From Clostridiales bacterium (GTDB lineage: Bacteria > Bacillota > Clostridia > Christensenellales > CAG-314), in NCBI GenBank assembly GCA_022508325.1, contig JAFLVL010000004.1:1-49398 (forward strand): a DNA stretch of 49,398 bases, in the 5' to 3' direction. The number at the start of each line of letters is the position of its first letter. Position 1 is the first letter of the stretch. Both the position numbers and the translations under genes were made by a program. Shown here in pieces: positions 1-49,398 of this stretch. The notes below the pieces were generated by a model. The model saw only the letters and a program-made list of their open reading frames with translations. It had not been told where the DNA came from and ran no database searches.

Positions 1-49
1 GACCTTCGGGTTATGAGCCCGATGAGCTACCAGACTGCTCTACCCCGCG
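1..49 (-). tRNA. tRNA-fMet (CAT), 3' end truncated by window edge
   Basis: Minus strand reads CGCGGGGTAGAGCAGTCTGGTAGCTCATCGGGCTCATAACCCGAAGGTC. It has a C1 start, three G-C pairs closing the anticodon stem and a CAT anticodon, all typical of initiator tRNA. Confidence 0.95.
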
Positions 50-66
50 ATATTTAATGCTTGCTT

Positions 67-95
67 ATAATACAGCATTTCGCTAGACTTGTCAA
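67..95 (-). promoter_or_regulatory. sigma-A promoter of tRNA-fMet
   Basis: TTGACA-17 bp-TATTAT on the minus strand. Confidence 0.7.
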
Positions 96-212
96 GGATT
101 TTGCGTTAATTGTAGCAAAAAGACAAAATTTACTGTTTTACGGCAAAATTCTGTCCCACACGAACTGGCGTCCGCTGGGAATGGAGAACACAATTTCGCG
201 GAACATATTTAG

Positions 213-241
213 TTGCATTTCTACGCTACACATATTATAAT
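213..241 (+). promoter_or_regulatory. sigma-A promoter
   Basis: TTGCAT-17 bp-TATAAT upstream of ORF 284. Confidence 0.65.
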
Positions 242-283
242 GTATATCATAACTTTAGATTAAGTAAGTTTTAGGAGAAAGAA

Positions 284-943
284 ATGAAAGACGAGCCTAG
301 AGAACCGTTGAGTGTTGTCGCTGCGATAATAGTTACCATTGTATACGTTGCGGCTGCCGCGCTCTGCGTTTTGTGTTTAACGACGAATATAATCGCCGAG
401 CAGTTAGGCAACCTAATAACATCATTAGACGAAGCTTCTTTGCAGGCGCTTGTGAGACTTTACGGATATATGCTACTTGCGCTAATGCCGTCGGCTATCA
501 TATTTGTAGCCAACAAGGTGCCCTTTGAAATGACAACATTCACAAGAGTTTTGCTTTGGATTGTCGGCGTGCTCGGCATGGCAGGTCTAATCTGGTTGTT
601 CTTTAATATCTCCGCTCAACCCGAATATGCGGAACTGTTAGGCGACACATCTCACGACCTATACGGAATATTGTGGCTGCGCGTCTCCGCAATCGGTGCC
701 GCTTTGGGCGTAATTTCAATAAACGTAATGTCTAATTTTACCCCGAATTTCAATCCTAGCCATTGGTTGGGAAACTTTTGTGATGTGGTGTGGGAGTTCG
801 CGCAAGGACAAATCAGCTTTATTCTTTTTACACTTCTGATTTTTGTAACATTACCCTGGGCATTTTTGATACTGCCTATCGCAGGCATATACATTTTCGT
901 TCTGCTTACCACGTTGTATGCCTTGTGCGACTCGGGTGACTAA
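284..943 (+). CDS. hypothetical multi-pass membrane protein
   Basis: 219 aa with about 6 hydrophobic segments, AGGAG SD, own promoter and terminator. Confidence 0.8.
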   Translation: MKDEPREPLSVVAAIIVTIVYVAAAALCVLCLTTNIIAEQLGNLITSLDEASLQALVRLYGYMLLALMPSAIIFVANKVPFEMTTFTRVLLWIVGVLGMAGLIWLFFNISAQPEYAELLGDTSHDLYGILWLRVSAIGAALGVISINVMSNFTPNFNPSHWLGNFCDVVWEFAQGQISFILFTLLIFVTLPWAFLILPIAGIYIFVLLTTLYALCDSGD

Positions 944-947
944 AACT

Positions 948-982
948 AAAAAAGCGAGTACTCAAAAAGTACTCGCTTTTTT
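948..982 (+). terminator. intrinsic terminator
   Basis: AAAAAAGCGAGTACT-caaaa-AGTACTCGCTTTTTT. Confidence 0.85.
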
Positions 983-1126
983 CTTGCTCATTATTTTATA
1001 TTGATAGACCCTTGGCAAAACCTATAAGCTGTTTTTTATCTACCGCCGACATTCTCTTATACAAATTAAGTAGTTCTTCCTCATCCGAAGAAAGCGTACA
1101 GGAAGGTTGTCAAAGGAGAAAACATT

Positions 1127-1409
1127 ATGAAAGAAGAGAACAAAAAATGCTGGAGTTGTGGAAACTTTACCGCGTATTACACAAAAGGATTCTGCTGCCT
1201 TTTTAAAACCGACAATAGATTCTGCAGTAAGCAAAAGAAGGTTGTGGAAAAAAAGCGATAAATGTGAAAATTGGCATTGTTGTTCTATACCGAGAAGAAG
1301 ACGCGCCTATATTGCCGTCCATTCAATTCCCAAAATTTACCAGAAGATCGCCATCGTTGAAGAAATTTTGCATGAGGACGAAATAATAGCAAAACTACGA
1401 AACGAATAA
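1127..1409 (+). pseudogene. small Cys-rich protein (~93 aa) frameshifted in an A7 run
   Basis: AAGGAG SD and ATG 1127 give MKEENKKCWSCGNFTAYYTKGFCC...FCSKQKKVVEK, stopping at 1259-1261. Removing one A from the A7 at 1248-1254 continues into SDKCENWHCC...LRNE* (1409). Confidence 0.7.
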
Positions 1410-1430
1410 ATCCAACGTCACCAACTTCCA

Positions 1431-1466
1431 AAAGCCTCAACTGACAGTTCGGTTGAGGTTTTTTTT
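1431..1466 (+). terminator. intrinsic terminator
   Basis: CCTCAACTGA-cagt-TCGGTTGAGG followed by T8. Confidence 0.8.
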
Positions 1467-1509
1467 CGTGCAGCATTGAGAATTTCGTCGCTAAATGGCG
1501 CATTTTGTC

Positions 1510-1538
1510 TTGCTTTTAGGCGTAAAAAATTGTATAAT
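1510..1538 (+). promoter_or_regulatory. sigma-A promoter
   Basis: TTGCTT-17 bp-TATAAT. Confidence 0.6.
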
Positions 1539-1572
1539 ATTTTTTCATGAATTATATAAAGGAAGATAACAA

Positions 1573-3108
1573 ATGAAAATTGCACTGACAGGCGCAACCG
1601 GTAATATGGGTGTTCAAGCTGTACGCGAGCTTATAAAGCTGCCGGACACAGAGCTGAGAATGCTCGTATTCAAGGGCGAAAAGCGCATCCGCGAAATAAA
1701 AAGAATTTGCAAAATTGACAGAAACCGTATTGAATTCGTATACGGCGGACTAAACGACGCAGAGGCAGTAGCCCGACTTGTTCAGGACGTGGACTACGTT
1801 GTCAATATGGCGGCAGTCATCCCGCCCCACAGCGACCAACACCCCGAACGTGCCATTGACTGCAATGAACGCGGCGTTGATACGCTGGTGTCGGCAATCG
1901 AGGCTCTTTCTCCGCAACCCAAGCTCATACATATATCTACAGTTGCACTCTACGGCAACCGCAACGAAAAGCACCTCTGGGGACGCGTGGGAGACCCATT
2001 GCTTATCAGTCCATTCGATATTTACTCCCTCACAAAATTGCGCGGCGAATTCCGCGTGTTGGAGAGCGAGATTCAATTCAAGACGGTACTGCGCCAAACG
2101 GCAATACTGCACAGCCACATGCTCAGCGACAACATGAGCGACGGACTCATGTTCCACACCTGTTTCAACGCACCGCTGGAGTGGGTCACAGCCGAAGATT
2201 CGGGTCTGCTCATCGCCAACATTATTAAACGCGACGCTGTAGATACAGGCGAGCTTCAAGAGACCTTTTGGAACAAGTGCTTCAACATTGGCGGAGGTCT
2301 CGTCAACTGCGTGACAGGCTACGAAGTGCTAAACGACGGATTTGAGATTATAGGCGGCACGGTAAAGGACTTCTTTGACCCCGATTTCAACGCGACGCGC
2401 AATTTCCACGGTGTATGGTTTGCCGACAGCAACGCGCTGAACGACCTATTCCACTACCAACGCCAAAGCACGGCAGACTTTTGGGCGCAATTCAAGCGTG
2501 AGCACGGCATATTGAAAGCGGGCAAAATCGTACCCAAAAAATGGTTGAAAAAGCTGGCTATAGAACGGTTATTCAAGAATAAGAATTCCGTTAGGTACTG
2601 GTACGACCACGCAGACGAGGCAAAATTGATTGCTTATTTCGGCGGCAAGCCGCAATACGAGGCGATTGGCAAGGATTGGTCGAAATTCACACTGCTACGC
2701 GAAAGCGCAGATTATAATACACTGTTAAACCGCGAAACCGCGCCGCTTGCAGACATTGGATACGACCCGACAAGACGCGTAACGCTTCAAGACCTGGCTA
2801 TTCTCGCGCAAAAGCACGGCGGAAAACTGCTGTCTATGCACGGCGGAGTAAACACCCGCTTGGAATGGGAAAACAGTGACGGAGTTCGTTTCACCGCAAA
2901 GGGCTACACCGTCATGTGCGGACATTGGATTAATCCCTGCTACGGCAAAAAGTACTATCCCGACTACCCCGAATACAGTTGGGACTTCGACCGCCTTGCA
3001 AAAAAGGACGCGCTTATCGGTCAGGTTTGGTACGACAGCCACGACCCGAACGAGGACAATTTCTATTATTACGGGGACAATTTCGAAGCTAAATACAGGA
3101 AAATATAA
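1573..3108 (+). CDS. NAD-dependent epimerase/dehydratase (extended SDR) with C-terminal extension
   Basis: TGATGNMG Rossmann motif, HIST, catalytic YSLTK (YxxxK). Confidence 0.85.
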   Translation: MKIALTGATGNMGVQAVRELIKLPDTELRMLVFKGEKRIREIKRICKIDRNRIEFVYGGLNDAEAVARLVQDVDYVVNMAAVIPPHSDQHPERAIDCNERGVDTLVSAIEALSPQPKLIHISTVALYGNRNEKHLWGRVGDPLLISPFDIYSLTKLRGEFRVLESEIQFKTVLRQTAILHSHMLSDNMSDGLMFHTCFNAPLEWVTAEDSGLLIANIIKRDAVDTGELQETFWNKCFNIGGGLVNCVTGYEVLNDGFEIIGGTVKDFFDPDFNATRNFHGVWFADSNALNDLFHYQRQSTADFWAQFKREHGILKAGKIVPKKWLKKLAIERLFKNKNSVRYWYDHADEAKLIAYFGGKPQYEAIGKDWSKFTLLRESADYNTLLNRETAPLADIGYDPTRRVTLQDLAILAQKHGGKLLSMHGGVNTRLEWENSDGVRFTAKGYTVMCGHWINPCYGKKYYPDYPEYSWDFDRLAKKDALIGQVWYDSHDPNEDNFYYYGDNFEAKYRKI

Positions 3109-3992
3109 TGAAAGTTGTAATATGTTACTTTTCGGGTACCGGCAATACGGCTAAAATTGTGGAAAAGTACCGCGAACAGTTGACACAGCATTGTGATACG
3201 GTAGAGACATACGCCATGGAAAAGCTGTTGTGTGACGGCATACCCGAAGAATTTCTAAATAATCTAAACGACGCCGATTTACTTGGAATAGGCTACCCTA
3301 TACATGCCTTCAACGCGCCGTCGATAGTGCTCAAATTTGTAAAGAGTCTGCCGAAAGCAACTGAAAAAAAGCGCGCGTTCATATTCAGCGCGTCGGGCGA
3401 ACCGTTGAAGTTAAACAATATCAGCTCACTCAAAACGTGTAAGCTACTCAAACGCCGCAATTACACTGTGACTAATGAATACCGTTACGTAATGCCCTAC
3501 AACATTATGTTCCGTCACAGCGACACGATGGCGTTCCGCATGTGGGACGCGGCGCAAAAAATGATACCGTTGGACGTTGCCGAAATAGTTGACGGCAGGG
3601 AAAAGCGCTTAAAACGCGTATTTTGCGGTAGCTTTATCGCGTGGGCTATGCGTTGCGAGCATTGGGGCGGACGGCTAAACGGACGAATGTATAAGGTGGA
3701 CGAAAAATGCGCGCAATGTCAAAAATGCGTAAACGTCTGCCCAACCAAAAACGTTACGTTAAAGGACGGAAAGATAAAATTCGGCAAAAACTGCCTAATG
3801 TGTCAGCGTTGTATTCAGCTCTGCCCGAAAGACGCAATCAAGATGGGCTTGTTCAACAAGTGGAAGGTCAACGGCGTATACAGCTTCACAGAGCCAACCG
3901 AGGCGCAAGAACAGAAATACAACAAAATGTTGACGAAATCGTACAAAAAATATTTTGAAGAATGCAATAACCGCATAGAAAAAGACGCATAA
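3108..3992 (+). CDS. EFR1-family flavodoxin/4Fe-4S ferredoxin fusion
   Basis: YFSGTGNT flavodoxin motif, CAQCQKCVNVCP and CLMCQRCIQLCP; coupled to the upstream stop (TAATG). Confidence 0.9.
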   Translation: MKVVICYFSGTGNTAKIVEKYREQLTQHCDTVETYAMEKLLCDGIPEEFLNNLNDADLLGIGYPIHAFNAPSIVLKFVKSLPKATEKKRAFIFSASGEPLKLNNISSLKTCKLLKRRNYTVTNEYRYVMPYNIMFRHSDTMAFRMWDAAQKMIPLDVAEIVDGREKRLKRVFCGSFIAWAMRCEHWGGRLNGRMYKVDEKCAQCQKCVNVCPTKNVTLKDGKIKFGKNCLMCQRCIQLCPKDAIKMGLFNKWKVNGVYSFTEPTEAQEQKYNKMLTKSYKKYFEECNNRIEKDA

Positions 3993-4005
3993 ATGCGTCT
4001 TTTTT
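3979..4005. terminator. bidirectional terminator between convergent genes
   Basis: AAAAAGACGCAT-aa-ATGCGTCTTTTT. Confidence 0.75.
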
Positions 4006-4450
4006 ATTGTCTTTTAGATTTGAAATAATTTGTCAGTAGTTCGGAACACTCGGTTTCGAGGACGCCGCCGTGGAGGGTCAGCTCGTGGTTTAATGTGCGC
4101 CCAATCATCTCGGAAAGTGCGACACAGCCTTTGCCACTCAGGTCGAATGCGCCGAAATAGACGTTACTGATTCTCGCGTTGTAGCACGCGCCAAGACACA
4201 TTACGCATGGCTCCAATGTCACGTAGAGGTCGCAACCGGAAAGACGCCAGTCTCCGAGTTTCCTGCAGGCGCGCTCTATCGCCACGAGTTCGGCGTGTTC
4301 GACGGCGTTACGCGACGCGTTTCTCGTGTTGTGCGCGCGGGAAATAATCTCGCCGTTTCTCACCACCACGCAGCCGATAGGTACTTCGTCATTTTTGTAG
4401 GAAATTTGCGCTTGCTTCAACGCAAGTCTCATATAGTGTTCGTGTATCAT
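4004..4450 (-). CDS. tadA: tRNA adenosine(34) deaminase / nucleoside deaminase
   Basis: EVPIG, HAE, WRL, LYVTLEPCVMC motifs. Confidence 0.9.
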   Translation of the reverse strand: MIHEHYMRLALKQAQISYKNDEVPIGCVVVRNGEIISRAHNTRNASRNAVEHAELVAIERACRKLGDWRLSGCDLYVTLEPCVMCLGACYNARISNVYFGAFDLSGKGCVALSEMIGRTLNHELTLHGGVLETECSELLTNYFKSKRQ

Positions 4451-6186
4451 AATTTAATCTTGCTGTTTATTACGCGCATCATCTCAGCATCAACTTTGAG
4501 TACTCTACGGTCATAAGTCAACAAACCGTTAACCTCGTCCTCGACGTCACTCACCTGCGTATATACCGCGGCAGACAGTCCTTTGTCTATCTGCGCGATT
4601 ACGTCCCGCTCGTACAGCTCCTTGACACCTTGGTTGAAATCGTTGAGCGTCTCAAACTTCTTGTAGCTATACGTTGCCTCGGGGTTGAAGCTGTGCTCCC
4701 CGTCCTTGAAGCTGTAACCGCCGAATTCCGTCAGGCATACCGCCCTAAGTGTGCCCTTGGGTAGCTTCACCTTTTTGAAATAAACGTGTAGACTCTTGAT
4801 GTCTCCACCGCCTTGATCATGCCAACCGCTGGCTTGGTCAATTACGCGCGTTTTGTCGAGTGTACGCGTGTAGTCGGTCATTTTGTTGGCGTCAAACTGT
4901 CCCCAACCCTCGTTAAATATAACCCATGTAGCGATACTTACGCAGTTGTAGAGCTGGGCAATCATTTCGGTGTATTCGCGAACGAACATTTCCCTGCCAT
5001 CCTTATTGGTGCGAGAAAATCTGACATATTGGTTGTCTTTGATTTTGTTCACGCCGATAAATGGCAGATAGAGCGTTGTGAATTTGTTTTGACGGCTGCC
5101 ACCGCTGGGCATATCCTGCCAAACGAGCATACCGAGTCTGTCACAATGGTAGTACCAACGCATAGGCTCTACCTTGATATGCTTGCGTAGCATATTGAAG
5201 CCTAGCTCCTTCATAGTCTTGATGTCGTAGACCATCGCCTCGTCGCTCGGCGGGGTATACAGACCGTCGCTGTAATAGCCTTGGTCGAGCAAACCGTTGT
5301 GAAAATACGGTTTATTGTTGAGCATAAGACGACGGAAACCGCCGACCGTGTCAACGCTGAATTTACGCATACCGAAATAGCTCTCCACTTGGTCACGGCG
5401 AGAAATGAGCTTCAAACCGTACAAATGGGGATTTTCCGGCGACCAAAGAGTGAATTTGCCGTCGGGAAAACGTAGCGTCACTGACCCTACGCCGTCCGAC
5501 TTGACAATCTCTTCGCCACCGTCGGTCACAATCACCGTGAACGGCTCGTCGAATGTACAGTCTGCCTCCACCGTCACCGTTGCGTCGTCGATATTGGGCG
5601 TCACGCGAATACTCTTGATATATTGCGCGGGCACACTTTCAAGCCATACCGTCTGCCAAATACCGCTTTGTGGCGTATACCACATTCCGCCGCGACGCGT
5701 GGACTGTTTGCCCGCCGTATAGTAGCTTGTGTCCGTTAAATCGCGCACTTTCACCACCAATTCGTTGTCCTTTTCGAGGAGCGCAGGGGTAATATCCACG
5801 GAAAAAGCGTTATAGCCGCCCTCGTGGTGACATAAATGCTGTCCATTCACAAAAACGTCGCAAATGCTGTCTACTGCGCCGAAATTGAGCAATACTAAAT
5901 CCTTTACAAAACCCTTTTGCACAGTGAAAAACTTGCGATAAAACAAAAATTCCTTGGGTTTTAGCTGTCGATTTACGCCTGAAAGCGGACTTTCGGGAGA
6001 AAATGGCACCAAAATTTTGCCATCGTAATTAGTCGGCAAGTCGCCCTTCTTGGTTATTGCGTAATCCCAAAGTCCGTTGAGATTAACGTAACTTTTGCGC
6101 TCTAATTGCGGGCGCGGATACTCCTGCAAAGGTTTATCTGTAAGTTTTTCGCCCCATACGGTTGGCAAATCGCGCAATGTCATCAC
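4447..6186 (-). CDS. glycoside hydrolase family 2 (beta-galactosidase/glucuronidase-like)
   Basis: EYPRPQ, LNGLW, LLDQGY, RKHIKVEP, NEGWGQ, TEFGG. Confidence 0.9.
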   Translation of the reverse strand: MMTLRDLPTVWGEKLTDKPLQEYPRPQLERKSYVNLNGLWDYAITKKGDLPTNYDGKILVPFSPESPLSGVNRQLKPKEFLFYRKFFTVQKGFVKDLVLLNFGAVDSICDVFVNGQHLCHHEGGYNAFSVDITPALLEKDNELVVKVRDLTDTSYYTAGKQSTRRGGMWYTPQSGIWQTVWLESVPAQYIKSIRVTPNIDDATVTVEADCTFDEPFTVIVTDGGEEIVKSDGVGSVTLRFPDGKFTLWSPENPHLYGLKLISRRDQVESYFGMRKFSVDTVGGFRRLMLNNKPYFHNGLLDQGYYSDGLYTPPSDEAMVYDIKTMKELGFNMLRKHIKVEPMRWYYHCDRLGMLVWQDMPSGGSRQNKFTTLYLPFIGVNKIKDNQYVRFSRTNKDGREMFVREYTEMIAQLYNCVSIATWVIFNEGWGQFDANKMTDYTRTLDKTRVIDQASGWHDQGGGDIKSLHVYFKKVKLPKGTLRAVCLTEFGGYSFKDGEHSFNPEATYSYKKFETLNDFNQGVKELYERDVIAQIDKGLSAAVYTQVSDVEDEVNGLLTYDRRVLKVDAEMMRVINSKIKL

Positions 6187-6665
6187 TTTTCTCCTTTCGA
6201 CGTTGAACCCAGTCCGCCGTTGCGTGTTTCAGTCGTGTCGTCGTCCTCCGTCAAGAGATACTGCACGAATATGCCCTGCGCAAAGGCAGAGCCTTGCTCG
6301 ATTTCTAACAGCTTGTCGCTCTCGTTGGTCATGCGAATGAAAATATGTCCTTCGTTGTCGCTGTCACTGTAATCGGCGTCGATTATGCCTACGGTATTGT
6401 TCAGACGCAATTTATATTTGAAGCCGAGACCGCTCCTTGGAAAAATCATCAGACACCAGCTATCGGGCATAAGCGCGCGAATGCCTGTCGCTACCGTCAC
6501 CGTTTGATTGGGTGCGACAGTAAGCTTTGTCGGCGCGAAGAAGTCGTAGCCCGCGCTTTTTGCCGTAGCGCGACGGGGCAGCTTGATTGCGTCGTATATT
6601 TCGCGCGAACCGTTTTCACTAAACGTAACGAAACTTACTTTTTCAAATTTTGCAGATTTTCTCAT
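6183..6665 (-). CDS. dut: trimeric dUTPase
   Basis: SAGYD, PRSGLG, GIIDADY, AQGIF, RNGGLGST. Start moved to ATG 6665 (AAGGA SD). Confidence 0.92.
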   Translation of the reverse strand: MRKSAKFEKVSFVTFSENGSREIYDAIKLPRRATAKSAGYDFFAPTKLTVAPNQTVTVATGIRALMPDSWCLMIFPRSGLGFKYKLRLNNTVGIIDADYSDSDNEGHIFIRMTNESDKLLEIEQGSAFAQGIFVQYLLTEDDDTTETRNGGLGSTSKGEK

Positions 6666-6720
6666 GTTTTTTCCTTTGAGTATCATTTTTTTATCGGTAT
6701 TCCGATAGGGCATTTATTAA

Positions 6721-6785
6721 AGGCGAGGGCGTTCGGGTGTGGCGCATAGCGCAGCTCCAAGTCCACACACGGAATGACCGAGCCG
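6721..6785 (-). repeat. REP-like hairpin family B, copy after uvrC stop
   Basis: CGGCTCGGTCATTCCGTGTG...CACACCCGAACGCCCTCGCCT, homologous to the copies at 42123, 47763 and 48305. Confidence 0.85.
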
Positions 6786-8609
6786 TTATTCTTGGTGCAG
6801 GTATTGATACAACTTCTCCGCAGTTGCGCGCGTCATACCTTTGACTTCGGCTAGCTCCTCTACCGTTGCCGCCTTCAAATTTTCCATCGACTTGAACTTG
6901 CGGTGTAATTCAATGCGCCGCTTCTCGCCTATGCCTTCGACGTCCTGCAAAACAGACTTAATACTATTCTTGTTGTGTAGCTTGCGGAAATAGGTTATAG
7001 CAAAGCGGTGGCTCTCGTCGCGAATGTTGATGAGCAAATTCAACGCGTAGCTATTGCGCGGCAAGAAGGTCGGTTCGTTAGTGCCCAGCTTATATACCAA
7101 TTCTTCGCGCTTGGCAAGAGACACAAGTTGAACCTCTACGCCGCATTCTTCCATTGCCTGACGCGCGTAGTCCAGCTGTCCCAGACCACCGTCCACGACG
7201 ATGAGGTCGGGGTTCTTGCCGAACACTCCGTCGTCGGCTTTCATGCGTTCGAAACGACGTGTTAATACCTCTTTCATACTGGCAAAATCGTTTGCGCCTT
7301 CGACGGTTTTTATGCGAAAACGGCGGTATTGTGAAGCGTCCTTTTGACCGTTGGTGAACACCACCATACTCGCCACCTTATCTACGCCCTGCACATTGCT
7401 TATGTCGTAACATTCTACGCGAGTTGGCAGTTTTTTCAACCCCAGTAGTTCTTTTAACTGCAAAACCGCGCCGTGAGTCGTGTTGTATTTCTTGTCAATC
7501 GCCGTCTGACTCTTGGTCAAATATTCTACGGCATTGCGATAAGCCATGTCTACGAGTCGTTTCTTATCCTGCTTTTGCGGGCAGAAAATTTGCGTCTTTA
7601 CGCCCGTTTTTTCCTGTATCAAAGCGCACAGCTCGTCGGCATCGGGCAAAGGCATATTGACGTAAATTTCTCCGCACAGCTTGACCATATCGCAGTACTC
7701 CGCAAGAAAACTGGACAGCGTCTGCGCCTCGTCTATACCGGCGTCAGACACGGCGTTGTTGTCGGAGAAAATTACTTTGCCACCGCGAATCATAGTGTGG
7801 TTGACGACGCAATTCTTGCCGTTAGACGCCACCGCGAACATATCGTAATCGACGAATTTGTTAAGCACCACTATGCGCTGTTGAGATATTTTGTCAATCA
7901 GTTGCAAGTACCGCTTGTAGGTCAGCGCTTGCTCGTACATCATCTTCTCCGACGCCGTCATCATCTTCCGGTCGAGAACTTGTCTCACCTCGCTATCGTC
8001 GCCGCTGAGGAATGCCACGGCGCGATTGACAATTTTGCGGTATTCTTCTTTGGTTACGTTGCCAATACAGGGTGCGCAACACTTGCCTATGTGATAATTG
8101 AGACACGGGCGAAAGTTTTTGGGCAATTTATTAAAATTATTGTTGCAGGTTACCGTAGGAAAACAGCTACCGAGAATATCAAGAAAGGACTTTGCGCCGC
8201 CCTGTGTTATAGGTCCGAAATACTTGAATTTGTCCTTTTGTAGCTTGCGAGTGGAGATAAATTTGGGGTAATCCGCCGATAAATCCACCTTTATATATGG
8301 GTATTGCTTGTCGTCCTTCAACAAAATGTTATAGGGCGGGGTGTGTTTCTTGATAAGAGTATTTTCCAGACTCAGCGCGTCCGTTTCGCTTGCCGTGATG
8401 ATATAGCGAAAGTCGGCGACGTGAGTGAGCATTGCCAGCACCTTCTCCGACTTATTCGTCGAGGCGTGAAAGTACTGACGAACGCGATTTTTGAGAATTT
8501 TTGCCTTGCCAACGTACAAAATATTGCCATCGGCGTCGTACATAATATACACGCCGGGTTCGTCCGGAAGATTTTTCAATTTTGTTTGCAAATCTACGTT
8601 GGGAATCAT
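6786..8609 (-). CDS. uvrC: excinuclease ABC subunit C
   Basis: GIY-YIG (PGVYIM..YVGKAKILKNRV), ECYDISN, VDGGLGQ, RDESHRFA, HhH. Confidence 0.97.
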   Translation of the reverse strand: MIPNVDLQTKLKNLPDEPGVYIMYDADGNILYVGKAKILKNRVRQYFHASTNKSEKVLAMLTHVADFRYIITASETDALSLENTLIKKHTPPYNILLKDDKQYPYIKVDLSADYPKFISTRKLQKDKFKYFGPITQGGAKSFLDILGSCFPTVTCNNNFNKLPKNFRPCLNYHIGKCCAPCIGNVTKEEYRKIVNRAVAFLSGDDSEVRQVLDRKMMTASEKMMYEQALTYKRYLQLIDKISQQRIVVLNKFVDYDMFAVASNGKNCVVNHTMIRGGKVIFSDNNAVSDAGIDEAQTLSSFLAEYCDMVKLCGEIYVNMPLPDADELCALIQEKTGVKTQIFCPQKQDKKRLVDMAYRNAVEYLTKSQTAIDKKYNTTHGAVLQLKELLGLKKLPTRVECYDISNVQGVDKVASMVVFTNGQKDASQYRRFRIKTVEGANDFASMKEVLTRRFERMKADDGVFGKNPDLIVVDGGLGQLDYARQAMEECGVEVQLVSLAKREELVYKLGTNEPTFLPRNSYALNLLINIRDESHRFAITYFRKLHNKNSIKSVLQDVEGIGEKRRIELHRKFKSMENLKAATVEELAEVKGMTRATAEKLYQYLHQE

Positions 8610-8615
8610 AGTTAC

Positions 8616-8624
8616 ATTATATCA
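8616..8624 (-). promoter_or_regulatory. extended -10 promoter, leaderless uvrC
   Basis: TGA-TATAAT 6 nt upstream of the ATG; no SD. Confidence 0.65.
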
Positions 8625-8644
8625 TAAAACAGAGACAAAAACAC

Positions 8645-8683
8645 AAAAAAGTGAAGTTTCGCACATCAAAACTTCACTTTTTT
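8645..8683 (-). terminator. intrinsic terminator of the addBA operon
   Basis: AAAAAAGTGAAGTTT...AAACTTCACTTTTTT. Confidence 0.8.
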
Positions 8684-8699
8684 AAGTTGTCTGATTGTT

Positions 8700-9437
8700 T
8701 TAGCCGATTTTCGGCGCGTTTCGCGCGTACGCTTGCAAAAGTCCGTTCAACGCAGTGTTCAGCTTGCGCTGTTGCTCCACACTGCGGTTACAGTCAAGTC
8801 CCTTTCCGCGAAGTAGTGCGGACGCCTCTCCGATTACCACGTCGGTGACTCCGTTTTTCTTGAGATTATTGAGCTTAGCGACCGTTTCTTCGATTATTGC
8901 GTCGTCACTTTTGGGTAGACTTGCCGCGCTGTTGAGTAGAGACACAAGCTTGCCGAAAATTTGCTTTGCGTAACGTTCGTTCTTGCGATTAATGGCTTTG
9001 TTGGCAACCATTATCAGACCGAAAGCCAGCCAAAACGCCACTTGATAGAGAATATAACCTATTTGAGCGTTAGTCAATGCGAAAACGGCAACGTAAAGCG
9101 AGCTTGCAACCGCCACAATTACTATTAGACACACGAGGTGAATTTTGCCACGCAAAGGCACAAATTCGAACACACTTGAGGGTTTTTCTGCGCCGCTATT
9201 GACGAAAGCGCGCCATTGACGGCGATATGTTTCGGGCAAAAGATTGGCGTACAGTCCTACTTTGTCGGGGTAAGACGCAATGATTCGCGAACAATAGGCG
9301 ATTTTTTTGTTTTGTCTGCGATAAACGTTGCTTGCCCAGTTGACTATGCCGAATAGAAAAAGCAAAGCCGCAATCGCGGGTAATACGTACAGACAGTAAT
9401 CGTTTAGAAAGTTGAGTACAACGTTAATATATTCCAT
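8700..9437 (-). CDS. hypothetical membrane protein
   Basis: 3 hydrophobic segments; GGAGG SD before ATG 9437. Confidence 0.75.
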   Translation of the reverse strand: MEYINVVLNFLNDYCLYVLPAIAALLFLFGIVNWASNVYRRQNKKIAYCSRIIASYPDKVGLYANLLPETYRRQWRAFVNSGAEKPSSVFEFVPLRGKIHLVCLIVIVAVASSLYVAVFALTNAQIGYILYQVAFWLAFGLIMVANKAINRKNERYAKQIFGKLVSLLNSAASLPKSDDAIIEETVAKLNNLKKNGVTDVVIGEASALLRGKGLDCNRSVEQQRKLNTALNGLLQAYARNAPKIG

Positions 9438-9480
9438 AAAGACCTCCGTTTTGTTCAAGTGTTGACAATTACAACACCGT

Positions 9481-10503
9481 TCAAACGGATGTATTGACTA
9501 TTTTTGAATAACTATTTTCAATTTCATTCACCACTTCGTCGAGGGCGTTGCGCGCCTCGGGAATGGGGTATATCTGATAAACGTGGTTCATGCCCCGCCC
9601 GACGGTGAATTTGACGTGGGCTTTTTCCTTCATCATCTCGTAAAGCTTACACAAGTCGGGGTAGAGAATTTCTCTATCGCCGCTGTACAAAATTATCTCG
9701 CCAAGCTTGTCCATAGCTCCGTATATGGGACTGATTCGCGGGTCTGTCAAACTCATATCTGCCGCCCACACCTTTGCCCAGATTCGCTCGGACGATGCGT
9801 TAATCAGCGGGTCGACCTTTTGATACTCTTCAATCTCGAGGTTAGACAGGGTTAAATCCACCCAAGGCGAGAAAAGTATTGTTTTACACGGTTGCTTATA
9901 ACCCAATTCGCCCCAATACTCCACTAGCGCCAAAGCCAAGCCGCCACCCGACGAATCGCCCATGAGCACTATCTCACCGTACTTGTCGCAAAGCTCCAAA
10001 TATAGCTTGGTCAACAGTTCAAACGCCTCGTTTGGTTGATGATTGGGAGCCTTTGGGTAAATGGGAACTATTACGTTGCCGACACGCGACGCCAGTTTGT
10101 TGATATATTTCCAATGGTAAATTCGCGGTTGCCGAACGTAGCCGCCGCCGTGTAGATAGACCACGGCTCTGTCTGTTCTGCCATTAATATTGACACACAC
10201 CACCGTCATGCCGTGATAGTCAACACTCTGTTGCTTGCGTGAACGCCCGCGCCTCGGCACAACGTAGGGTACGTCGTTTACAAGAGGCAAATATTTGATG
10301 TCGGCTGTCACTTGACTGTCACTCTTGTGGCGGACGGTCAAACGAAAGTAGAATGCAACCAGACTAGCCATCATCGAGCGGTGATACACCTTGCGCGACA
10401 CTATCGCAAGCGCGATTAAACAGATTGCCACAGCTCCCGCAACGGAGGACGATACGATTGCAAAAAGTCTCCATTTCATAAATTTTTTCCTTAGTTTTTC
10501 CAC
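9481..10503 (-). CDS. alpha/beta hydrolase (HSL-family esterase/lipase) with N-terminal TM
   Basis: HGGGY oxyanion loop, GDSSGG nucleophile elbow, SPWVDL, C-terminal His (MNHVY). Confidence 0.9.
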   Translation of the reverse strand: MEKLRKKFMKWRLFAIVSSSVAGAVAICLIALAIVSRKVYHRSMMASLVAFYFRLTVRHKSDSQVTADIKYLPLVNDVPYVVPRRGRSRKQQSVDYHGMTVVCVNINGRTDRAVVYLHGGGYVRQPRIYHWKYINKLASRVGNVIVPIYPKAPNHQPNEAFELLTKLYLELCDKYGEIVLMGDSSGGGLALALVEYWGELGYKQPCKTILFSPWVDLTLSNLEIEEYQKVDPLINASSERIWAKVWAADMSLTDPRISPIYGAMDKLGEIILYSGDREILYPDLCKLYEMMKEKAHVKFTVGRGMNHVYQIYPIPEARNALDEVVNEIENSYSKIVNTSV

Positions 10504-10550
10504 CTTGGGCGAGAAAAATCTTACTTTATTTGGAAAAGCTACGATTTTTG

Positions 10551-13500
10551 TTACATTTTGATAAGCTTGTTGTCCGCAATTGACAAAACGTAGGTTTCTA
10601 CGTCGGCAATACCCATTATGCGCTCAACTGCCAGCTTGTAGCTATTGAGCTGCATAGTGTAGCGCTCCTCCACCAGGTCACTGCGCGAAGTGTACTTGAA
10701 GTCAATCACCACTGCGCTGTCTTTCTTTATCACGAGCAGGTCAATCACACCCTGCAACATAACCTCGTCGTTAAAACGTTTGTCTTTGGCTACTTGACTG
10801 TACGGCGCGCTGAGCATGAAGGGAATTTCGTGGTACACCTTGCCACCGTCCAGCAACGCCAGTAGCTCCTGGTTATGCAACGTTTCGAACACCAAATCGA
10901 CGTCAATTTGCTCGGCAAATCTTTGTTCGACTTTTCCACTTGCCACCAGTTCGTCGAGAGTTTGCCGTATCTGCTCGACAGTCGCGTCATACGACACGTA
11001 TTGATACAGCTTGTGATACGCCGTTCCCACGAAATTGCGGTCATTATCGGCGCTCAACGTGAACTCCTCTCGCGGTTCGTCGGTCAAATCTATATACTCT
11101 TTATCGAGAGCCGAACTGACGATTTTAGACGGCATCTGCGTCTCATTCCTATATTGATAAACGTAGCTTAGCTGACGCTCGATAGAGGCGGCGTCCACCT
11201 TTGTTTTGTCGATTAATTCTACATTCTTTTCTTGCGGCGATTGTTCATCGAACGTAGGCGGAATGTTGATGTCCAGTCCTTTCACCTTGTCTGTGTCGCG
11301 AAGCTCCAGTACCGTTGGCAACAGCCAATCGAGGTGGGAAGATGCGCGGTTGGGCAAAGTGGGGAATGCTTTGAGATCTGCCTCACTTACGGTAGCCACG
11401 ATATTCAAAAGATACTTCGCGCGGGTCAACGCAACGTAGAGCAGACGCATTTCTTCCTCGCGTTGCTTGTTGTGATTGACCAGGCGCGCGGCGTAAAATT
11501 CCAGCGTTTCAGCTTTCTTCATATCGTCGAAATCGTAGTAGCGAGTGGCTAATCCCAAATCGCTATTTTGCTCTACTGCGTAGTAGTCGAATTTGATAGG
11601 TGACTCAACGCCCGCGACGAACACGATGGGGAATTCCAGACCTTTAGACGCGTGCATAGTCATGATTCTCACAGCGCCGCTTTGGCTCAGTCCTTCATCT
11701 GCGCGACTGTTCTCCGTCTCGTCGATATATGACAAAAATTTATCTATCGACTGCGCGTAACTTGCGCCATTGAGACTGTCGATAAATGCGTACAATTTTC
11801 TGATTCTGAGCGCGCCGTTGGGTAGTCCCTGAACGTACAAATGATAGTTGGTTTTTTGCAGAACACGCAATGAGACTTCGTCTACGCTTGCGCTCCTCGA
11901 ATAGAACCGCAAATCGTCCAAAAAGTTCAAAAACTGTCGAATTTTCCACCCCAGTTCGCGTTTTTTCTCACCCCAGGTGGAATTTTCGCCATTTTTTGCA
12001 TATTCCAGCAATCGCTTATAGAATGGAATGCGACCCTTTGTATCCAGGCGAATATTGCCCAACTCCGCTTCTGTGAATCCTCCCAATGGAGACAGACACG
12101 CGCCCACGATACTGACGTCGTTGTAGGGGTTGTCAAGCACTCTGAAAAGGTTGACCAAATCCTTGATTTCCTTGGTCGACAGACCGTCGGCGTTGAAGTT
12201 GGCAGTTGCGGGAATATTGTTTGCGACGATGGCGTTGTATACGTCCAATGCCTTGTCCTTCATGCCTCGCATAAGTATTACTATGTCTCCGTAATTTATA
12301 TGCTTGGTTACCTTTACTTTCTCGCCATGTTCGTTTTTTTCTTCGACGGTATACGCCTTGCCGACGTACTCTTTTATACGCCGCGCAATCAATTCGCCTT
12401 GGCTCATTTCGGCGGGTTTTTCGGGGGTGGCGGTTATGTCGTAAATGTCGTCAATCTGTCTCTGTTCGCTGTCATGAGTTACCAAAACATCTACCCTTGT
12501 AGAAGGCGTGGAAAGGGTCGGCTGAGTAGGACCTTTGAGCTGAGCAGTAACTCTGTAATCTACCTTGCCGAAGTCATTCGTCATCACACGATTGAACACG
12601 AAGTTTACAAAATCCAGTATCTCGGTATTGGTACGAAAGTTGTCGTTCAACTCCTCGACGCGTCCCTTGTCCGTAGCTTTGTAGTCGCTGTATTTGTCTG
12701 TGAATATCGACGGTTCGCAACCGCGGAATCCGTAAATGGACTGCTTGACGTCGCCCACCATAAACAGATTGTCGGGCGAAGAAATCGCCCTTACTATCGC
12801 CTCTTGAATGGGGTTTGTGTCTTGGTATTCGTCTACAAAAATATACCTATATCTACTGCGAATCTCCATGCGCGTAGCGTCGTCGTCAAGTAACTTCAAG
12901 CAGAGATGCTCCAAATCGTCATAGTCCACTCCACCGCGCTGTTTCTTCGCTTCGAAATACGCCTCGTCAAATCTCACAACAATCTCCGCCAGCTTGCCGG
13001 TATATGCCTGCGCGCGTCTGTTTTCCTCCCAGAGCGTCGACAGTGTTTCTCCGTTTTGAACACGAAACAGGGCTGCATACTTTCTCCTGTATTCCGTCAA
13101 CTTATCTCTTAGCTTTACGTACTGCGCGCGAATCTGTTCCTCAACTTCCGTCATGGGAACGGAATCGTCCTTTGGCGGCATGGTCTTAAATTTGTAATTG
13201 GTGAGACCGTGAATGGCGTCCTCCAAATTATCTAGCTTTATGTCGTTCAACACGTCGGCGTTATGCTCTAATACCGCCGTGATTTTCGTCAGCCCTTCGT
13301 CGCGACTGTTGTCGGCAAGCCGGACCAAATTTCGGTGATAGTACTTCACCATCTGTGACACGTCGTCAAGAATCGTCCTTATTATTGGGTTGTTCTCGCT
13401 GTAATTGAGAAAATTCTCTTTTTTCTCACCGTACCACTGCCCGAAATTCTCCAAACAGCGCGAGAATGAATACAGGCGCAGAATAATTTTTCTGAAGTTC

Positions 13501-13991
13501 TCCTCTTTCCTCTTGCTGGAGAAAATCTTGTAAACCTGCCTAAAAACCTCGTCGTCTTGCGAAAAATATTCCTGAAAAAGGGTGTCTAAAACGTTGCTTT
13601 TGATAGTAGACACGGTCGCGTCGTCCAGTATTGCAAAAGCAGGGTCAATATCCAGAACGTAAAAATAATTGCGCAAAAGCTCGCTGCAAAAAGAGTGCAA
13701 CGTGCAAATACTAGCCGAATCTATATTCTCCAATGCTTCCACAACGCGCGGATTATTGCGCTTTTTCGACAGTTTCTCCGCAAGGCGCGCCTTCATTTGG
13801 GCGGCGGCAAGGTTAGTGAAGGTCACTACTACCATTTCGTCGACCTTCTCTCCCTCTTCAATCAGCGCGGCTATTCGCTCAATCATTACGGTGGTTTTGC
13901 CCGTGCCTGCCGATGCGGAAACGAGCATATTTTTACCGCGAAAACTTATTACGTTTTGCTGCGATGGGGTGTATTTTACTTCATTACTCAT
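10551..13991 (-). CDS. addA: ATP-dependent helicase/nuclease subunit A
   Basis: SASAGTGKT, VDEYQD, VGDVKQSIYGFRG, TMHASKGLEF, YVALTRA, QGVIDL..IDFK nuclease. Confidence 0.95.
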   Translation of the reverse strand: MSNEVKYTPSQQNVISFRGKNMLVSASAGTGKTTVMIERIAALIEEGEKVDEMVVVTFTNLAAAQMKARLAEKLSKKRNNPRVVEALENIDSASICTLHSFCSELLRNYFYVLDIDPAFAILDDATVSTIKSNVLDTLFQEYFSQDDEVFRQVYKIFSSKRKEENFRKIILRLYSFSRCLENFGQWYGEKKENFLNYSENNPIIRTILDDVSQMVKYYHRNLVRLADNSRDEGLTKITAVLEHNADVLNDIKLDNLEDAIHGLTNYKFKTMPPKDDSVPMTEVEEQIRAQYVKLRDKLTEYRRKYAALFRVQNGETLSTLWEENRRAQAYTGKLAEIVVRFDEAYFEAKKQRGGVDYDDLEHLCLKLLDDDATRMEIRSRYRYIFVDEYQDTNPIQEAIVRAISSPDNLFMVGDVKQSIYGFRGCEPSIFTDKYSDYKATDKGRVEELNDNFRTNTEILDFVNFVFNRVMTNDFGKVDYRVTAQLKGPTQPTLSTPSTRVDVLVTHDSEQRQIDDIYDITATPEKPAEMSQGELIARRIKEYVGKAYTVEEKNEHGEKVKVTKHINYGDIVILMRGMKDKALDVYNAIVANNIPATANFNADGLSTKEIKDLVNLFRVLDNPYNDVSIVGACLSPLGGFTEAELGNIRLDTKGRIPFYKRLLEYAKNGENSTWGEKKRELGWKIRQFLNFLDDLRFYSRSASVDEVSLRVLQKTNYHLYVQGLPNGALRIRKLYAFIDSLNGASYAQSIDKFLSYIDETENSRADEGLSQSGAVRIMTMHASKGLEFPIVFVAGVESPIKFDYYAVEQNSDLGLATRYYDFDDMKKAETLEFYAARLVNHNKQREEEMRLLYVALTRAKYLLNIVATVSEADLKAFPTLPNRASSHLDWLLPTVLELRDTDKVKGLDINIPPTFDEQSPQEKNVELIDKTKVDAASIERQLSYVYQYRNETQMPSKIVSSALDKEYIDLTDEPREEFTLSADNDRNFVGTAYHKLYQYVSYDATVEQIRQTLDELVASGKVEQRFAEQIDVDLVFETLHNQELLALLDGGKVYHEIPFMLSAPYSQVAKDKRFNDEVMLQGVIDLLVIKKDSAVVIDFKYTSRSDLVEERYTMQLNSYKLAVERIMGIADVETYVLSIADNKLIKM

Positions 13992-16900
13992 TTTTTCACC
14001 GTTTTGTCTATCGTAGTCTTGTCAACGACAACGTTTTTCAAGTCTCGCGGTTCGTGTGTATACACGTCGCCGAAATCGCAAATCGAGCGGTAGTCGCAGA
14101 ACTCGCACATTTTCTCAAAGGGATTGACTGCCGCGTAGCCCTTATGCATTAGCTCTCCCGCGCGCGCAATGAGCTTGTATGCGTATTCCGTCTGGTTGTC
14201 AAATTGCTCCGCAGTCAACATTTTGTTATCTCTGTCCTGTTTGTGAACAGCATTGTCTTTTGTCAAACGCAAAGAAAGCTTCTCGCTCTTGCCGCTACTC
14301 CAAGAGGTATCTATTGCGCGAGCCACGTCGACGTCATCGAGCGTTCTACCGTTGTAGGTATAGACGACATTTTCGTTTAGGTCGGTAAAATTGTCGTGCA
14401 TATTGAAGTAATAGAACCCCGCGGGACGCATTTTGCCGTTGCCCGAGTCCAATTTGAGACTGTCCTTGACAGCCTTGACGTAGACAAGCAACTGCATTTT
14501 TTGTCCGTCGTAAAGGTACTTCTCGCTATAAGACGCCGCCTCCGCGCCACTCTTGTAGTCTACCACTATGAACAGGTTGTCCTTGGTTTTGTCCTTGGCA
14601 GGCAGTACGTCAACGCGATCGACTACGCCCTTCAAGTAGAACTCACCGCCGTCAAACGCTACGACTACGGCAGGCAGTGACTTGGCGTTTTCAGTTTCAT
14701 CTCCGTCGTCAATTTTTCCATCAGACGGACGGGTTTCACTGCCGAAATTTAATTCCGCGGCATAATTTTTGAACTCGGAATTGCGCAACTGTTGCTTGGT
14801 CACCTTGCACATACGCGCGGCTTCGGCTTTGAGCTGCATCAATACGCCTTCCATTTGACGGTCGGTTCTCATTCCCTTGTAGAAATCTTCCGAAAGAGCC
14901 TTTTCGAACCACTCGTACGCCTTCTCCCTAGTGTTAGCGTCATCCTCGTCCAAATCTATATTTTTCACATATTTTTCCAATACAAAGTGAAGAATCGTAC
15001 CCAAATCGGCAGATTTCAGCTCGGCAATAGGGCGCGGTTGCACGTTTAGCCCATAGTGAAAATAGAAACTGTACGGACACTTGAAAAACGTCGTCAACTG
15101 AGACACGCTGGTAGCGGATTTTTTTAGGTACAGCTCGCCGCCGCGTTCCACCATAACAGCCTTTCCGTCCTTATTAAAGGCGTATTTTTTCGCCTCGTTT
15201 TTGTATTTTTCACGCAAAAACTCGTATAAAGGCAGCGTTGCCGCCTGCTTGTCCTTTACGCGCCTGTCGTAGAGCACGAGCTTTTCTATCGCCTGTTTCT
15301 TGGTGTAAACGCCGTCATCCGTAACGCTAGACGGTCTCAACGGAGCGTTCCCGATTTGGAAAAGCTCGGCAAATTCTGCAATGAAGGGCGATGGCAAAAG
15401 ACTGTCTGCGCCGTCCGCCGTCGTGTAAGAAACGTATAGCTTTTCTGTTGGCTCCAATAGCAGTTGAAACAGACTGAACCGCTCGCGCTTGTTCTCAACT
15501 TGAATTCGAGGCTCGACGTTTATGCCCGCTCTGACCAACTCTTCTATATTTCTGTCTGAGAGTAGCTTGCAGTCATTTTTAACTATGGGCATCGCGCCTT
15601 GGTTTGCGCCCAGCAATGCCAGAAATTTAATATCGTGCTTGCGCGCCTTCGCCATGTTGGCAAATACCACGCAATCGTTGTAGACGGGAATGACGGAGAC
15701 TTTCACAGAAGCCACGCCTGCCGTAAACAGCTTAATAAATTCGTCCAGCTTGACGAATTTGTCCCCCATTACATTTGCCGCCTGCAATAACACGCTTTCC
15801 AGCTTTTCTTGAGCTTGCGAGGTCACTTTTGCCTCAAATTCCAACCCCATGTCGCGTTGTTGGGTAGCAAAACTTGCATTTTTATCAGCTAATTTGGCAT
15901 AATCGATCAGATTGCGAATAACCGTCAAATACTCGTTGACCGTCGCGCCGTCGGGGACATGGTTGCTCCTATACAGCTCGTAAAAACGCTGTCTGAACGC
16001 GTCCGCTTGCGAATAGAATGGCTCGTCCTTGCCGAGATTGAAGCCTTTATAGCTATAGTTTACGTTGTATTTCAAACAGTAATTTTCAAACAAAAACACG
16101 TCGTCAGAGGGCTTTTTCCCATCAAAATTGCCGCAAAAGAGGTAATTTTTGACAAAGGGCAGCACAAAAGACAGCTTGGCGTTGTTCCTGTACAGCGTCA
16201 GATAATCGATTACAAACCGCGCGTAGGGGTGGTCGGACAGAACGAACTGCCTATCGCAAAAATAAGGAATTTCAAACTGTGAAAAAACCATCGATATGGC
16301 GTTAGAATACTTATCAACGTCACTCGTCACCACGTAAACGTCCTTGAAGCGTCCTCCTGCGCGAACGTGCTTTTGAATTCGGCAAGCTAGCGCGTAAACC
16401 TCGTTGACGCGAGTCGAACCCTCGAAAATTTCCACGAAATCGCCACCTGGGGTGGGGATTTTGTCGTCGTAACGGTACAAATTCTCACCGATTTGCCTTG
16501 CGTATTCGTGAGGATAGTCCCTTTTACCCTTGACGGTATTTGGCGTCAGATTGTTGCGCTTACAAATATTTATAATTCCTTGATAAATGTCGTCAAGATA
16601 GAGGTGTCTGTCGCGCGCCCCATTGCCTACACAGCACGCCACCGTAACTCCACGACTTTTCAGCGCTAGTTGTTCAATGATAGAAAGCTCCTGCGCGGTG
16701 AAGTTGTCAAAGTCGTACAGATAGTAGTAGCCGTTCGCCGCTACGTCGGTCGTCGCAATCTCTTCACACAACAAATCCAGCTTGTCCGCCGAATCTATAA
16801 AACGACCCTCGGTATAGTCGCAATACGCCTGATAAAGCAACGCTATATCGCGAGCTTTGCCGGCAACGCTCTTGGGCAGCTCGGCTTTCATCAGGTCTTT

Positions 16901-17284
16901 GGGCGAGATTTTGCAATACTTCATCATAGAAATGACGTCGTACATATCTTCAACGAACCCGGGGGTTTCCACACCCTTGACGTAGCAGGTGAGATTGGCC
17001 TTATTCTCCTTGATTATCATGGAGAGAGCCATCACCCCAGCTTGCTTGGAGAGATAGTCGTATTTGGGTAAAATATCGGAGGCAAGTCTGCGGAAGGTCT
17101 TGACTTGCGCGTTGAAACTTCCGCCAATCGCTTTGAGCAAAGCGCGCTCTGCCTCAAGAGATGCGCGGTCGGGGACGATGACTGTGTGTGTTATCGACAG
17201 ATTAGTCTTATCCACCCTTTTTATCACGTCCATCACGTACTTCGCCGCATTCGCCATTGAATTGGATTCGTATATAGTAATCAT
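13988..17284 (-). CDS. addB: ATP-dependent helicase/nuclease subunit B
   Basis: VPDR, CPYSFY, GVVDRVD, VDYKSG, CEFCDYRSIC Fe-S ligands; overlaps the addA start. Confidence 0.93.
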   Translation of the reverse strand: MITIYESNSMANAAKYVMDVIKRVDKTNLSITHTVIVPDRASLEAERALLKAIGGSFNAQVKTFRRLASDILPKYDYLSKQAGVMALSMIIKENKANLTCYVKGVETPGFVEDMYDVISMMKYCKISPKDLMKAELPKSVAGKARDIALLYQAYCDYTEGRFIDSADKLDLLCEEIATTDVAANGYYYLYDFDNFTAQELSIIEQLALKSRGVTVACCVGNGARDRHLYLDDIYQGIINICKRNNLTPNTVKGKRDYPHEYARQIGENLYRYDDKIPTPGGDFVEIFEGSTRVNEVYALACRIQKHVRAGGRFKDVYVVTSDVDKYSNAISMVFSQFEIPYFCDRQFVLSDHPYARFVIDYLTLYRNNAKLSFVLPFVKNYLFCGNFDGKKPSDDVFLFENYCLKYNVNYSYKGFNLGKDEPFYSQADAFRQRFYELYRSNHVPDGATVNEYLTVIRNLIDYAKLADKNASFATQQRDMGLEFEAKVTSQAQEKLESVLLQAANVMGDKFVKLDEFIKLFTAGVASVKVSVIPVYNDCVVFANMAKARKHDIKFLALLGANQGAMPIVKNDCKLLSDRNIEELVRAGINVEPRIQVENKRERFSLFQLLLEPTEKLYVSYTTADGADSLLPSPFIAEFAELFQIGNAPLRPSSVTDDGVYTKKQAIEKLVLYDRRVKDKQAATLPLYEFLREKYKNEAKKYAFNKDGKAVMVERGGELYLKKSATSVSQLTTFFKCPYSFYFHYGLNVQPRPIAELKSADLGTILHFVLEKYVKNIDLDEDDANTREKAYEWFEKALSEDFYKGMRTDRQMEGVLMQLKAEAARMCKVTKQQLRNSEFKNYAAELNFGSETRPSDGKIDDGDETENAKSLPAVVVAFDGGEFYLKGVVDRVDVLPAKDKTKDNLFIVVDYKSGAEAASYSEKYLYDGQKMQLLVYVKAVKDSLKLDSGNGKMRPAGFYYFNMHDNFTDLNENVVYTYNGRTLDDVDVARAIDTSWSSGKSEKLSLRLTKDNAVHKQDRDNKMLTAEQFDNQTEYAYKLIARAGELMHKGYAAVNPFEKMCEFCDYRSICDFGDVYTHEPRDLKNVVVDKTTIDKTVKK

Positions 17285-17291
17285 AAATTAC

Positions 17292-17300
17292 ATTATATCA
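17292..17300 (-). promoter_or_regulatory. extended -10 promoter, leaderless addB
   Basis: TGA-TATAAT 7 nt upstream of the ATG; no SD. Confidence 0.65.
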
Positions 17301-17390
17301 TATATCGACAAAGAAAACTATAGTTTTTGTTATGAAGTTCGCCTCGGTTTAAACTATCGTCTCCTTATATCAGGGCTTTAGAAATAACAG

Positions 17391-17419
17391 TTGGCAACAT
17401 TGAATTAATGTGATATAAT
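17391..17419 (+). promoter_or_regulatory. sigma-A promoter
   Basis: TTGGCA-17 bp-(TGA)TATAAT. Confidence 0.65.
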
Positions 17420-17471
17420 ATTCAATTAGTAAACATTATCTTCGCGAACGCGAATTTGTAACGGAGACAAT

Positions 17472-18638
17472 ATGAAAAAGAAAATTGCATTGCTACTACT
17501 TTTGATGTTAGCATTAACTACGGTTCTGGCGGCGTGTACCCAAGCCGAGGCAACCAAAATTGTTCCGCGGTGGGACGAGAAGATCGTCGAAACCTACGAA
17601 TATACCGTAACGTTAGCCGACTTTAACTTAACCGACGAGGGAAGTATAGGTAGTCCTCACTTCCGCACCTACGACAGCAATGATGGAACGTACTACAAGG
17701 ACTTCGACGTCCGCGCGGGCGAACCATTTGATGTTCAAGACGAAGTTTGTCCAACAGCCGTTAGCGGAACGCTCACCCTGACGATAAGCCACCCCGACGA
17801 CGAATACGACTTATTACGGACAAAACAGGAACTGAAACTTACCTACGACAACAAAGACGGTAACCTGATTGACAAAGCGGTTTTGGACGTACTGCAAAAG
17901 AAAGGTCTAGTCGTAGCAAACAGCGGCAACTCCATCACTCTCAAATCTACCACCGAAACAACTGTTGAATTCAGACACAAGGAAAACCAAGCCCCCAGAA
18001 AGTCAAGCACGAAGGTCGAAGGCTTCTATTTGGGCAAGGTTCATCAGGAAGTTTCCATCTACGAAGTTGAAACGGAATACACTTACGAAGGCAAAAACAC
18101 TATCGTCTCAACAACCCTCACGCAATACGACGAAACGATGGATACCGACAAAACAACGGAATTTGAAAATACGTTGAAGCGTCGCACTGAAGGCTCATTC
18201 ATCGACAGCAATCAACTGTTCACCTACGCACGTAGCCTCGACAAGTCGTCGACAAGTTTCCAGAACAGCCCCAGTGTCTCTGTATACAACCCATTTAATC
18301 AATCGATACAAACGGCAAACTTTGCATTCACCTATTCAAACAATGCTATATTGACAGACGCAACGCGCGGTGAGCTCTACACAAAGTTACCGACTCTTGG
18401 CATAATAGTTGACGGAATGGCATTCATGCTTCAGGAAAGTGTACCCAATTTGAAAGAGAAATTGCCAGACCGATTTGATAATTACGGTTACGGTCCTGAC
18501 AGCACGTACTACGGTCAAGTTGCGTACGCAAAGCACACACCGGTCCGTTTCCGCGCAGGTTACATTTCATACGAATTGACACACTACGAGGATGACATTT
18601 GGAACGCTCTGAAAGCCCTTGTAAGCAGCGAGAAATAG
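17472..18638 (+). CDS. hypothetical lipoprotein
   Basis: MKKK plus hydrophobic core and LAAC lipobox; GGAG SD. Confidence 0.85.
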   Translation: MKKKIALLLLLMLALTTVLAACTQAEATKIVPRWDEKIVETYEYTVTLADFNLTDEGSIGSPHFRTYDSNDGTYYKDFDVRAGEPFDVQDEVCPTAVSGTLTLTISHPDDEYDLLRTKQELKLTYDNKDGNLIDKAVLDVLQKKGLVVANSGNSITLKSTTETTVEFRHKENQAPRKSSTKVEGFYLGKVHQEVSIYEVETEYTYEGKNTIVSTTLTQYDETMDTDKTTEFENTLKRRTEGSFIDSNQLFTYARSLDKSSTSFQNSPSVSVYNPFNQSIQTANFAFTYSNNAILTDATRGELYTKLPTLGIIVDGMAFMLQESVPNLKEKLPDRFDNYGYGPDSTYYGQVAYAKHTPVRFRAGYISYELTHYEDDIWNALKALVSSEK

Positions 18639-18668
18639 CAAGATTTTTCCACCCCATATCAAAATATT

Positions 18669-18702
18669 AAAAAAATGCCTCTTGTAAAAGAGGCATTTTT
18701 TT
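18669..18702. terminator. bidirectional terminator
   Basis: AAAAAAATGCCTCTT-gtaa-AAGAGGCATTTTTTT. Confidence 0.85.
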
Positions 18703-18712
18703 GTTTACTTTG

Positions 18713-20686
18713 TTAATTTTGGGGATCTTTTGAACCGTCGTCGCCGATCGGGTTTTCTACGCCTTGCGACTCTTCTACGGGCGCGGTCGGCGTCTGATTT
18801 GTAGGTTCAACGCGTCTCGTATTTGAGTCCAATTCGCTCTCGCGTTGATCCATAAACGCTATGACTTCTTCTACCGATTTGCCCTGCATCAGCATGTCAA
18901 CTTCCTCGGTGTGAATGGTTTCTTTTTCCACCAGCACACGCGCCATATTGTGCAGTACGTTGATCTTTTCCGTAAGAATTTCCGTTGCGCGCTTGTGACA
19001 GTTCTCCACTATTGCGCGAACTTCTTCGTCGATGATATTGGCGATTTCATCGGAATAGCTCTTTTCCGTTTGATAATTTTTACCCACGAAGACTTCGCCT
19101 TCACTGCCATAGAACAACGGTCCTATGCGTTCGCTCATACCCCATTCGGTGACCATTCTATGAGCTCTTTCCGTCAGCTGTTTGATATCTCCGCTTGCGC
19201 CACTGCTGATATTTTTAATAATTAACTCTTCGGCAACTCTGCCGCCCAGCGTCATCGTAATATCGTCCAACAGCTGTTGTTTGGTGACGTGATTGTTGTC
19301 ATTCTCGGGGCGAGTCATCGTGTAGCCTGCCGCCATTCCGCGAGGAATAATCGTTACTTCGTGAACAGGATCGCAGTACTTCAAGCTGCAAGCAAGGATT
19401 GCGTGTCCCGATTCGTGGTATGCCGTGATTCGTTTGTCGGGTTCGGTCACAAGGCGGGATTTCTTCTGCGGTCCCATAATAACCTTATTTATACCCTCGT
19501 TGACATCCGCCATCGTGATTACGCGTCTACCTGCGCGAACCGCAAGTATTGCCGCTTCGTTCAAAAGGTTTTCAAGATCTGCGCCGGTAAAACCTGCCGT
19601 TATGCGAGCAACCGTACGGAAATTCACGTCTTGACCAATGGGCTTTTTGCGAGCGTGAACCTTCAAGATTGCCTCTCTGCCGCGCACGTCAGGACGATTG
19701 ACGTATATTTGCCTGTCAAAACGTCCGGGACGAAGCAAAGCAGGGTCGAGTATGTCCGCGCGGTTGGTTGCAGCCATAACAATTATGCTCGTGCTCGTCT
19801 CGAAACCGTCCATTTCCACAAGTAATTGGTTCAACGTTTGCTCTCTTTCGTCGTGTCCGCCGCCCAATCCTGCGCCGCGTTGACGTCCTACTGCGTCAAT
19901 TTCGTCTATGAAAATAATGCACGGCATGTTTTTCTTCGCCTGATCGAACAAATCGCGCACACGGCTTGCGCCGACACCTACGAACATTTCCACGAAGTCC
20001 GAACCGCTCATAGAGAAGAAGGGCACACCCGCCTCGCCTGCAACGGCTTTGGCGAAAAGCGTTTTACCTGTTCCCGGAGGACCCACGAGCAACACACCCT
20101 TGGGGATACGCGCGCCCATATCGTTGAATTTTTTCGGGTCTTTCAAGAAATCGATAATTTCTTGCAATTCTTCCTTTTCCTCTTCCGCTCCTGCGACGTC
20201 TGTGAAACGCACCTTAGAATTCTGCACTACGCGCGCCTTCGAGCGACCAAAATCAATATTTTGGTTGTTTTGACGGGCGATTTGACGGAACAGTATCACG
20301 CCCATCAATATCAGCAGTCCTATCCACAGCACCGGCACGATGTAGTCCGTCCAGCTAGTGGCGTTGGGGTCGGCTACGTAGTAGTTGTTTCCCTTGTTGA
20401 GCTCACTGCTGGGATTAGCCTCCAAATACTCTTGAATTGCGGCATCGAACTGCGCTCTGTCTACGACGACACAGGTGTCCTTGGCGCCGTTAGCGCGTAC
20501 GCCGGTAACCTTATAAATACTAAGCGTAACCTTCACGTACTCGCCGCTGTTCAGATTTTGCTTGAACTGATATTCGTTAATTTCCGAAGCGTTGTTGCCG
20601 AGGAATGCCCATAGCACAACAAAAATCACTATGACCAACGCGACGGCAATTATCGCATAAATTATACTTTTTCGTTTTTGATCCAA
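18713..20686 (-). CDS. ftsH: ATP-dependent zinc metalloprotease FtsH
   Basis: 2 [23 protein letters not shown]; TTG start with AAGGAG SD. Confidence 0.97.
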
Positions 20687-20804
20687 AATAGTTCTCCTTT
20701 ACACCCTGCCAAGTCGAGCCGCGGGGCCGACTTTGTAATTAGCCTTTGTTTGAAACAGCGCAACGGCAGAGAGTTCTGTCCGTGCGCATATTGATACGGA
20801 TTGT

Positions 20805-20833
20805 ATTTTAACATATAATATTAACTATGTCAA
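20805..20833 (-). promoter_or_regulatory. sigma-A promoter of ftsH
   Basis: TTGACA-17 bp-(TGT)TAAAAT. Confidence 0.75.
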
Positions 20834-21130
20834 ATATTACTATACCACCTGTGCCACGCGTTGCCGCCACCGACGTGTGCCGCGCCATGTTCGTTCGCAA
20901 GATTTTGCGAAGCATAAAGTCTAGCTCAAAACCTTGCTTTCTACCTAGATAGAAGTTTCGCGAATTCAGCTGATATTAGGCCGAATTTTGTCGAAGGAAC
21001 AGACAATGCGATGAGGAAAATTTGTGCTTGAAAAATGCAAATTCGAGAGCAAGCTTACTGATAATTTTTTTCTTTTTCTTAGCGCAATTCTAAGTTGTAA
21101 TTCGTATACAAAACCAACTATTTCAATTGA

Positions 21131-21246
21131 TTTTTTCCTACCCCATGTTGCATTTCTCAACAAAAATCGCCTAAAAACGCTGATTAATGTTATATTTATG
21201 CTATATTTGGTACAATTGCAAAAATTCCCACCCCATGTCGCGCTTT
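21131..21246. repeat. ACCCCAT-motif paired block (family A)
   Basis: Two direct ACCCCATGT cores at 21140 and 21230; the reverse complement aligns along its length with 39457-39570. Confidence 0.8.
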
Positions 21247-21281
21247 TATGGCAATTTTCTTAATTTTTTGCAAAAAGTAAT

Positions 21282-21836
21282 TTACGCCGACGTCGCGTCC
21301 AATATCGCATCTGCAATAAATTTTGCCACGCTACCAACCAGACGATCCTTGCTGGAATTGAGTGAATAGAAGTCTCCCATTCCCTTCTCTGCCACAATGC
21401 CGATTATTCCGACATCGCCCACCGACGGAAGGTTTTTGTTGGTGGCTGCGCCGGGTGCAATTCCACCATGGCAAATTTGCACCTTGCCAATCTGGTCGAT
21501 CGTTCCGACTGCCGCGTCCACCACAACTATTTTGCTGTTTGGGTGCAACGCCTTAATAAAGTTGTAGCTGTACAATAGATTCTCTGCAGTTATGTTTTGG
21601 TCTCGCAATCCGTAGACGAACGAGGCGCGCTCGAGGCTGTCGTTGAGCAACGTTCCCACGCGCGGACCCAGGCTGTCCGAGAAAACTTTTTCTGTTCCGA
21701 TACACATATAAACGGTCGGCTCATTTCCAATTTGATTTTTGATCGCGTCTGAAAGTCTCTGTTTGTCTTGCTGATTGTAAATACTTACCTCTAACATATT
21801 TTCCATTCTCCTTTTACTTTCCAAACAACTTAGCAC
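21282..21836 (-). CDS. yyaC: spore protease YyaC family
   Basis: CIGT..DSLGPRVG, VDAAVG, PGA...LPSVGD; usual location near parAB. The start may be the downstream MENML. Confidence 0.85.
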   Translation of the reverse strand: MLSCLESKRRMENMLEVSIYNQQDKQRLSDAIKNQIGNEPTVYMCIGTEKVFSDSLGPRVGTLLNDSLERASFVYGLRDQNITAENLLYSYNFIKALHPNSKIVVVDAAVGTIDQIGKVQICHGGIAPGAATNKNLPSVGDVGIIGIVAEKGMGDFYSLNSSKDRLVGSVAKFIADAILDATSA

Positions 21837-22390
21837 CTTGTGCTTGCTCGTTTAAGTAACTCGTGCTCAAAGTCGTTCGTTATATGATATAGATAAGTTT
21901 TGCCATGACGCCAATTTTTATTTAATTATTTCAACTAACTTGCCGCGCTTTTCGTTTTATTTTGTCGAATCCGCTTCACTGCTATTTACTTACTTGCAGG
22001 ATTACAAAGCGACAATATTTTTTTATGCAATTACAAGTCGGCCTTACTGATAATTACTCAACACTCTGTTGTAGTAGCTAGCTTTCTAATCTCATATTTT
22101 CATAAAACTTCTTATTATACTCGAAATCATTTCGTGCTATTATATTCATTCAGTCACCGCAACCTTTTTTCGCATATAAAATATCAAAGTTTATTTTGCA
22201 GATGCTACGCCTCACGGTGACATGCAAAGTGCGGGATTTGTAGTAAAGTTATGTCAAAATGTCAAAAATACTTTATTTTTGTAAATAATTATGATATGAT
22301 AATATATATGTGGCTAATACTGTGCCATTTTGCATAATATTAAGTAAAAGGAGGACAATAGCGAACATCGTTCACTATTAAAAAAGGACC

Positions 22391-23110
22391 ATGATAGGAA
22401 CATTTATTGATGTCGGTTTCGCCGTTATACTCATTATAACTGTGCTGGTTGGACTTGCAGAAGGTTTTTCTAGGCAATTTTCTCGTCCGCTGTGCGGTTT
22501 GATAGCTATTTTCGGCGCAATCGGTTTGACAGCCTTTCTTTACACGATAATTTCACCGCTCAGCTTTTACACTGGTTTGGAGGCAAAAGCAACCGCTTTA
22601 TTTAGCGCAGATTTCTATTCGCAACAAGCATCAGACACCGACAGCTTGGCAGCGATCTTGTCCGGCGGCTATCTAAGAATACTTGCCAGCTCATCAGAAA
22701 TGATTTGGACGAAGATGCAAGCGATGAACGTCACCACTCTTGGAGATTATTTCGGCAAACTCCTAATCAAAGTTGCCGCACAATTCCTCATTTGGCTTGT
22801 GCTATATTTGGCAATAAAATATCTGTTGTTCGGAATCAAATACCTGATGACCAAGATTTCGCGCGTTGTAGTATTCAAGTCTATTGACAAAATCTTCGGT
22901 CTCGTTTGGTCGCTCGCGATAACCTATATTATCGTAATCAGCATTGTTCTGACAGCCGGCGAGCTCGTTTTGGGTCAGTTTTTCCCCGAAATAGGCAATA
23001 TGGTTGTAGAATACATTGCGCAAACCTCTGTTGTTAAATTCCTACACAACACAAACGTTATCGGCTCGTTCTTAGCAGATATTCTCGGTTGGTCGTTATT
23101 AGCCCTGTAG
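22391..23110 (+). CDS. CvpA (colicin V production) family membrane protein
   Basis: N-terminal ID..GL..GF, DKIFG motif, several TMs; typical yyaC neighbour. Confidence 0.7.
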   Translation: MIGTFIDVGFAVILIITVLVGLAEGFSRQFSRPLCGLIAIFGAIGLTAFLYTIISPLSFYTGLEAKATALFSADFYSQQASDTDSLAAILSGGYLRILASSSEMIWTKMQAMNVTTLGDYFGKLLIKVAAQFLIWLVLYLAIKYLLFGIKYLMTKISRVVVFKSIDKIFGLVWSLAITYIIVISIVLTAGELVLGQFFPEIGNMVVEYIAQTSVVKFLHNTNVIGSFLADILGWSLLAL

Positions 23111-23123
23111 TTTTATTTAATTC

Positions 23124-23153
23124 AGCCTGCGCATAAATCTGCGCAGGCTTTTT
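23124..23153 (+). terminator. intrinsic terminator
   Basis: AGCCTGCGCA-taaatc-TGCGCAGGCT followed by a T tract. Confidence 0.85.
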
Positions 23154-23680
23154 CTTACATAAAATAATTAATAGCCCCTTTTCGCATTCTCATTCGAGCT
23201 AATTCTCTAATACACTGTAATAACTCTAATACATTAATACACTGTACAATCACTAAACCAATCGAAAAAACATACAAGTCATAAAAAGACATCCGCCTCT
23301 AAAATAGACAAACTCTGCGTCTACTTTTTAGGCAGCGCGCAATTCACGCAAGCTGCGACAGCTTCATCACAGCTCATTAATTACTTAATTAAAGCAACAC
23401 TCGCCTTTTCTGCCATCGAAGCCCGAAGTCCATACGTTTCGCCTCTCACTCCTAATTATTAACATATTTTTTCAAAAAGCCAGAACGCCGTGCTGAAATT
23501 ACGCAACAATTCTGCGTAAAGTCCTACTTTAACCCAGTTTGAGCATTTATAGCACAATTTAACAAATGTTTAACGTATGCGGCCTAACACACATGGAAAC
23601 ATATAGATATCAGACCAATAAATTGCTTTCTGCGCACTCTTATAATTATAGACTCTTTCTTTCATATCCTTTTTTTTGTT

Positions 23681-23696
23681 TGTTTCACATGAAACA
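23681..23696. promoter_or_regulatory. parS: parS centromere site
   Basis: TGTTTCACATGAAACA (1 mismatch to TGTTTCACGTGAAACA). Confidence 0.9.
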
Positions 23697-23885
23697 ACTC
23701 TCGACCGTTGCACATGTCACATAGACACTCTACAGTATTTTAAAACAATCGACCCAACGTCATCTAGCCCAGCTTACAAGTTCTGTCTACACATTCCTCT
23801 CGAAATCCACACTAAATATATATTACACAAACCGCATACAAATCCGTGTGTTCCTATTTTTTTATAGTAATTATCGCATAAATTA

Positions 23886-23901
23886 TGTTTCACGTGAAAC
23901 A
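23886..23901. promoter_or_regulatory. parS: parS centromere site
   Basis: perfect TGTTTCACGTGAAACA. Confidence 0.95.
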
Positions 23902-24199
23902 ACTCTTTAAACAAGAAAAGCACAAAACAGTTTCTCAGACAAAAACTGTCAATTTGGCAAAGCTTACCTTTCTAGAACCCGATCGCATAAGGGCCGCAAC
24001 AGCATATTGTGTTTTATTTCTTATATAAATGAATTACAGAATAGAATAAGCCACTGATAAGCAATCGCTGTCAGTCTTTCTTTGGAGCAAATATTCATCG
24101 GTTTTAATCGACAAAATCAAACTGAAGAGTGGCTTACGGACATCAAAACACCACAAATCGCCTTTAAACACTAAGCAAAAAGCGAACAGCAAAGATAAA

Positions 24200-24215
24200 T
24201 GTTTCACGTGAAACA
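24200..24215. promoter_or_regulatory. parS: parS centromere site
   Basis: perfect TGTTTCACGTGAAACA. Confidence 0.95.
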
Positions 24216-24339
24216 TATAAGGTCACGAGAAAGCTGGTACAAGCATTATGACCATAAATGGTGGGAAATTCGACAGAATCAACACGGCGTAAAATTCTCA
24301 AATAATATCAATGCAGCCAGACTTTAATTGATAATACAT

Positions 24340-24355
24340 TGTTTCACATGAAACA
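24340..24355. promoter_or_regulatory. parS: parS centromere site
   Basis: TGTTTCACATGAAACA. Confidence 0.9.
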
Positions 24356-25175
24356 ATCGTGTAAAAGAGGATGCGTCATGATTGAGACAAACACTAGAAG
24401 CACGTAAGGCAAAAAATAGTTAAATTACTTTTGTTACGAAAGGCAAACTATCTTATGAATAACGTCAAACAATGTGCCACAGAATTTCACAAATAAACCA
24501 GCAAAATACGCCGTTTAAAAGAAATTTAAGTGGTATTTCGAGCCTAAATAGACAATCATGTAGATAATTATGGTGATTTCAACGCGAAAAGCGTTGAAGA
24601 TTGTCTGTACTCAAACCACACCTCGCGCAGCTCGCATCTATATTGATTGTGGAGTCAATCGCTCAAAACTCAACACAATAGTAAGATATAAAGAAAAAAA
24701 AACGGTACATCAAATTAATCAGTAGCCTTCAGAAAGTTATTAGAAATAGTGGTAGGCAGAGATATTTGAAAACCGCACAATCCAGCAATGCAATTGGAGC
24801 CAAAGTTATCATTAACTCGCAATTAAACCAGCAAGACTCTTTGTAAAAAGTAATTTGATTCTTCGCCCCGCGGTAGTTCGTACAATCTGAAGGAAATGGA
24901 TCGAAAAAATAACCAGCCGAAAGGCTAAGTGCGGGTTATTGCAGCGAAGAAATTAGTGCTGCAACGTATTTTAGTTAATATAAAATCATTGACTTAAACA
25001 AATTATGAGCGAACGATGTTCGCTATTGAAAATCGCGGCAATAATGAATATCGCTTGTATTTAAACTTAAAAATGAGCAAATTGTCTCGCCATTACATTT
25101 TATTATCTCAGAATGTTATAAAAAATTGCCTCAATTTTTCAGAGTTAATTTGAATAATTCTGTTAGAATGGCTAT

Positions 25176-25244
25176 TTTGACCAGCTTTTATAACATAATT
25201 ATTCGTGATTGAGCGCGAATAATTATGTTATAAAATAAGTCAAA
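25176..25244. repeat. long inverted repeat (20 bp perfect arms)
   Basis: TTTTATAACATAATTATTCG (25186-25205) / CGAATAATTATGTTATAAAA (25216-25235), with outer TTTGAC/GTCAAA. Confidence 0.9.
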
Positions 25245-26611
25245 TTTTTGAGCCGGCACGCCATCGGATTTCTAGTGAGAAAGCTCTACAGTCTAAACAA
25301 GCAAATCGCGCACAAATGAAAAAGTAGAAACGCCAAGTAAAAAAATTGAAACTAGAAGTAGATATTGAGATACAACAAAATTAGTGGAATCCTTCATGCA
25401 GAAAAGACATGTAACAAAACTGCAACATAAAGAGCAGAGGGAACCCCTTATCAAATTGCACGAACTCAGAGAGTCACATTGTGGAGCACATCACAATTCG
25501 AAAAGTGAATTGTAGCGTAATTCAGTATGCGAATCACCCCATTCTAGCTAGGTAGTTTCGAGGCTGACCACTAAAAAAAATTCCGAACTACATAGAGCGC
25601 GCCCCTAATCAACATTAGTGAGATTATTCCGAAAACACCACCAATACGAGATCTGCAAATAGTAGTGAGGACACACAACCCTCACTACATGCGAAATCGC
25701 AAATATATGTTATACTAGTGTTACTCTACTCACAGTAGAATGCAAGTTTAAACGCCCGAAAGCCCACAAAAAGACAGCCTAGCATCACTATATCATCAAA
25801 AAAATATTCCGACTGACATTTCCGACGTGTTAAGCAAGAAATGAGCACAAAATAAACAGTATTTAACGTCGCGAAAGCCTTGTCATTAGAAAGAACAAAT
25901 TGCATCTTGCTGTACTTCGTTAATTTTAAAAATTCATTTATGCATGATCTATTTATAGAGACATTTAATGATATTTTAGTTAGCGCGCAGCAAATTTGAA
26001 TAAACAGGTATGGCTGCAAAAGCCTAAAAAAATATGAAACAACCGAAGCGACTTTTTCAACAACAAAGTATACGTCAGGGCTTATGATAATTTATCGATT
26101 TTGTCCCCATTGAACGCCGTAACACCAAGAGTTGTGGGGAGCGAATTAGAGTTGTCACAGTTCTAATGATATGATTTGAAACGCAAAAATTGATATTTAC
26201 TTATAACCGCTAGAAACGCGAGAGTGGAGAGGACCAATAAGCTCGATAGAGGCATATGTTGTGAAGTCAAAGGTTAGCAAGGATGTAAACTTTTTAAGGA
26301 ACAAAACAAAAAATTGCATTGTGGTTCTAATAGAATCTAGCCGGCCAAGTGCCGAAGTAAAATAGCGACTTTTGTGCTTGTTCTTTTAGATATCTATACG
26401 CTTCACTTTTCGCCGTCAGAGTTCGAATTTAAGATTGATCATTTGGACAAATATTGCTAAAAAATTAGCGGCAAAATATTCCGTGGAGCGACAATAATGG
26501 GACACTAATTTTTAAAGCGCGCATTTGTTAAATGCAGTTCTACAAACCGCAGAATTTCGATTTTTATTAATGTCAAAAACTCGTAATTATAGCGCATTTT
26601 ATTCCATTTTT

Positions 26612-26730
26612 TGACATGGGGTGAGAAAAATCGAATTATTTTTGTCTAAAGCAACCAAAATAGTCAGATTTTTACAGTTTTCCTTAATTTATTTTATCGA
26701 AATTTGCCATTTTTCTCACCCCATATCGCG
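26612..26730. repeat. ACCCCAT-motif block (family A), inverted pair
   Basis: GACATGGGGTGAGAAAAA ... TTTTTCTCACCCCATATC, cores ~100 bp apart. Confidence 0.8.
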
Positions 26731-26859
26731 AAATTGCGTATTTATAAACGAAACAAAAAAAAGAAAAACTTAAACAAACTCTTGTTTTAGATTTTGAATA
26801 TAAGAATTGACTCGCTAATTGTTAGCATAACTTGACAGATTAGACACACACAAAAAATT

Positions 26860-27798
26860 TTATTTTCCTGAGTATTTTATAAGCATTTCAACGTTACTCT
26901 GTTCTAACAATTTTCTTGATATTGACTGTATTTCTCCTATTGACAATTCGAGTAAGTTCTTGCTTGTCATCTTTGCAAATTTCGCAACTATTCTATTTGC
27001 TGCAAGCGCATGTCCATTGATATCTTTGGAAACATCTGCCTCGTATATAAACTGCTCCAATAAGTTCCTCTCGATCGAATAGATTAGCTCGACGAGCTTT
27101 GCTCTATATTCTAAATCTGTCGGACTCATTTCGGGGTATACTGCCAGGTCTTTTGCGTGCTGCGCCTCGTGCTTCAATAACGAAACAGCAAAACTCTCAG
27201 CCGAGAAATCATACGAGGACTTAATGCAATTTATAACGCCGTCACCATCCGACTAACCGCTAGCGCCAAGCGCGCCAAATGAAATATAATCATACCAACC
27301 TTTCGAGACAAAACCGTCTAATAGTTTAACTGTGTATTCCTGACTTCCGTTGGGCAATTCCACACTGTAATGTTTCAGCTCGGCACTCCGCCATATATAG
27401 GGACCATAGTATCCGCTAGTCTTGCCGCCCAAATAGTGATATGAGCGACGCTCGAATGCTTCCGCAACACAACCATTCTCAATTTCGCATAATTTCACAT
27501 TCTCATCTTCTATTTCAAAAAACCGCACAAACCCTCTTCTCATCGTTTCTGCGGCTTGGTCGGCCTGAGTTTCAAAATAAAAAACGTCTCGGTAATATTT
27601 TTGATAAATTAACAAAATCTCGTTTAAATAATCATCTACGTCAAAAGTTAAATATTTTTCATTTTCGAATAGGTCTATGTATTTTTGACACAATTCCGTT
27701 TGTCCGCACTCGCGCAGATATGCAATCGCTCGTTTTAATTGCCCCTTTATAATATATCCATAATAAATATTTTCGTTGTATTGCTTTTTGCACGCCAT
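26860..27798 (-). pseudogene. HExxH (zincin-like) protein interrupted by an in-frame TAG
   Basis: ORFs 27253-27798 and 26860-27177 share a frame; only the TAG at 27253-27255 separates ...FGALGASG*SDGDGVINC...SLLKHEAQH. GGAGG SD at the start. Confidence 0.85.
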
Positions 27799-28087
27799 AT
27801 TACACCTCCGTCCTAATTATACACGGTATTCTAGCATAGGTTACATTGAAAATTAATCCATTAGGATTATTTAAAAAGAGGCGCCGGCGATCACCTCAAC
27901 TGTTAGTTGGGCGGGAAATCGCCATTTAGTTGAGTTATTCACCACCAATTCGCCAAATCGTCGCTGTTTTTGTTGCCAAATTGAGCGTAGAATGGTATTG
28001 TACAAGAGGAGAGAAAAACACACGATACAATAGAAAGTATCAAGGCTCTTACTTTTTTGTACCAATAACAAAAAGGAGTAAAAGACA

Positions 28088-28576
28088 ATGCAAGAAACTT
28101 TTGGACAAAGATTGCAACGCCTGCGCAAAAACGCGGGATTTACGCAAGAAGAAGTAGCGACAAAACTCAATATAACAGGGCAAGCCGTATCCAAGTGGGA
28201 AAACGACGTGTCTGCGCCGGACATTTCGCTTTTAGTCGAGCTGTCGGACATTTTGAGCGTAAGCCTTGACGAATTGCTGGGTAAAGAGCGCGAGACGACG
28301 CTAGTTCCTAAAGAGCAACGCAAAAATATTGACAATATGTTTTTCCGCATCAAGGTTAATTCCAACGAAGGCGACAAAGTAAACGTAAATATTCCGTTGG
28401 CGCTTGCAAAAGTGTTTTTGGAGGCAGGAGAAGTCTCATTCCCACAGGTCAACGGTCAGGACGTTCTCAGTAAAATTGACTTTCGCAAACTGTTTGAACT
28501 GGTTGAGCAAGGCGTAGTGGGTAAGCTCGTCGATATTGAAAGTGAAGGCAATCTAGTGGAAATTTGGGTAGAGTAA
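28088..28576 (+). CDS. XRE-family HTH regulator with C-terminal DUF2089-like domain
   Basis: LRKNAGFTQEEVA...QAVSKWEND..PD; AAGGAG SD. Confidence 0.88.
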   Translation: MQETFGQRLQRLRKNAGFTQEEVATKLNITGQAVSKWENDVSAPDISLLVELSDILSVSLDELLGKERETTLVPKEQRKNIDNMFFRIKVNSNEGDKVNVNIPLALAKVFLEAGEVSFPQVNGQDVLSKIDFRKLFELVEQGVVGKLVDIESEGNLVEIWVE

Positions 28577-28578
28577 TA

Positions 28579-28890
28579 ATGAAAATTCGCATAAAAGCAG
28601 ACAGACACAATATACATTTGTGGCTACCGACAAGTCTACTAAAAAGCCGCATTTGCTACCACATTTTGCAGAATGGGGTGAGAAAAAACGCGAAAAATGC
28701 AGAAATCTCGACACGCGAACAGGAGGAAAATGTCCCCAAACTGCCAACTCAACAAAAAACAGTCTGCATATCTCGCAAACAACAGTTGGATATGTACAAA
28801 GCCCTTAGACAAGTAATAAAAACACGCGGACACTTCAATATTGTGGAAGTGGAAAGCGCAGACGGTCAAAAAGTGCTCATTCGCGTATGA
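28579..28890 (+). CDS. hypothetical protein, partner of the XRE gene
   Basis: ATG 28579 just after the XRE stop; C-terminal IVEVESADGQKVLIRV resembles the XRE C-terminus. Confidence 0.7.
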   Translation: MKIRIKADRHNIHLWLPTSLLKSRICYHILQNGVRKNAKNAEISTREQEENVPKLPTQQKTVCISRKQQLDMYKALRQVIKTRGHFNIVEVESADGQKVLIRV

Positions 28891-28901
28891 GGTATTATTA
28901 G

Positions 28902-28944
28902 AAACGACCGGTACAAAATTGAGTACCAGTCGTTTGTCTTTTTT
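28902..28944. terminator. terminator between convergent genes
   Basis: AAACGACCGGTAC...GTACCAGTCGTTT followed by a T tract. Confidence 0.65.
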
Positions 28945-28984
28945 GCAAGACGAATGTCGCAAATAGAGTTTGCAAAAAATCAAA

Positions 28985-29626
28985 TTAGAGTATGCCCTCC
29001 CACTCAGCCAAAAATTCCGTAACAAATGCTTGCATATACTCGTCACGCCGTTTGGCTATCTCTTTTGCCGTGGCAGTATTTAAAAGGTCCTTTAATAAAA
29101 ACAGTTTTTCATAGAAGTGATTGAGCGTAGTGGAAACGTGATTATGATATTGACTCTCACTCATATTCAATAGCGGTTTCACGTCGGGATCGTACATAGT
29201 TTGATTACGGTTGCCGCCGAACGCGAAGGTTCGGGCAATTCCTATCGCGCCTATTGCGTCCAGTCTGTCGGCGTCCTGTACACACTTTCCCTCAATCGTT
29301 CTCGGCGCGGTGGAGTCCGCCCCTCTGAAAGATACTTCACTGATTATTTCGCAAATCAATGCTATCTCATTTTCCGATACGCCGTGTTCGCGCAAAAAGC
29401 CAACTGCTCTGTCTTTATTGTCATGTGTTGCGGGCGACAGCTTGATATCGTCGACGTCGTGGAGTAGCGCCGCAAGTTGGACGATTAGCAAATACGCCCC
29501 TTCCTCTTCGGCGATTCTTGTTGCCATTTTGTACACGCGCAAAGTATGAAAAAAGTCATGCCCGCTGTAATCGTTTGCAAATACTTGTTTAACGTACGCG
29601 ATAGCGTCATTAATAATAGCATCCAT
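28985..29626 (-). CDS. HD-domain phosphohydrolase (YedJ/YpgQ-like)
   Basis: SGHDFFH, LLHDVDD, VQDADRLDAIGAIGIAR, HFYEKL; GGAG SD before ATG 29626. Confidence 0.9.
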   Translation of the reverse strand: MDAIINDAIAYVKQVFANDYSGHDFFHTLRVYKMATRIAEEEGAYLLIVQLAALLHDVDDIKLSPATHDNKDRAVGFLREHGVSENEIALICEIISEVSFRGADSTAPRTIEGKCVQDADRLDAIGAIGIARTFAFGGNRNQTMYDPDVKPLLNMSESQYHNHVSTTLNHFYEKLFLLKDLLNTATAKEIAKRRDEYMQAFVTEFLAEWEGIL

Positions 29627-29649
29627 AGGCTGCTCCATTAAATTGTATT

Positions 29650-30138
29650 TTATCTTGCTACAATCTCGTAGTGTATTCTTTGTCCTACATATTCGGGGCA
29701 AATCGTTTCTTCGCTCTTTTTTACAAACTGAAAGCCTGCGCTTTCATAAGTACGTTGCGCAGCAATCAAACGCTCATTTGTCCAAACAATTATCTTTCTT
29801 GCACCCTGCTCTTTTATGCGCCGAACTGCTTCTTGCATTTGTCGCTTTCCATAACCGTTACCCTTATATTTAGTTCCTATGCAATTATGCCCGACCTCTG
29901 CTAACTCAGGCAATTTCGTCGGGTTCCACGATACAAACCCTATCGGTTTTCCCTCCAAGACTGTCATAAATCCACTAAACTCGGCGATATGAGGATTATT
30001 ATAGAAGAAGTCGTCAAACTCCTGCCATTGACTTTGCCAAAATTCCTTAAATCTCGGCTCAAAAGAATAGCCATCTTTCAATAATGCCGCAAGCGTACCG
30101 CGAGGAAACTCTGTTATTTTTCTAAACTCAATATCCAT
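29650..30138 (-). CDS. GNAT family N-acetyltransferase
   Basis: YKGNGYG acetyl-CoA loop, AAQRTYESAGF. Confidence 0.9.
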   Translation of the reverse strand: MDIEFRKITEFPRGTLAALLKDGYSFEPRFKEFWQSQWQEFDDFFYNNPHIAEFSGFMTVLEGKPIGFVSWNPTKLPELAEVGHNCIGTKYKGNGYGKRQMQEAVRRIKEQGARKIIVWTNERLIAAQRTYESAGFQFVKKSEETICPEYVGQRIHYEIVAR

Positions 30139-30265
30139 TGTTGCTCCGCTAAATTACTGTTTATCGTAGAAACATTTTAGCATAACGCAAAACAATTTGC
30201 AAGTTAAGATAAAACGCCAAGGACTCTAGTAATGCAAAGCGTTCGTTTGCATTTACCACAAATCT

Positions 30266-30300
30266 AAAACAAAACCCCACCTTTTATTCAAAGATGGGGT
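30266..30300 (-). terminator. terminator of parAB
   Basis: Minus strand ACCCCATCTTT-gaata-AAAGGTGGGGT-TTTGTTTT. Confidence 0.75.
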
Positions 30301-30320
30301 AATTTTGATAATATTATGAA

Positions 30321-30359
30321 ATTAAGTAACTTTGCGCACGAACCTAATCGCCCCGCTGG
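30321..30359 (-). repeat. 3'-UTR repeat family D (after parB stop)
   Basis: 29/39 ungapped identity with 36551-36589. Confidence 0.6.
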
Positions 30360-31295
30360 CTAAGCGTCTTCGTCCTTCAAAAACTTCTCTTTCATCCAGT
30401 CTTCGACAAGGGAGCAGATACGGTCAAGGTCGTCAGCAGTGAAGTAGTCGATATATATTCTGCCTTTACGTCCGTTTCCCAGCGCAGAAACTTTGGTAGC
30501 GAAAGCGCGTTGCATGTTGGAAACGAGGCTTTTCAGTTCCTTACTCTCTTCAACAATCGGCCTTTCTTTTTTAGGCTTGGGGTTCAAAAACTCGCGTACG
30601 AGCTTCTCCATTTCGCGAACCGTCAGTTGATTGTCGCAACCCTTCAAAGCTAGTTGTAATTGGTGCACAGGTGGTACGACAACGAGAGTTCTGGCGTGTC
30701 CTGCGGACAGACGACCCTGTTCAATCAAGGAAATTACGTCGTCGGACAGCGTAAGCAGTCGTAGCGTGTTGGCTACGGCAGAGCGGCTCTTACCGATACG
30801 GTCTGCGGCAACCTCTTGCGTCATGTTAAATTCCGTCATCAGCGTCTTTATTGCGCGCGCTGCCTCAATAGGGGACAGGTCCTCGCGTTGCAGGTTCTCG
30901 ATTATGCTGATTTCCTTGATTTGTTGCGGCGTGTACTGGCGAATGATTGCAGGAATGTCGGTTTGACCTGCGATTTTGCTCGCGCGGAAACGACGTTCAC
31001 CGGCGATAATCATAAAGCGCTTGCCGATAGGGGTTACGACGATAGGTTGAATTACGCCGTGCACGCGAATACTTTCGGCTAACTCATTCAACGCTTCTTC
31101 GTCGAATTTTTTGCGCGGTTGTTCGCGGTTAGGGTCAATGTCAATGAGAGCCAGGCGTACAACATTGTCGCCGCTTGCGGTTTCTGCCGTTGCGTCTGTT
31201 GTGGGCGTGTTTTGTTGTTGCGGTTGCGTCAAATCATCAATGTCGTTCATGCCCATCAACGCCGCAAAACCTCTTCCTAATCCTTTGTTAGCCAT
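30360..31295 (-). CDS. parB: chromosome partitioning protein ParB (Spo0J)
   Basis: KGLGRG, QPRKKF, IAGERRFRA, ENLQREDL, HTH RSAVANTLRL. Confidence 0.96.
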   Translation of the reverse strand: MANKGLGRGFAALMGMNDIDDLTQPQQQNTPTTDATAETASGDNVVRLALIDIDPNREQPRKKFDEEALNELAESIRVHGVIQPIVVTPIGKRFMIIAGERRFRASKIAGQTDIPAIIRQYTPQQIKEISIIENLQREDLSPIEAARAIKTLMTEFNMTQEVAADRIGKSRSAVANTLRLLTLSDDVISLIEQGRLSAGHARTLVVVPPVHQLQLALKGCDNQLTVREMEKLVREFLNPKPKKERPIVEESKELKSLVSNMQRAFATKVSALGNGRKGRIYIDYFTADDLDRICSLVEDWMKEKFLKDEDA

Positions 31296-32064
31296 TGTTC
31301 GTCTCCTCTCTATCTAAAAATTGTTTCGCAAGCGCGCCATACGCCAATGCACCGTTGCATTTTGGCGCGTGCAACACGATTGGTATACCGTAGCTTGGGG
31401 ATTCCACTAGCTTGATATTGCGCGGCACAGGCACGGTGTAGATTTTGTCGCCGAAGTATTTGAACAGCTCTTCCGTCACTTGCTTTGACATTGTGGTGCG
31501 TATATCGTACATTGTCAACACTACGCCGTTGATATAAAGCGCTGGGTTCAAGCGTTGTTTGACGATTTTTATCGAGTTCATCAATTGACTCAAACCTTCC
31601 AACGCAAAGAATTCGCTCTGAATGGGAATGACTACGCTGGTGCTAGCCACGAGCGCGTTCAAAGTCAACAGTCCTAGGCTCGGGGGGCAGTCAATAAATA
31701 TATAGTCGTATTGGTCCTTCACCGGTTCAAGCGCGCGCTTCAATGCGCTCTCGCGAGCGGGCACAGACACCAAATCGACCTCGGCTGCGGCAAGGTCAAT
31801 GTTGGTGGGGATGATCCACAAATTATTGATAACCGTGGGCATAATGACGTCGGTTGCAGCGCAATCTCCCATGAGCATATCGTAGCAGTGGCGCTTCAAG
31901 GTATTCTTCTCAATGCCGTAACCGCTTGTCGCGTTGCCCTGCGGGTCGAAGTCCACAAGTAGAACCTTTCTACCTGCGTCAGCCACGTACGCAGCTAGGT
32001 TAATAGCAGTAGTGGTCTTGCCTACGCCGCCTTTTTGATTTGAAAATGCAATGATCTTTCCCAT
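31288..32064 (-). CDS. parA: chromosome partitioning ATPase ParA (Soj)
   Basis: NQKGGVGKTT, DPQGNAT, IDCPPSLG, ESPSYG. Confidence 0.96.
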   Translation of the reverse strand: MGKIIAFSNQKGGVGKTTTAINLAAYVADAGRKVLLVDFDPQGNATSGYGIEKNTLKRHCYDMLMGDCAATDVIMPTVINNLWIIPTNIDLAAAEVDLVSVPARESALKRALEPVKDQYDYIFIDCPPSLGLLTLNALVASTSVVIPIQSEFFALEGLSQLMNSIKIVKQRLNPALYINGVVLTMYDIRTTMSKQVTEELFKYFGDKIYTVPVPRNIKLVESPSYGIPIVLHAPKCNGALAYGALAKQFLDREETNNG

Positions 32065-32118
32065 AGAATCTCCGTGATTTACTATTCGTTTGTGTTGCGA
32101 TCAAATTTTTACTTATAT

Positions 32119-32147
32119 ATTGTAGCACAAGTTTCCAACTTTTTCAA
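32119..32147 (-). promoter_or_regulatory. sigma-A promoter of parAB
   Basis: TTGAAA-17 bp-(TGC)TACAAT. Confidence 0.65.
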
Positions 32148-32244
32148 CAATATATTCGTTTTTGTGAAACAAATTATTTTATGTGTTTCACACACTTAAC
32201 CGGCATTAAAATCAAATTTACGCACGGCATTATTTTTACGAAAA

Positions 32245-32390
32245 GCGCGTTTTTTCCACCCCATATCACACGTTTTTCTCACCCATATCGCATTTTTCGG
32301 CGAATTAGCCCATAGAATTGGCATTTTAAGTGAATTTCGTCGCTTTTGTGCATTTTCCCTACCCCATGTCTATTTTTCGCACCCATTTGA
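32245..32390. repeat. ACCCCAT-motif block (family A), four direct cores
   Basis: Cores at 32258, 32281, 32361 and 32381 (two lack one C). Confidence 0.8.
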
Positions 32391-32459
32391 ATATTTTCGT
32401 ATCAAATCTGGCTTTTCTCGTTCGCGCTTATTTGGTTTCCGAGACACCGCGCCTAAAAC

Positions 32460-32488
32460 TTGCGCATTAATTTTGTCTATGATATAAT
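32460..32488 (+). promoter_or_regulatory. sigma-A promoter of mnmE-mnmG-rsmG
   Basis: TTGCGC-17 bp-(TGA)TATAAT. Confidence 0.65.
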
Positions 32489-32515
32489 AGTTTACACATC
32501 AGCGGAGAATTGAAT

Positions 32516-33814
32516 ATGAACAATACGATAGTGGCATTGTCTACGGCGAGAGGGCGCGCAGCCATTGCCGTAGTGCGCATGAGCGGCGACAACGCAATAG
32601 ACATAGCCAAGCAATTTTTTCATCCGTTCCCGACCACGCCCAACACGTTGAAAGTAGGGACGCTTCATACCGAGCATTTTGACGAGCACGCCATGTGCGT
32701 GTACTTCGCCGCGCCCCATTCCTACACGGGAGAAAACACGGTAGAGTTCCACTGTCATGGCGGTACGGCTGTAAGTCAGGCAGTTATCGAGCAGTGCCTA
32801 AACCACGGCGCGGTGATGGCGCAAAACGGCGAATTCAGCAAGCGCGCGTTTATCAACGGCAAACAAAACCTGACCAATGCCGAGGGCATTATCGAGATGA
32901 TTGAGGCAGAGACGGCATCTGCGGCAAAGGCAGGGGCGAACCTGTTGGAGAACAAGCTCGGCAAGCGTGTTATCGAGCTGCAAGACAAGCTTCTCGACAT
33001 AATCTCATCTTGCGAGGCGGCGTTGGATTACCCCGAAGAGGAGCTTGAATTACCCACCACAAAAACAGTGCAAGAGCAACTAACCCAAGTTAGAGCTACG
33101 CTCGACGCGCTTATTGCGACGTCAACACTGGGAAAGGTGGCAAAGTACGGCATCGACGTGGCAATAGTCGGCAAACCCAATGTAGGCAAATCCAGTCTTT
33201 TGAACGCTCTGTTGGGTACAGACAGGGCAATTGTGTCAGATATTCAGGGCACTACTCGCGATACGCTATCCGAAAGCGTGAACTATCGAGACATAAAATT
33301 CAACTTTATCGATACCGCGGGATTGCGCGAAACCCACGACCAAATCGAGGCGGAGGGCGTCAAACGCGCCAAAAAAGCCGCCGACTCTGCCGACGTGGTG
33401 TTGCACGTAACCGACGACCCGACTGACAAGTCCGTTTACCCTACTATTCGTCCTCAGATACGCATTTACAATAAGAGCGACCTGTTCAAGAACAAACCCT
33501 GTTGTGTTGACAGCATAGTCGTATCGGCAAAAAGCGGCGAAGTGGAAGAAATCAAGGCTTCGCTCTACGAAATGTTCAGCGCGGGAGAGATTGAGAATTC
33601 CGACCTGCTGATAACCAACGAACGCCATCTTTCTTATCTAAAAAAGACGCGGCAACAAATCGAGGAAGCCATTGCCGATAGCAACGTGGCAACCCTTGAT
33701 ATAGTTGCGAGTAGCGTACGAGCCGCGTGGGAAACATTAGGTGAGATCACGGGAACGAACGCGCAAGAGGACATAATAAATAGAATATATAGCAGATTCT
33801 GCCTGGGTAAATAG
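32516..33814 (+). CDS. mnmE: tRNA modification GTPase MnmE
   Basis: TIVALST, SYTGEN..EFHCHGG, GKPNVGKSS, GTTRD, DTAGLR, FCLGK. Confidence 0.97.
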   Translation: MNNTIVALSTARGRAAIAVVRMSGDNAIDIAKQFFHPFPTTPNTLKVGTLHTEHFDEHAMCVYFAAPHSYTGENTVEFHCHGGTAVSQAVIEQCLNHGAVMAQNGEFSKRAFINGKQNLTNAEGIIEMIEAETASAAKAGANLLENKLGKRVIELQDKLLDIISSCEAALDYPEEELELPTTKTVQEQLTQVRATLDALIATSTLGKVAKYGIDVAIVGKPNVGKSSLLNALLGTDRAIVSDIQGTTRDTLSESVNYRDIKFNFIDTAGLRETHDQIEAEGVKRAKKAADSADVVLHVTDDPTDKSVYPTIRPQIRIYNKSDLFKNKPCCVDSIVVSAKSGEVEEIKASLYEMFSAGEIENSDLLITNERHLSYLKKTRQQIEEAIADSNVATLDIVASSVRAAWETLGEITGTNAQEDIINRIYSRFCLGK

Positions 33815-33963
33815 TGAGATTGGCTTACGCCGGTGAAATTTGCCTTAGGCAAGTAAAATTCGACTGTCGTCGAGTAAAATTTCTCGCATTCGCTCGAAGT
33901 TGCGATCAACATTTTTAGAGTAAAGTCGCCTTAACTTTACGCGTAAGCGTAACATTTCACTTC
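33814..33963. repeat. tandem GTRAAATT + mini-hairpin array (family E)
   Basis: GTRARATT at 33814, 33833, 33853 and 33874, the first three followed by a different 4-5 bp hairpin; inverted units AACTTTAC/ATTTCAC at the end. Confidence 0.7.
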
Positions 33964-33975
33964 ATATAGGAACTT

Positions 33976-35823
33976 ATGAAAAACTACGATATTATTGTTA
34001 TCGGCGCAGGACATGCGGGGTGTGAAGCCGCGCTAGCGTCCGCGCGTTTGGGGTGCTCGACACTTATGCTAGCCACCAATCTCGACACGGTGGCATTTCT
34101 TGCGTGCAATCCGAGCGTTGGCGGCACTGCAAAGGGGCAGATTGTCAAGGAAATTGACGCCTTAGGTGGCGAAATGGCTATAAACGCCGACAAAAGCCTT
34201 CTTCAAATGCGCATGTTGAACCGCGGCAAAGGTCCTGCGGTATATTCTCCGCGCGCGCAAGTCGACAAAAACGCCTACCACGTCAATATGAAACAGACGG
34301 TAGAGCACACACCCAATCTGTATCTCAGACAAGGTGAGGCAGTGGACGTCAGCGTCAACGACGACGGCAGTTTTGCCGTCAGGACGGCAGTGGAGCTCAC
34401 CTATCAAGCAAAAGCGGTGGTTTTGTGTTGCGGTGTATATCTCAATTCAAGAACAATCGTGGGCAAATGTGTCAAAAACAGCGGCCCCAACGGCTTTGCC
34501 AACGCAGAATTTTTAACGAACAGTCTCGTAAAGCTCGGTTTTTCTGTACAACGCTTTAAGACAGGCACGCCCGCAAGAGTTCGTCTTAATTCCATCGACC
34601 TAGACAAGACGGTAGAGCAATGCGGCGAAGAGGACGTTCGCCCATTCTCCTACCTTACTGACAGTATTCCCGCCACAAAGCGCAGTTGCTATCTGACATA
34701 TTCTACCGAAGAAACGAAACGGATAATTTTGGAAAACAAGCACCTTGCTCCTATCTATAACGGTAGCGTTTCGGGCGTCGGTCCTCGCTATTGCCCCAGC
34801 ATTGAGGACAAGGTGGTGCGCTTCGCAGATAAGGAAAGGCATCAAATTTTCTTAGAACCCGAGTCGGTGGATACCTGCGAATTCTACGTTCAAGGCGCGT
34901 CGTCGTCCATGCCCGCCGAAATTCAAGAGCAGATTTACAAGAGCATCGAAGGACTGGAAAACGTCGAGATTATGCGCGACGCCTACGCCATCGAATACGA
35001 CTGCATTGACGCAACACAGCTTGACGCAACGCTTATGGCGAAACATGTCAAGGGACTGTTCTTTGCAGGACAGATAAACGGCACTAGCGGCTATGAGGAA
35101 GCGGCAGGTCAGGGAATAGTTGCGGGTATCAACGCCGAACGTTTTGTCCACGGCAAATCGCCCTTCGTTCTGCGTCGCGACAACAGCTATATAGGCGTGC
35201 TGATTGACGACATTACGACTAAGCAAAATACCGAACCCTACCGCATGATGACCAGCCGCGCAGAACACCGTTTGGTACTTCGCCAGGACAACGCAGACCT
35301 ACGACTTTCGGACATGGGGTGGGAAATTGGGCTAGTTTCGCCCGAAAGATATGCAAAATTGCAACGAAAAAAGGCGCAAATTGCCGCAGCGGAAAAACAG
35401 CTTTCGAAGGTAGTCTCTCCCAAAATATACGGCAAGCTCTTTGAAGAAAAAGGCGAACCTATAACGGGCGCAGGGCTGACGGCGGACGAAATGCTACGCC
35501 GCGCTAATATCACCTGTAAGGACTTGCAGACTCTCGGTTTCTTCGAAGATATTGACGACGACGCGCTGTACGAGATTGAGATTGAGTGCAAGTACCGCGG
35601 TTACATTGAGAAGGAAAAGGAAGCGATAGCGCAGGCGAATAAGCTGGAAAATAAGCCCCTGCCCGACGACATAGACTACATGACTATCGACGGATTGCGT
35701 ATCGAGGCGCGACAAAAGCTTGACAAAATCCGTCCCAAGAACCTCGGACAAGCGGGACGAATTCTCGGCGTGTCACCTGCTGATATTCAAATACTGATTG
35801 TTTATTTGTCTACTAGAAAATGA
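33976..35823 (+). CDS. mnmG: tRNA uridine-5-carboxymethylaminomethyl synthesis enzyme MnmG (GidA)
   Basis: GAGHAGCEAA, CNPSVGG, RFKTGTP, GPRYCPSIEDK, AGQINGTSGYEEAA. Confidence 0.98.
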   Translation: MKNYDIIVIGAGHAGCEAALASARLGCSTLMLATNLDTVAFLACNPSVGGTAKGQIVKEIDALGGEMAINADKSLLQMRMLNRGKGPAVYSPRAQVDKNAYHVNMKQTVEHTPNLYLRQGEAVDVSVNDDGSFAVRTAVELTYQAKAVVLCCGVYLNSRTIVGKCVKNSGPNGFANAEFLTNSLVKLGFSVQRFKTGTPARVRLNSIDLDKTVEQCGEEDVRPFSYLTDSIPATKRSCYLTYSTEETKRIILENKHLAPIYNGSVSGVGPRYCPSIEDKVVRFADKERHQIFLEPESVDTCEFYVQGASSSMPAEIQEQIYKSIEGLENVEIMRDAYAIEYDCIDATQLDATLMAKHVKGLFFAGQINGTSGYEEAAGQGIVAGINAERFVHGKSPFVLRRDNSYIGVLIDDITTKQNTEPYRMMTSRAEHRLVLRQDNADLRLSDMGWEIGLVSPERYAKLQRKKAQIAAAEKQLSKVVSPKIYGKLFEEKGEPITGAGLTADEMLRRANITCKDLQTLGFFEDIDDDALYEIEIECKYRGYIEKEKEAIAQANKLENKPLPDDIDYMTIDGLRIEARQKLDKIRPKNLGQAGRILGVSPADIQILIVYLSTRK

Positions 35824-36497
35824 TAAAATTTTTACAAGAACAAGCAAATATTACGCTGACGGACGAAATGCGGCAAAAGCTTGACTTTTACTGCAAATTT
35901 TTGCGTGAGGAGAATAACAAGTATAATTTGACTGCGATAACCGACGAAGGCGAGATCTGGATTAAGCATTTCGTTGACAGTATTCTCGGCAGTGTGGCAA
36001 TTCCCGAAAACGCTACTGTTTGCGACGTGGGCAGTGGCGCAGGATTTCCCTGTTTGCCTCTTGCAATCGTTCGTCCCGACGTTGCAGTAACGCTCGTTGA
36101 TAGTCTGGAAAAACGCATCAATTTTACTAGGTCTCTTTGTCAACAGATAAATCTCAAGGCTGACTTTTTCCACGAGCGCGCAGAGGATTTTTCTCGACCC
36201 CATTCGGAAAAATTCAACGTTGCCACCGCGCGCGCAGTTGCGCCGCTGAATATTTTGTTGGAATACACCGCGCAAATAGTGAAGGTCGGAGGAATTATCG
36301 TCGCATACAAGACAGATTTGAGTGAGCTTGAAATAGCGGCAAACGCCTGCAGACTACTAAACTTACAATTTGAGACGCATTACGACTTCGTTCTGCCTGA
36401 CGGTAGCAGGCGCGCTATATTAGTTTTCCGCAAAATCGCGCCCACTCCGAATAAGTACCCCCGCGGACAAAACAAACCTAGAAAACAACCACTGTAA
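35820..36497 (+). CDS. rsmG: 16S rRNA m7G527 methyltransferase RsmG (GidB)
   Basis: NLTAI, HFVDS, DVGSGAGFP, ARAVA, KYPR. Confidence 0.97.
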   Translation: MIKFLQEQANITLTDEMRQKLDFYCKFLREENNKYNLTAITDEGEIWIKHFVDSILGSVAIPENATVCDVGSGAGFPCLPLAIVRPDVAVTLVDSLEKRINFTRSLCQQINLKADFFHERAEDFSRPHSEKFNVATARAVAPLNILLEYTAQIVKVGGIIVAYKTDLSELEIAANACRLLNLQFETHYDFVLPDGSRRAILVFRKIAPTPNKYPRGQNKPRKQPL

Positions 36498-36531
36498 AAA
36501 GAGCCTATGAGTGTTTCTCATAAGCTCTTTT
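36497..36531. terminator. bidirectional terminator rsmG/jag
   Basis: AAAAGAGCCTATGAG-tgttt-CTCATAAGCTCTTTT. Confidence 0.75.
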
Positions 36532-36550
36532 AAATTATTATGTAATGTCA

Positions 36551-36589
36551 ATTAATTACCTTTGAATACGAACCCTGACGCCCAGCTGG
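36551..36589 (-). repeat. 3'-UTR repeat family D (after jag stop)
   Basis: 29/39 identity with 30321-30359. Confidence 0.6.
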
Positions 36590-36593
36590 AAGG

Positions 36594-37187
36594 CTATCTT
36601 CTGCGCTTTTTATCGCTGCGATAGACGAAATTAAGTGTTTTGCGGGGCGCGTTGGGGCTATTCAGAATATTGTTTTGCTGAATGGGCGTGATTACAATGT
36701 GGCGCGCCGAGCCTTGCCCCTCGCTTTGGGTTGTTACGTGTTGGCTGTTTTGCAAAGCGGTGTGAATAACGCGTCTTTCGTAGGGGTTCATCGGTTCCAG
36801 CTTGTGCTCGCGACCTGTACGCTTGACCTTTAATTCGAGGTTGTGTGCGAGCTTTTGCAACGCCTTTTCGCGTTTTGCCCTGTACCCTTCTGCGTCGAGA
36901 TTGACGCGCTTAAATTCCGAGTGACCGCCGTTCAATATCAAACTGCAAAGATATTGTAATGCGTCCAAAGTTTCTCCGCGGTATCCGATGGCACCTGAAG
37001 CGTCGTCGCCGACAATGTTCAATGCGACTGCGTCGCCAACTTCATTTACCTCAACTTGGCAGGAAAGTCCCATTTTTGAAAGCAAATTTTGCAAAAAATC
37101 TTGCATTTTCTGTGGCTCTGAGAGCTCAACAACCGCAGTTTCGGTCACTTCGGTGACTTCAACTTCGGTATTTTTCTTTTTTCTCAT
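36594..37187 (-). CDS. jag: Jag/EloR (KhpB) RNA-binding protein, KH + R3H, lacking Jag_N
   Basis: IGYRGETLDALQ KH motif; PMNPYERRVIH R3H motif. Confidence 0.92.
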   Translation of the reverse strand: MRKKKNTEVEVTEVTETAVVELSEPQKMQDFLQNLLSKMGLSCQVEVNEVGDAVALNIVGDDASGAIGYRGETLDALQYLCSLILNGGHSEFKRVNLDAEGYRAKREKALQKLAHNLELKVKRTGREHKLEPMNPYERRVIHTALQNSQHVTTQSEGQGSARHIVITPIQQNNILNSPNAPRKTLNFVYRSDKKRRR

Positions 37188-37191
37188 ATCG

Positions 37192-38475
37192 TTACCTCAT
37201 ATAGCTTGCCTTGGAAGAATTGCTCTTTTGCTCTTCCTTGTCAAGCATTTTCAATACGAACTTTTCTACCGGTATGCGAAGAACTATGGTGGTAAGAATG
37301 GAGATAGTAGAGTTGACCACCATGTATATTGCGAACGCGCCGGTGTAGATAAAGCCGAAATATGCCATCATAAGCGGCATCAGTATCATTGTCATTTTGT
37401 TGGTTGCTGCTTGCTGTTGATTTTGCTGTACAGTCTCGCCCTTACGGTTCTTGCGCTCCAAGCGTTGCAAAATGAACTGAGAGGCGAACGACAAACCTAT
37501 AGACAGGAAGGGCAGAATCATCAAGCCGTTCCAGTTACCGTTGTTGCCGTAGCCGCCCATTGCAAGCACTGCGCCACGAATGGTATTGTAAGTTACCTCA
37601 ATACCTTTGTAGTCACTAACGTCTATTCCCGACGAAGAGAATCCGCCACCGGCGAACACGCCGCCGCTATACGGTTGCATAATGGTTGCCCATGTGTCGG
37701 GTTGCCAAACGTTCTGAATCCACAACCAGCTTTCGTGGTTGTTGACGTACCAATCCTGTACAGCCTCCAACGCTTTGCTCTCGTATTCCGAGCAGAGTGT
37801 CGGGTTTACCATTTTCGCGCCGCTTATAATATCCGTTTGCGCATTGAGTATGTTTTTGGTACTTTCGGATTTTTTCGCCTCTTCATACTTAATAAAGACG
37901 TTCTCGTATCCTTCCCTGCTCTCGATTTGCGTGATTAACTCGTCGTTTTCCATAATTTGCTCAACGAACGTATCGTGGTAAGTATACGACAGGCTCTGGA
38001 AGGACGTGATACTGGAGTAAGTGGAGTAGTTCCTGAGTCCGCCGAACACTATGAAGAATATGACCATCGAGATTATCATAGGCAAACACATAGAAGCCAT
38101 GGAGTAGCCCTGTTTTTTGTAGAGCTTTTGCTTTTCTTCGTTTGCGCGTTGAGTATTTGCGCCAAACCGCTTGTCGATAGCCTCTACGAGCGGTTGGATT
38201 CTTTGCATTTTCAGCGAGCTTTTGCGCGAAGAATAGCGTTGCCAGAAGTCCAAAGGCAACATGAGTATCTTCAAAAACACGGTGAAAACTACAACCGTCC
38301 AACCGTAATTGCCTATCCACTTGTGCATAACGTACACAAGCTTGCCGATAATCCCCAGATCGTCTTTGGAGTAGTCAAAAAAGTTAGCTGAGCTTCTGTT
38401 ACAGCTACTTAGCACTCCCAAGCACAACGCCGCAAGCGCAATAAGCAATACGACGCTAAGTATTCTTTTTTTCAT
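37192..38475 (-). CDS. yidC: membrane protein insertase YidC/Oxa1
   Basis: Lipobox LSSC, NYGWTVVVFT, LYKKQG..MCLP, WLWIQNVWQPD. Confidence 0.92.
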   Translation of the reverse strand: MKKRILSVVLLIALAALCLGVLSSCNRSSANFFDYSKDDLGIIGKLVYVMHKWIGNYGWTVVVFTVFLKILMLPLDFWQRYSSRKSSLKMQRIQPLVEAIDKRFGANTQRANEEKQKLYKKQGYSMASMCLPMIISMVIFFIVFGGLRNYSTYSSITSFQSLSYTYHDTFVEQIMENDELITQIESREGYENVFIKYEEAKKSESTKNILNAQTDIISGAKMVNPTLCSEYESKALEAVQDWYVNNHESWLWIQNVWQPDTWATIMQPYSGGVFAGGGFSSSGIDVSDYKGIEVTYNTIRGAVLAMGGYGNNGNWNGLMILPFLSIGLSFASQFILQRLERKNRKGETVQQNQQQAATNKMTMILMPLMMAYFGFIYTGAFAIYMVVNSTISILTTIVLRIPVEKFVLKMLDKEEQKSNSSKASYMR

Positions 38476-38494
38476 TGTTTCTCCTGTTAACTAC

Positions 38495-38740
38495 CTATAC
38501 GTGCCACTTCGCGTTGCCTTTTAGGTTCATAGGCACCGGGTCGAAACCGCCCTTTCCCCAAGGCGCGCAACGGCAGAGTCGTTTGAGCGTCAGCCAACTG
38601 CCTGCAAAAAATCCGTGCTTTGTATACGCTTCCATGCTGTATACCGAGCAACTCGGGCTGTAAATACAGGTTTTGCCGCCCTTCCATTTGGAAACGGTGG
38701 CCTTGTATAGCTTAAGTAGGGCAATAGCCAAGTATTTCAT
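38495..38740 (-). CDS. yidD: membrane protein insertion efficiency factor YidD
   Basis: CIYSPSCSVY..KHG..RLCRCAPW..GGFDPVP. Confidence 0.95.
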   Translation of the reverse strand: MKYLAIALLKLYKATVSKWKGGKTCIYSPSCSVYSMEAYTKHGFFAGSWLTLKRLCRCAPWGKGGFDPVPMNLKGNAKWHV

Positions 38741-39069
38741 TGCAACAGCCCCGCCTTTTCAAACAGCTTTTGAACGCTCGCCACAATCTCGTCGTATCGG
38801 TACTCCTCGTGACGCCGCGGAATAAAAACAGCGTTGAACCCCTCTTTTACGTTGGGCATAAGCGTAGATACCGCCGCTTTCAGCTGTCGCCTTATGCGAT
38901 TGCGCTGTACCGCCTTGCCATATTTTTTGCTGACGGAAAAGCCAACCTTGCTTTGCTTGTTGTTGCTTGCGCAGTAGAGCAATATGAAGTTTTTGTCTGC
39001 AACGCTTGACGCGTGTTTGTACACGTAGTTGTATTGGTAGTTTTTTTTAAGTCTGTAGATAGACTTCAA
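38737..39069 (-). CDS. rnpA: ribonuclease P protein component
   Basis: RLKKN, VGFSVSKKYGKAVQRNRIRR. Confidence 0.96.
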   Translation of the reverse strand: MKSIYRLKKNYQYNYVYKHASSVADKNFILLYCASNNKQSKVGFSVSKKYGKAVQRNRIRRQLKAAVSTLMPNVKEGFNAVFIPRRHEEYRYDEIVASVQKLFEKAGLLQ

Positions 39070-39081
39070 AGCGACGACCTG

Positions 39082-39216
39082 TTATGCGGACAGCTTATGA
39101 CGACCCTTGTTTCTGCGTCTGGCAAGTGTTCTTCTGCCACCGGTGGTCTTCATTCTTGCGCGGAATCCGTGTACCTTGCTTCTTTGTCTTTTCTTGGGTT
39201 GGTAAGTTCTTTTCAT
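39082..39216 (-). CDS. rpmH: 50S ribosomal protein L34 (not in ORF track)
   Basis: [44 protein letters not shown], 44 aa, AAGGAG SD. Confidence 0.97.
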
Positions 39217-39361
39217 TTCGTTCTCCTTTTTGGGGTCGCGCCGCCACTGTCGTGGGGCATTGTTTTTGCGTGCAAAGTTATTTGCTTTTCATTGCTAATT
39301 ACGTATGCACAGCCTGCCTAAATGCGCGCATAATTCCCATAATAATATAATTAACTCGTAT

Positions 39362-39390
39362 ATTTTAACAAAGTATGGAAGTAAAGTCAA
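39362..39390 (-). promoter_or_regulatory. sigma-A promoter of the rpmH operon
   Basis: TTGACT-17 bp-(TGT)TAAAAT. Confidence 0.75.
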
Positions 39391-39456
39391 GTGTTTGGAG
39401 TTAGTCCGTCTAGCGCGCTAAATATTAGTTAAAATTGACGCTCCATTATTCGAAAA

Positions 39457-39570
39457 CACGACATGGGGTGGCGATTTTTGCAAATTTTGCTAATTATAAT
39501 ATTCGTATATCATAAGTGCGAGTTTTTTAGCAATTTTTGGCGAAAAATGCGATATGGGGTGAAAATTTTT
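39457..39570. repeat. ACCCCAT-motif paired block (family A)
   Basis: ATGGGGT cores at 39463 and 39554; homologous to the reverse complement of 21131-21246. Confidence 0.8.
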
Positions 39571-39625
39571 GATATTTTATTAGCAAAGAAATGTGGATTT
39601 TCAATTATTTATTTGCGACAAACCA

Positions 39626-39689
39626 TCGCTGTAAGGCGTATACGCTCCCAATAATAGCCCCACACGCGAGGTGGCGTCCGCGGCGAGCG
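39626..39689 (+). repeat. family C repeat, left of deoD
   Basis: TCGCTGTAAGGCG...TAGCCCCACACGCGAGGTGGCGTCCGCGGCGAGCG. Confidence 0.75.
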
Positions 39690-39715
39690 GTACGAAAGCA
39701 TCAGCAATTTCGGTA

Positions 39716-39744
39716 TTGACATTAGCGTTTTTTCAATTTATAAT
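39716..39744 (+). promoter_or_regulatory. consensus sigma-A promoter of deoD
   Basis: perfect TTGACA-17 bp-TATAAT. Confidence 0.9.
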
Positions 39745-39779
39745 TATGCTAACGAATATAAACACAAGGAGGCAATATT

Positions 39780-40484
39780 ATGCCAATACCTACCCCTCAC
39801 ATTTCAGCAAAAGAAGGCGATTTCGCTAAAACCGTGCTTATGCCGGGTGATCCGCTTCGCGCTAAGTACATTGCCGAGCATTATTTGACCGACGCAGTTC
39901 TCGTAAATAATGTGCGCGGCGTCCAAGGCTACACAGGCTACTACAACGGCAAACGCGTGTCCGTCATGGCTAGCGGAATGGGCATTCCTTCAATCGGAAT
40001 TTACAGCTATGAGCTGTTCAACTTCTACGGCGTGGAGAATATCATTCGCATAGGCTCCGCTGGCGCAATTCACCCCGATTTGAAGCTGAGAAACCTCGTT
40101 TTCGGTCAAGGCTCATGCACCAACAGCAACTACGCCGCTCAATTCGGTATGCCGGGTACCATCGCCCCCATTTGTTCGTTTGAACTGTTGGAAAAAGCCG
40201 TAAAAACCGCTAAAAAACTCAAATACACCTACAAAGTCGGCAATATTTTGGCTTCAGACACTTTCTATGATGACGGTGGCAGCTCGGCAGTTTGGAGCAA
40301 AATGGGAGTACTCGCTGTCGAAATGGAAAGCGCAGCCCTCTACCTCAACGCCGCTCGCGCAGGCAAGAACGCGCTCTGTATTTGCACAATCTCCGACCAT
40401 CTTCTGACAGGAGAAGAGCTCTCATCCGACGAAAGACAAAACTCTTTCAATGAAATGATGATTTTGGCATTAGAAATAGCATAG
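39780..40484 (+). CDS. deoD: purine-nucleoside phosphorylase (hexameric DeoD type)
   Basis: TPHI, MPGDPLRAKYIA, GMGIPS, RIGSAG, VEMES, ISDH; AAGGAGG SD. Confidence 0.96.
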   Translation: MPIPTPHISAKEGDFAKTVLMPGDPLRAKYIAEHYLTDAVLVNNVRGVQGYTGYYNGKRVSVMASGMGIPSIGIYSYELFNFYGVENIIRIGSAGAIHPDLKLRNLVFGQGSCTNSNYAAQFGMPGTIAPICSFELLEKAVKTAKKLKYTYKVGNILASDTFYDDGGSSAVWSKMGVLAVEMESAALYLNAARAGKNALCICTISDHLLTGEELSSDERQNSFNEMMILALEIA

Positions 40485-40498
40485 TGTTTTTTTTGGGT

Positions 40499-40539
40499 CG
40501 CTCGCCACTCAGGCGACTAATTTCCACGCTTTACGGCGA
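40499..40539 (-). repeat. family C repeat (short, inverted), right of deoD
   Basis: Minus strand TCGCCGTAAAGCGTGGAAATTAGTCGCCTGAGTGGCGAGCG. Confidence 0.75.
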
Positions 40540-40650
40540 GTATAAATTACCGATAAATAAATTTCACCTCAAAGGTTTCGTAAAAAACGTTGCTTTTGGG
40601 GTTTTTATTTTGATTGACACTAACAATACTATAAATTCACTCCATTTGTA

Positions 40651-40679
40651 TTGCAATTTGTATAAAAATATTGTATAAT
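40651..40679 (+). promoter_or_regulatory. sigma-A promoter reading through oriC into dnaN
   Basis: TTGCAA-17 bp-TATAAT. Confidence 0.7.
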
Positions 40680-40701
40680 TATTATAATTGCAGATAGTAC
40701 G

Positions 40702-40990
40702 CGTGGATTAGTTGACCGAAAATCGCCGTACGGCGGAAGTATTTTCCTAATCGCCCAGCCGACGAGGCTGCCTCCGCGGCGAGCGGGAGGCGAATCCACA
40801 AAAGATCCACATTTTCATGGGAAAACTTCCATGACTTATCCACAAGAATTATTTTAAACATAGCACAAAATGTTGGTGGTATGCCTGACATACCACCAAG
40901 ATATAGAAAACCACAAGGAAAAAACCACAAATTCACGTCGCCTAATACAAGTACTACTCAATAGAAGGGTAGTAGTTGTATGGGGCACGA
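40702..40990 (+). other. oriC: replication origin oriC (DnaA boxes + basal unwinding module)
   Basis: TTATCCACA at 40836-40844; degenerate boxes at 40702(rev), 40792, 40803, 40859, 40907, 40921, 40930; GC spacer TCGCC; DnaA-trios TAA TAC AAG TAC TAC at 40943-40957; lies upstream of dnaN where predominant gene orientation switches. Confidence 0.85.
40723..40785 (+). repeat. family C repeat inside oriC
   Basis: TCGCCGTACGGCG...TAATCGCCCAGCCGACGAGGCTGCCTCCGCGGCGAGCG. Confidence 0.8.
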
Positions 40991-41015
40991 GCAACAAATC
41001 AAAGGAGAATTTGGT

Positions 41016-42122
41016 ATGAAGATTATCGTAAACAGTCTGGATCTCAACGATGCAGTGACGAAGGTGTCTAAGGCTCTGTCTGTAAAAGACGTTGCACCTG
41101 TATTGGAATGCATCAAGATTACCGCTGACAACGACAAGCTGACGCTCTACGCTACGGACAAGGACCTTGCTATCGAGCGTACGATTGACGCGAACGTAAT
41201 AGTTGGCGGCGCGTTTCTCGTTCCGGGACGCATTTTCGGCGATTATATTCGCAATATTGCCGACAAAGGCAGCGATATCTCCCTTGAAATGGTGGACGAG
41301 AACCGCTTGCTAGTCAGTTCGCAGAGCAGCGAATGTAATATTGGCACTTTGGACGTAGAGGACTACCCCGAGATTGAGAGTATAAGCGGCAGCAATTACT
41401 TTGCAATTCAGGAGACCAACCTTCGTGAGATAATCTCTAACGTCATTTTCTCCGTAGCCACCGACGACAGCAGACCGATGCTACGCGGAGTGTACTTTGA
41501 GGCAAAGGATTACACTCTTTCGGCTGTTGCTACCGACGGATACCGCTTTGCAATGAGCAAAAAGGTGCTTGAAGAGCGCGTAGATGAGATTACTGCAACC
41601 ATTCCGTCAAGAAGTCTTTCCGAACTGTCTAAGCTACTCTCTGACTCGGACAATATTTTGAAGGTTTACATTGAGAATAACTACCTGCTCGTTTGCATGG
41701 AAGGTACAAAGCTGTTCACGCGACTGCTTGCAGGTTCGTACATAAAGTACGACAATATAGTTCCGAGAGAATTCCTGTCAACGTTACTTGTCAACAAAGA
41801 GACCTTTGAACGCGCGTTGAACACCGCTTCAATTATGTCGCGTAGCGAGAAGAATAACCTCGTCGTACTCGACATTGAAGAATACAACATGAACATTTCC
41901 TCGACAAGCCAATACGGTACGGCGAGAGAAAATATCACAATTTCCCTTTCAGGCAAGGACGTGCGTTGCGCGTACAACTCCAAGTACCTCAACGACTGCC
42001 TTAAGGTAATCAACGCCGAAACTATCAAGTTGGAATTTGCGCAACACAACAGCTGTGTAATCACCATCAAAGACAGCGACGAAGTGTTGTACTTCATTTT
42101 GCCTGTAAAACAAATTGTATAG
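41016..42122 (+). CDS. dnaN: DNA polymerase III beta sliding clamp
   Basis: ATD, SRPMLRGV, ATDGYR, YNSKYL, ILPV C-terminus; AAGGAG SD before ATG 41016. Confidence 0.96.
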   Translation: MKIIVNSLDLNDAVTKVSKALSVKDVAPVLECIKITADNDKLTLYATDKDLAIERTIDANVIVGGAFLVPGRIFGDYIRNIADKGSDISLEMVDENRLLVSSQSSECNIGTLDVEDYPEIESISGSNYFAIQETNLREIISNVIFSVATDDSRPMLRGVYFEAKDYTLSAVATDGYRFAMSKKVLEERVDEITATIPSRSLSELSKLLSDSDNILKVYIENNYLLVCMEGTKLFTRLLAGSYIKYDNIVPREFLSTLLVNKETFERALNTASIMSRSEKNNLVVLDIEEYNMNISSTSQYGTARENITISLSGKDVRCAYNSKYLNDCLKVINAETIKLEFAQHNSCVITIKDSDEVLYFILPVKQIV

Positions 42123-42184
42123 CGGCTCGGGTATTCGTGTGTGCTTCGAGCTACGCTAGGCGCACCAGCCGAACACCCTCGCCT
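42123..42184 (+). repeat. REP-like hairpin family B after dnaN stop
   Basis: CGGCTCGGGTATTCG...CCGAACACCCTCGCCT; GTAG at the hairpin foot on the minus strand. Confidence 0.85.
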
Positions 42185-42277
42185 ACATAAGAATATGGCA
42201 GTAAGACAATTTGAGGTGTAATCAGCCGAATACCCACGACCCTGTCTCGCTACGCTCGTAATTTAAAAAAACATGAT

Positions 42278-42319
42278 AAAAAAACAACCTTGTATTTAAA
42301 ATTGCAGGGTTGTTTTTTT
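42278..42319. terminator. bidirectional terminator
   Basis: AAAAAAACAACCTTGTA...TGCAGGGTTGTTTTTTT. Confidence 0.8.
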
Positions 42320-42403
42320 CGTATTTATAAAATTACTTGCACTGATATAGTGAAAATATTATAAATTTTATAAAATATTTAATAGTTTTATAATCACTAG
42401 CAT

Positions 42404-42466
42404 TCGCCGACAGGCGTATTGTTACACTTAGTCGCCTAGCCGACGAGGTAGTCCAAGCGGCGAGCG
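42404..42466 (+). repeat. family C repeat, left of rubrerythrin
   Basis: TCGCCGACAGGCG...TAGTCGCCTAGCCGACGAGGTAGTCCAAGCGGCGAGCG. Confidence 0.8.
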
Positions 42467-42484
42467 TATAATAGTCTCTATCTA

Positions 42485-43081
42485 TTATTTGGAAATACTG
42501 ACAAGATGCAGTAGTGCCGTGCCTTGTTTCGCTCCGCAGAGAGGGCAGGTGTCCCAACACTCTTTGCCGACCGTGGTATGTCCGCAACCCGAGCAGGTCC
42601 AGACGACTTCTTTCTTTTTCTTGTATAGACTGCCGTCTTTCATTTGCTGATACAGCTCTTTGAATATTGCCTCATGCTGAATTTCCACCTTTGCCGTCAT
42701 GTCGAAGAGGTCGGCAATATCAGTAAAGCCCTCTTGGCGCGCTGTTTCCGCCGCAGGAATGTAGATTTCATGCGCTTCCACGTGTTCATCGTCGGCGGCG
42801 AATTTGAGATTGTCGAGGATTTCCCACTTTTCCTTGAATGGGAATCCGCCGGCTATATCAATGTTGTCGATAGGCTTTGTGGACGCCTTTTGCAGGAACG
42901 TGTAGAACATACGGGCGTGGTTGAATTCTTGATAGGCTATGCTGTCTACGATTTCCGCCATAGTCTTGTAGCCGTTGTAACGCATACCGTATTCCATAAA
43001 TTCGTATCGCGTGCGCGCCTGACACTCGGCGGCGAAGGCTTTTGCAAGGTTTAGATACGTTTGACTGTCTATAAGCTTCAT
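42485..43081 (-). CDS. rubrerythrin
   Basis: NLAKAFAAECQAR, EFNH, EIQH diiron motifs; WTCSGCG..CPLC rubredoxin domain. Confidence 0.93.
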   Translation of the reverse strand: MKLIDSQTYLNLAKAFAAECQARTRYEFMEYGMRYNGYKTMAEIVDSIAYQEFNHARMFYTFLQKASTKPIDNIDIAGGFPFKEKWEILDNLKFAADDEHVEAHEIYIPAAETARQEGFTDIADLFDMTAKVEIQHEAIFKELYQQMKDGSLYKKKKEVVWTCSGCGHTTVGKECWDTCPLCGAKQGTALLHLVSISK

Positions 43082-43139
43082 ATAAAACTCCTTTTTTGCA
43101 AAATTATTGCCGCATTTGAGGTGTTTTATACTCTTTGTT

Positions 43140-43185
43140 CACTAGCCGCGGTGGCGACTAGGGAGAGTTTTGCGCCTTACGGCTA
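43140..43185 (-). repeat. family C repeat (short, inverted), right of rubrerythrin
   Basis: Minus strand TAGCCGTAAGGCGCAAAACTCTCCCTAGTCGCCACCGCGGCTAGTG. Confidence 0.7.
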
Positions 43186-43193
43186 GGTAGTAT

Positions 43194-43222
43194 TTGACAG
43201 ATATTGTATATAATGATAGAAT
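43194..43222 (+). promoter_or_regulatory. sigma-A promoter
   Basis: TTGACA-17 bp-(TGA)TAGAAT. Confidence 0.75.
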
Positions 43223-43253
43223 TAATCTACTTTAATATAGGAAATTACAAGCA

Positions 43254-44486
43254 ATGGAAAATAAACAAAAGAAAGACTTCAAAGAACGTTGCAAAGACCT
43301 GTGGAATTACTTTACTACCTACGAAAAAATTTGGTTTTTCAGTATACTCGTGCTGGCGATAGTGTTCTCCTTCATCTTTCCCGAGACGGACGACCCGACC
43401 TATACCGTAGCTATTGACCAAAGTACTTACGTTGCAAATGCAAGCGGCGAATATAACAGCATCTATTTCGGCGGCACTAACGGCGAATTTGTGCTTGTGG
43501 GGGTTACGGTAGGTGACAAAGAATACAGTTTGCTGGAAATCAGCGACTTTGCAGAATTTACCATTGATTCCGAAGAGCCTCAGACGCTATATTTGACGTT
43601 CAATGCTACCGACAAGGACGGAAACAAGTTTTGCTTCACTAAAGATAGCGCAATTTCCTTGGAATTTTACCAAGACAGTGACGGCGAAGATGACCAACTG
43701 TCCTTTACCGTTTGCAGAGGTGAAAAGTACAGCGGCGTAGACAAAGAGCAAAATCTGGTAACGGTCAAGGGTGTTGAGTTGATAGAAAACAAATACGACG
43801 GTTACGAAGTGGTGGAAAACGCGCAATACCCTGTTGCCGTGTGGATTATCACTGCGCTGTACCTTGCCGACGTAGTGCTGAACATTGCTTGCGAGCTACT
43901 TATATCAAAACAAAGCAAGTGGAACTTCATCGTTTCACTTGGTGTGGAAATTGTGGAAATTCTCGTCTGCATTCTATGCGCGTACAGGTTTGCTACTATG
44001 GCAGTCACATTGTTGTTCTGGATACCTTGCGATATTATCAGTTTCGTACTGTGGCACCGTCACCCCGACAGACAAAAGGAAGAGCTTACCGTCGTCAAAA
44101 AGCTCAACTGGTGGCAAGATATTCTAATTGTCGCGGGCATTGCGGTGTGGACTGTAGGTATTGGTTATCTCTTAACGCTCATCGAGGTTGAGGGCGGCAT
44201 ATTTGCCAACAACGTAATGCTCAAAAATATCGTGTGCTACATAGACGCTTGCGCGTCGGCTGTGGGCATAGCTAACGGTCTGTTGATACTTTTCCGCTAT
44301 CGCGAGCAATGGATTGCCTGGTATATCGTGGCAATTCTGGAAACGGTTATCAATATTATTGCAGGACAATGGGTGTTGCTGATACTCAAACTGGGCTACC
44401 TCACCAATACGACCTACGGCTATATAAAGTGGACGCAATACATTCGCCACCACAAAGAGGACTCGGGTATTCGTCTTGGTGTCTAG
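43254..44486 (+). CDS. PnuC-family nucleoside/nicotinamide riboside transporter with a large inserted soluble domain
   Basis: C-terminal TM bundle with WNF, YIDA, RYREQWIAW, YGYIKW motifs; ~150 aa hydrophilic insert after TM1. Confidence 0.8.
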   Translation: MENKQKKDFKERCKDLWNYFTTYEKIWFFSILVLAIVFSFIFPETDDPTYTVAIDQSTYVANASGEYNSIYFGGTNGEFVLVGVTVGDKEYSLLEISDFAEFTIDSEEPQTLYLTFNATDKDGNKFCFTKDSAISLEFYQDSDGEDDQLSFTVCRGEKYSGVDKEQNLVTVKGVELIENKYDGYEVVENAQYPVAVWIITALYLADVVLNIACELLISKQSKWNFIVSLGVEIVEILVCILCAYRFATMAVTLLFWIPCDIISFVLWHRHPDRQKEELTVVKKLNWWQDILIVAGIAVWTVGIGYLLTLIEVEGGIFANNVMLKNIVCYIDACASAVGIANGLLILFRYREQWIAWYIVAILETVINIIAGQWVLLILKLGYLTNTTYGYIKWTQYIRHHKEDSGIRLGV

Positions 44487-44531
44487 TGTTCACTTACGCT
44501 CTCAATGCCACCAATCCAAACACCCTCGCCC
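44459..44531 (+). repeat. REP-like hairpin family B overlapping the end of the pnuC-like gene
   Basis: GACTCGGGTATTCG...CAAACACCCTCGCCC. Confidence 0.75.
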
Positions 44532-44587
44532 ACATTAATATTGTCAAAGCTTTGAAATTTCAATTTCATGAGCTTAACAGAGGAAAT

Positions 44588-45346
44588 ATGAAAGAATTAT
44601 TGAATGCAGTGTACAAACGCAAATCTATGCGCAAATATAGCGGACGTTTGACCGAACAGGAACTTGCGCAAGTCAAGGACTATTTGCAACAGCTGAAGCC
44701 ACTCTGCCCCGAGATTAAGGTAGAATTCGAAGTCGTTCCCTGCAAGGACACCAACTGCAAGTTCAACGGCGAATATTGCCTGATAGTCTACAGCCAAGAG
44801 GGAAATTTGTGGCTTGCCAACATTGGCTATATGCTGGAGCAATGGGATTTGTACCTCGCGACGCTGAATATCGGCGTGTGCTGGTACGGCATGGGCAAAG
44901 TGGACGAAAATGAGAAAAACGGACTGAAATACGGAATTATGCTGTGCTTTGGCAAATGCGGCGAAGAAGATTTCCGCAAGGACGTCGGTGAATTCAACCG
45001 CAAGGACACCGATGATTTCTGGGCAATTGGCGACAGCGATAACGACGGTTTGCTTTTCGGCAAGGTGGGGCAGATTGTAAGACTTGCGCCGAGTGCGTGT
45101 AACAGTCAGCCTTGGCAAGTGGAGCAAGACGGTAATAGTCTAAGAGTGTACAGAGTAAAAGGCAACACTCCGGTGCTTTCGGGCATACTTTTCAAGCATT
45201 GGAACAAGGTTGACATTGGTATTTTCCTGACGTTTCTCGAAGTTGCGTTGGAAAGCGAGGGCTACACGTTCACGCGCGAGCTTCACTCAGACACCGACAG
45301 CAAAAAAAGAGTGCTCACGGCGACGTATTCACTTAATGTAGTTTGA
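44588..45346 (+). CDS. nitroreductase family protein (duplicated domain)
   Basis: RKSMRKY, LNIGVCW, LAPSACNSQPW, VDIGI; start moved to ATG 44588. Confidence 0.88.
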   Translation: MKELLNAVYKRKSMRKYSGRLTEQELAQVKDYLQQLKPLCPEIKVEFEVVPCKDTNCKFNGEYCLIVYSQEGNLWLANIGYMLEQWDLYLATLNIGVCWYGMGKVDENEKNGLKYGIMLCFGKCGEEDFRKDVGEFNRKDTDDFWAIGDSDNDGLLFGKVGQIVRLAPSACNSQPWQVEQDGNSLRVYRVKGNTPVLSGILFKHWNKVDIGIFLTFLEVALESEGYTFTRELHSDTDSKKRVLTATYSLNVV

Positions 45347-45421
45347 AAAATAAAAAGTAAAATTGGCAAGTAAAACAAAACTACTTGCCTCTATTTTATA
45401 TTACAAACATTTAATTGTTTG

Positions 45422-45450
45422 TTGCAAAATCGGCGCAAATTTGTTACAAT
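45422..45450 (+). promoter_or_regulatory. sigma-A promoter of dnaA (leaderless)
   Basis: TTGCAA-17 bp-(TGT)TACAAT, ATG 7 nt downstream. Confidence 0.7.
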
Positions 45451-45457
45451 TATACTT

Positions 45458-46825
45458 ATGTTGAAGATTAGCCAAATTTGGAAAAATATTTTGCTGGAAA
45501 CAGAGGCAAAAACCACGACGTTGGCGTACGATTTGTACATCAACACGTTGGAACCTATCGGCATTTACCACGATAGGCTGATTTTGCTTGCCGAGACGCG
45601 CGCGTTGAAGAATATCGTCAACAACAACTACAAGGACGTGCTTCGCGTCAGCGCCAAATCTGTATTTCCGTCCATTCTCGACGTGGAAGTCATAACAGAG
45701 GACGAATTGCCTCACGTGGGTAGCGTCGCACAAGAGGTGGATATCCCCGTCTCCAACAAATATATTGCGGAAACGGAAGACAAGGTCACCTTTGTGTCGC
45801 AATACACCTTCGAGAACTTCGTCGTCGGCAAATCCAACGATTACGCCGAGGCAGTAGCGCGTGCCGTTGCAGATAACCCGAGCGGCAAGTACAATCCCGT
45901 ATTTTTGTGGGGAGGCGTCGGCTTGGGCAAAACCCACCTGATGCACGCAATAGGCAACAGTTTACAGCGCAACTTTCCCGAAAAGAATATAATGTACGTC
46001 ACTTGCGAGCAATTCGTCAACGAGTTCATTGAGTCCATTGCCGACAACAAGAGTAACCCCAACGCAATGCGAAACTTCCGCACAAAGTACCGCAAGCTTG
46101 ACGTTTTCATGATGGACGACGTACAGTTCCTTGCCAATAAGGAAGGCGCGCAGGAAGAAATATTCAACACCTTCAACGAGCTGTATTTGGCAGACAAGCA
46201 GATAATTCTAAGCTCCGACCGCCCACCCAAGGAAATAAATATCGCAGAGCGTCTGAAAACGCGCTTTGCAACTGGCGTCATTGCCGACATCAAACCGCCC
46301 GATCTCGAAACGCGTATAGCAATTCTGCAAAAGAAGTGCAATTCCAAGGGTTACAACCTTACTATCAAGGTGCTGTCGCTGATTGCGGAGAAAATCACCA
46401 ACAACATTCGTGAAATGGAAGGTATGCTCAACCGCATTATCTCCTATTCCACCCTCGTTGGCGGCGACCCGAACGATATGGATATAGTAGCCGACGCATT
46501 GCGCGACTACGCCGACGCGTCAAATGACATTATCACCCTTGACCATATCGTTAAAGCCACTTGCGAATACTTCAACGTCAAAAAAGACGACCTGGTTGGC
46601 AAAAAGAAAAGCAAAGAAATCGTCATACCGCGCCAAATCTGTATTTATCTGATATGCGACATTTTGGGTACCAGCGTCCCCCTAGTTAAGATAGGCGAAT
46701 TCTTTGGCGGCAGAGACCACACGACCATAATGCACGCACGGGACAAAATTAGCGAAGAGTGCAAGACCAATGACGTCACCGCCGCGCAGGTGAAAGATAT
46801 TCGCGACAAGATTTATAATAGATAA
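45458..46825 (+). CDS. dnaA: chromosomal replication initiator DnaA
   Basis: YTFENFVVG, YNPVFLWGGVGLGKTHL, DDVQFL, SDRPP, NIREMEG, GGRDHTT. Confidence 0.97.
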   Translation: MLKISQIWKNILLETEAKTTTLAYDLYINTLEPIGIYHDRLILLAETRALKNIVNNNYKDVLRVSAKSVFPSILDVEVITEDELPHVGSVAQEVDIPVSNKYIAETEDKVTFVSQYTFENFVVGKSNDYAEAVARAVADNPSGKYNPVFLWGGVGLGKTHLMHAIGNSLQRNFPEKNIMYVTCEQFVNEFIESIADNKSNPNAMRNFRTKYRKLDVFMMDDVQFLANKEGAQEEIFNTFNELYLADKQIILSSDRPPKEINIAERLKTRFATGVIADIKPPDLETRIAILQKKCNSKGYNLTIKVLSLIAEKITNNIREMEGMLNRIISYSTLVGGDPNDMDIVADALRDYADASNDIITLDHIVKATCEYFNVKKDDLVGKKKSKEIVIPRQICIYLICDILGTSVPLVKIGEFFGGRDHTTIMHARDKISEECKTNDVTAAQVKDIRDKIYNR

Positions 46826-46912
46826 GGCTCGCGCATTCGGTTGAAAAAGGCTTCGGACGCAAAGGACGAAAGGCGCGTCCTGCAGAAAATTTTCAACCGA
46901 ACACACTCGCCT
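46826..46912 (+). repeat. REP-like hairpin family B variant after dnaA stop
   Basis: GGCTCGCGCATTCGGTTGAAAA...TTTTCAACCGAACACACTCGCCT; same termini, different interior. Confidence 0.75.
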
Positions 46913-46945
46913 TTGGTTATGGTTACCTCTAATATAGGACAAAAA

Positions 46946-47758
46946 ATGATTTATACGAAATTAAACGACGGCAGGAGTATGCCATTGCTCGGCTACGGCA
47001 CGTATAAGGTAGAGGGTGAAGTCGACCCCGAAAGGTGCGTTAGCGAGGCTCTCGAAGTTGGGTATCGCCTGATTGACACCGCAACGCTCTATCGCAACGA
47101 GGGCGAGATTGGCAGAGCGCTCAGCAAATGCGGCATAGCAAGAAACGAGTTGTTTATCACCACCAAACTGTGGACGGACGTAACCAACGAGGCGCAGGCA
47201 TTCGCATCGGCAGAAAGGTCGCTGAAACTGCTGAAATTGGACTACCTTGACTTGTTGCTCATACATTGGCCCACGGCGCATAGTGTAGAAGTGTATGAGG
47301 CAATGCTTAAAATGCGCGAGCAGGGGCTGGTGAAGTCTGTCGGCGTGTCCAACTTCAAAGAACACCATTTGGAGCAGGTTATTTTGGCAAGCGGAGTAAC
47401 GCCCGCGGTCAATCAAGTCGAGCTGCACCCGATTTTCCAACAAAAGGAGTTGAGGAGCTACTGCAATGGCAAAAATATTGTCGTTCAGGCTTGGTCCCCT
47501 CTTATGCGTAGCGTGGCGTTGAATCTAGATAATTTATCCGCAATTGCGGCAAAATATAACGTGACCGTGGCGCAGCTTATATTGCGTTGGGACGTTCAAA
47601 GCGGCATTTCTACTGTGCCCAAAACGACCAACAAGTCGCGCATGGTGGAAAATTTCAGTCTATTCGACTTTGAAATTTCGCCTGACGACATGCGTCAAAT
47701 TGAATTGCTAGACCAAAACGCGCGGCAATACCGCGACCCGGATAATCACGGCTTCTAA
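46946..47758 (+). CDS. aldo/keto reductase (2,5-DKG reductase-like)
   Basis: MPLLGYGT, IDTATLY, FITTKLW, LIHWP, GVSNF, NQVELHP; start moved to ATG 46946. Confidence 0.93.
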   Translation: MIYTKLNDGRSMPLLGYGTYKVEGEVDPERCVSEALEVGYRLIDTATLYRNEGEIGRALSKCGIARNELFITTKLWTDVTNEAQAFASAERSLKLLKLDYLDLLLIHWPTAHSVEVYEAMLKMREQGLVKSVGVSNFKEHHLEQVILASGVTPAVNQVELHPIFQQKELRSYCNGKNIVVQAWSPLMRSVALNLDNLSAIAAKYNVTVAQLILRWDVQSGISTVPKTTNKSRMVENFSLFDFEISPDDMRQIELLDQNARQYRDPDNHGF

Positions 47759-47762
47759 GGTA

Positions 47763-47826
47763 CGGCTCGGGTATTCGTGTGAGGACTTCGAGCTGCGCTA
47801 TGCACCACACCCGGACACCCTCGCAT
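47763..47826 (+). repeat. REP-like hairpin family B after AKR stop
   Basis: CGGCTCGGGTATTCGTGTG...CACACCCGGACACCCTCGCAT. Confidence 0.85.
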
Positions 47827-47875
47827 GCATAGTTGTAGTCAGGTATACAGCATTAAGTGATATTTGGAGGAAAAT

Positions 47876-48304
47876 ATGCAAAAGTGTACTAATTGTAATA
47901 GACCTATACCCGACGGCGCAAAATTCTGCGGACATTGCGGCAAAACCACTGGATTTGAACCCAACCAGCCGCAACAACCGCCTTTTGTGCAGTATCAGGT
48001 TCAGTCGTACACTCAATCCGCGCAACCTAGCGCAACGGACGCTGACGTCAAGCCAAAGGTCAAGCCTAATTGCGACTTGTCTGTTGCAGGCTTTGTCATG
48101 GCGTTGTTCAGTCCGTATCTTTGCGTAATCGCGTTTATTCTGAGTGCGGCAGCTCTTACCAAAAAGCAGGTTCGCAGAAGGCTCGCACTCGCAGGTCTAA
48201 TAATAAGCTTGATTGAGATTGCGCTTGTCGTCGCCGTGTACGTAGCGGTTTACGTTTTGCACGTAGACGTTATGCAGTATCTTCCATTTTTGCAGAAACA
48301 GTAG
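47876..48304 (+). CDS. zinc-ribbon domain membrane protein (DUF4190-like)
   Basis: CTNCN...KFCGHCG, Q/P-rich linker, C-terminal TMs; GGAGG SD. Confidence 0.8.
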   Translation: MQKCTNCNRPIPDGAKFCGHCGKTTGFEPNQPQQPPFVQYQVQSYTQSAQPSATDADVKPKVKPNCDLSVAGFVMALFSPYLCVIAFILSAAALTKKQVRRRLALAGLIISLIEIALVVAVYVAVYVLHVDVMQYLPFLQKQ

Positions 48305-48368
48305 TGACTCGGGTATTTGTGTTTGTGCTTAGAACTACGCTATGCGCCACACCCGAACACCTTCGTCT
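48305..48368 (+). repeat. REP-like hairpin family B after the zinc-ribbon gene stop
   Basis: TGACTCGGGTATTTG...CACACCCGAACACCTTCGTCT. Confidence 0.8.
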
Positions 48369-48433
48369 GCATAGGAATTTGCCTCTAATATATTGAAACG
48401 AAGAATACAGTAGTTATACTAATGTAATTAAGT

Positions 48434-48468
48434 AAAAAACCTTACAGTTATTTTTGTAAGGTTTTTTT
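48434..48468. terminator. bidirectional terminator
   Basis: AAAAAACCTTACA...TGTAAGGTTTTTTT. Confidence 0.8.
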
Positions 48469-48480
48469 GATTTCATATAT

Positions 48481-49167
48481 TTATTTTTCGTCAGTTTCCG
48501 TACCGTTTTCTTCGCTTTCTGTTGACTCACCGTCGGATTTTTCACATTCTTCGCAGTTGTCTTGAAACGGTTGTTCGTAAATATCTGCCGACAGTTCGCG
48601 CTGTTCGGAGAGAGTTTTTGCCAGCTTCTCCGCTCGCTCGACGTTGGGCGTGTAGCGACTTTTCAGACGGCGAATCTCGAAGTTTATGGAATTGAAGGTC
48701 AGGTTAAGCGTATTTTTGAAACTGTCGGCAATGAGGCAACGCAGTTTGTCTATGGCAACGGACAGCTCGTTGCCCGCAACATCCACCTTCAAGGTGATGA
48801 CGAAGCCTTGCTTTTCGTCCAGGCGCATTTTGACGCGGCGCACACGAATGTTATTCACCTTTTTGTCGCAGCTACGCACGATATTGCGCACAACCTTGAC
48901 GTTGGCGCGGGTTGAGCTTTCGCTGTCGCAGAAGAGTAGCACTTGTCGTAGCGCCTCGTATTCCGAGAAATTGACGTAGATGATATACGCCGACAGAAGT
49001 CCGTAGGTTATGGCAAGAATTATCAGTAGCGTCACGAATACGCCATTATCGATGATGCCCTCGTTGTAGGGTATCACGCCTGTAATATACAGTAGTGTAG
49101 TCACTACGAATATCAGCGTAATGCAAATCTGCGCGACTATTGCAATTTTCTCCGTAATTTTTCGCAT
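48481..49167 (-). CDS. membrane protein, possibly AmaP-like (alkaline shock membrane anchor)
   Basis: 2 N-terminal TMs followed by an alpha/beta domain reminiscent of Asp23/AmaP; GGGAG SD. Confidence 0.55.
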   Translation of the reverse strand: MRKITEKIAIVAQICITLIFVVTTLLYITGVIPYNEGIIDNGVFVTLLIILAITYGLLSAYIIYVNFSEYEALRQVLLFCDSESSTRANVKVVRNIVRSCDKKVNNIRVRRVKMRLDEKQGFVITLKVDVAGNELSVAIDKLRCLIADSFKNTLNLTFNSINFEIRRLKSRYTPNVERAEKLAKTLSEQRELSADIYEQPFQDNCEECEKSDGESTESEENGTETDEK

Positions 49168-49281
49168 ATCTCAAACTCCCCTGTTTGTCATATTTCCGCA
49201 ACACAACTTGTGTGTAACAACGTTAGTATTTACAAAATACGAAAAAATACTATGAAAAGAGCGAACTTGTTAATTTGCAAT

Positions 49282-49318
49282 AAAAAAGACTGCAAAAAAT
49301 CAATTTTACAGTCTTTTT
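49282..49318 (-). terminator. terminator after tRNA-Pro
   Basis: AAAAAGACTG...CAGTCTTTTT. Confidence 0.7.
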
Positions 49319-49319
49319 G

Positions 49320-49395
49320 TGGTCTGAGTGACTGGACTTGAACCAGCGACCCCAAGACCCCCAGTCTTGTGCGCTACCAACTGCGCTACACCCAG
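49320..49395 (-). tRNA. tRNA-Pro (GGG)
   Basis: CTGGGTGTAGCGCAGTTGGTAGCGCACAAGACTGGGGGTCTTGGGGTCGCTGGTTCAAGTCCAGTCACTCAGACCA, 76 nt with CCA. Confidence 0.96.
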
Positions 49396-49398
49396 ATA

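Follow-up and report, generated by a model that had tools for sequence, protein, structure and literature searches.

A 26-bp ACCCCAT-core word, made in place by base substitution, recurs in alternating stretches of a clostridial chromosome

To our knowledge, words that have colonised a genome by overwriting the sequence already present are known only from two bacterial families with uptake sequences and from HIP1 of the cyanobacteria, and for both the cause of the overwriting is still argued. The uptake sequences USS (Pasteurellaceae) and DUS (Neisseriaceae) occur at about 1 per kb across the core genome of Gram-negatives with type IV pili. Two studies describe them as a GC-rich core with A/T tracts that lies in genes in all frames, alters the encoded peptides, forms inverted pairs acting as terminators, and shows regular spacing and dialects among relatives (PMC2817400, PMC2397512), and the word described below is like them in these respects, a terminator role of its inverted pairs being probable. 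HIP1 (GCGATCGC), a palindrome of 8 bp and a target of methyltransferases, is found throughout its phylum, in places at more than one copy per gene. One study reports conserved sites, a 10-90-kb periodicity and a proposed role in the nucleoid (PMC5861425), and HIP1 was later linked to transformation (PMC13756078). Elements of the REP, BIME, REPIN and MITE type are short and dispersed, concentrate in intergenic DNA and often form hairpin pairs where genes end; they are inserted, self-folding units outside genes. The ParB and Noc sites (parS and NBS) are 14-16-bp palindromes that bind protein, and are scattered, partly within genes and enriched near the origin.

A sequence-only reading of the window (the whole stretch of 49,398 nt that was analysed) had pointed to an ACCCCAT-core motif dispersed between and within genes, for which an uptake-like signal, a chromosome-organising protein site and a decayed MITE were proposed. 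The consensus is TTTTTCTC-ACCCCAT-GTCGCR-TTTTT, with 175-177 matches in the 1.31-Mb source genome (G000), where matches were called by a position matrix at a threshold of at least 14 bits. We describe it as an 'iterated genomic signal' specific to one clade, an asymmetric word of ~26 bp in which the core ACCCCAT is almost invariant, GTCGCR is semi-conserved, and two tracts of A/T only stand 21 bp apart, equal to two helical turns; C and G are almost absent from the flanks, which consist of A and T. The genome-wide over-representation that the earlier reading had proposed as a check was borne out: at the 14-bit threshold G000 has 177 matches, whereas three genomes simulated with a Markov-4 model have 3, 7 and 3, and at 20 bits or more it has 132 against 0, 0 and 0. 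Within the window, CACCCCAT is found 11 times (100 shuffles gave a mean of 0.48 and a largest value of 2), and the 20-mer first noted is found 8 times with up to 3 mismatches, against 0.01 expected. Overall density is only ~1 per 7.5 kb, and by the crude gene calls made for this analysis about half of the copies are intergenic, mostly right behind stop codons, the other half (~46%) lying in genes.

There are 20 position-matrix matches in the window (Table 1). All of the intergenic copies reported earlier were recovered (18651, 21140, 21230, 26616 reverse, 26718, 32258, 32281, 32361, 32381, 39463 reverse and 39554 reverse), as were the coding copies in addA (11948/11970), addB (15844, RDMGLEF) and mnmG (35314, SDMGWEIG), the identity of 20 of 21 bases between the addB 15844 and 21230 copies, and the 21-mer common to 11955-11975 on the minus strand (addA) and 28674-28694 on the plus strand. 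Copies that had been missed lie in uvrC (7438, weak), at 10504 reverse, in addB at 16447 reverse and in rsmG at 36197. The copy read as NGVRKNA in ORF28579 is a motif copy in an open reading frame (28564-28890) that is doubtful as a gene, having no Pfam family, no relative in the motif-poor genome G017 and a low coding score. The parB terminator, whose stem was said to be formed by the core, does pair ACCCCAT with GTGGGGT in that stem (30300-30274, minus strand); the full motif is absent and there is no position-matrix match. The addA copies read STWGEKKRELGWKI (11948 and 11970), and in the copies at 32281 and 32381 the core is shortened to ACCCAT.

Table 1. Motif copies and the related parB terminator in the 49,398-nt window.
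Position	Strand	Feature	Score or basis
7430..7455	+	Weak copy in uvrC, antisense to gene	14.6 bits
10493..10518	-	Intergenic copy between hydrolase gene and addA end	Position matrix, at least 14 bits
11940..11987	+	Two tandem copies in addA, antisense, 22 bp apart	28.9 and 32.5 bits
15836..15861	+	Copy in addB, antisense	24.5 bits
16436..16461	-	Copy in addB, sense	24.1 bits
18643..18668	+	Single copy between convergent genes	Position matrix
21132..21157	+	Intergenic copy upstream of ftsH	20-mer and position matrix
21222..21247	+	Intergenic copy right behind DUF1256 gene stop	20-mer and position matrix
26605..26630	-	Intergenic copy, left arm of pair 102 bp apart	20-mer and position matrix
26710..26735	+	Intergenic copy, earlier 20-mer with 0 mismatches	
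28662..28687	-	Copy in doubtful ORF 28564-28890	26.5 bits
30274..30300	-	parB terminator hairpin, stem uses ACCCCAT core only	11-pair stem, then T run
32250..32297	+	Tandem pair between parA and mnmE	Position matrix
32353..32397	+	Two further tandem copies between parA and mnmE	Position matrix
35303..35328	-	Copy in mnmG, antisense, encodes SDMGWE	23.9 bits, indel-free
36189..36214	+	Copy in rsmG, sense, encodes FSRPHSE	17.8 bits
39452..39477	-	Intergenic copy upstream of rpmH	Position matrix
39543..39568	-	Second intergenic copy upstream of rpmH	Position matrix

Comparison with relatives showed that base substitutions built the motif where it stands, in genes as well as behind stop codons. 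The 80-82 coding matches fall into 6 strand-and-frame classes; orthologue alignments span 62 of the 80 that were assessed, and 52 of these 62 are free of indels, with insertions in 9, mostly of 7 residues and in tandem cases, 21-bp tandem duplications being found among the motif copies. Identity between G000 and G017 is 0.48 within the motif and 0.71 in its flanks, and at the site C23 5412 none of 8 residues is retained, a multi-base patch having been replaced with the length unchanged. The sequence-only reading would have been contradicted by coding copies that matched the usual residues of their families; the copies lie in all frames and deviate from the family consensus. In MnmG, G000 reads LSDMGW where 17 of 17 genus relatives read by script have LT[EA].G[RKH], and the sister species G050 reads LTDMGWEIG, the DMGW change being common to these two alone. 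Two indel-free sites in addB read RDMGLEF (15844) and KIPTPGGD (16447) in G000 against QGEGLSF and CTPMEATN in G017, the indel-free rsmG site stands where relatives have FARLHSE, FAKTHSE and similar, and uvrC has ELLGLKK for the ELLHLKK or EMLHLKK of three relatives. In addA, compared with four relatives, there is a 7-9-residue insertion around STWGEKK, and the next unit has ELGW for EIVT/IA.K. The median gap between genes measures 193 bp in G000, and in G017 it is 189 bp.

The copies are laid out patchily along the chromosome. Stretches rich in the motif have a locus every ~2.9 kb, and between them come stretches of 40-80 kb in the syntenic core that have none; in these fragmented assemblies the rich stretches occupy the same places in G000, G050 and the motif-poor G017. 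Of 93 10-kb bins in G000, a Poisson distribution would leave 34 empty, and 51 are; bin counts in G000 and G050 are correlated (rho 0.44, a value reached by 0 of 29 circular shifts), and 22 of 25 matches in G017 fall within the 47% of bins where G000 carries the motif. Within the rich stretches copies are evenly spaced: 5% of gaps are shorter than 1 kb, where 1000 simulations gave 27% and not one came down to the observed share, and the median gap in G050 is 2.9 kb. Even spacing rests on this deficit of short gaps, since a test on the coefficient of variation is biased where domains are defined by gaps of 9 kb or less. The richest stretch in both species is the replication-origin region (20 copies in 32 kb in G000, 13 in 16 kb in G050). 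There is no strong strand polarity of the Chi or KOPS type: 87 copies have their T-rich strand on the lagging side and 55 on the leading side, 33 are ambiguous, intergenic singles divide 28 to 25, and the coding skew tracks the antisense preference. Rich and empty stretches showed no difference in G017 identity, gene length, intergenic length or strand switching, and the sole property to differ was GC3 (0.539 against 0.563); none of the properties measured accounts for the position of the domains, a point against the binding-site reading given below. A bin of two organisms or chimeric contigs were rejected as the source of the patchiness: no G017 bin is covered twice, an empty contig has no closer genus relative (at most 79% DNA identity), and the same pattern is present on a single 1.1-Mb contig of G050. 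Recombinant import of the rich domains was likewise rejected, with G017 identity the same in rich and empty stretches (p 0.47) and rich stretches no more G050-like (p 0.67). Mixed gene orientation appeared to explain the domains in G050; G000 showed no such association (rho 0.07, p 0.52), and no link was found to the other repeat family of G000 (rho -0.04).

The motif is conserved between sister species and narrowly spread. In the 400 kb + 16 kb of G050 that were compared with G000, the motif is retained in 7 of 10 matching intergenic gaps and at 6 of 24 coding sites; G050 has it at the same MnmG codons, and a copy lies in its gap matching parA-mnmE (848700, in coordinates mapped in this analysis). 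The two species differ in dialect at motif position -2, where 59% of the copies in G000 have T and 77% of those in G050 have C. With few exceptions, the genomes that have a motif copy at all belong to one sub-clade of the genus, about 30 genomes of the genus had no match to the pattern, and the exact motif 17-mer was not repeated within a genome in any of 185,579 other species genomes; viral contigs gave 6 single matches and no repeated copies. A different dialect was considered for G017 and for G004, a relative without a pattern match, but no comparable over-represented 11-mer was found in the 250 kb and 180 kb searched, nor was a GC-rich word enriched in 31 orthologous gaps of G017. Motif 13-mers were absent from the literature, and 11-mer matches there were unrelated sequences. 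The organisms are uncultured and known from metagenome bins only. A search of metagenomes for closer relatives gave a best MnmG identity of 82%; pieces of the window were found in one sequencing run only, from rodent gut, with 24 of 184 pieces at least 99% alike, and that run gave no usable polymorphism at motif sites.

Among the readings first proposed, a putative chromosome-organising protein site fits these data best, and we tentatively favour the possibility that the motif is the recognition site of a putative DNA-binding protein that marks chromosomal domains, as has been proposed for HIP1. Such a protein would occupy the word sequence-specifically, reading the ACCCCAT core through base contacts and the A/T tracts through shape or bending, and arrays of bound sites may mark or compact domains, a role in nucleoid structure like that suggested for HIP1. 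Neighbouring copies are spaced by 21-22, 23-24 or 27-29 bp, and inverted pairs of the word, 24 bp apart, form strong hairpins bordered by A and T runs, which probably serve secondarily as two-way terminators. The two words are alike in being hyper-abundant in and between genes, in having sites conserved between genomes, probably in an uneven density at the scale of tens of kb, and in that neither has a known gene-level function; they differ in that the present motif is ~26 bp long, asymmetric and flanked by A/T tracts, is limited to a few species, and reaches ~1 per 3 kb inside domains only. Like parS and NBS, it is a (here predicted) protein-binding word, scattered, partly in genes and enriched near the origin, but it is asymmetric where those sites are palindromic, and four ordinary parS sites lie apart from it at 23681-24355. 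Against the binding-site reading, no protein that binds the motif was identified among the candidates examined. A second ParB-family protein was sought and rejected, as each of the 5 genomes has a single ParB_N protein; the HTH protein of the window was set aside because full-length relatives occur in many motif-free genomes; and three proteins present in G050 and absent from G017 gave no clear lead.

The main rival, which we consider unlikely, is an uptake or recombination signal in the manner of USS and DUS that would influence the choice of DNA imported or recombined. Molecular drive would then make motif-improving alleles spread, with inverted pairs recruited secondarily as terminators. 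Over-representation, frame independence and hairpin-forming inverted pairs, the traits on which the uptake-like reading was built, all stand. Frame independence and origin by substitution are as described for uptake sequences, and Findlay and Redfield report an effect of this kind on the proteome (PMC2817400); even spacing and hairpin pairs are compatible with it, the dialect difference between G000 and G050 speaks for it, and so does the tie of HIP1 to transformation noted above. A drive acting on each site explains residue-costing copies within conserved proteins more readily than does weak selection at each of ~175 sites, a point against the binding-site reading. The mechanism of uptake, however, finds no support in the gene content. 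The competence genes that the sequence-only reading had asked after are there in part: all 5 genomes have ComEC and DprA and the comEC gene of G000 carries a motif copy, but both proteins are equally present in the motif-poor G017 and in G004. None of the 5 genomes (77-97% complete) yielded a T2SSF platform protein or a true T2SSE ATPase of a type IV pilus or pseudopilus; the matches to the latter were weak P-loop matches, one of them marginally above the cut-off, all in proteins of 730-770 aa or ~300 aa. No HHH_3 protein of ComEA size was found in the genomes, the sole HHH_3 match being a 724-aa protein that we take to be Tex-like and not ComEA. Motif density is 5-7 times lower overall than that of USS and DUS, and deserts of 40-80 kb in the core genome are kept between species; we know of no such conserved deserts for uptake sequences. 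Finally, G000 and G050 resemble each other no more closely in motif-rich genes than in motif-free ones.

An improbable alternative is that the motif is a transcription element, whether terminator half-site, roadblock or pause element behind genes, with the coding copies as by-products. Intergenic density falls from convergent (22 in 21.7 kb) through tandem (56 in 94.8 kb) to divergent gaps (8 in 29.4 kb), and in tandem gaps the motif stands a median of 58 bp behind the upstream stop, within the first fifth of the gap in 22 of 56, as such an element might. The one convergent pair that was tested folds at -23.7 kcal/mol (z -5.6). Single units, on the other hand, do not fold, neither of the two tested forming a hairpin (z -0.3 for the 26710 copy and +1.0 for the 21222 copy), and behind the 18651 copy, which is unpaired in the fold, a separate two-way terminator hairpin follows directly at 18668-18703. 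Orientation relative to genes is unbiased (25 same, 31 opposite), ~46% of copies lie within genes, and patchiness by domain would not be expected of terminators.

Still less probable is a functionless by-product of sequence-biased repair or templated short-patch conversion. The replacement of multi-base patches at constant length, the 21-bp tandem duplications and the limitation of the motif to one sub-clade all suit such an origin, but it does not account for the retention of the same sites in the sister species or for the even spacing. A small mobile repeat of the REP, BIME or MITE type spread by a transposase, and with it the decayed MITE of the sequence-only reading, is largely refuted: enrichment in intergenic DNA, at gene ends and as inverted pairs is shared with such elements, and G000 does have another family of hairpin repeats among its frequent words, but the motif is made by substitution and lies in genes, most coding copies are indel-free, gaps are no longer than those of G017, the single unit lacks a hairpin, positions are orthologous in sister species, and repeated copies are missing from viral contigs and other species.

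More cautiously than the binding-site reading itself, we suggest that this may be the first signal of the USS, DUS or HIP1 kind in the Firmicutes: a 26-bp word that a putative sequence-specific system, be it a selected binding protein or a drive by conversion, would actively write over the sequence already present, conserved proteins among it, to set up arrays of ~3-kb spacing within heritable domains of tens of kb, a readable domain 'barcode' that would have arisen within one genus. The case is young and confined to one sub-clade of that genus, where rich, intermediate and empty genomes all occur. Its trans-acting factor should therefore be findable by comparing presence and absence, and the tree could show which came first, the protein or the word. 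A layout restricted to domains, evenly spaced and conserved between species ties such words to chromosome domains more directly than does HIP1.

The motif, a word of about 26 bp with an ACCCCAT core, had been noticed in the window by the sequence-only reading, and the observation is real: all of the listed positions and peptides were recovered, and the word is over-represented both in the window and across the source genome, G000 (a metagenome bin of 1.31 Mb in 77 contigs, 77% complete, 46% G+C). Within the window CACCCCAT occurs in 11 copies (0.48 expected) and the 20-mer of that reading 8 times (0.01 expected). A position matrix of 34 columns, made from the genome's own copies, has the consensus TTTCCATTTTTCTCACCCCATGTCGCATTTTTGG and an information content of 25.5 bits; at a score of at least 14 bits it detects 177 matches in G000 against 3, 7 and 3 in three genomes simulated with a Markov-4 model, and at 20 bits or more 132 against none. 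Once overlapping matches are merged 175 remain, in 141 loci. The core ACCCCA is invariant at 93–100%; the next base is T in 86% of copies, the one after it R, and the third T in 94%. The flanks, 21 bp apart, are A or T, with T favoured and C/G nearly absent. A neighbour lies within 35 bp of 47 of the 175 matches, at fixed distances: 19–22 bp in tandem pairs (nine), 23–24 bp in convergent pairs (six) and 27–29 bp in divergent pairs (seven). Another word family, GGCTCGGGTATTCG and CGAACACCCTCG, is over-represented as well and stands at the top of the k-mer lists for G000, and its density per 10 kb shows no relation to that of the motif.

Relative to genes (1102 called by a crude in-house caller, 86.6% coding), 95 matches are intergenic and 82 coding, which on these crude calls is a roughly seven-fold intergenic enrichment. 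Coding copies are found in every frame; 58 are antisense to the gene and 24 sense. Of the two strands, the purine-rich complement is probably the less demanding to encode. Replication polarity is weak (87 lagging, 55 leading, 33 ambiguous), and intergenic single copies divide 28 to 25 by replication strand.

The copies have arisen by substitution. Coding copies were compared with orthologues in the motif-poor relative G017, nearly all of whose genome (1.60 Mb) was covered: of 80 matches, 8 had no relative there, 10 had an alignment that did not span the site and 62 were spanned. No indel was present at 52 of these 62 sites, with an insertion in G000 at nine and a deletion at one; several of the insertions are of seven residues (21 bp, one unit) and fall where copies stand in tandem, in addA and in two genes of contig C45. 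Identity to G017 is 0.48 within the motif versus 0.71 in its flanks, and MnmG reads RLSDMGWEIG in G000 versus RLT[EA].G[RKH] in 17/17 genus relatives read (12 other-strand loci left out). Intergenic gaps with a motif show no added length over the corresponding gaps of G017 (193 versus 189 bp, n = 31). As most coding sites are free of indels and the gaps are not lengthened, the motif is written over existing sequence.

An exact 17-mer of the motif gave 38 single matches among 185,579 species genomes (a set possibly lacking G000 itself), never twice in one genome, and six single matches in viral contigs. A survey of 47 genus genomes, allowing at most two mismatches, gave 45 matches in G000, 18 in G050, 10 in G055, 5 in G051, 4 each in G017 and G011, 3 in G008 and 0–2 in the rest (reversed-pattern controls, 0–2). 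In a quick tree of the single gene MnmG, G000 and G050 are sisters (support 95), and all genomes with a match, G016 excepted, fall in one 15-member clade. By position matrix G050 has 41 matches in 400 kb, a density about equal to that of G000, with a shift of dialect at position −2, where 77% of the copies in G050 have C and 59% of those in G000 have T, and G017 has 64 matches of at least 14 bits, 19 of them of at least 20 bits. Sites are conserved between the sisters: of 10 intergenic loci whose flanking orthologues are adjacent, 7 have a motif in the same gap, and 6 of 24 coding sites are common, among them mnmG, where the G050 protein reads LTDMGWEIG. Of the sites compared between G000 and G017, 4 of the 31 intergenic and 2 of the 62 coding ones are common.

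Copies are spread patchily: of the 93 10-kb bins in G000, 51 are empty (34 expected), and long syntenic core stretches lack the motif. Rich stretches coincide between species when mapped on relatives' coordinates: bins of G000 and G050 correlate (rho 0.44, matched by 0 of 29 circular shifts), and 22 of 25 G017 matches fall in the 47% of bins with a G000 motif (Fisher p 0.0007). An assembly artefact is ruled out, since G050 shows the pattern on a single contig of 1.1 Mb, where two deserts measure 77 and 41 kb. Within rich stretches the loci are evenly spaced (mean gap 2.9 kb), with 5% of gaps below 1 kb versus 27% in simulations. Rich and empty stretches are alike in G017 identity, in the length of genes and of intergenic regions, and in strand switching; the rich ones have a slightly lower GC3 (0.539 versus 0.563, p 1e-5).

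The window, contig C34 of G000, holds the replication-origin neighbourhood, which is motif-rich in G000 and G050 and not in G051 (no matches) or G055 (one). It includes uvrC, addA, addB and ftsH, then a gene-less stretch, then parB, parA, mnmE, mnmG, rsmG, jag, yidC, yidD, rnpA, rpmH, a phosphorylase gene, dnaN and dnaA. The gene-less stretch, in which an Rfam search found no family over threshold, looks like a dedicated centromere-like region because it contains the only parS sites of the assembly. The GNAT acetyltransferase gene of the window may have been acquired recently by transfer, or may be under strong constraint.

Locations of features in the window and in other contigs of G000 and G050
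Feature	Location	Observation
Gene-less stretch	window 23110–26860	3.7 kb without credible gene; ~35% G+C (genome 46%)
parS sites	window 23681, 23886, 24200, 24340	all four of the assembly
GNAT acetyltransferase	window 29650–30138 (−)	87% identity to G050 gene (median of other proteins 78%); no relative in G017
Unusual origin gene order	window 39231–46825	rpmH, purine-nucleoside-phosphorylase-family gene, dnaN, rubrerythrin, PnuC-like transporter, dnaA
dnaA	window 45419–46825	downstream of dnaN, not adjoining rpmH
comEC	G000 C39 ~639–2783	strong motif copy (32.3 bits); VFLTPYSI, versus LLVRPFYL in G017
Densest motif cluster	G000 C23 8621–8921	five copies in 300 bp, within 1.9-kb gene-less stretch upstream of 3945-residue gene
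Syntenic core stretch without motif	G000 C1 26–71 kb	
Likely replication terminus	G050 C1 ~205–210 kb	GC skew and gene orientation change sign; one of the motif-rich stretches

A drive through DNA uptake or recombination is our second reading, and a doubtful one. Pilus apart, the motif behaves as published for the uptake sequences of Neisseriaceae (DUS) and Pasteurellaceae (USS) (PMC2817400, PMC2397512), and to this extent the uptake-sequence-like behaviour first noticed stands. An uptake role would call for a DNA-import apparatus that includes a pilus. All five genomes searched carry ComEC and DprA, the motif-rich and the motif-poor alike, and in none of the five was a pilus ATPase or platform protein found. 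Titles and abstracts from a literature search describe no sequence-specific uptake by Gram-positive bacteria. A transcription element is improbable. A convergent pair folds (−23.7 kcal/mol, z −5.6), with an A run on one side and a T run on the other, like a two-way terminator, and two single units showed no fold (z −0.3 and +1.0). Intergenic density per kb is highest in convergent gaps (22 matches in 21.7 kb), then tandem (56 in 94.8 kb), then divergent (8 in 29.4 kb, six of the eight matches being in the window); in tandem gaps the motif lies a median 58 bp past the upstream stop, and its orientation to genes is unbiased (25 same, 31 opposite). That the word is a by-product of repair seems very improbable. 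A mobile repeat is scarcely credible, as origin through overwriting excludes an inserted element, and with it falls the decayed MITE once offered as an alternative.

Closer still than the likeness to DUS and USS is that to HIP1, the iterated word of cyanobacteria, whose sites are reported to be conserved and to vary in density over 10–90 kb, with a proposed nucleoid role (PMC5861425) and a later tie to transformation (PMC13756078). A literature search with the motif sequence found no paper containing it, and we file it among the iterated genomic signals, as a further variant. Given these two likenesses, the closer being to HIP1, and the negative search for a pilus ATPase and platform protein in five genomes, an array of binding sites is tentatively favoured, in which a putative protein would bind the word and the arrays would mark domains of the chromosome.

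Follow-up and report, generated by a model that had tools for sequence, protein, structure and literature searches.

The window analysed here is a stretch of 49,398 nucleotides that makes up one entire contig, with tRNA genes at its end, of a metagenome-assembled genome (MAG) of 1,308,558 bases (1.31 Mb) in 77 contigs, which is 77% complete. The DnaD/DnaI loader, jag and rubrerythrin genes and the labels of the relatives pointed to an uncultured gut bacterium of the Clostridia. ORF calling and Pfam searches gave the order rpmH (leftward), deoD (rightward), a 531-bp gap, dnaN (rightward), rbr (leftward), then pnuC, nitroreductase, dnaA and aldo/keto reductase (AKR) genes (all rightward), as the original prediction had described it.

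The rpmH gene for ribosomal protein L34 (39082–39216, − strand; Pfam Ribosomal_L34, 7.5e-21) heads an rpmH-rnpA-yidD-yidC-jag block. It is separated by an intergenic region (39217–39779), which holds promoter-like sites predicted for rpmH (39390–39362, −) and deoD (39716–39744, +), from a deoD-like purine nucleoside phosphorylase gene (39780–40484, +; PNP_UDP_1, 1e-34). The dnaN gene (41016–42122, +) encodes a sliding clamp of 368 aa with three DNA_pol3_beta domains and is preceded by the ribosome binding site AAAGGAG (41001–41007, +); its start was set from relatives, replacing an earlier choice at 40980. Rubrerythrin (rbr; 42485–43081, −), a PnuC-type transporter with an N-terminal extension of ~200 aa (43254–44486, +; promoter-like site predicted at 43194–43222, +) and a TM1586-type nitroreductase (44546–45346, +) follow, all assigned by Pfam. 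The nitroreductase start is approximate, with the Pfam match beginning at residue 97 of the ORF 44309–45346. The dnaA gene (45458–46825, +; 455 aa; Bac_DnaA 7.5e-62, Bac_DnaA_C 1.4e-24), for which a start at 45419 was replaced by 45458, begins 4.4 kb from dnaN and the candidate origin and 3.3 kb past the dnaN stop codon, and is followed by the AKR gene (46841–47758, +; Pfam).

When synteny was compared in sister taxa, as the original prediction had proposed, the order from rpmH to dnaA was also found in MAGs of four other species (G005, G017, G041 and G042), on contigs of 250 kb to 1.1 Mb. An artefact of metagenome assembly or binning might be suspected from a MAG of 77 contigs, in which the window is one whole contig ending in tRNA genes. 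A public rodent-gut metagenome run containing part of the region (0.17 of the sampled words) also assembled only into contigs of 150–380 nt at depth 2–5, which spanned no junction except the deoD stop region, and two sister runs yielded nothing; these reads weigh neither for nor against the assembly. However, the identical order in the four other MAGs, the arrangement types that track DnaN clades and a GC skew unbroken across the region make such an artefact extremely improbable. Within the reach of these data, misassembly, against which the original prediction had warned, is therefore excluded.

A candidate origin module upstream of dnaN

In the gap between deoD and dnaN, a predicted dnaN promoter (TTGCAA-17-TATAAT, 40651–40679, +; 10/12 in a consensus scan) was found that is kept across the genus. 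It is followed by a DnaA box triple (40792–40844, +) consisting of GAATCCACA (40792–40800), AGATCCACA (40803–40811) and TTATCCACA (40836–40844). The three boxes share one orientation within 53 bp; TTATCCACA is the sole perfect DnaA box in the window, and the other two have 2 mismatches each. A co-oriented triple of TCCACA cores within 80 bp occurred only here among 535 cores in the 1,308,558 bases, by a criterion set after the site had been seen. Immediately 3′ of the strongest box, the genus alignment showed a conserved motif of ~27 nt (40848–40874, +), and a strong 11-bp hairpin (40873–40899, +; −18.3 kcal/mol, z −5.65) lies in a variable spacer. A dnaN-proximal module (40907–40959, +), also seen in the genus alignment, contains the degenerate boxes AAAACCACA (40907–40915 and 40921–40929, +) and AATTCACGT (40930–40938, +), a 3-nt GC spacer and the trio run CTA ATA CAA GTA CTA CTC (40942–40959, +).

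In the stability profile of the region, the 40 bp of lowest stability were those of the dnaN promoter, on the opposite side of the boxes from the trios. The AT-rich segment 40600–40690 corresponds to this promoter, and box-guided unwinding is not expected on that side of the boxes; it was therefore rejected as an unwinding element. The strand orientation of boxes relative to trios is in part known from the literature.

Of 26 genus loci, counting three duplicates of the same genome, 24 had at least one box with ≤1 mismatch upstream of dnaN, usually at −180 to −240 on the + strand; the alignment used the 23 non-duplicate loci. In this alignment the promoter, the boxes, the motif and the CTA-type run were conserved despite differing flanking genes, and other intergenic DNA could not be aligned. 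Other genera of the family carry a box and CTA repeats just upstream of dnaN (five CTA in G031), whether dnaA is tandem, divergent or remote. Judged by its sequence, the dnaN-proximal module of the window is the homologue of this textbook box and CTA-repeat module.

The rule published for the basal unwinding system (BUS; PMC8287927) of Richardson/Pelliciari/Murray describes a DnaA box with ≤2 mismatches, followed within ≤16 bp by at least three consecutive NAN trios. In the window, TTATCCACA was followed after 3 bp by ATT ATT TTA, the first 9 nt of the 27-nt motif, in agreement with the rule. Upstream of dnaN, 35/41 loci passed, compared with a shuffle mean of 4.8 (maximum 10), 8/41 upstream of dnaA and 0/22 upstream of rpmH; the rule is permissive in AT-rich DNA, as the 12/41 passes on the opposite strand show. 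The dnaN-proximal module of the window falls outside the rule, with a box of three mismatches and a longest NAN run of 2 from the first CTA. A stricter form was also compared, with tandem boxes, a spacer of ~10–13 bp, trios of the 3′-GAT-5′ type proximal to the box, and then AT-rich DNA. The window segment 40921–40959 has a 12-bp spacer and CTA first; its box has three mismatches, its run ends after two trios, and the DNA after the trios is not AT-rich (0.55–0.62 AT). The outgroups G031, G069 and G035 cleanly showed this tandem-box and 3′-GAT-5′-type trio form.

The cumulative GC-skew minimum of the window lay at 42,695; the original prediction had placed it near 40.9 kb, and GC skew resolves to a few kb, so that the regions upstream of dnaN and of dnaA cannot be separated by it. 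Two relatives with the same gene order gave minima 0.6–0.7 kb from dnaN and within about 2 kb of the dnaN-upstream gap: 99,245 on G017:C12 (dnaN 99,866–100,969), with a clean V across 250 kb, and 836,456 in 400 kb of G041:C1 (dnaN 837,111–838,214). On G016:C29, with 25 kb between dnaN and dnaA, the minimum was broad; it lay 8 kb from dnaN and showed lows at 104 kb and 126 kb.

The boxes upstream of dnaN might instead be a DnaA operator that tunes dnaN only, with replication starting elsewhere, for example at a cluster on another contig (C21) or in missing DNA. DnaA bound to these boxes, which are downstream of the dnaN promoter, could obstruct transcription, and the assembly is 77% complete. 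By 9-mer matches the best cluster in the assembly is C21:3620–3655, with two perfect boxes and one with a single mismatch, and it outscores the cluster upstream of dnaN, which is weak on the 9-mer consensus with a single box of ≤1 mismatch. We regard this alternative as unlikely. The skew minima of the window and of the two long relatives' contigs fall within ~2 kb of the dnaN-upstream region, and the box and CTA-trio module at dnaN is conserved family-wide. The window contig also carries parAB, mnmEG, rsmG, jag, yidC, rnpA and rpmH, and parS, whose four sites, 17 kb away, are all the assembly has. In addition, the genes flanking the C21 cluster had no homologue in the 400-kb (G041) and 250-kb (G017) origin-containing stretches. 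Operator and origin roles are compatible and do not exclude each other.

In B. subtilis, incA/B boxes lie between rpmH and dnaA, and incC boxes, trios and AT-rich DNA between dnaA and dnaN. An origin of this bipartite kind, as in Bacillus or Clostridioides, with deoD as the spacer and the rpmH-deoD gap as the second half, was also considered. The two gaps, of 563 and 531 bp, are long and AT-rich, each holds a family B repeat copy, and the degenerate box TGTGGATTT at 39592 is indeed present beside rpmH, as originally noted. Against this, the gap 39217–39779 contains no box with ≤1 mismatch, and in 23/27 loci the 600 bp upstream of rpmH are free of boxes; the BUS rule found nothing upstream of rpmH either. 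Moreover, G006 has no deoD between rpmH and dnaN, several species have deoD inverted by itself, and rpmH is 14–25 kb from dnaN in many genus members. The canonical Firmicutes arrangement of dnaA between two box clusters, beside rpmH and dnaN, is thus not seen, and a bipartite origin appears very unlikely.

These results support a monopartite origin module at dnaN: conservation in the genus and family, the GC skew, the unique core triple, the lack of rpmH-side boxes and the BUS rule all agree with what had been proposed from the sequence. The predicted promoter upstream of the boxes, conserved in the genus, is likewise consistent with the proposal that dnaN has its own promoter firing through oriC.

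The dnaA gene and its promoter

One full dnaA was found in the 77%-complete assembly, so that a second copy, the other objection foreseen by the original prediction, is absent as far as the data go. Among 45 other genus genomes, 43 had one dnaA match, G002 had two pieces of one gene and G010 had none.

The predicted dnaA promoter (TTGCAA-17-TACAAT with TG, 45422–45450, +) has neither a Shine-Dalgarno sequence nor a DnaA box. Its end is 7 nt from the ATG, and genus −10 hexamers end 5–8 nt before the ATG, indicating that the dnaA mRNA is probably leaderless. No box with ≤1 mismatch was found between 43848 and 47534, and no DnaA box within 600 bp upstream of dnaA in 19/22 genus loci. These scans bear out the proposals that the dnaA promoter is free of boxes and that dnaA is uncoupled from dnaN, and box-mediated autorepression at this promoter therefore seems unlikely. 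YabA (PF06156), an alternative DnaA regulator, was found in 0/82 family genomes with one Pfam model that matched the B. subtilis and L. lactis controls. The genes recF and gyrB were on other contigs, and in two close relatives they were 47–63 kb from dnaN, in line with the statement that recF and gyrBA are not adjacent.

Gene order in the genus and family

The positions of dnaN and dnaA were compared in the 25 genus genomes that have both on one contig. In none were the two genes adjacent: 13 were tandem (dnaN→dnaA) at 0.9–5.1 kb, nine divergent at 7–25 kb, two convergent, and one had dnaA→dnaN at 4.6 kb. The other genera of the family mostly showed a head-to-head dnaN←ori→dnaA, and the taxonomic order was mostly canonical (dnaA→dnaN). 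Small inversions reshuffled the neighbourhood clade by clade, and the arrangement types follow clades on the DnaN tree, which was built from DnaN alone in a quick IQ-TREE run and rooted at its midpoint.

In the nearest outgroup, G082, the order is rpmH←, deoD→, dnaN←, ori, →dnaA. Therefore deoD was beside rpmH beforehand, and one inversion of the ori-dnaN block yields the present order. The original prediction that deoD sits in the dnaA slot is not supported, and neither is the idea of a dismantling private to this genome, as the layout is a genus-wide state derived from the family-wide head-to-head dnaN/dnaA.

From the comparison, the layout would have arisen stepwise, with the canonical dnaA→dnaN giving way to head-to-head dnaN←ori→dnaA; in the genus the ori-dnaN block would then have inverted away from dnaA, with genes inserted between them and further small inversions afterwards. 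The origin would never have left dnaN, whose promoter is predicted upstream of the origin in most members, plausibly because a break between promoter and dnaN would silence an essential gene.

Repeat families B and C

Two repeat families occur in the intergenic DNA. Family B has four copies in the whole assembly, three of which lie here in direct orientation by nhmmer: copy 1 of ~85 nt (39617–39703, +), copy 2 between the dnaN promoter and the boxes (40713–40795, +) and copy 3 (42395–42480, +). Family C is an imperfect REP-like hairpin of ~75 nt with 109 copies on 46/77 contigs (nhmmer). In this region its copies lie directly 3′ of the dnaN stop (42122–42194, +; E 4.4e-19), at the pnuC 3′ end (44459–44540, +) and, as a weak C-like element, 3′ of the dnaA stop (46825–46913, +; E 5.5e-4). 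All six family C copies of the window directly follow a stop codon in the orientation of that gene. The predicted hairpin energy of family C was no better than that of shuffles, and the same held for family B folded as RNA. Scanning 38.5–47.5 kb against Rfam at E ≤ 1 yielded no more than three chance matches below threshold (mir-246, AsdA and Thr leader), and a gathering scan of the whole window found only tRNAs; therefore families B and C are not known RNA families.

It had been stated that nearly every junction carries such a repeat, which was taken to suggest repeat-driven shuffling. The first statement held in part: 5/7 junctions from rpmH to AKR have a copy of B or C, but rbr|pnuC and nitroreductase|dnaA are bare, and the dnaA|AKR copy is the weak one. 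Recombination between these repeats would fit the five C copies in 6.3 kb, compared with a genome average of ~1 per 12 kb, the three of four B copies that flank deoD and ori-dnaN, and the interspecies breakpoints, which lie in these same intergenic gaps. However, a search of 58 relatives' loci gave no match to family C, which therefore cannot explain genus-wide shuffling; its co-oriented placement after stop codons is what is expected of gene-end elements generally. Direct B repeats favour deletion over inversion, and in the relatives' loci searched they occurred only in G017 and G042, the closest relatives; the position of copy 2 is an alignment gap in most genus members, and G042 has one copy at an analogous place. 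The rsmG|jag breakpoint has neither family. When breakpoints were mapped by blastn against eight relatives, genes aligned at 65–81% identity and intergenic DNA did not align, and at ~75% identity the breakpoints are beyond resolution. Repeat-driven rearrangement is thus doubtful, and this part of the original prediction was not borne out.

Proposed organisation of the origin

Taken together, we consider it probable, at roughly 70%, that the window carries the chromosomal oriC at dnaN, that dnaA is separate with a box-free promoter, and that this layout arose stepwise by inversions. The oriC would be a compact module of ~370 bp (40650–41015) inside the dnaN transcription unit, comprising from left to right a sigma-70-type promoter, three boxes, the conserved motif, the box-plus-trio module, the ribosome binding site and dnaN. 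DnaA would bind the boxes, oligomerise rightwards onto the trio strand and unwind the duplex immediately before dnaN. Transcripts started at the dnaN promoter would pass through the origin, and dnaA, beyond rbr, pnuC and the nitroreductase gene, would be transcribed from its own promoter. We infer the promoters, the leaderless start and the steps of DnaA binding and unwinding from the DNA sequence.

A wider reading is possible, and we offer it tentatively. Across the family, the unwinding module may now belong to the dnaN 5′ leader, and ori and dnaN may form an indivisible cassette whose parts are always inverted and moved together. In the genus, dnaA may have escaped from it completely and be expressed from a box-free promoter without a leader. 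Occupancy of the dnaN leader by DnaA, rather than dnaA autorepression, may then control initiation and tie clamp synthesis and read-through transcription to origin firing. If the cassette reading is true, the genus offers natural rearrangement "experiments" on which origin linkages are required.

Comparison with known origins

The window resembles the B. subtilis-type oriC and BUS in having DnaA boxes, then trio-like repeats directly upstream of dnaN, transcribed through towards dnaN. Relatives in its family have a near-textbook box and CTA repeats, which read as 3′-GAT-5′ on the other strand (BUS, PMC8287927). Unlike the B. subtilis type, the window does not have dnaA between two box clusters or boxes beside rpmH or at the dnaA promoter; dnaN has a promoter of its own ahead of the boxes, and the proximal box of the window is degenerate (three mismatches).

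According to one study (PMC7198777), Synechococcus elongatus PCC 7942 and other cyanobacteria have oriC beside dnaN and dnaA encoded separately. As far as described there, the window is alike in that oriC adjoins dnaN and dnaA is adjacent to neither. Compared with that same description, the window belongs to another phylum and its dnaA is just 4.4 kb off on the same replichore; here, a single family shows the intermediates, and inversions of the neighbourhood continue. A review reports that the surroundings of oriC are not strictly conserved, for example at gidA-mioC in E. coli, and omits the lineage of the window, and our literature search found no paper on oriC in Christensenellales. An origin at dnaN apart from dnaA is therefore unusual but not unprecedented, and it is genus-wide here, in many reshuffled versions. 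Family C is like REP/BIME/BOX-type repeats in its many dispersed intergenic hairpin copies, although no sequence relationship to them is known.

Origins are predicted with the help of the dnaA-oriC-dnaN linkage, which in Firmicutes is often taken as functionally important. In this lineage, dozens of related genomes have dnaA tandem, head-to-head, convergent or kilobases away, and the box-plus-trio module is always at dnaN. This constant linkage supports the dnaN-proximal unwinding module as the indispensable origin core, and the dnaN promoter upstream of the origin suggests a simple reason for it. The box-free promoters suggest that dnaA autoregulation through promoter boxes may be dispensable in nature. 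In these gut MAGs, an origin finder that takes dnaA as its anchor would be wrong about the place of oriC by several kb or more, with consequences for contig ordering by skew and for estimates of growth rate (peak-to-trough).

Gene order around rpmH, dnaN and dnaA

The window is a complete contig (49,398 bp), one of 77 in an assembly of 1,308,558 bp (76.9% complete). The original prediction placed deoD in the dnaA slot, with dnaA 4.5 kb downstream of the origin, and this gene order was borne out by ORF listing and Pfam. The left part reads parB-, parA-, mnmE+, mnmG+, rsmG+, jag-, yidC-, yidD-, rnpA-, with parAB at 30.4-32.1 kb on the minus strand. To the right lie rpmH (39082-39216, minus), a PNP/deoD-like gene (39780-40484, plus), dnaN (plus), rubrerythrin (42485-43081, minus), PnuC (43254-44486, plus), a TM1586-type nitroreductase gene (plus, ending at 45346), dnaA (plus) and an aldo/keto reductase gene (46841-47758, plus). 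The starts of dnaN (41016, MKIIVNSL..., with the RBS AAAGGAG at 41001-41007) and of dnaA (45458, MLKISQIW...) were moved after comparison with relatives.

Some further features of this stretch were recorded. The mnmE-mnmG-rsmG genes (32510-36497) are opposite in strand to jag-yidC-rnpA-rpmH (36594-39216) and are thus oriented against the presumed replication direction on that side; compared with the usual Firmicutes block, this is a further local inversion. In the PnuC-type transporter the NMN_transporter domain is confined to residues 202-394; the N-terminal extension of about 200 aa has no Pfam match, and the full length is kept in relatives. Two direct repeats of about 33 nt, about 90 bp apart, were spotted by eye in the rpmH-deoD gap (39463-39497 and 39553-39585); they share the core ATGGGGTG...ATTTTTG...ATTTT and are absent from the repeat tool's list.

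DnaA boxes and a conserved module upstream of dnaN

The 531-bp gap before dnaN contains the DnaA boxes GAATCCACA (40792), AGATCCACA (40803) and TTATCCACA (40836), all on the plus strand, the last of which (box c) is the sole perfect box in the window. The assembly has 535 TCCACA cores, and the dnaN gap is the only place where three of them lie co-oriented within 80 bp, by a criterion set after the site had been seen. At least one box with no more than one mismatch was present upstream of dnaN in 24 of 26 genus loci (including three duplicates of the same genome), usually on the plus strand at -180 to -240. When the 23 non-duplicate loci were aligned, conserved blocks emerged: a TTGCAA-17-TGTATAAT promoter, the boxes, a motif of about 27 nt after the strongest box, two boxes in tandem and, about 40-60 bp ahead of the RBS, a CTAATA..CTACTAC run. 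Intergenic DNA outside the dnaN-upstream region did not align at all among the same species.

In other genera of the family a near-textbook dnaN-proximal module was observed, consisting of a box and then up to five CTA repeats, which are 3'-GAT-5' on the other strand. This module is present with dnaA upstream in tandem, head-to-head or remote. Trios are expected on the strand running 5' away from the boxes. The rule for a basal unwinding system (a box with at most two mismatches, then at most 16 bp, then at least three consecutive NAN trios) was coded from PMC8287927, whose "5'-tail" statement forms part of the basis for this strand logic. Loci matching the rule upstream of dnaN numbered 35 of 41 (shuffles: mean 4.8, maximum 10), compared with 12/41 on the opposite strand, 8/41 upstream of dnaA and 0/22 upstream of rpmH. 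The window matches it only at box c plus ATT ATT TTA. Its dnaN-proximal module is degenerate: the box AAAACCACA has three mismatches, the trio run stops after two, and the DNA beyond the trios lacks AT-richness. The least stable DNA is the promoter (40650-40700), 5' of the boxes. The box cluster and the dnaN-proximal module are separated by a spacer that is variable in relatives and, in the window, contains a very stable hairpin with an 11-bp stem (40873-40899, z -5.65).

By 9-mer score the dnaN site is modest, and the top-scoring DnaA-box cluster in the assembly lies elsewhere, on contig C21 (3620-3663, locus L095). The C21 cluster consists of a near-perfect TTGTCCACA and two perfect boxes separated by 3 bp. 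Divergent genes flank it, one of 413 aa without Pfam family and one for an Amidase_3 protein, and its role may be that of a promoter regulated by DnaA or of a titration site. The tmk and holB genes are found 3-5 kb downstream of it.

Proposed position of the replication origin

The cumulative G-C minimum in the window was located at 42,695, at a skew resolution coarser than 4.5 kb. Two relatives with the gene order of the window were also compared. The contig C12 of G017 showed a clean V over 250 kb with its minimum at 99,245 (dnaN at 99,866-100,969), and the contig C1 of G041 had its minimum at 836,456 on 400 kb (dnaN at 837,111-838,214). In G016 the skew was uninformative. Moreover, the only four parS sites of the assembly, two perfect and two with one mismatch, are present at 23681-24355, spaced by 205, 314 and 140 bp; the putative origin is about 17 kb away. 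Boxes, genus-wide conservation, the family module, the unwinding rule, strand composition and partition sites are independent lines of evidence for the 531-bp gap upstream of dnaN, where we place the replication origin with a probability of about 0.7. The layout is well documented by comparative data. Overall, the observation behind the original prediction is confirmed and its interpretation is partly supported.

The parS sites fall within a 2.6-kb stretch (23.1-25.7 kb) with a GC content of 0.34-0.38 and no ORF of at least 70 aa. These features suggest a dedicated centromere-like region.

Copy number and promoter of dnaA

A single dnaA was found in this assembly (76.9% complete). Among 45 other genomes of the genus, 43 gave one dnaA match, G002 gave two pieces of one gene and G010 gave none. 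The only other Bac_DnaA match in the assembly is accounted for by contig C5, where a DnaI-like gene comes after a DnaD/DnaB_2 gene.

The dnaA promoter, TTGCAA-17-TACAAT (45422-45450), is separated by 7 nt from the ATG, which has no Shine-Dalgarno sequence in front of it. A hairpin (45365-45389) lies between the nitroreductase gene and the promoter. Members of the genus share this short promoter-to-ATG spacing (5-8 nt); in outgroup genera dnaA has a leader of about 30 nt with a Shine-Dalgarno sequence. The lack of boxes at the dnaA promoter held in the genus, as 19 of 22 loci had no box (at most one mismatch) within 600 bp upstream. From the short conserved spacing, with neither a Shine-Dalgarno sequence nor boxes, we infer that the dnaA mRNA is probably leaderless and that dnaA would be free of box-mediated autorepression. 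YabA (PF06156) gave no match in 82 family genomes but did match in the controls, B. subtilis and L. lactis.

Literature searches turned up no paper about replication origins of this lineage. To our knowledge, neither a head-to-head dnaN/dnaA pair that shares the origin gap throughout a family, nor a genus with dnaA fully detached and apparently leaderless, has been described before.

Probable rearrangement history of the locus

At the order level, 12 genomes of other families were compared, and 7 of them have the canonical adjacent dnaA->dnaN. In the family outside this genus, dnaN and dnaA share a contig in 28 genomes. In 25 of these they are head-to-head, dnaN<- and ->dnaA, separated by about 210-780 bp; of the remaining three, one has the canonical order and in two a distance of more than 130 kb separates the genes. 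A further seven family genomes outside the genus carry dnaN and dnaA on different contigs. Several head-to-head genomes read ...jag- yidC- rnpA- rpmH- dnaN- / dnaA+, and G082 reads rpmH- deoD+ dnaN- / dnaA+. If the ori-dnaN block of a G082-like ancestor were inverted once, the order rpmH- deoD+ ori dnaN+ dnaA+ would result. The window order would follow once rbr (as in the G047, G044 and G054 types) and then pnuC-nitroreductase had been inserted.

In the genus, dnaN and dnaA were adjacent in none of 25 genomes with both on one contig: 13 have dnaN->dnaA at 0.9-5.1 kb, 9 are divergent at 7-25 kb, 2 are convergent and 1 has dnaA->dnaN at 4.6 kb. Local maps showed the entire jag...rpmH-deoD-dnaN block cleanly inverted between rsmG and rbr, deoD inverted alone, dnaA->rpmH tandems and rpmH displaced by 14-25 kb. 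Such variety might come from assembly noise. This was rejected because the arrangement types group by the DnaN tree: on a quick tree, single-gene and only indicative, the window type (window, G017, G041 and G042, with G005 close) is separate from the block-inverted type (seven rows, support 97). The arrangement types are best read as inherited events.

None of the rearrangements removes the box/trio module from its place directly upstream of dnaN. Most members, though not G034, have the dnaN promoter on the upstream side of this module, so splitting the module from dnaN would silence dnaN. Such silencing could be a simple constraint that holds the module at dnaN.

Repeats at the gene junctions

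Family C, an imperfect hairpin of about 75 nt, is present in 109 copies, spread over 46 contigs. The window has six of them, each directly 3' of a stop codon and oriented with its gene, and five of these fall within 42.1-48.4 kb. No match was found in 58 relatives' loci. Family B (about 85 nt) has only four copies in the assembly, at 39617-39703, 40713-40795 and 42395-42480 in the window and at 625-692 on contig C14. The three window copies flank deoD and ori-dnaN in direct orientation, like cassette borders, and among relatives' loci searched only G017 and G042 have family B at analogous places. Neither family is present at the rsmG/jag breakpoint. The local concentration of repeats is real, while the repeat-driven shuffling proposed from it is unproven, because family B is directly oriented and restricted in species, rsmG/jag lacks both families and the breakpoints are not resolvable.

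Relatives and contig ends

The nearest public relatives by DnaA (74-86% identity) are MAGs labelled as uncultured Clostridia or Oscillospiraceae, and "Candidatus Fimimonas gallinarum", followed by a second tier at about 43% labelled Christensenella/Christensenellaceae. NCBI taxonomy places "Candidatus Fimimonas" in Myxococcaceae incertae sedis; one of the relatives' MAGs carries the title "Corallococcus sp.". The Myxococcaceae placement is probably a public-taxonomy mislabel, since the gene content and the labels of other relatives are Clostridia-type. The contig starts inside a tRNA gene (1-49) and ends with tRNA-Pro(GGG) (49320-49395), so the assembly breaks are located at tRNA genes.
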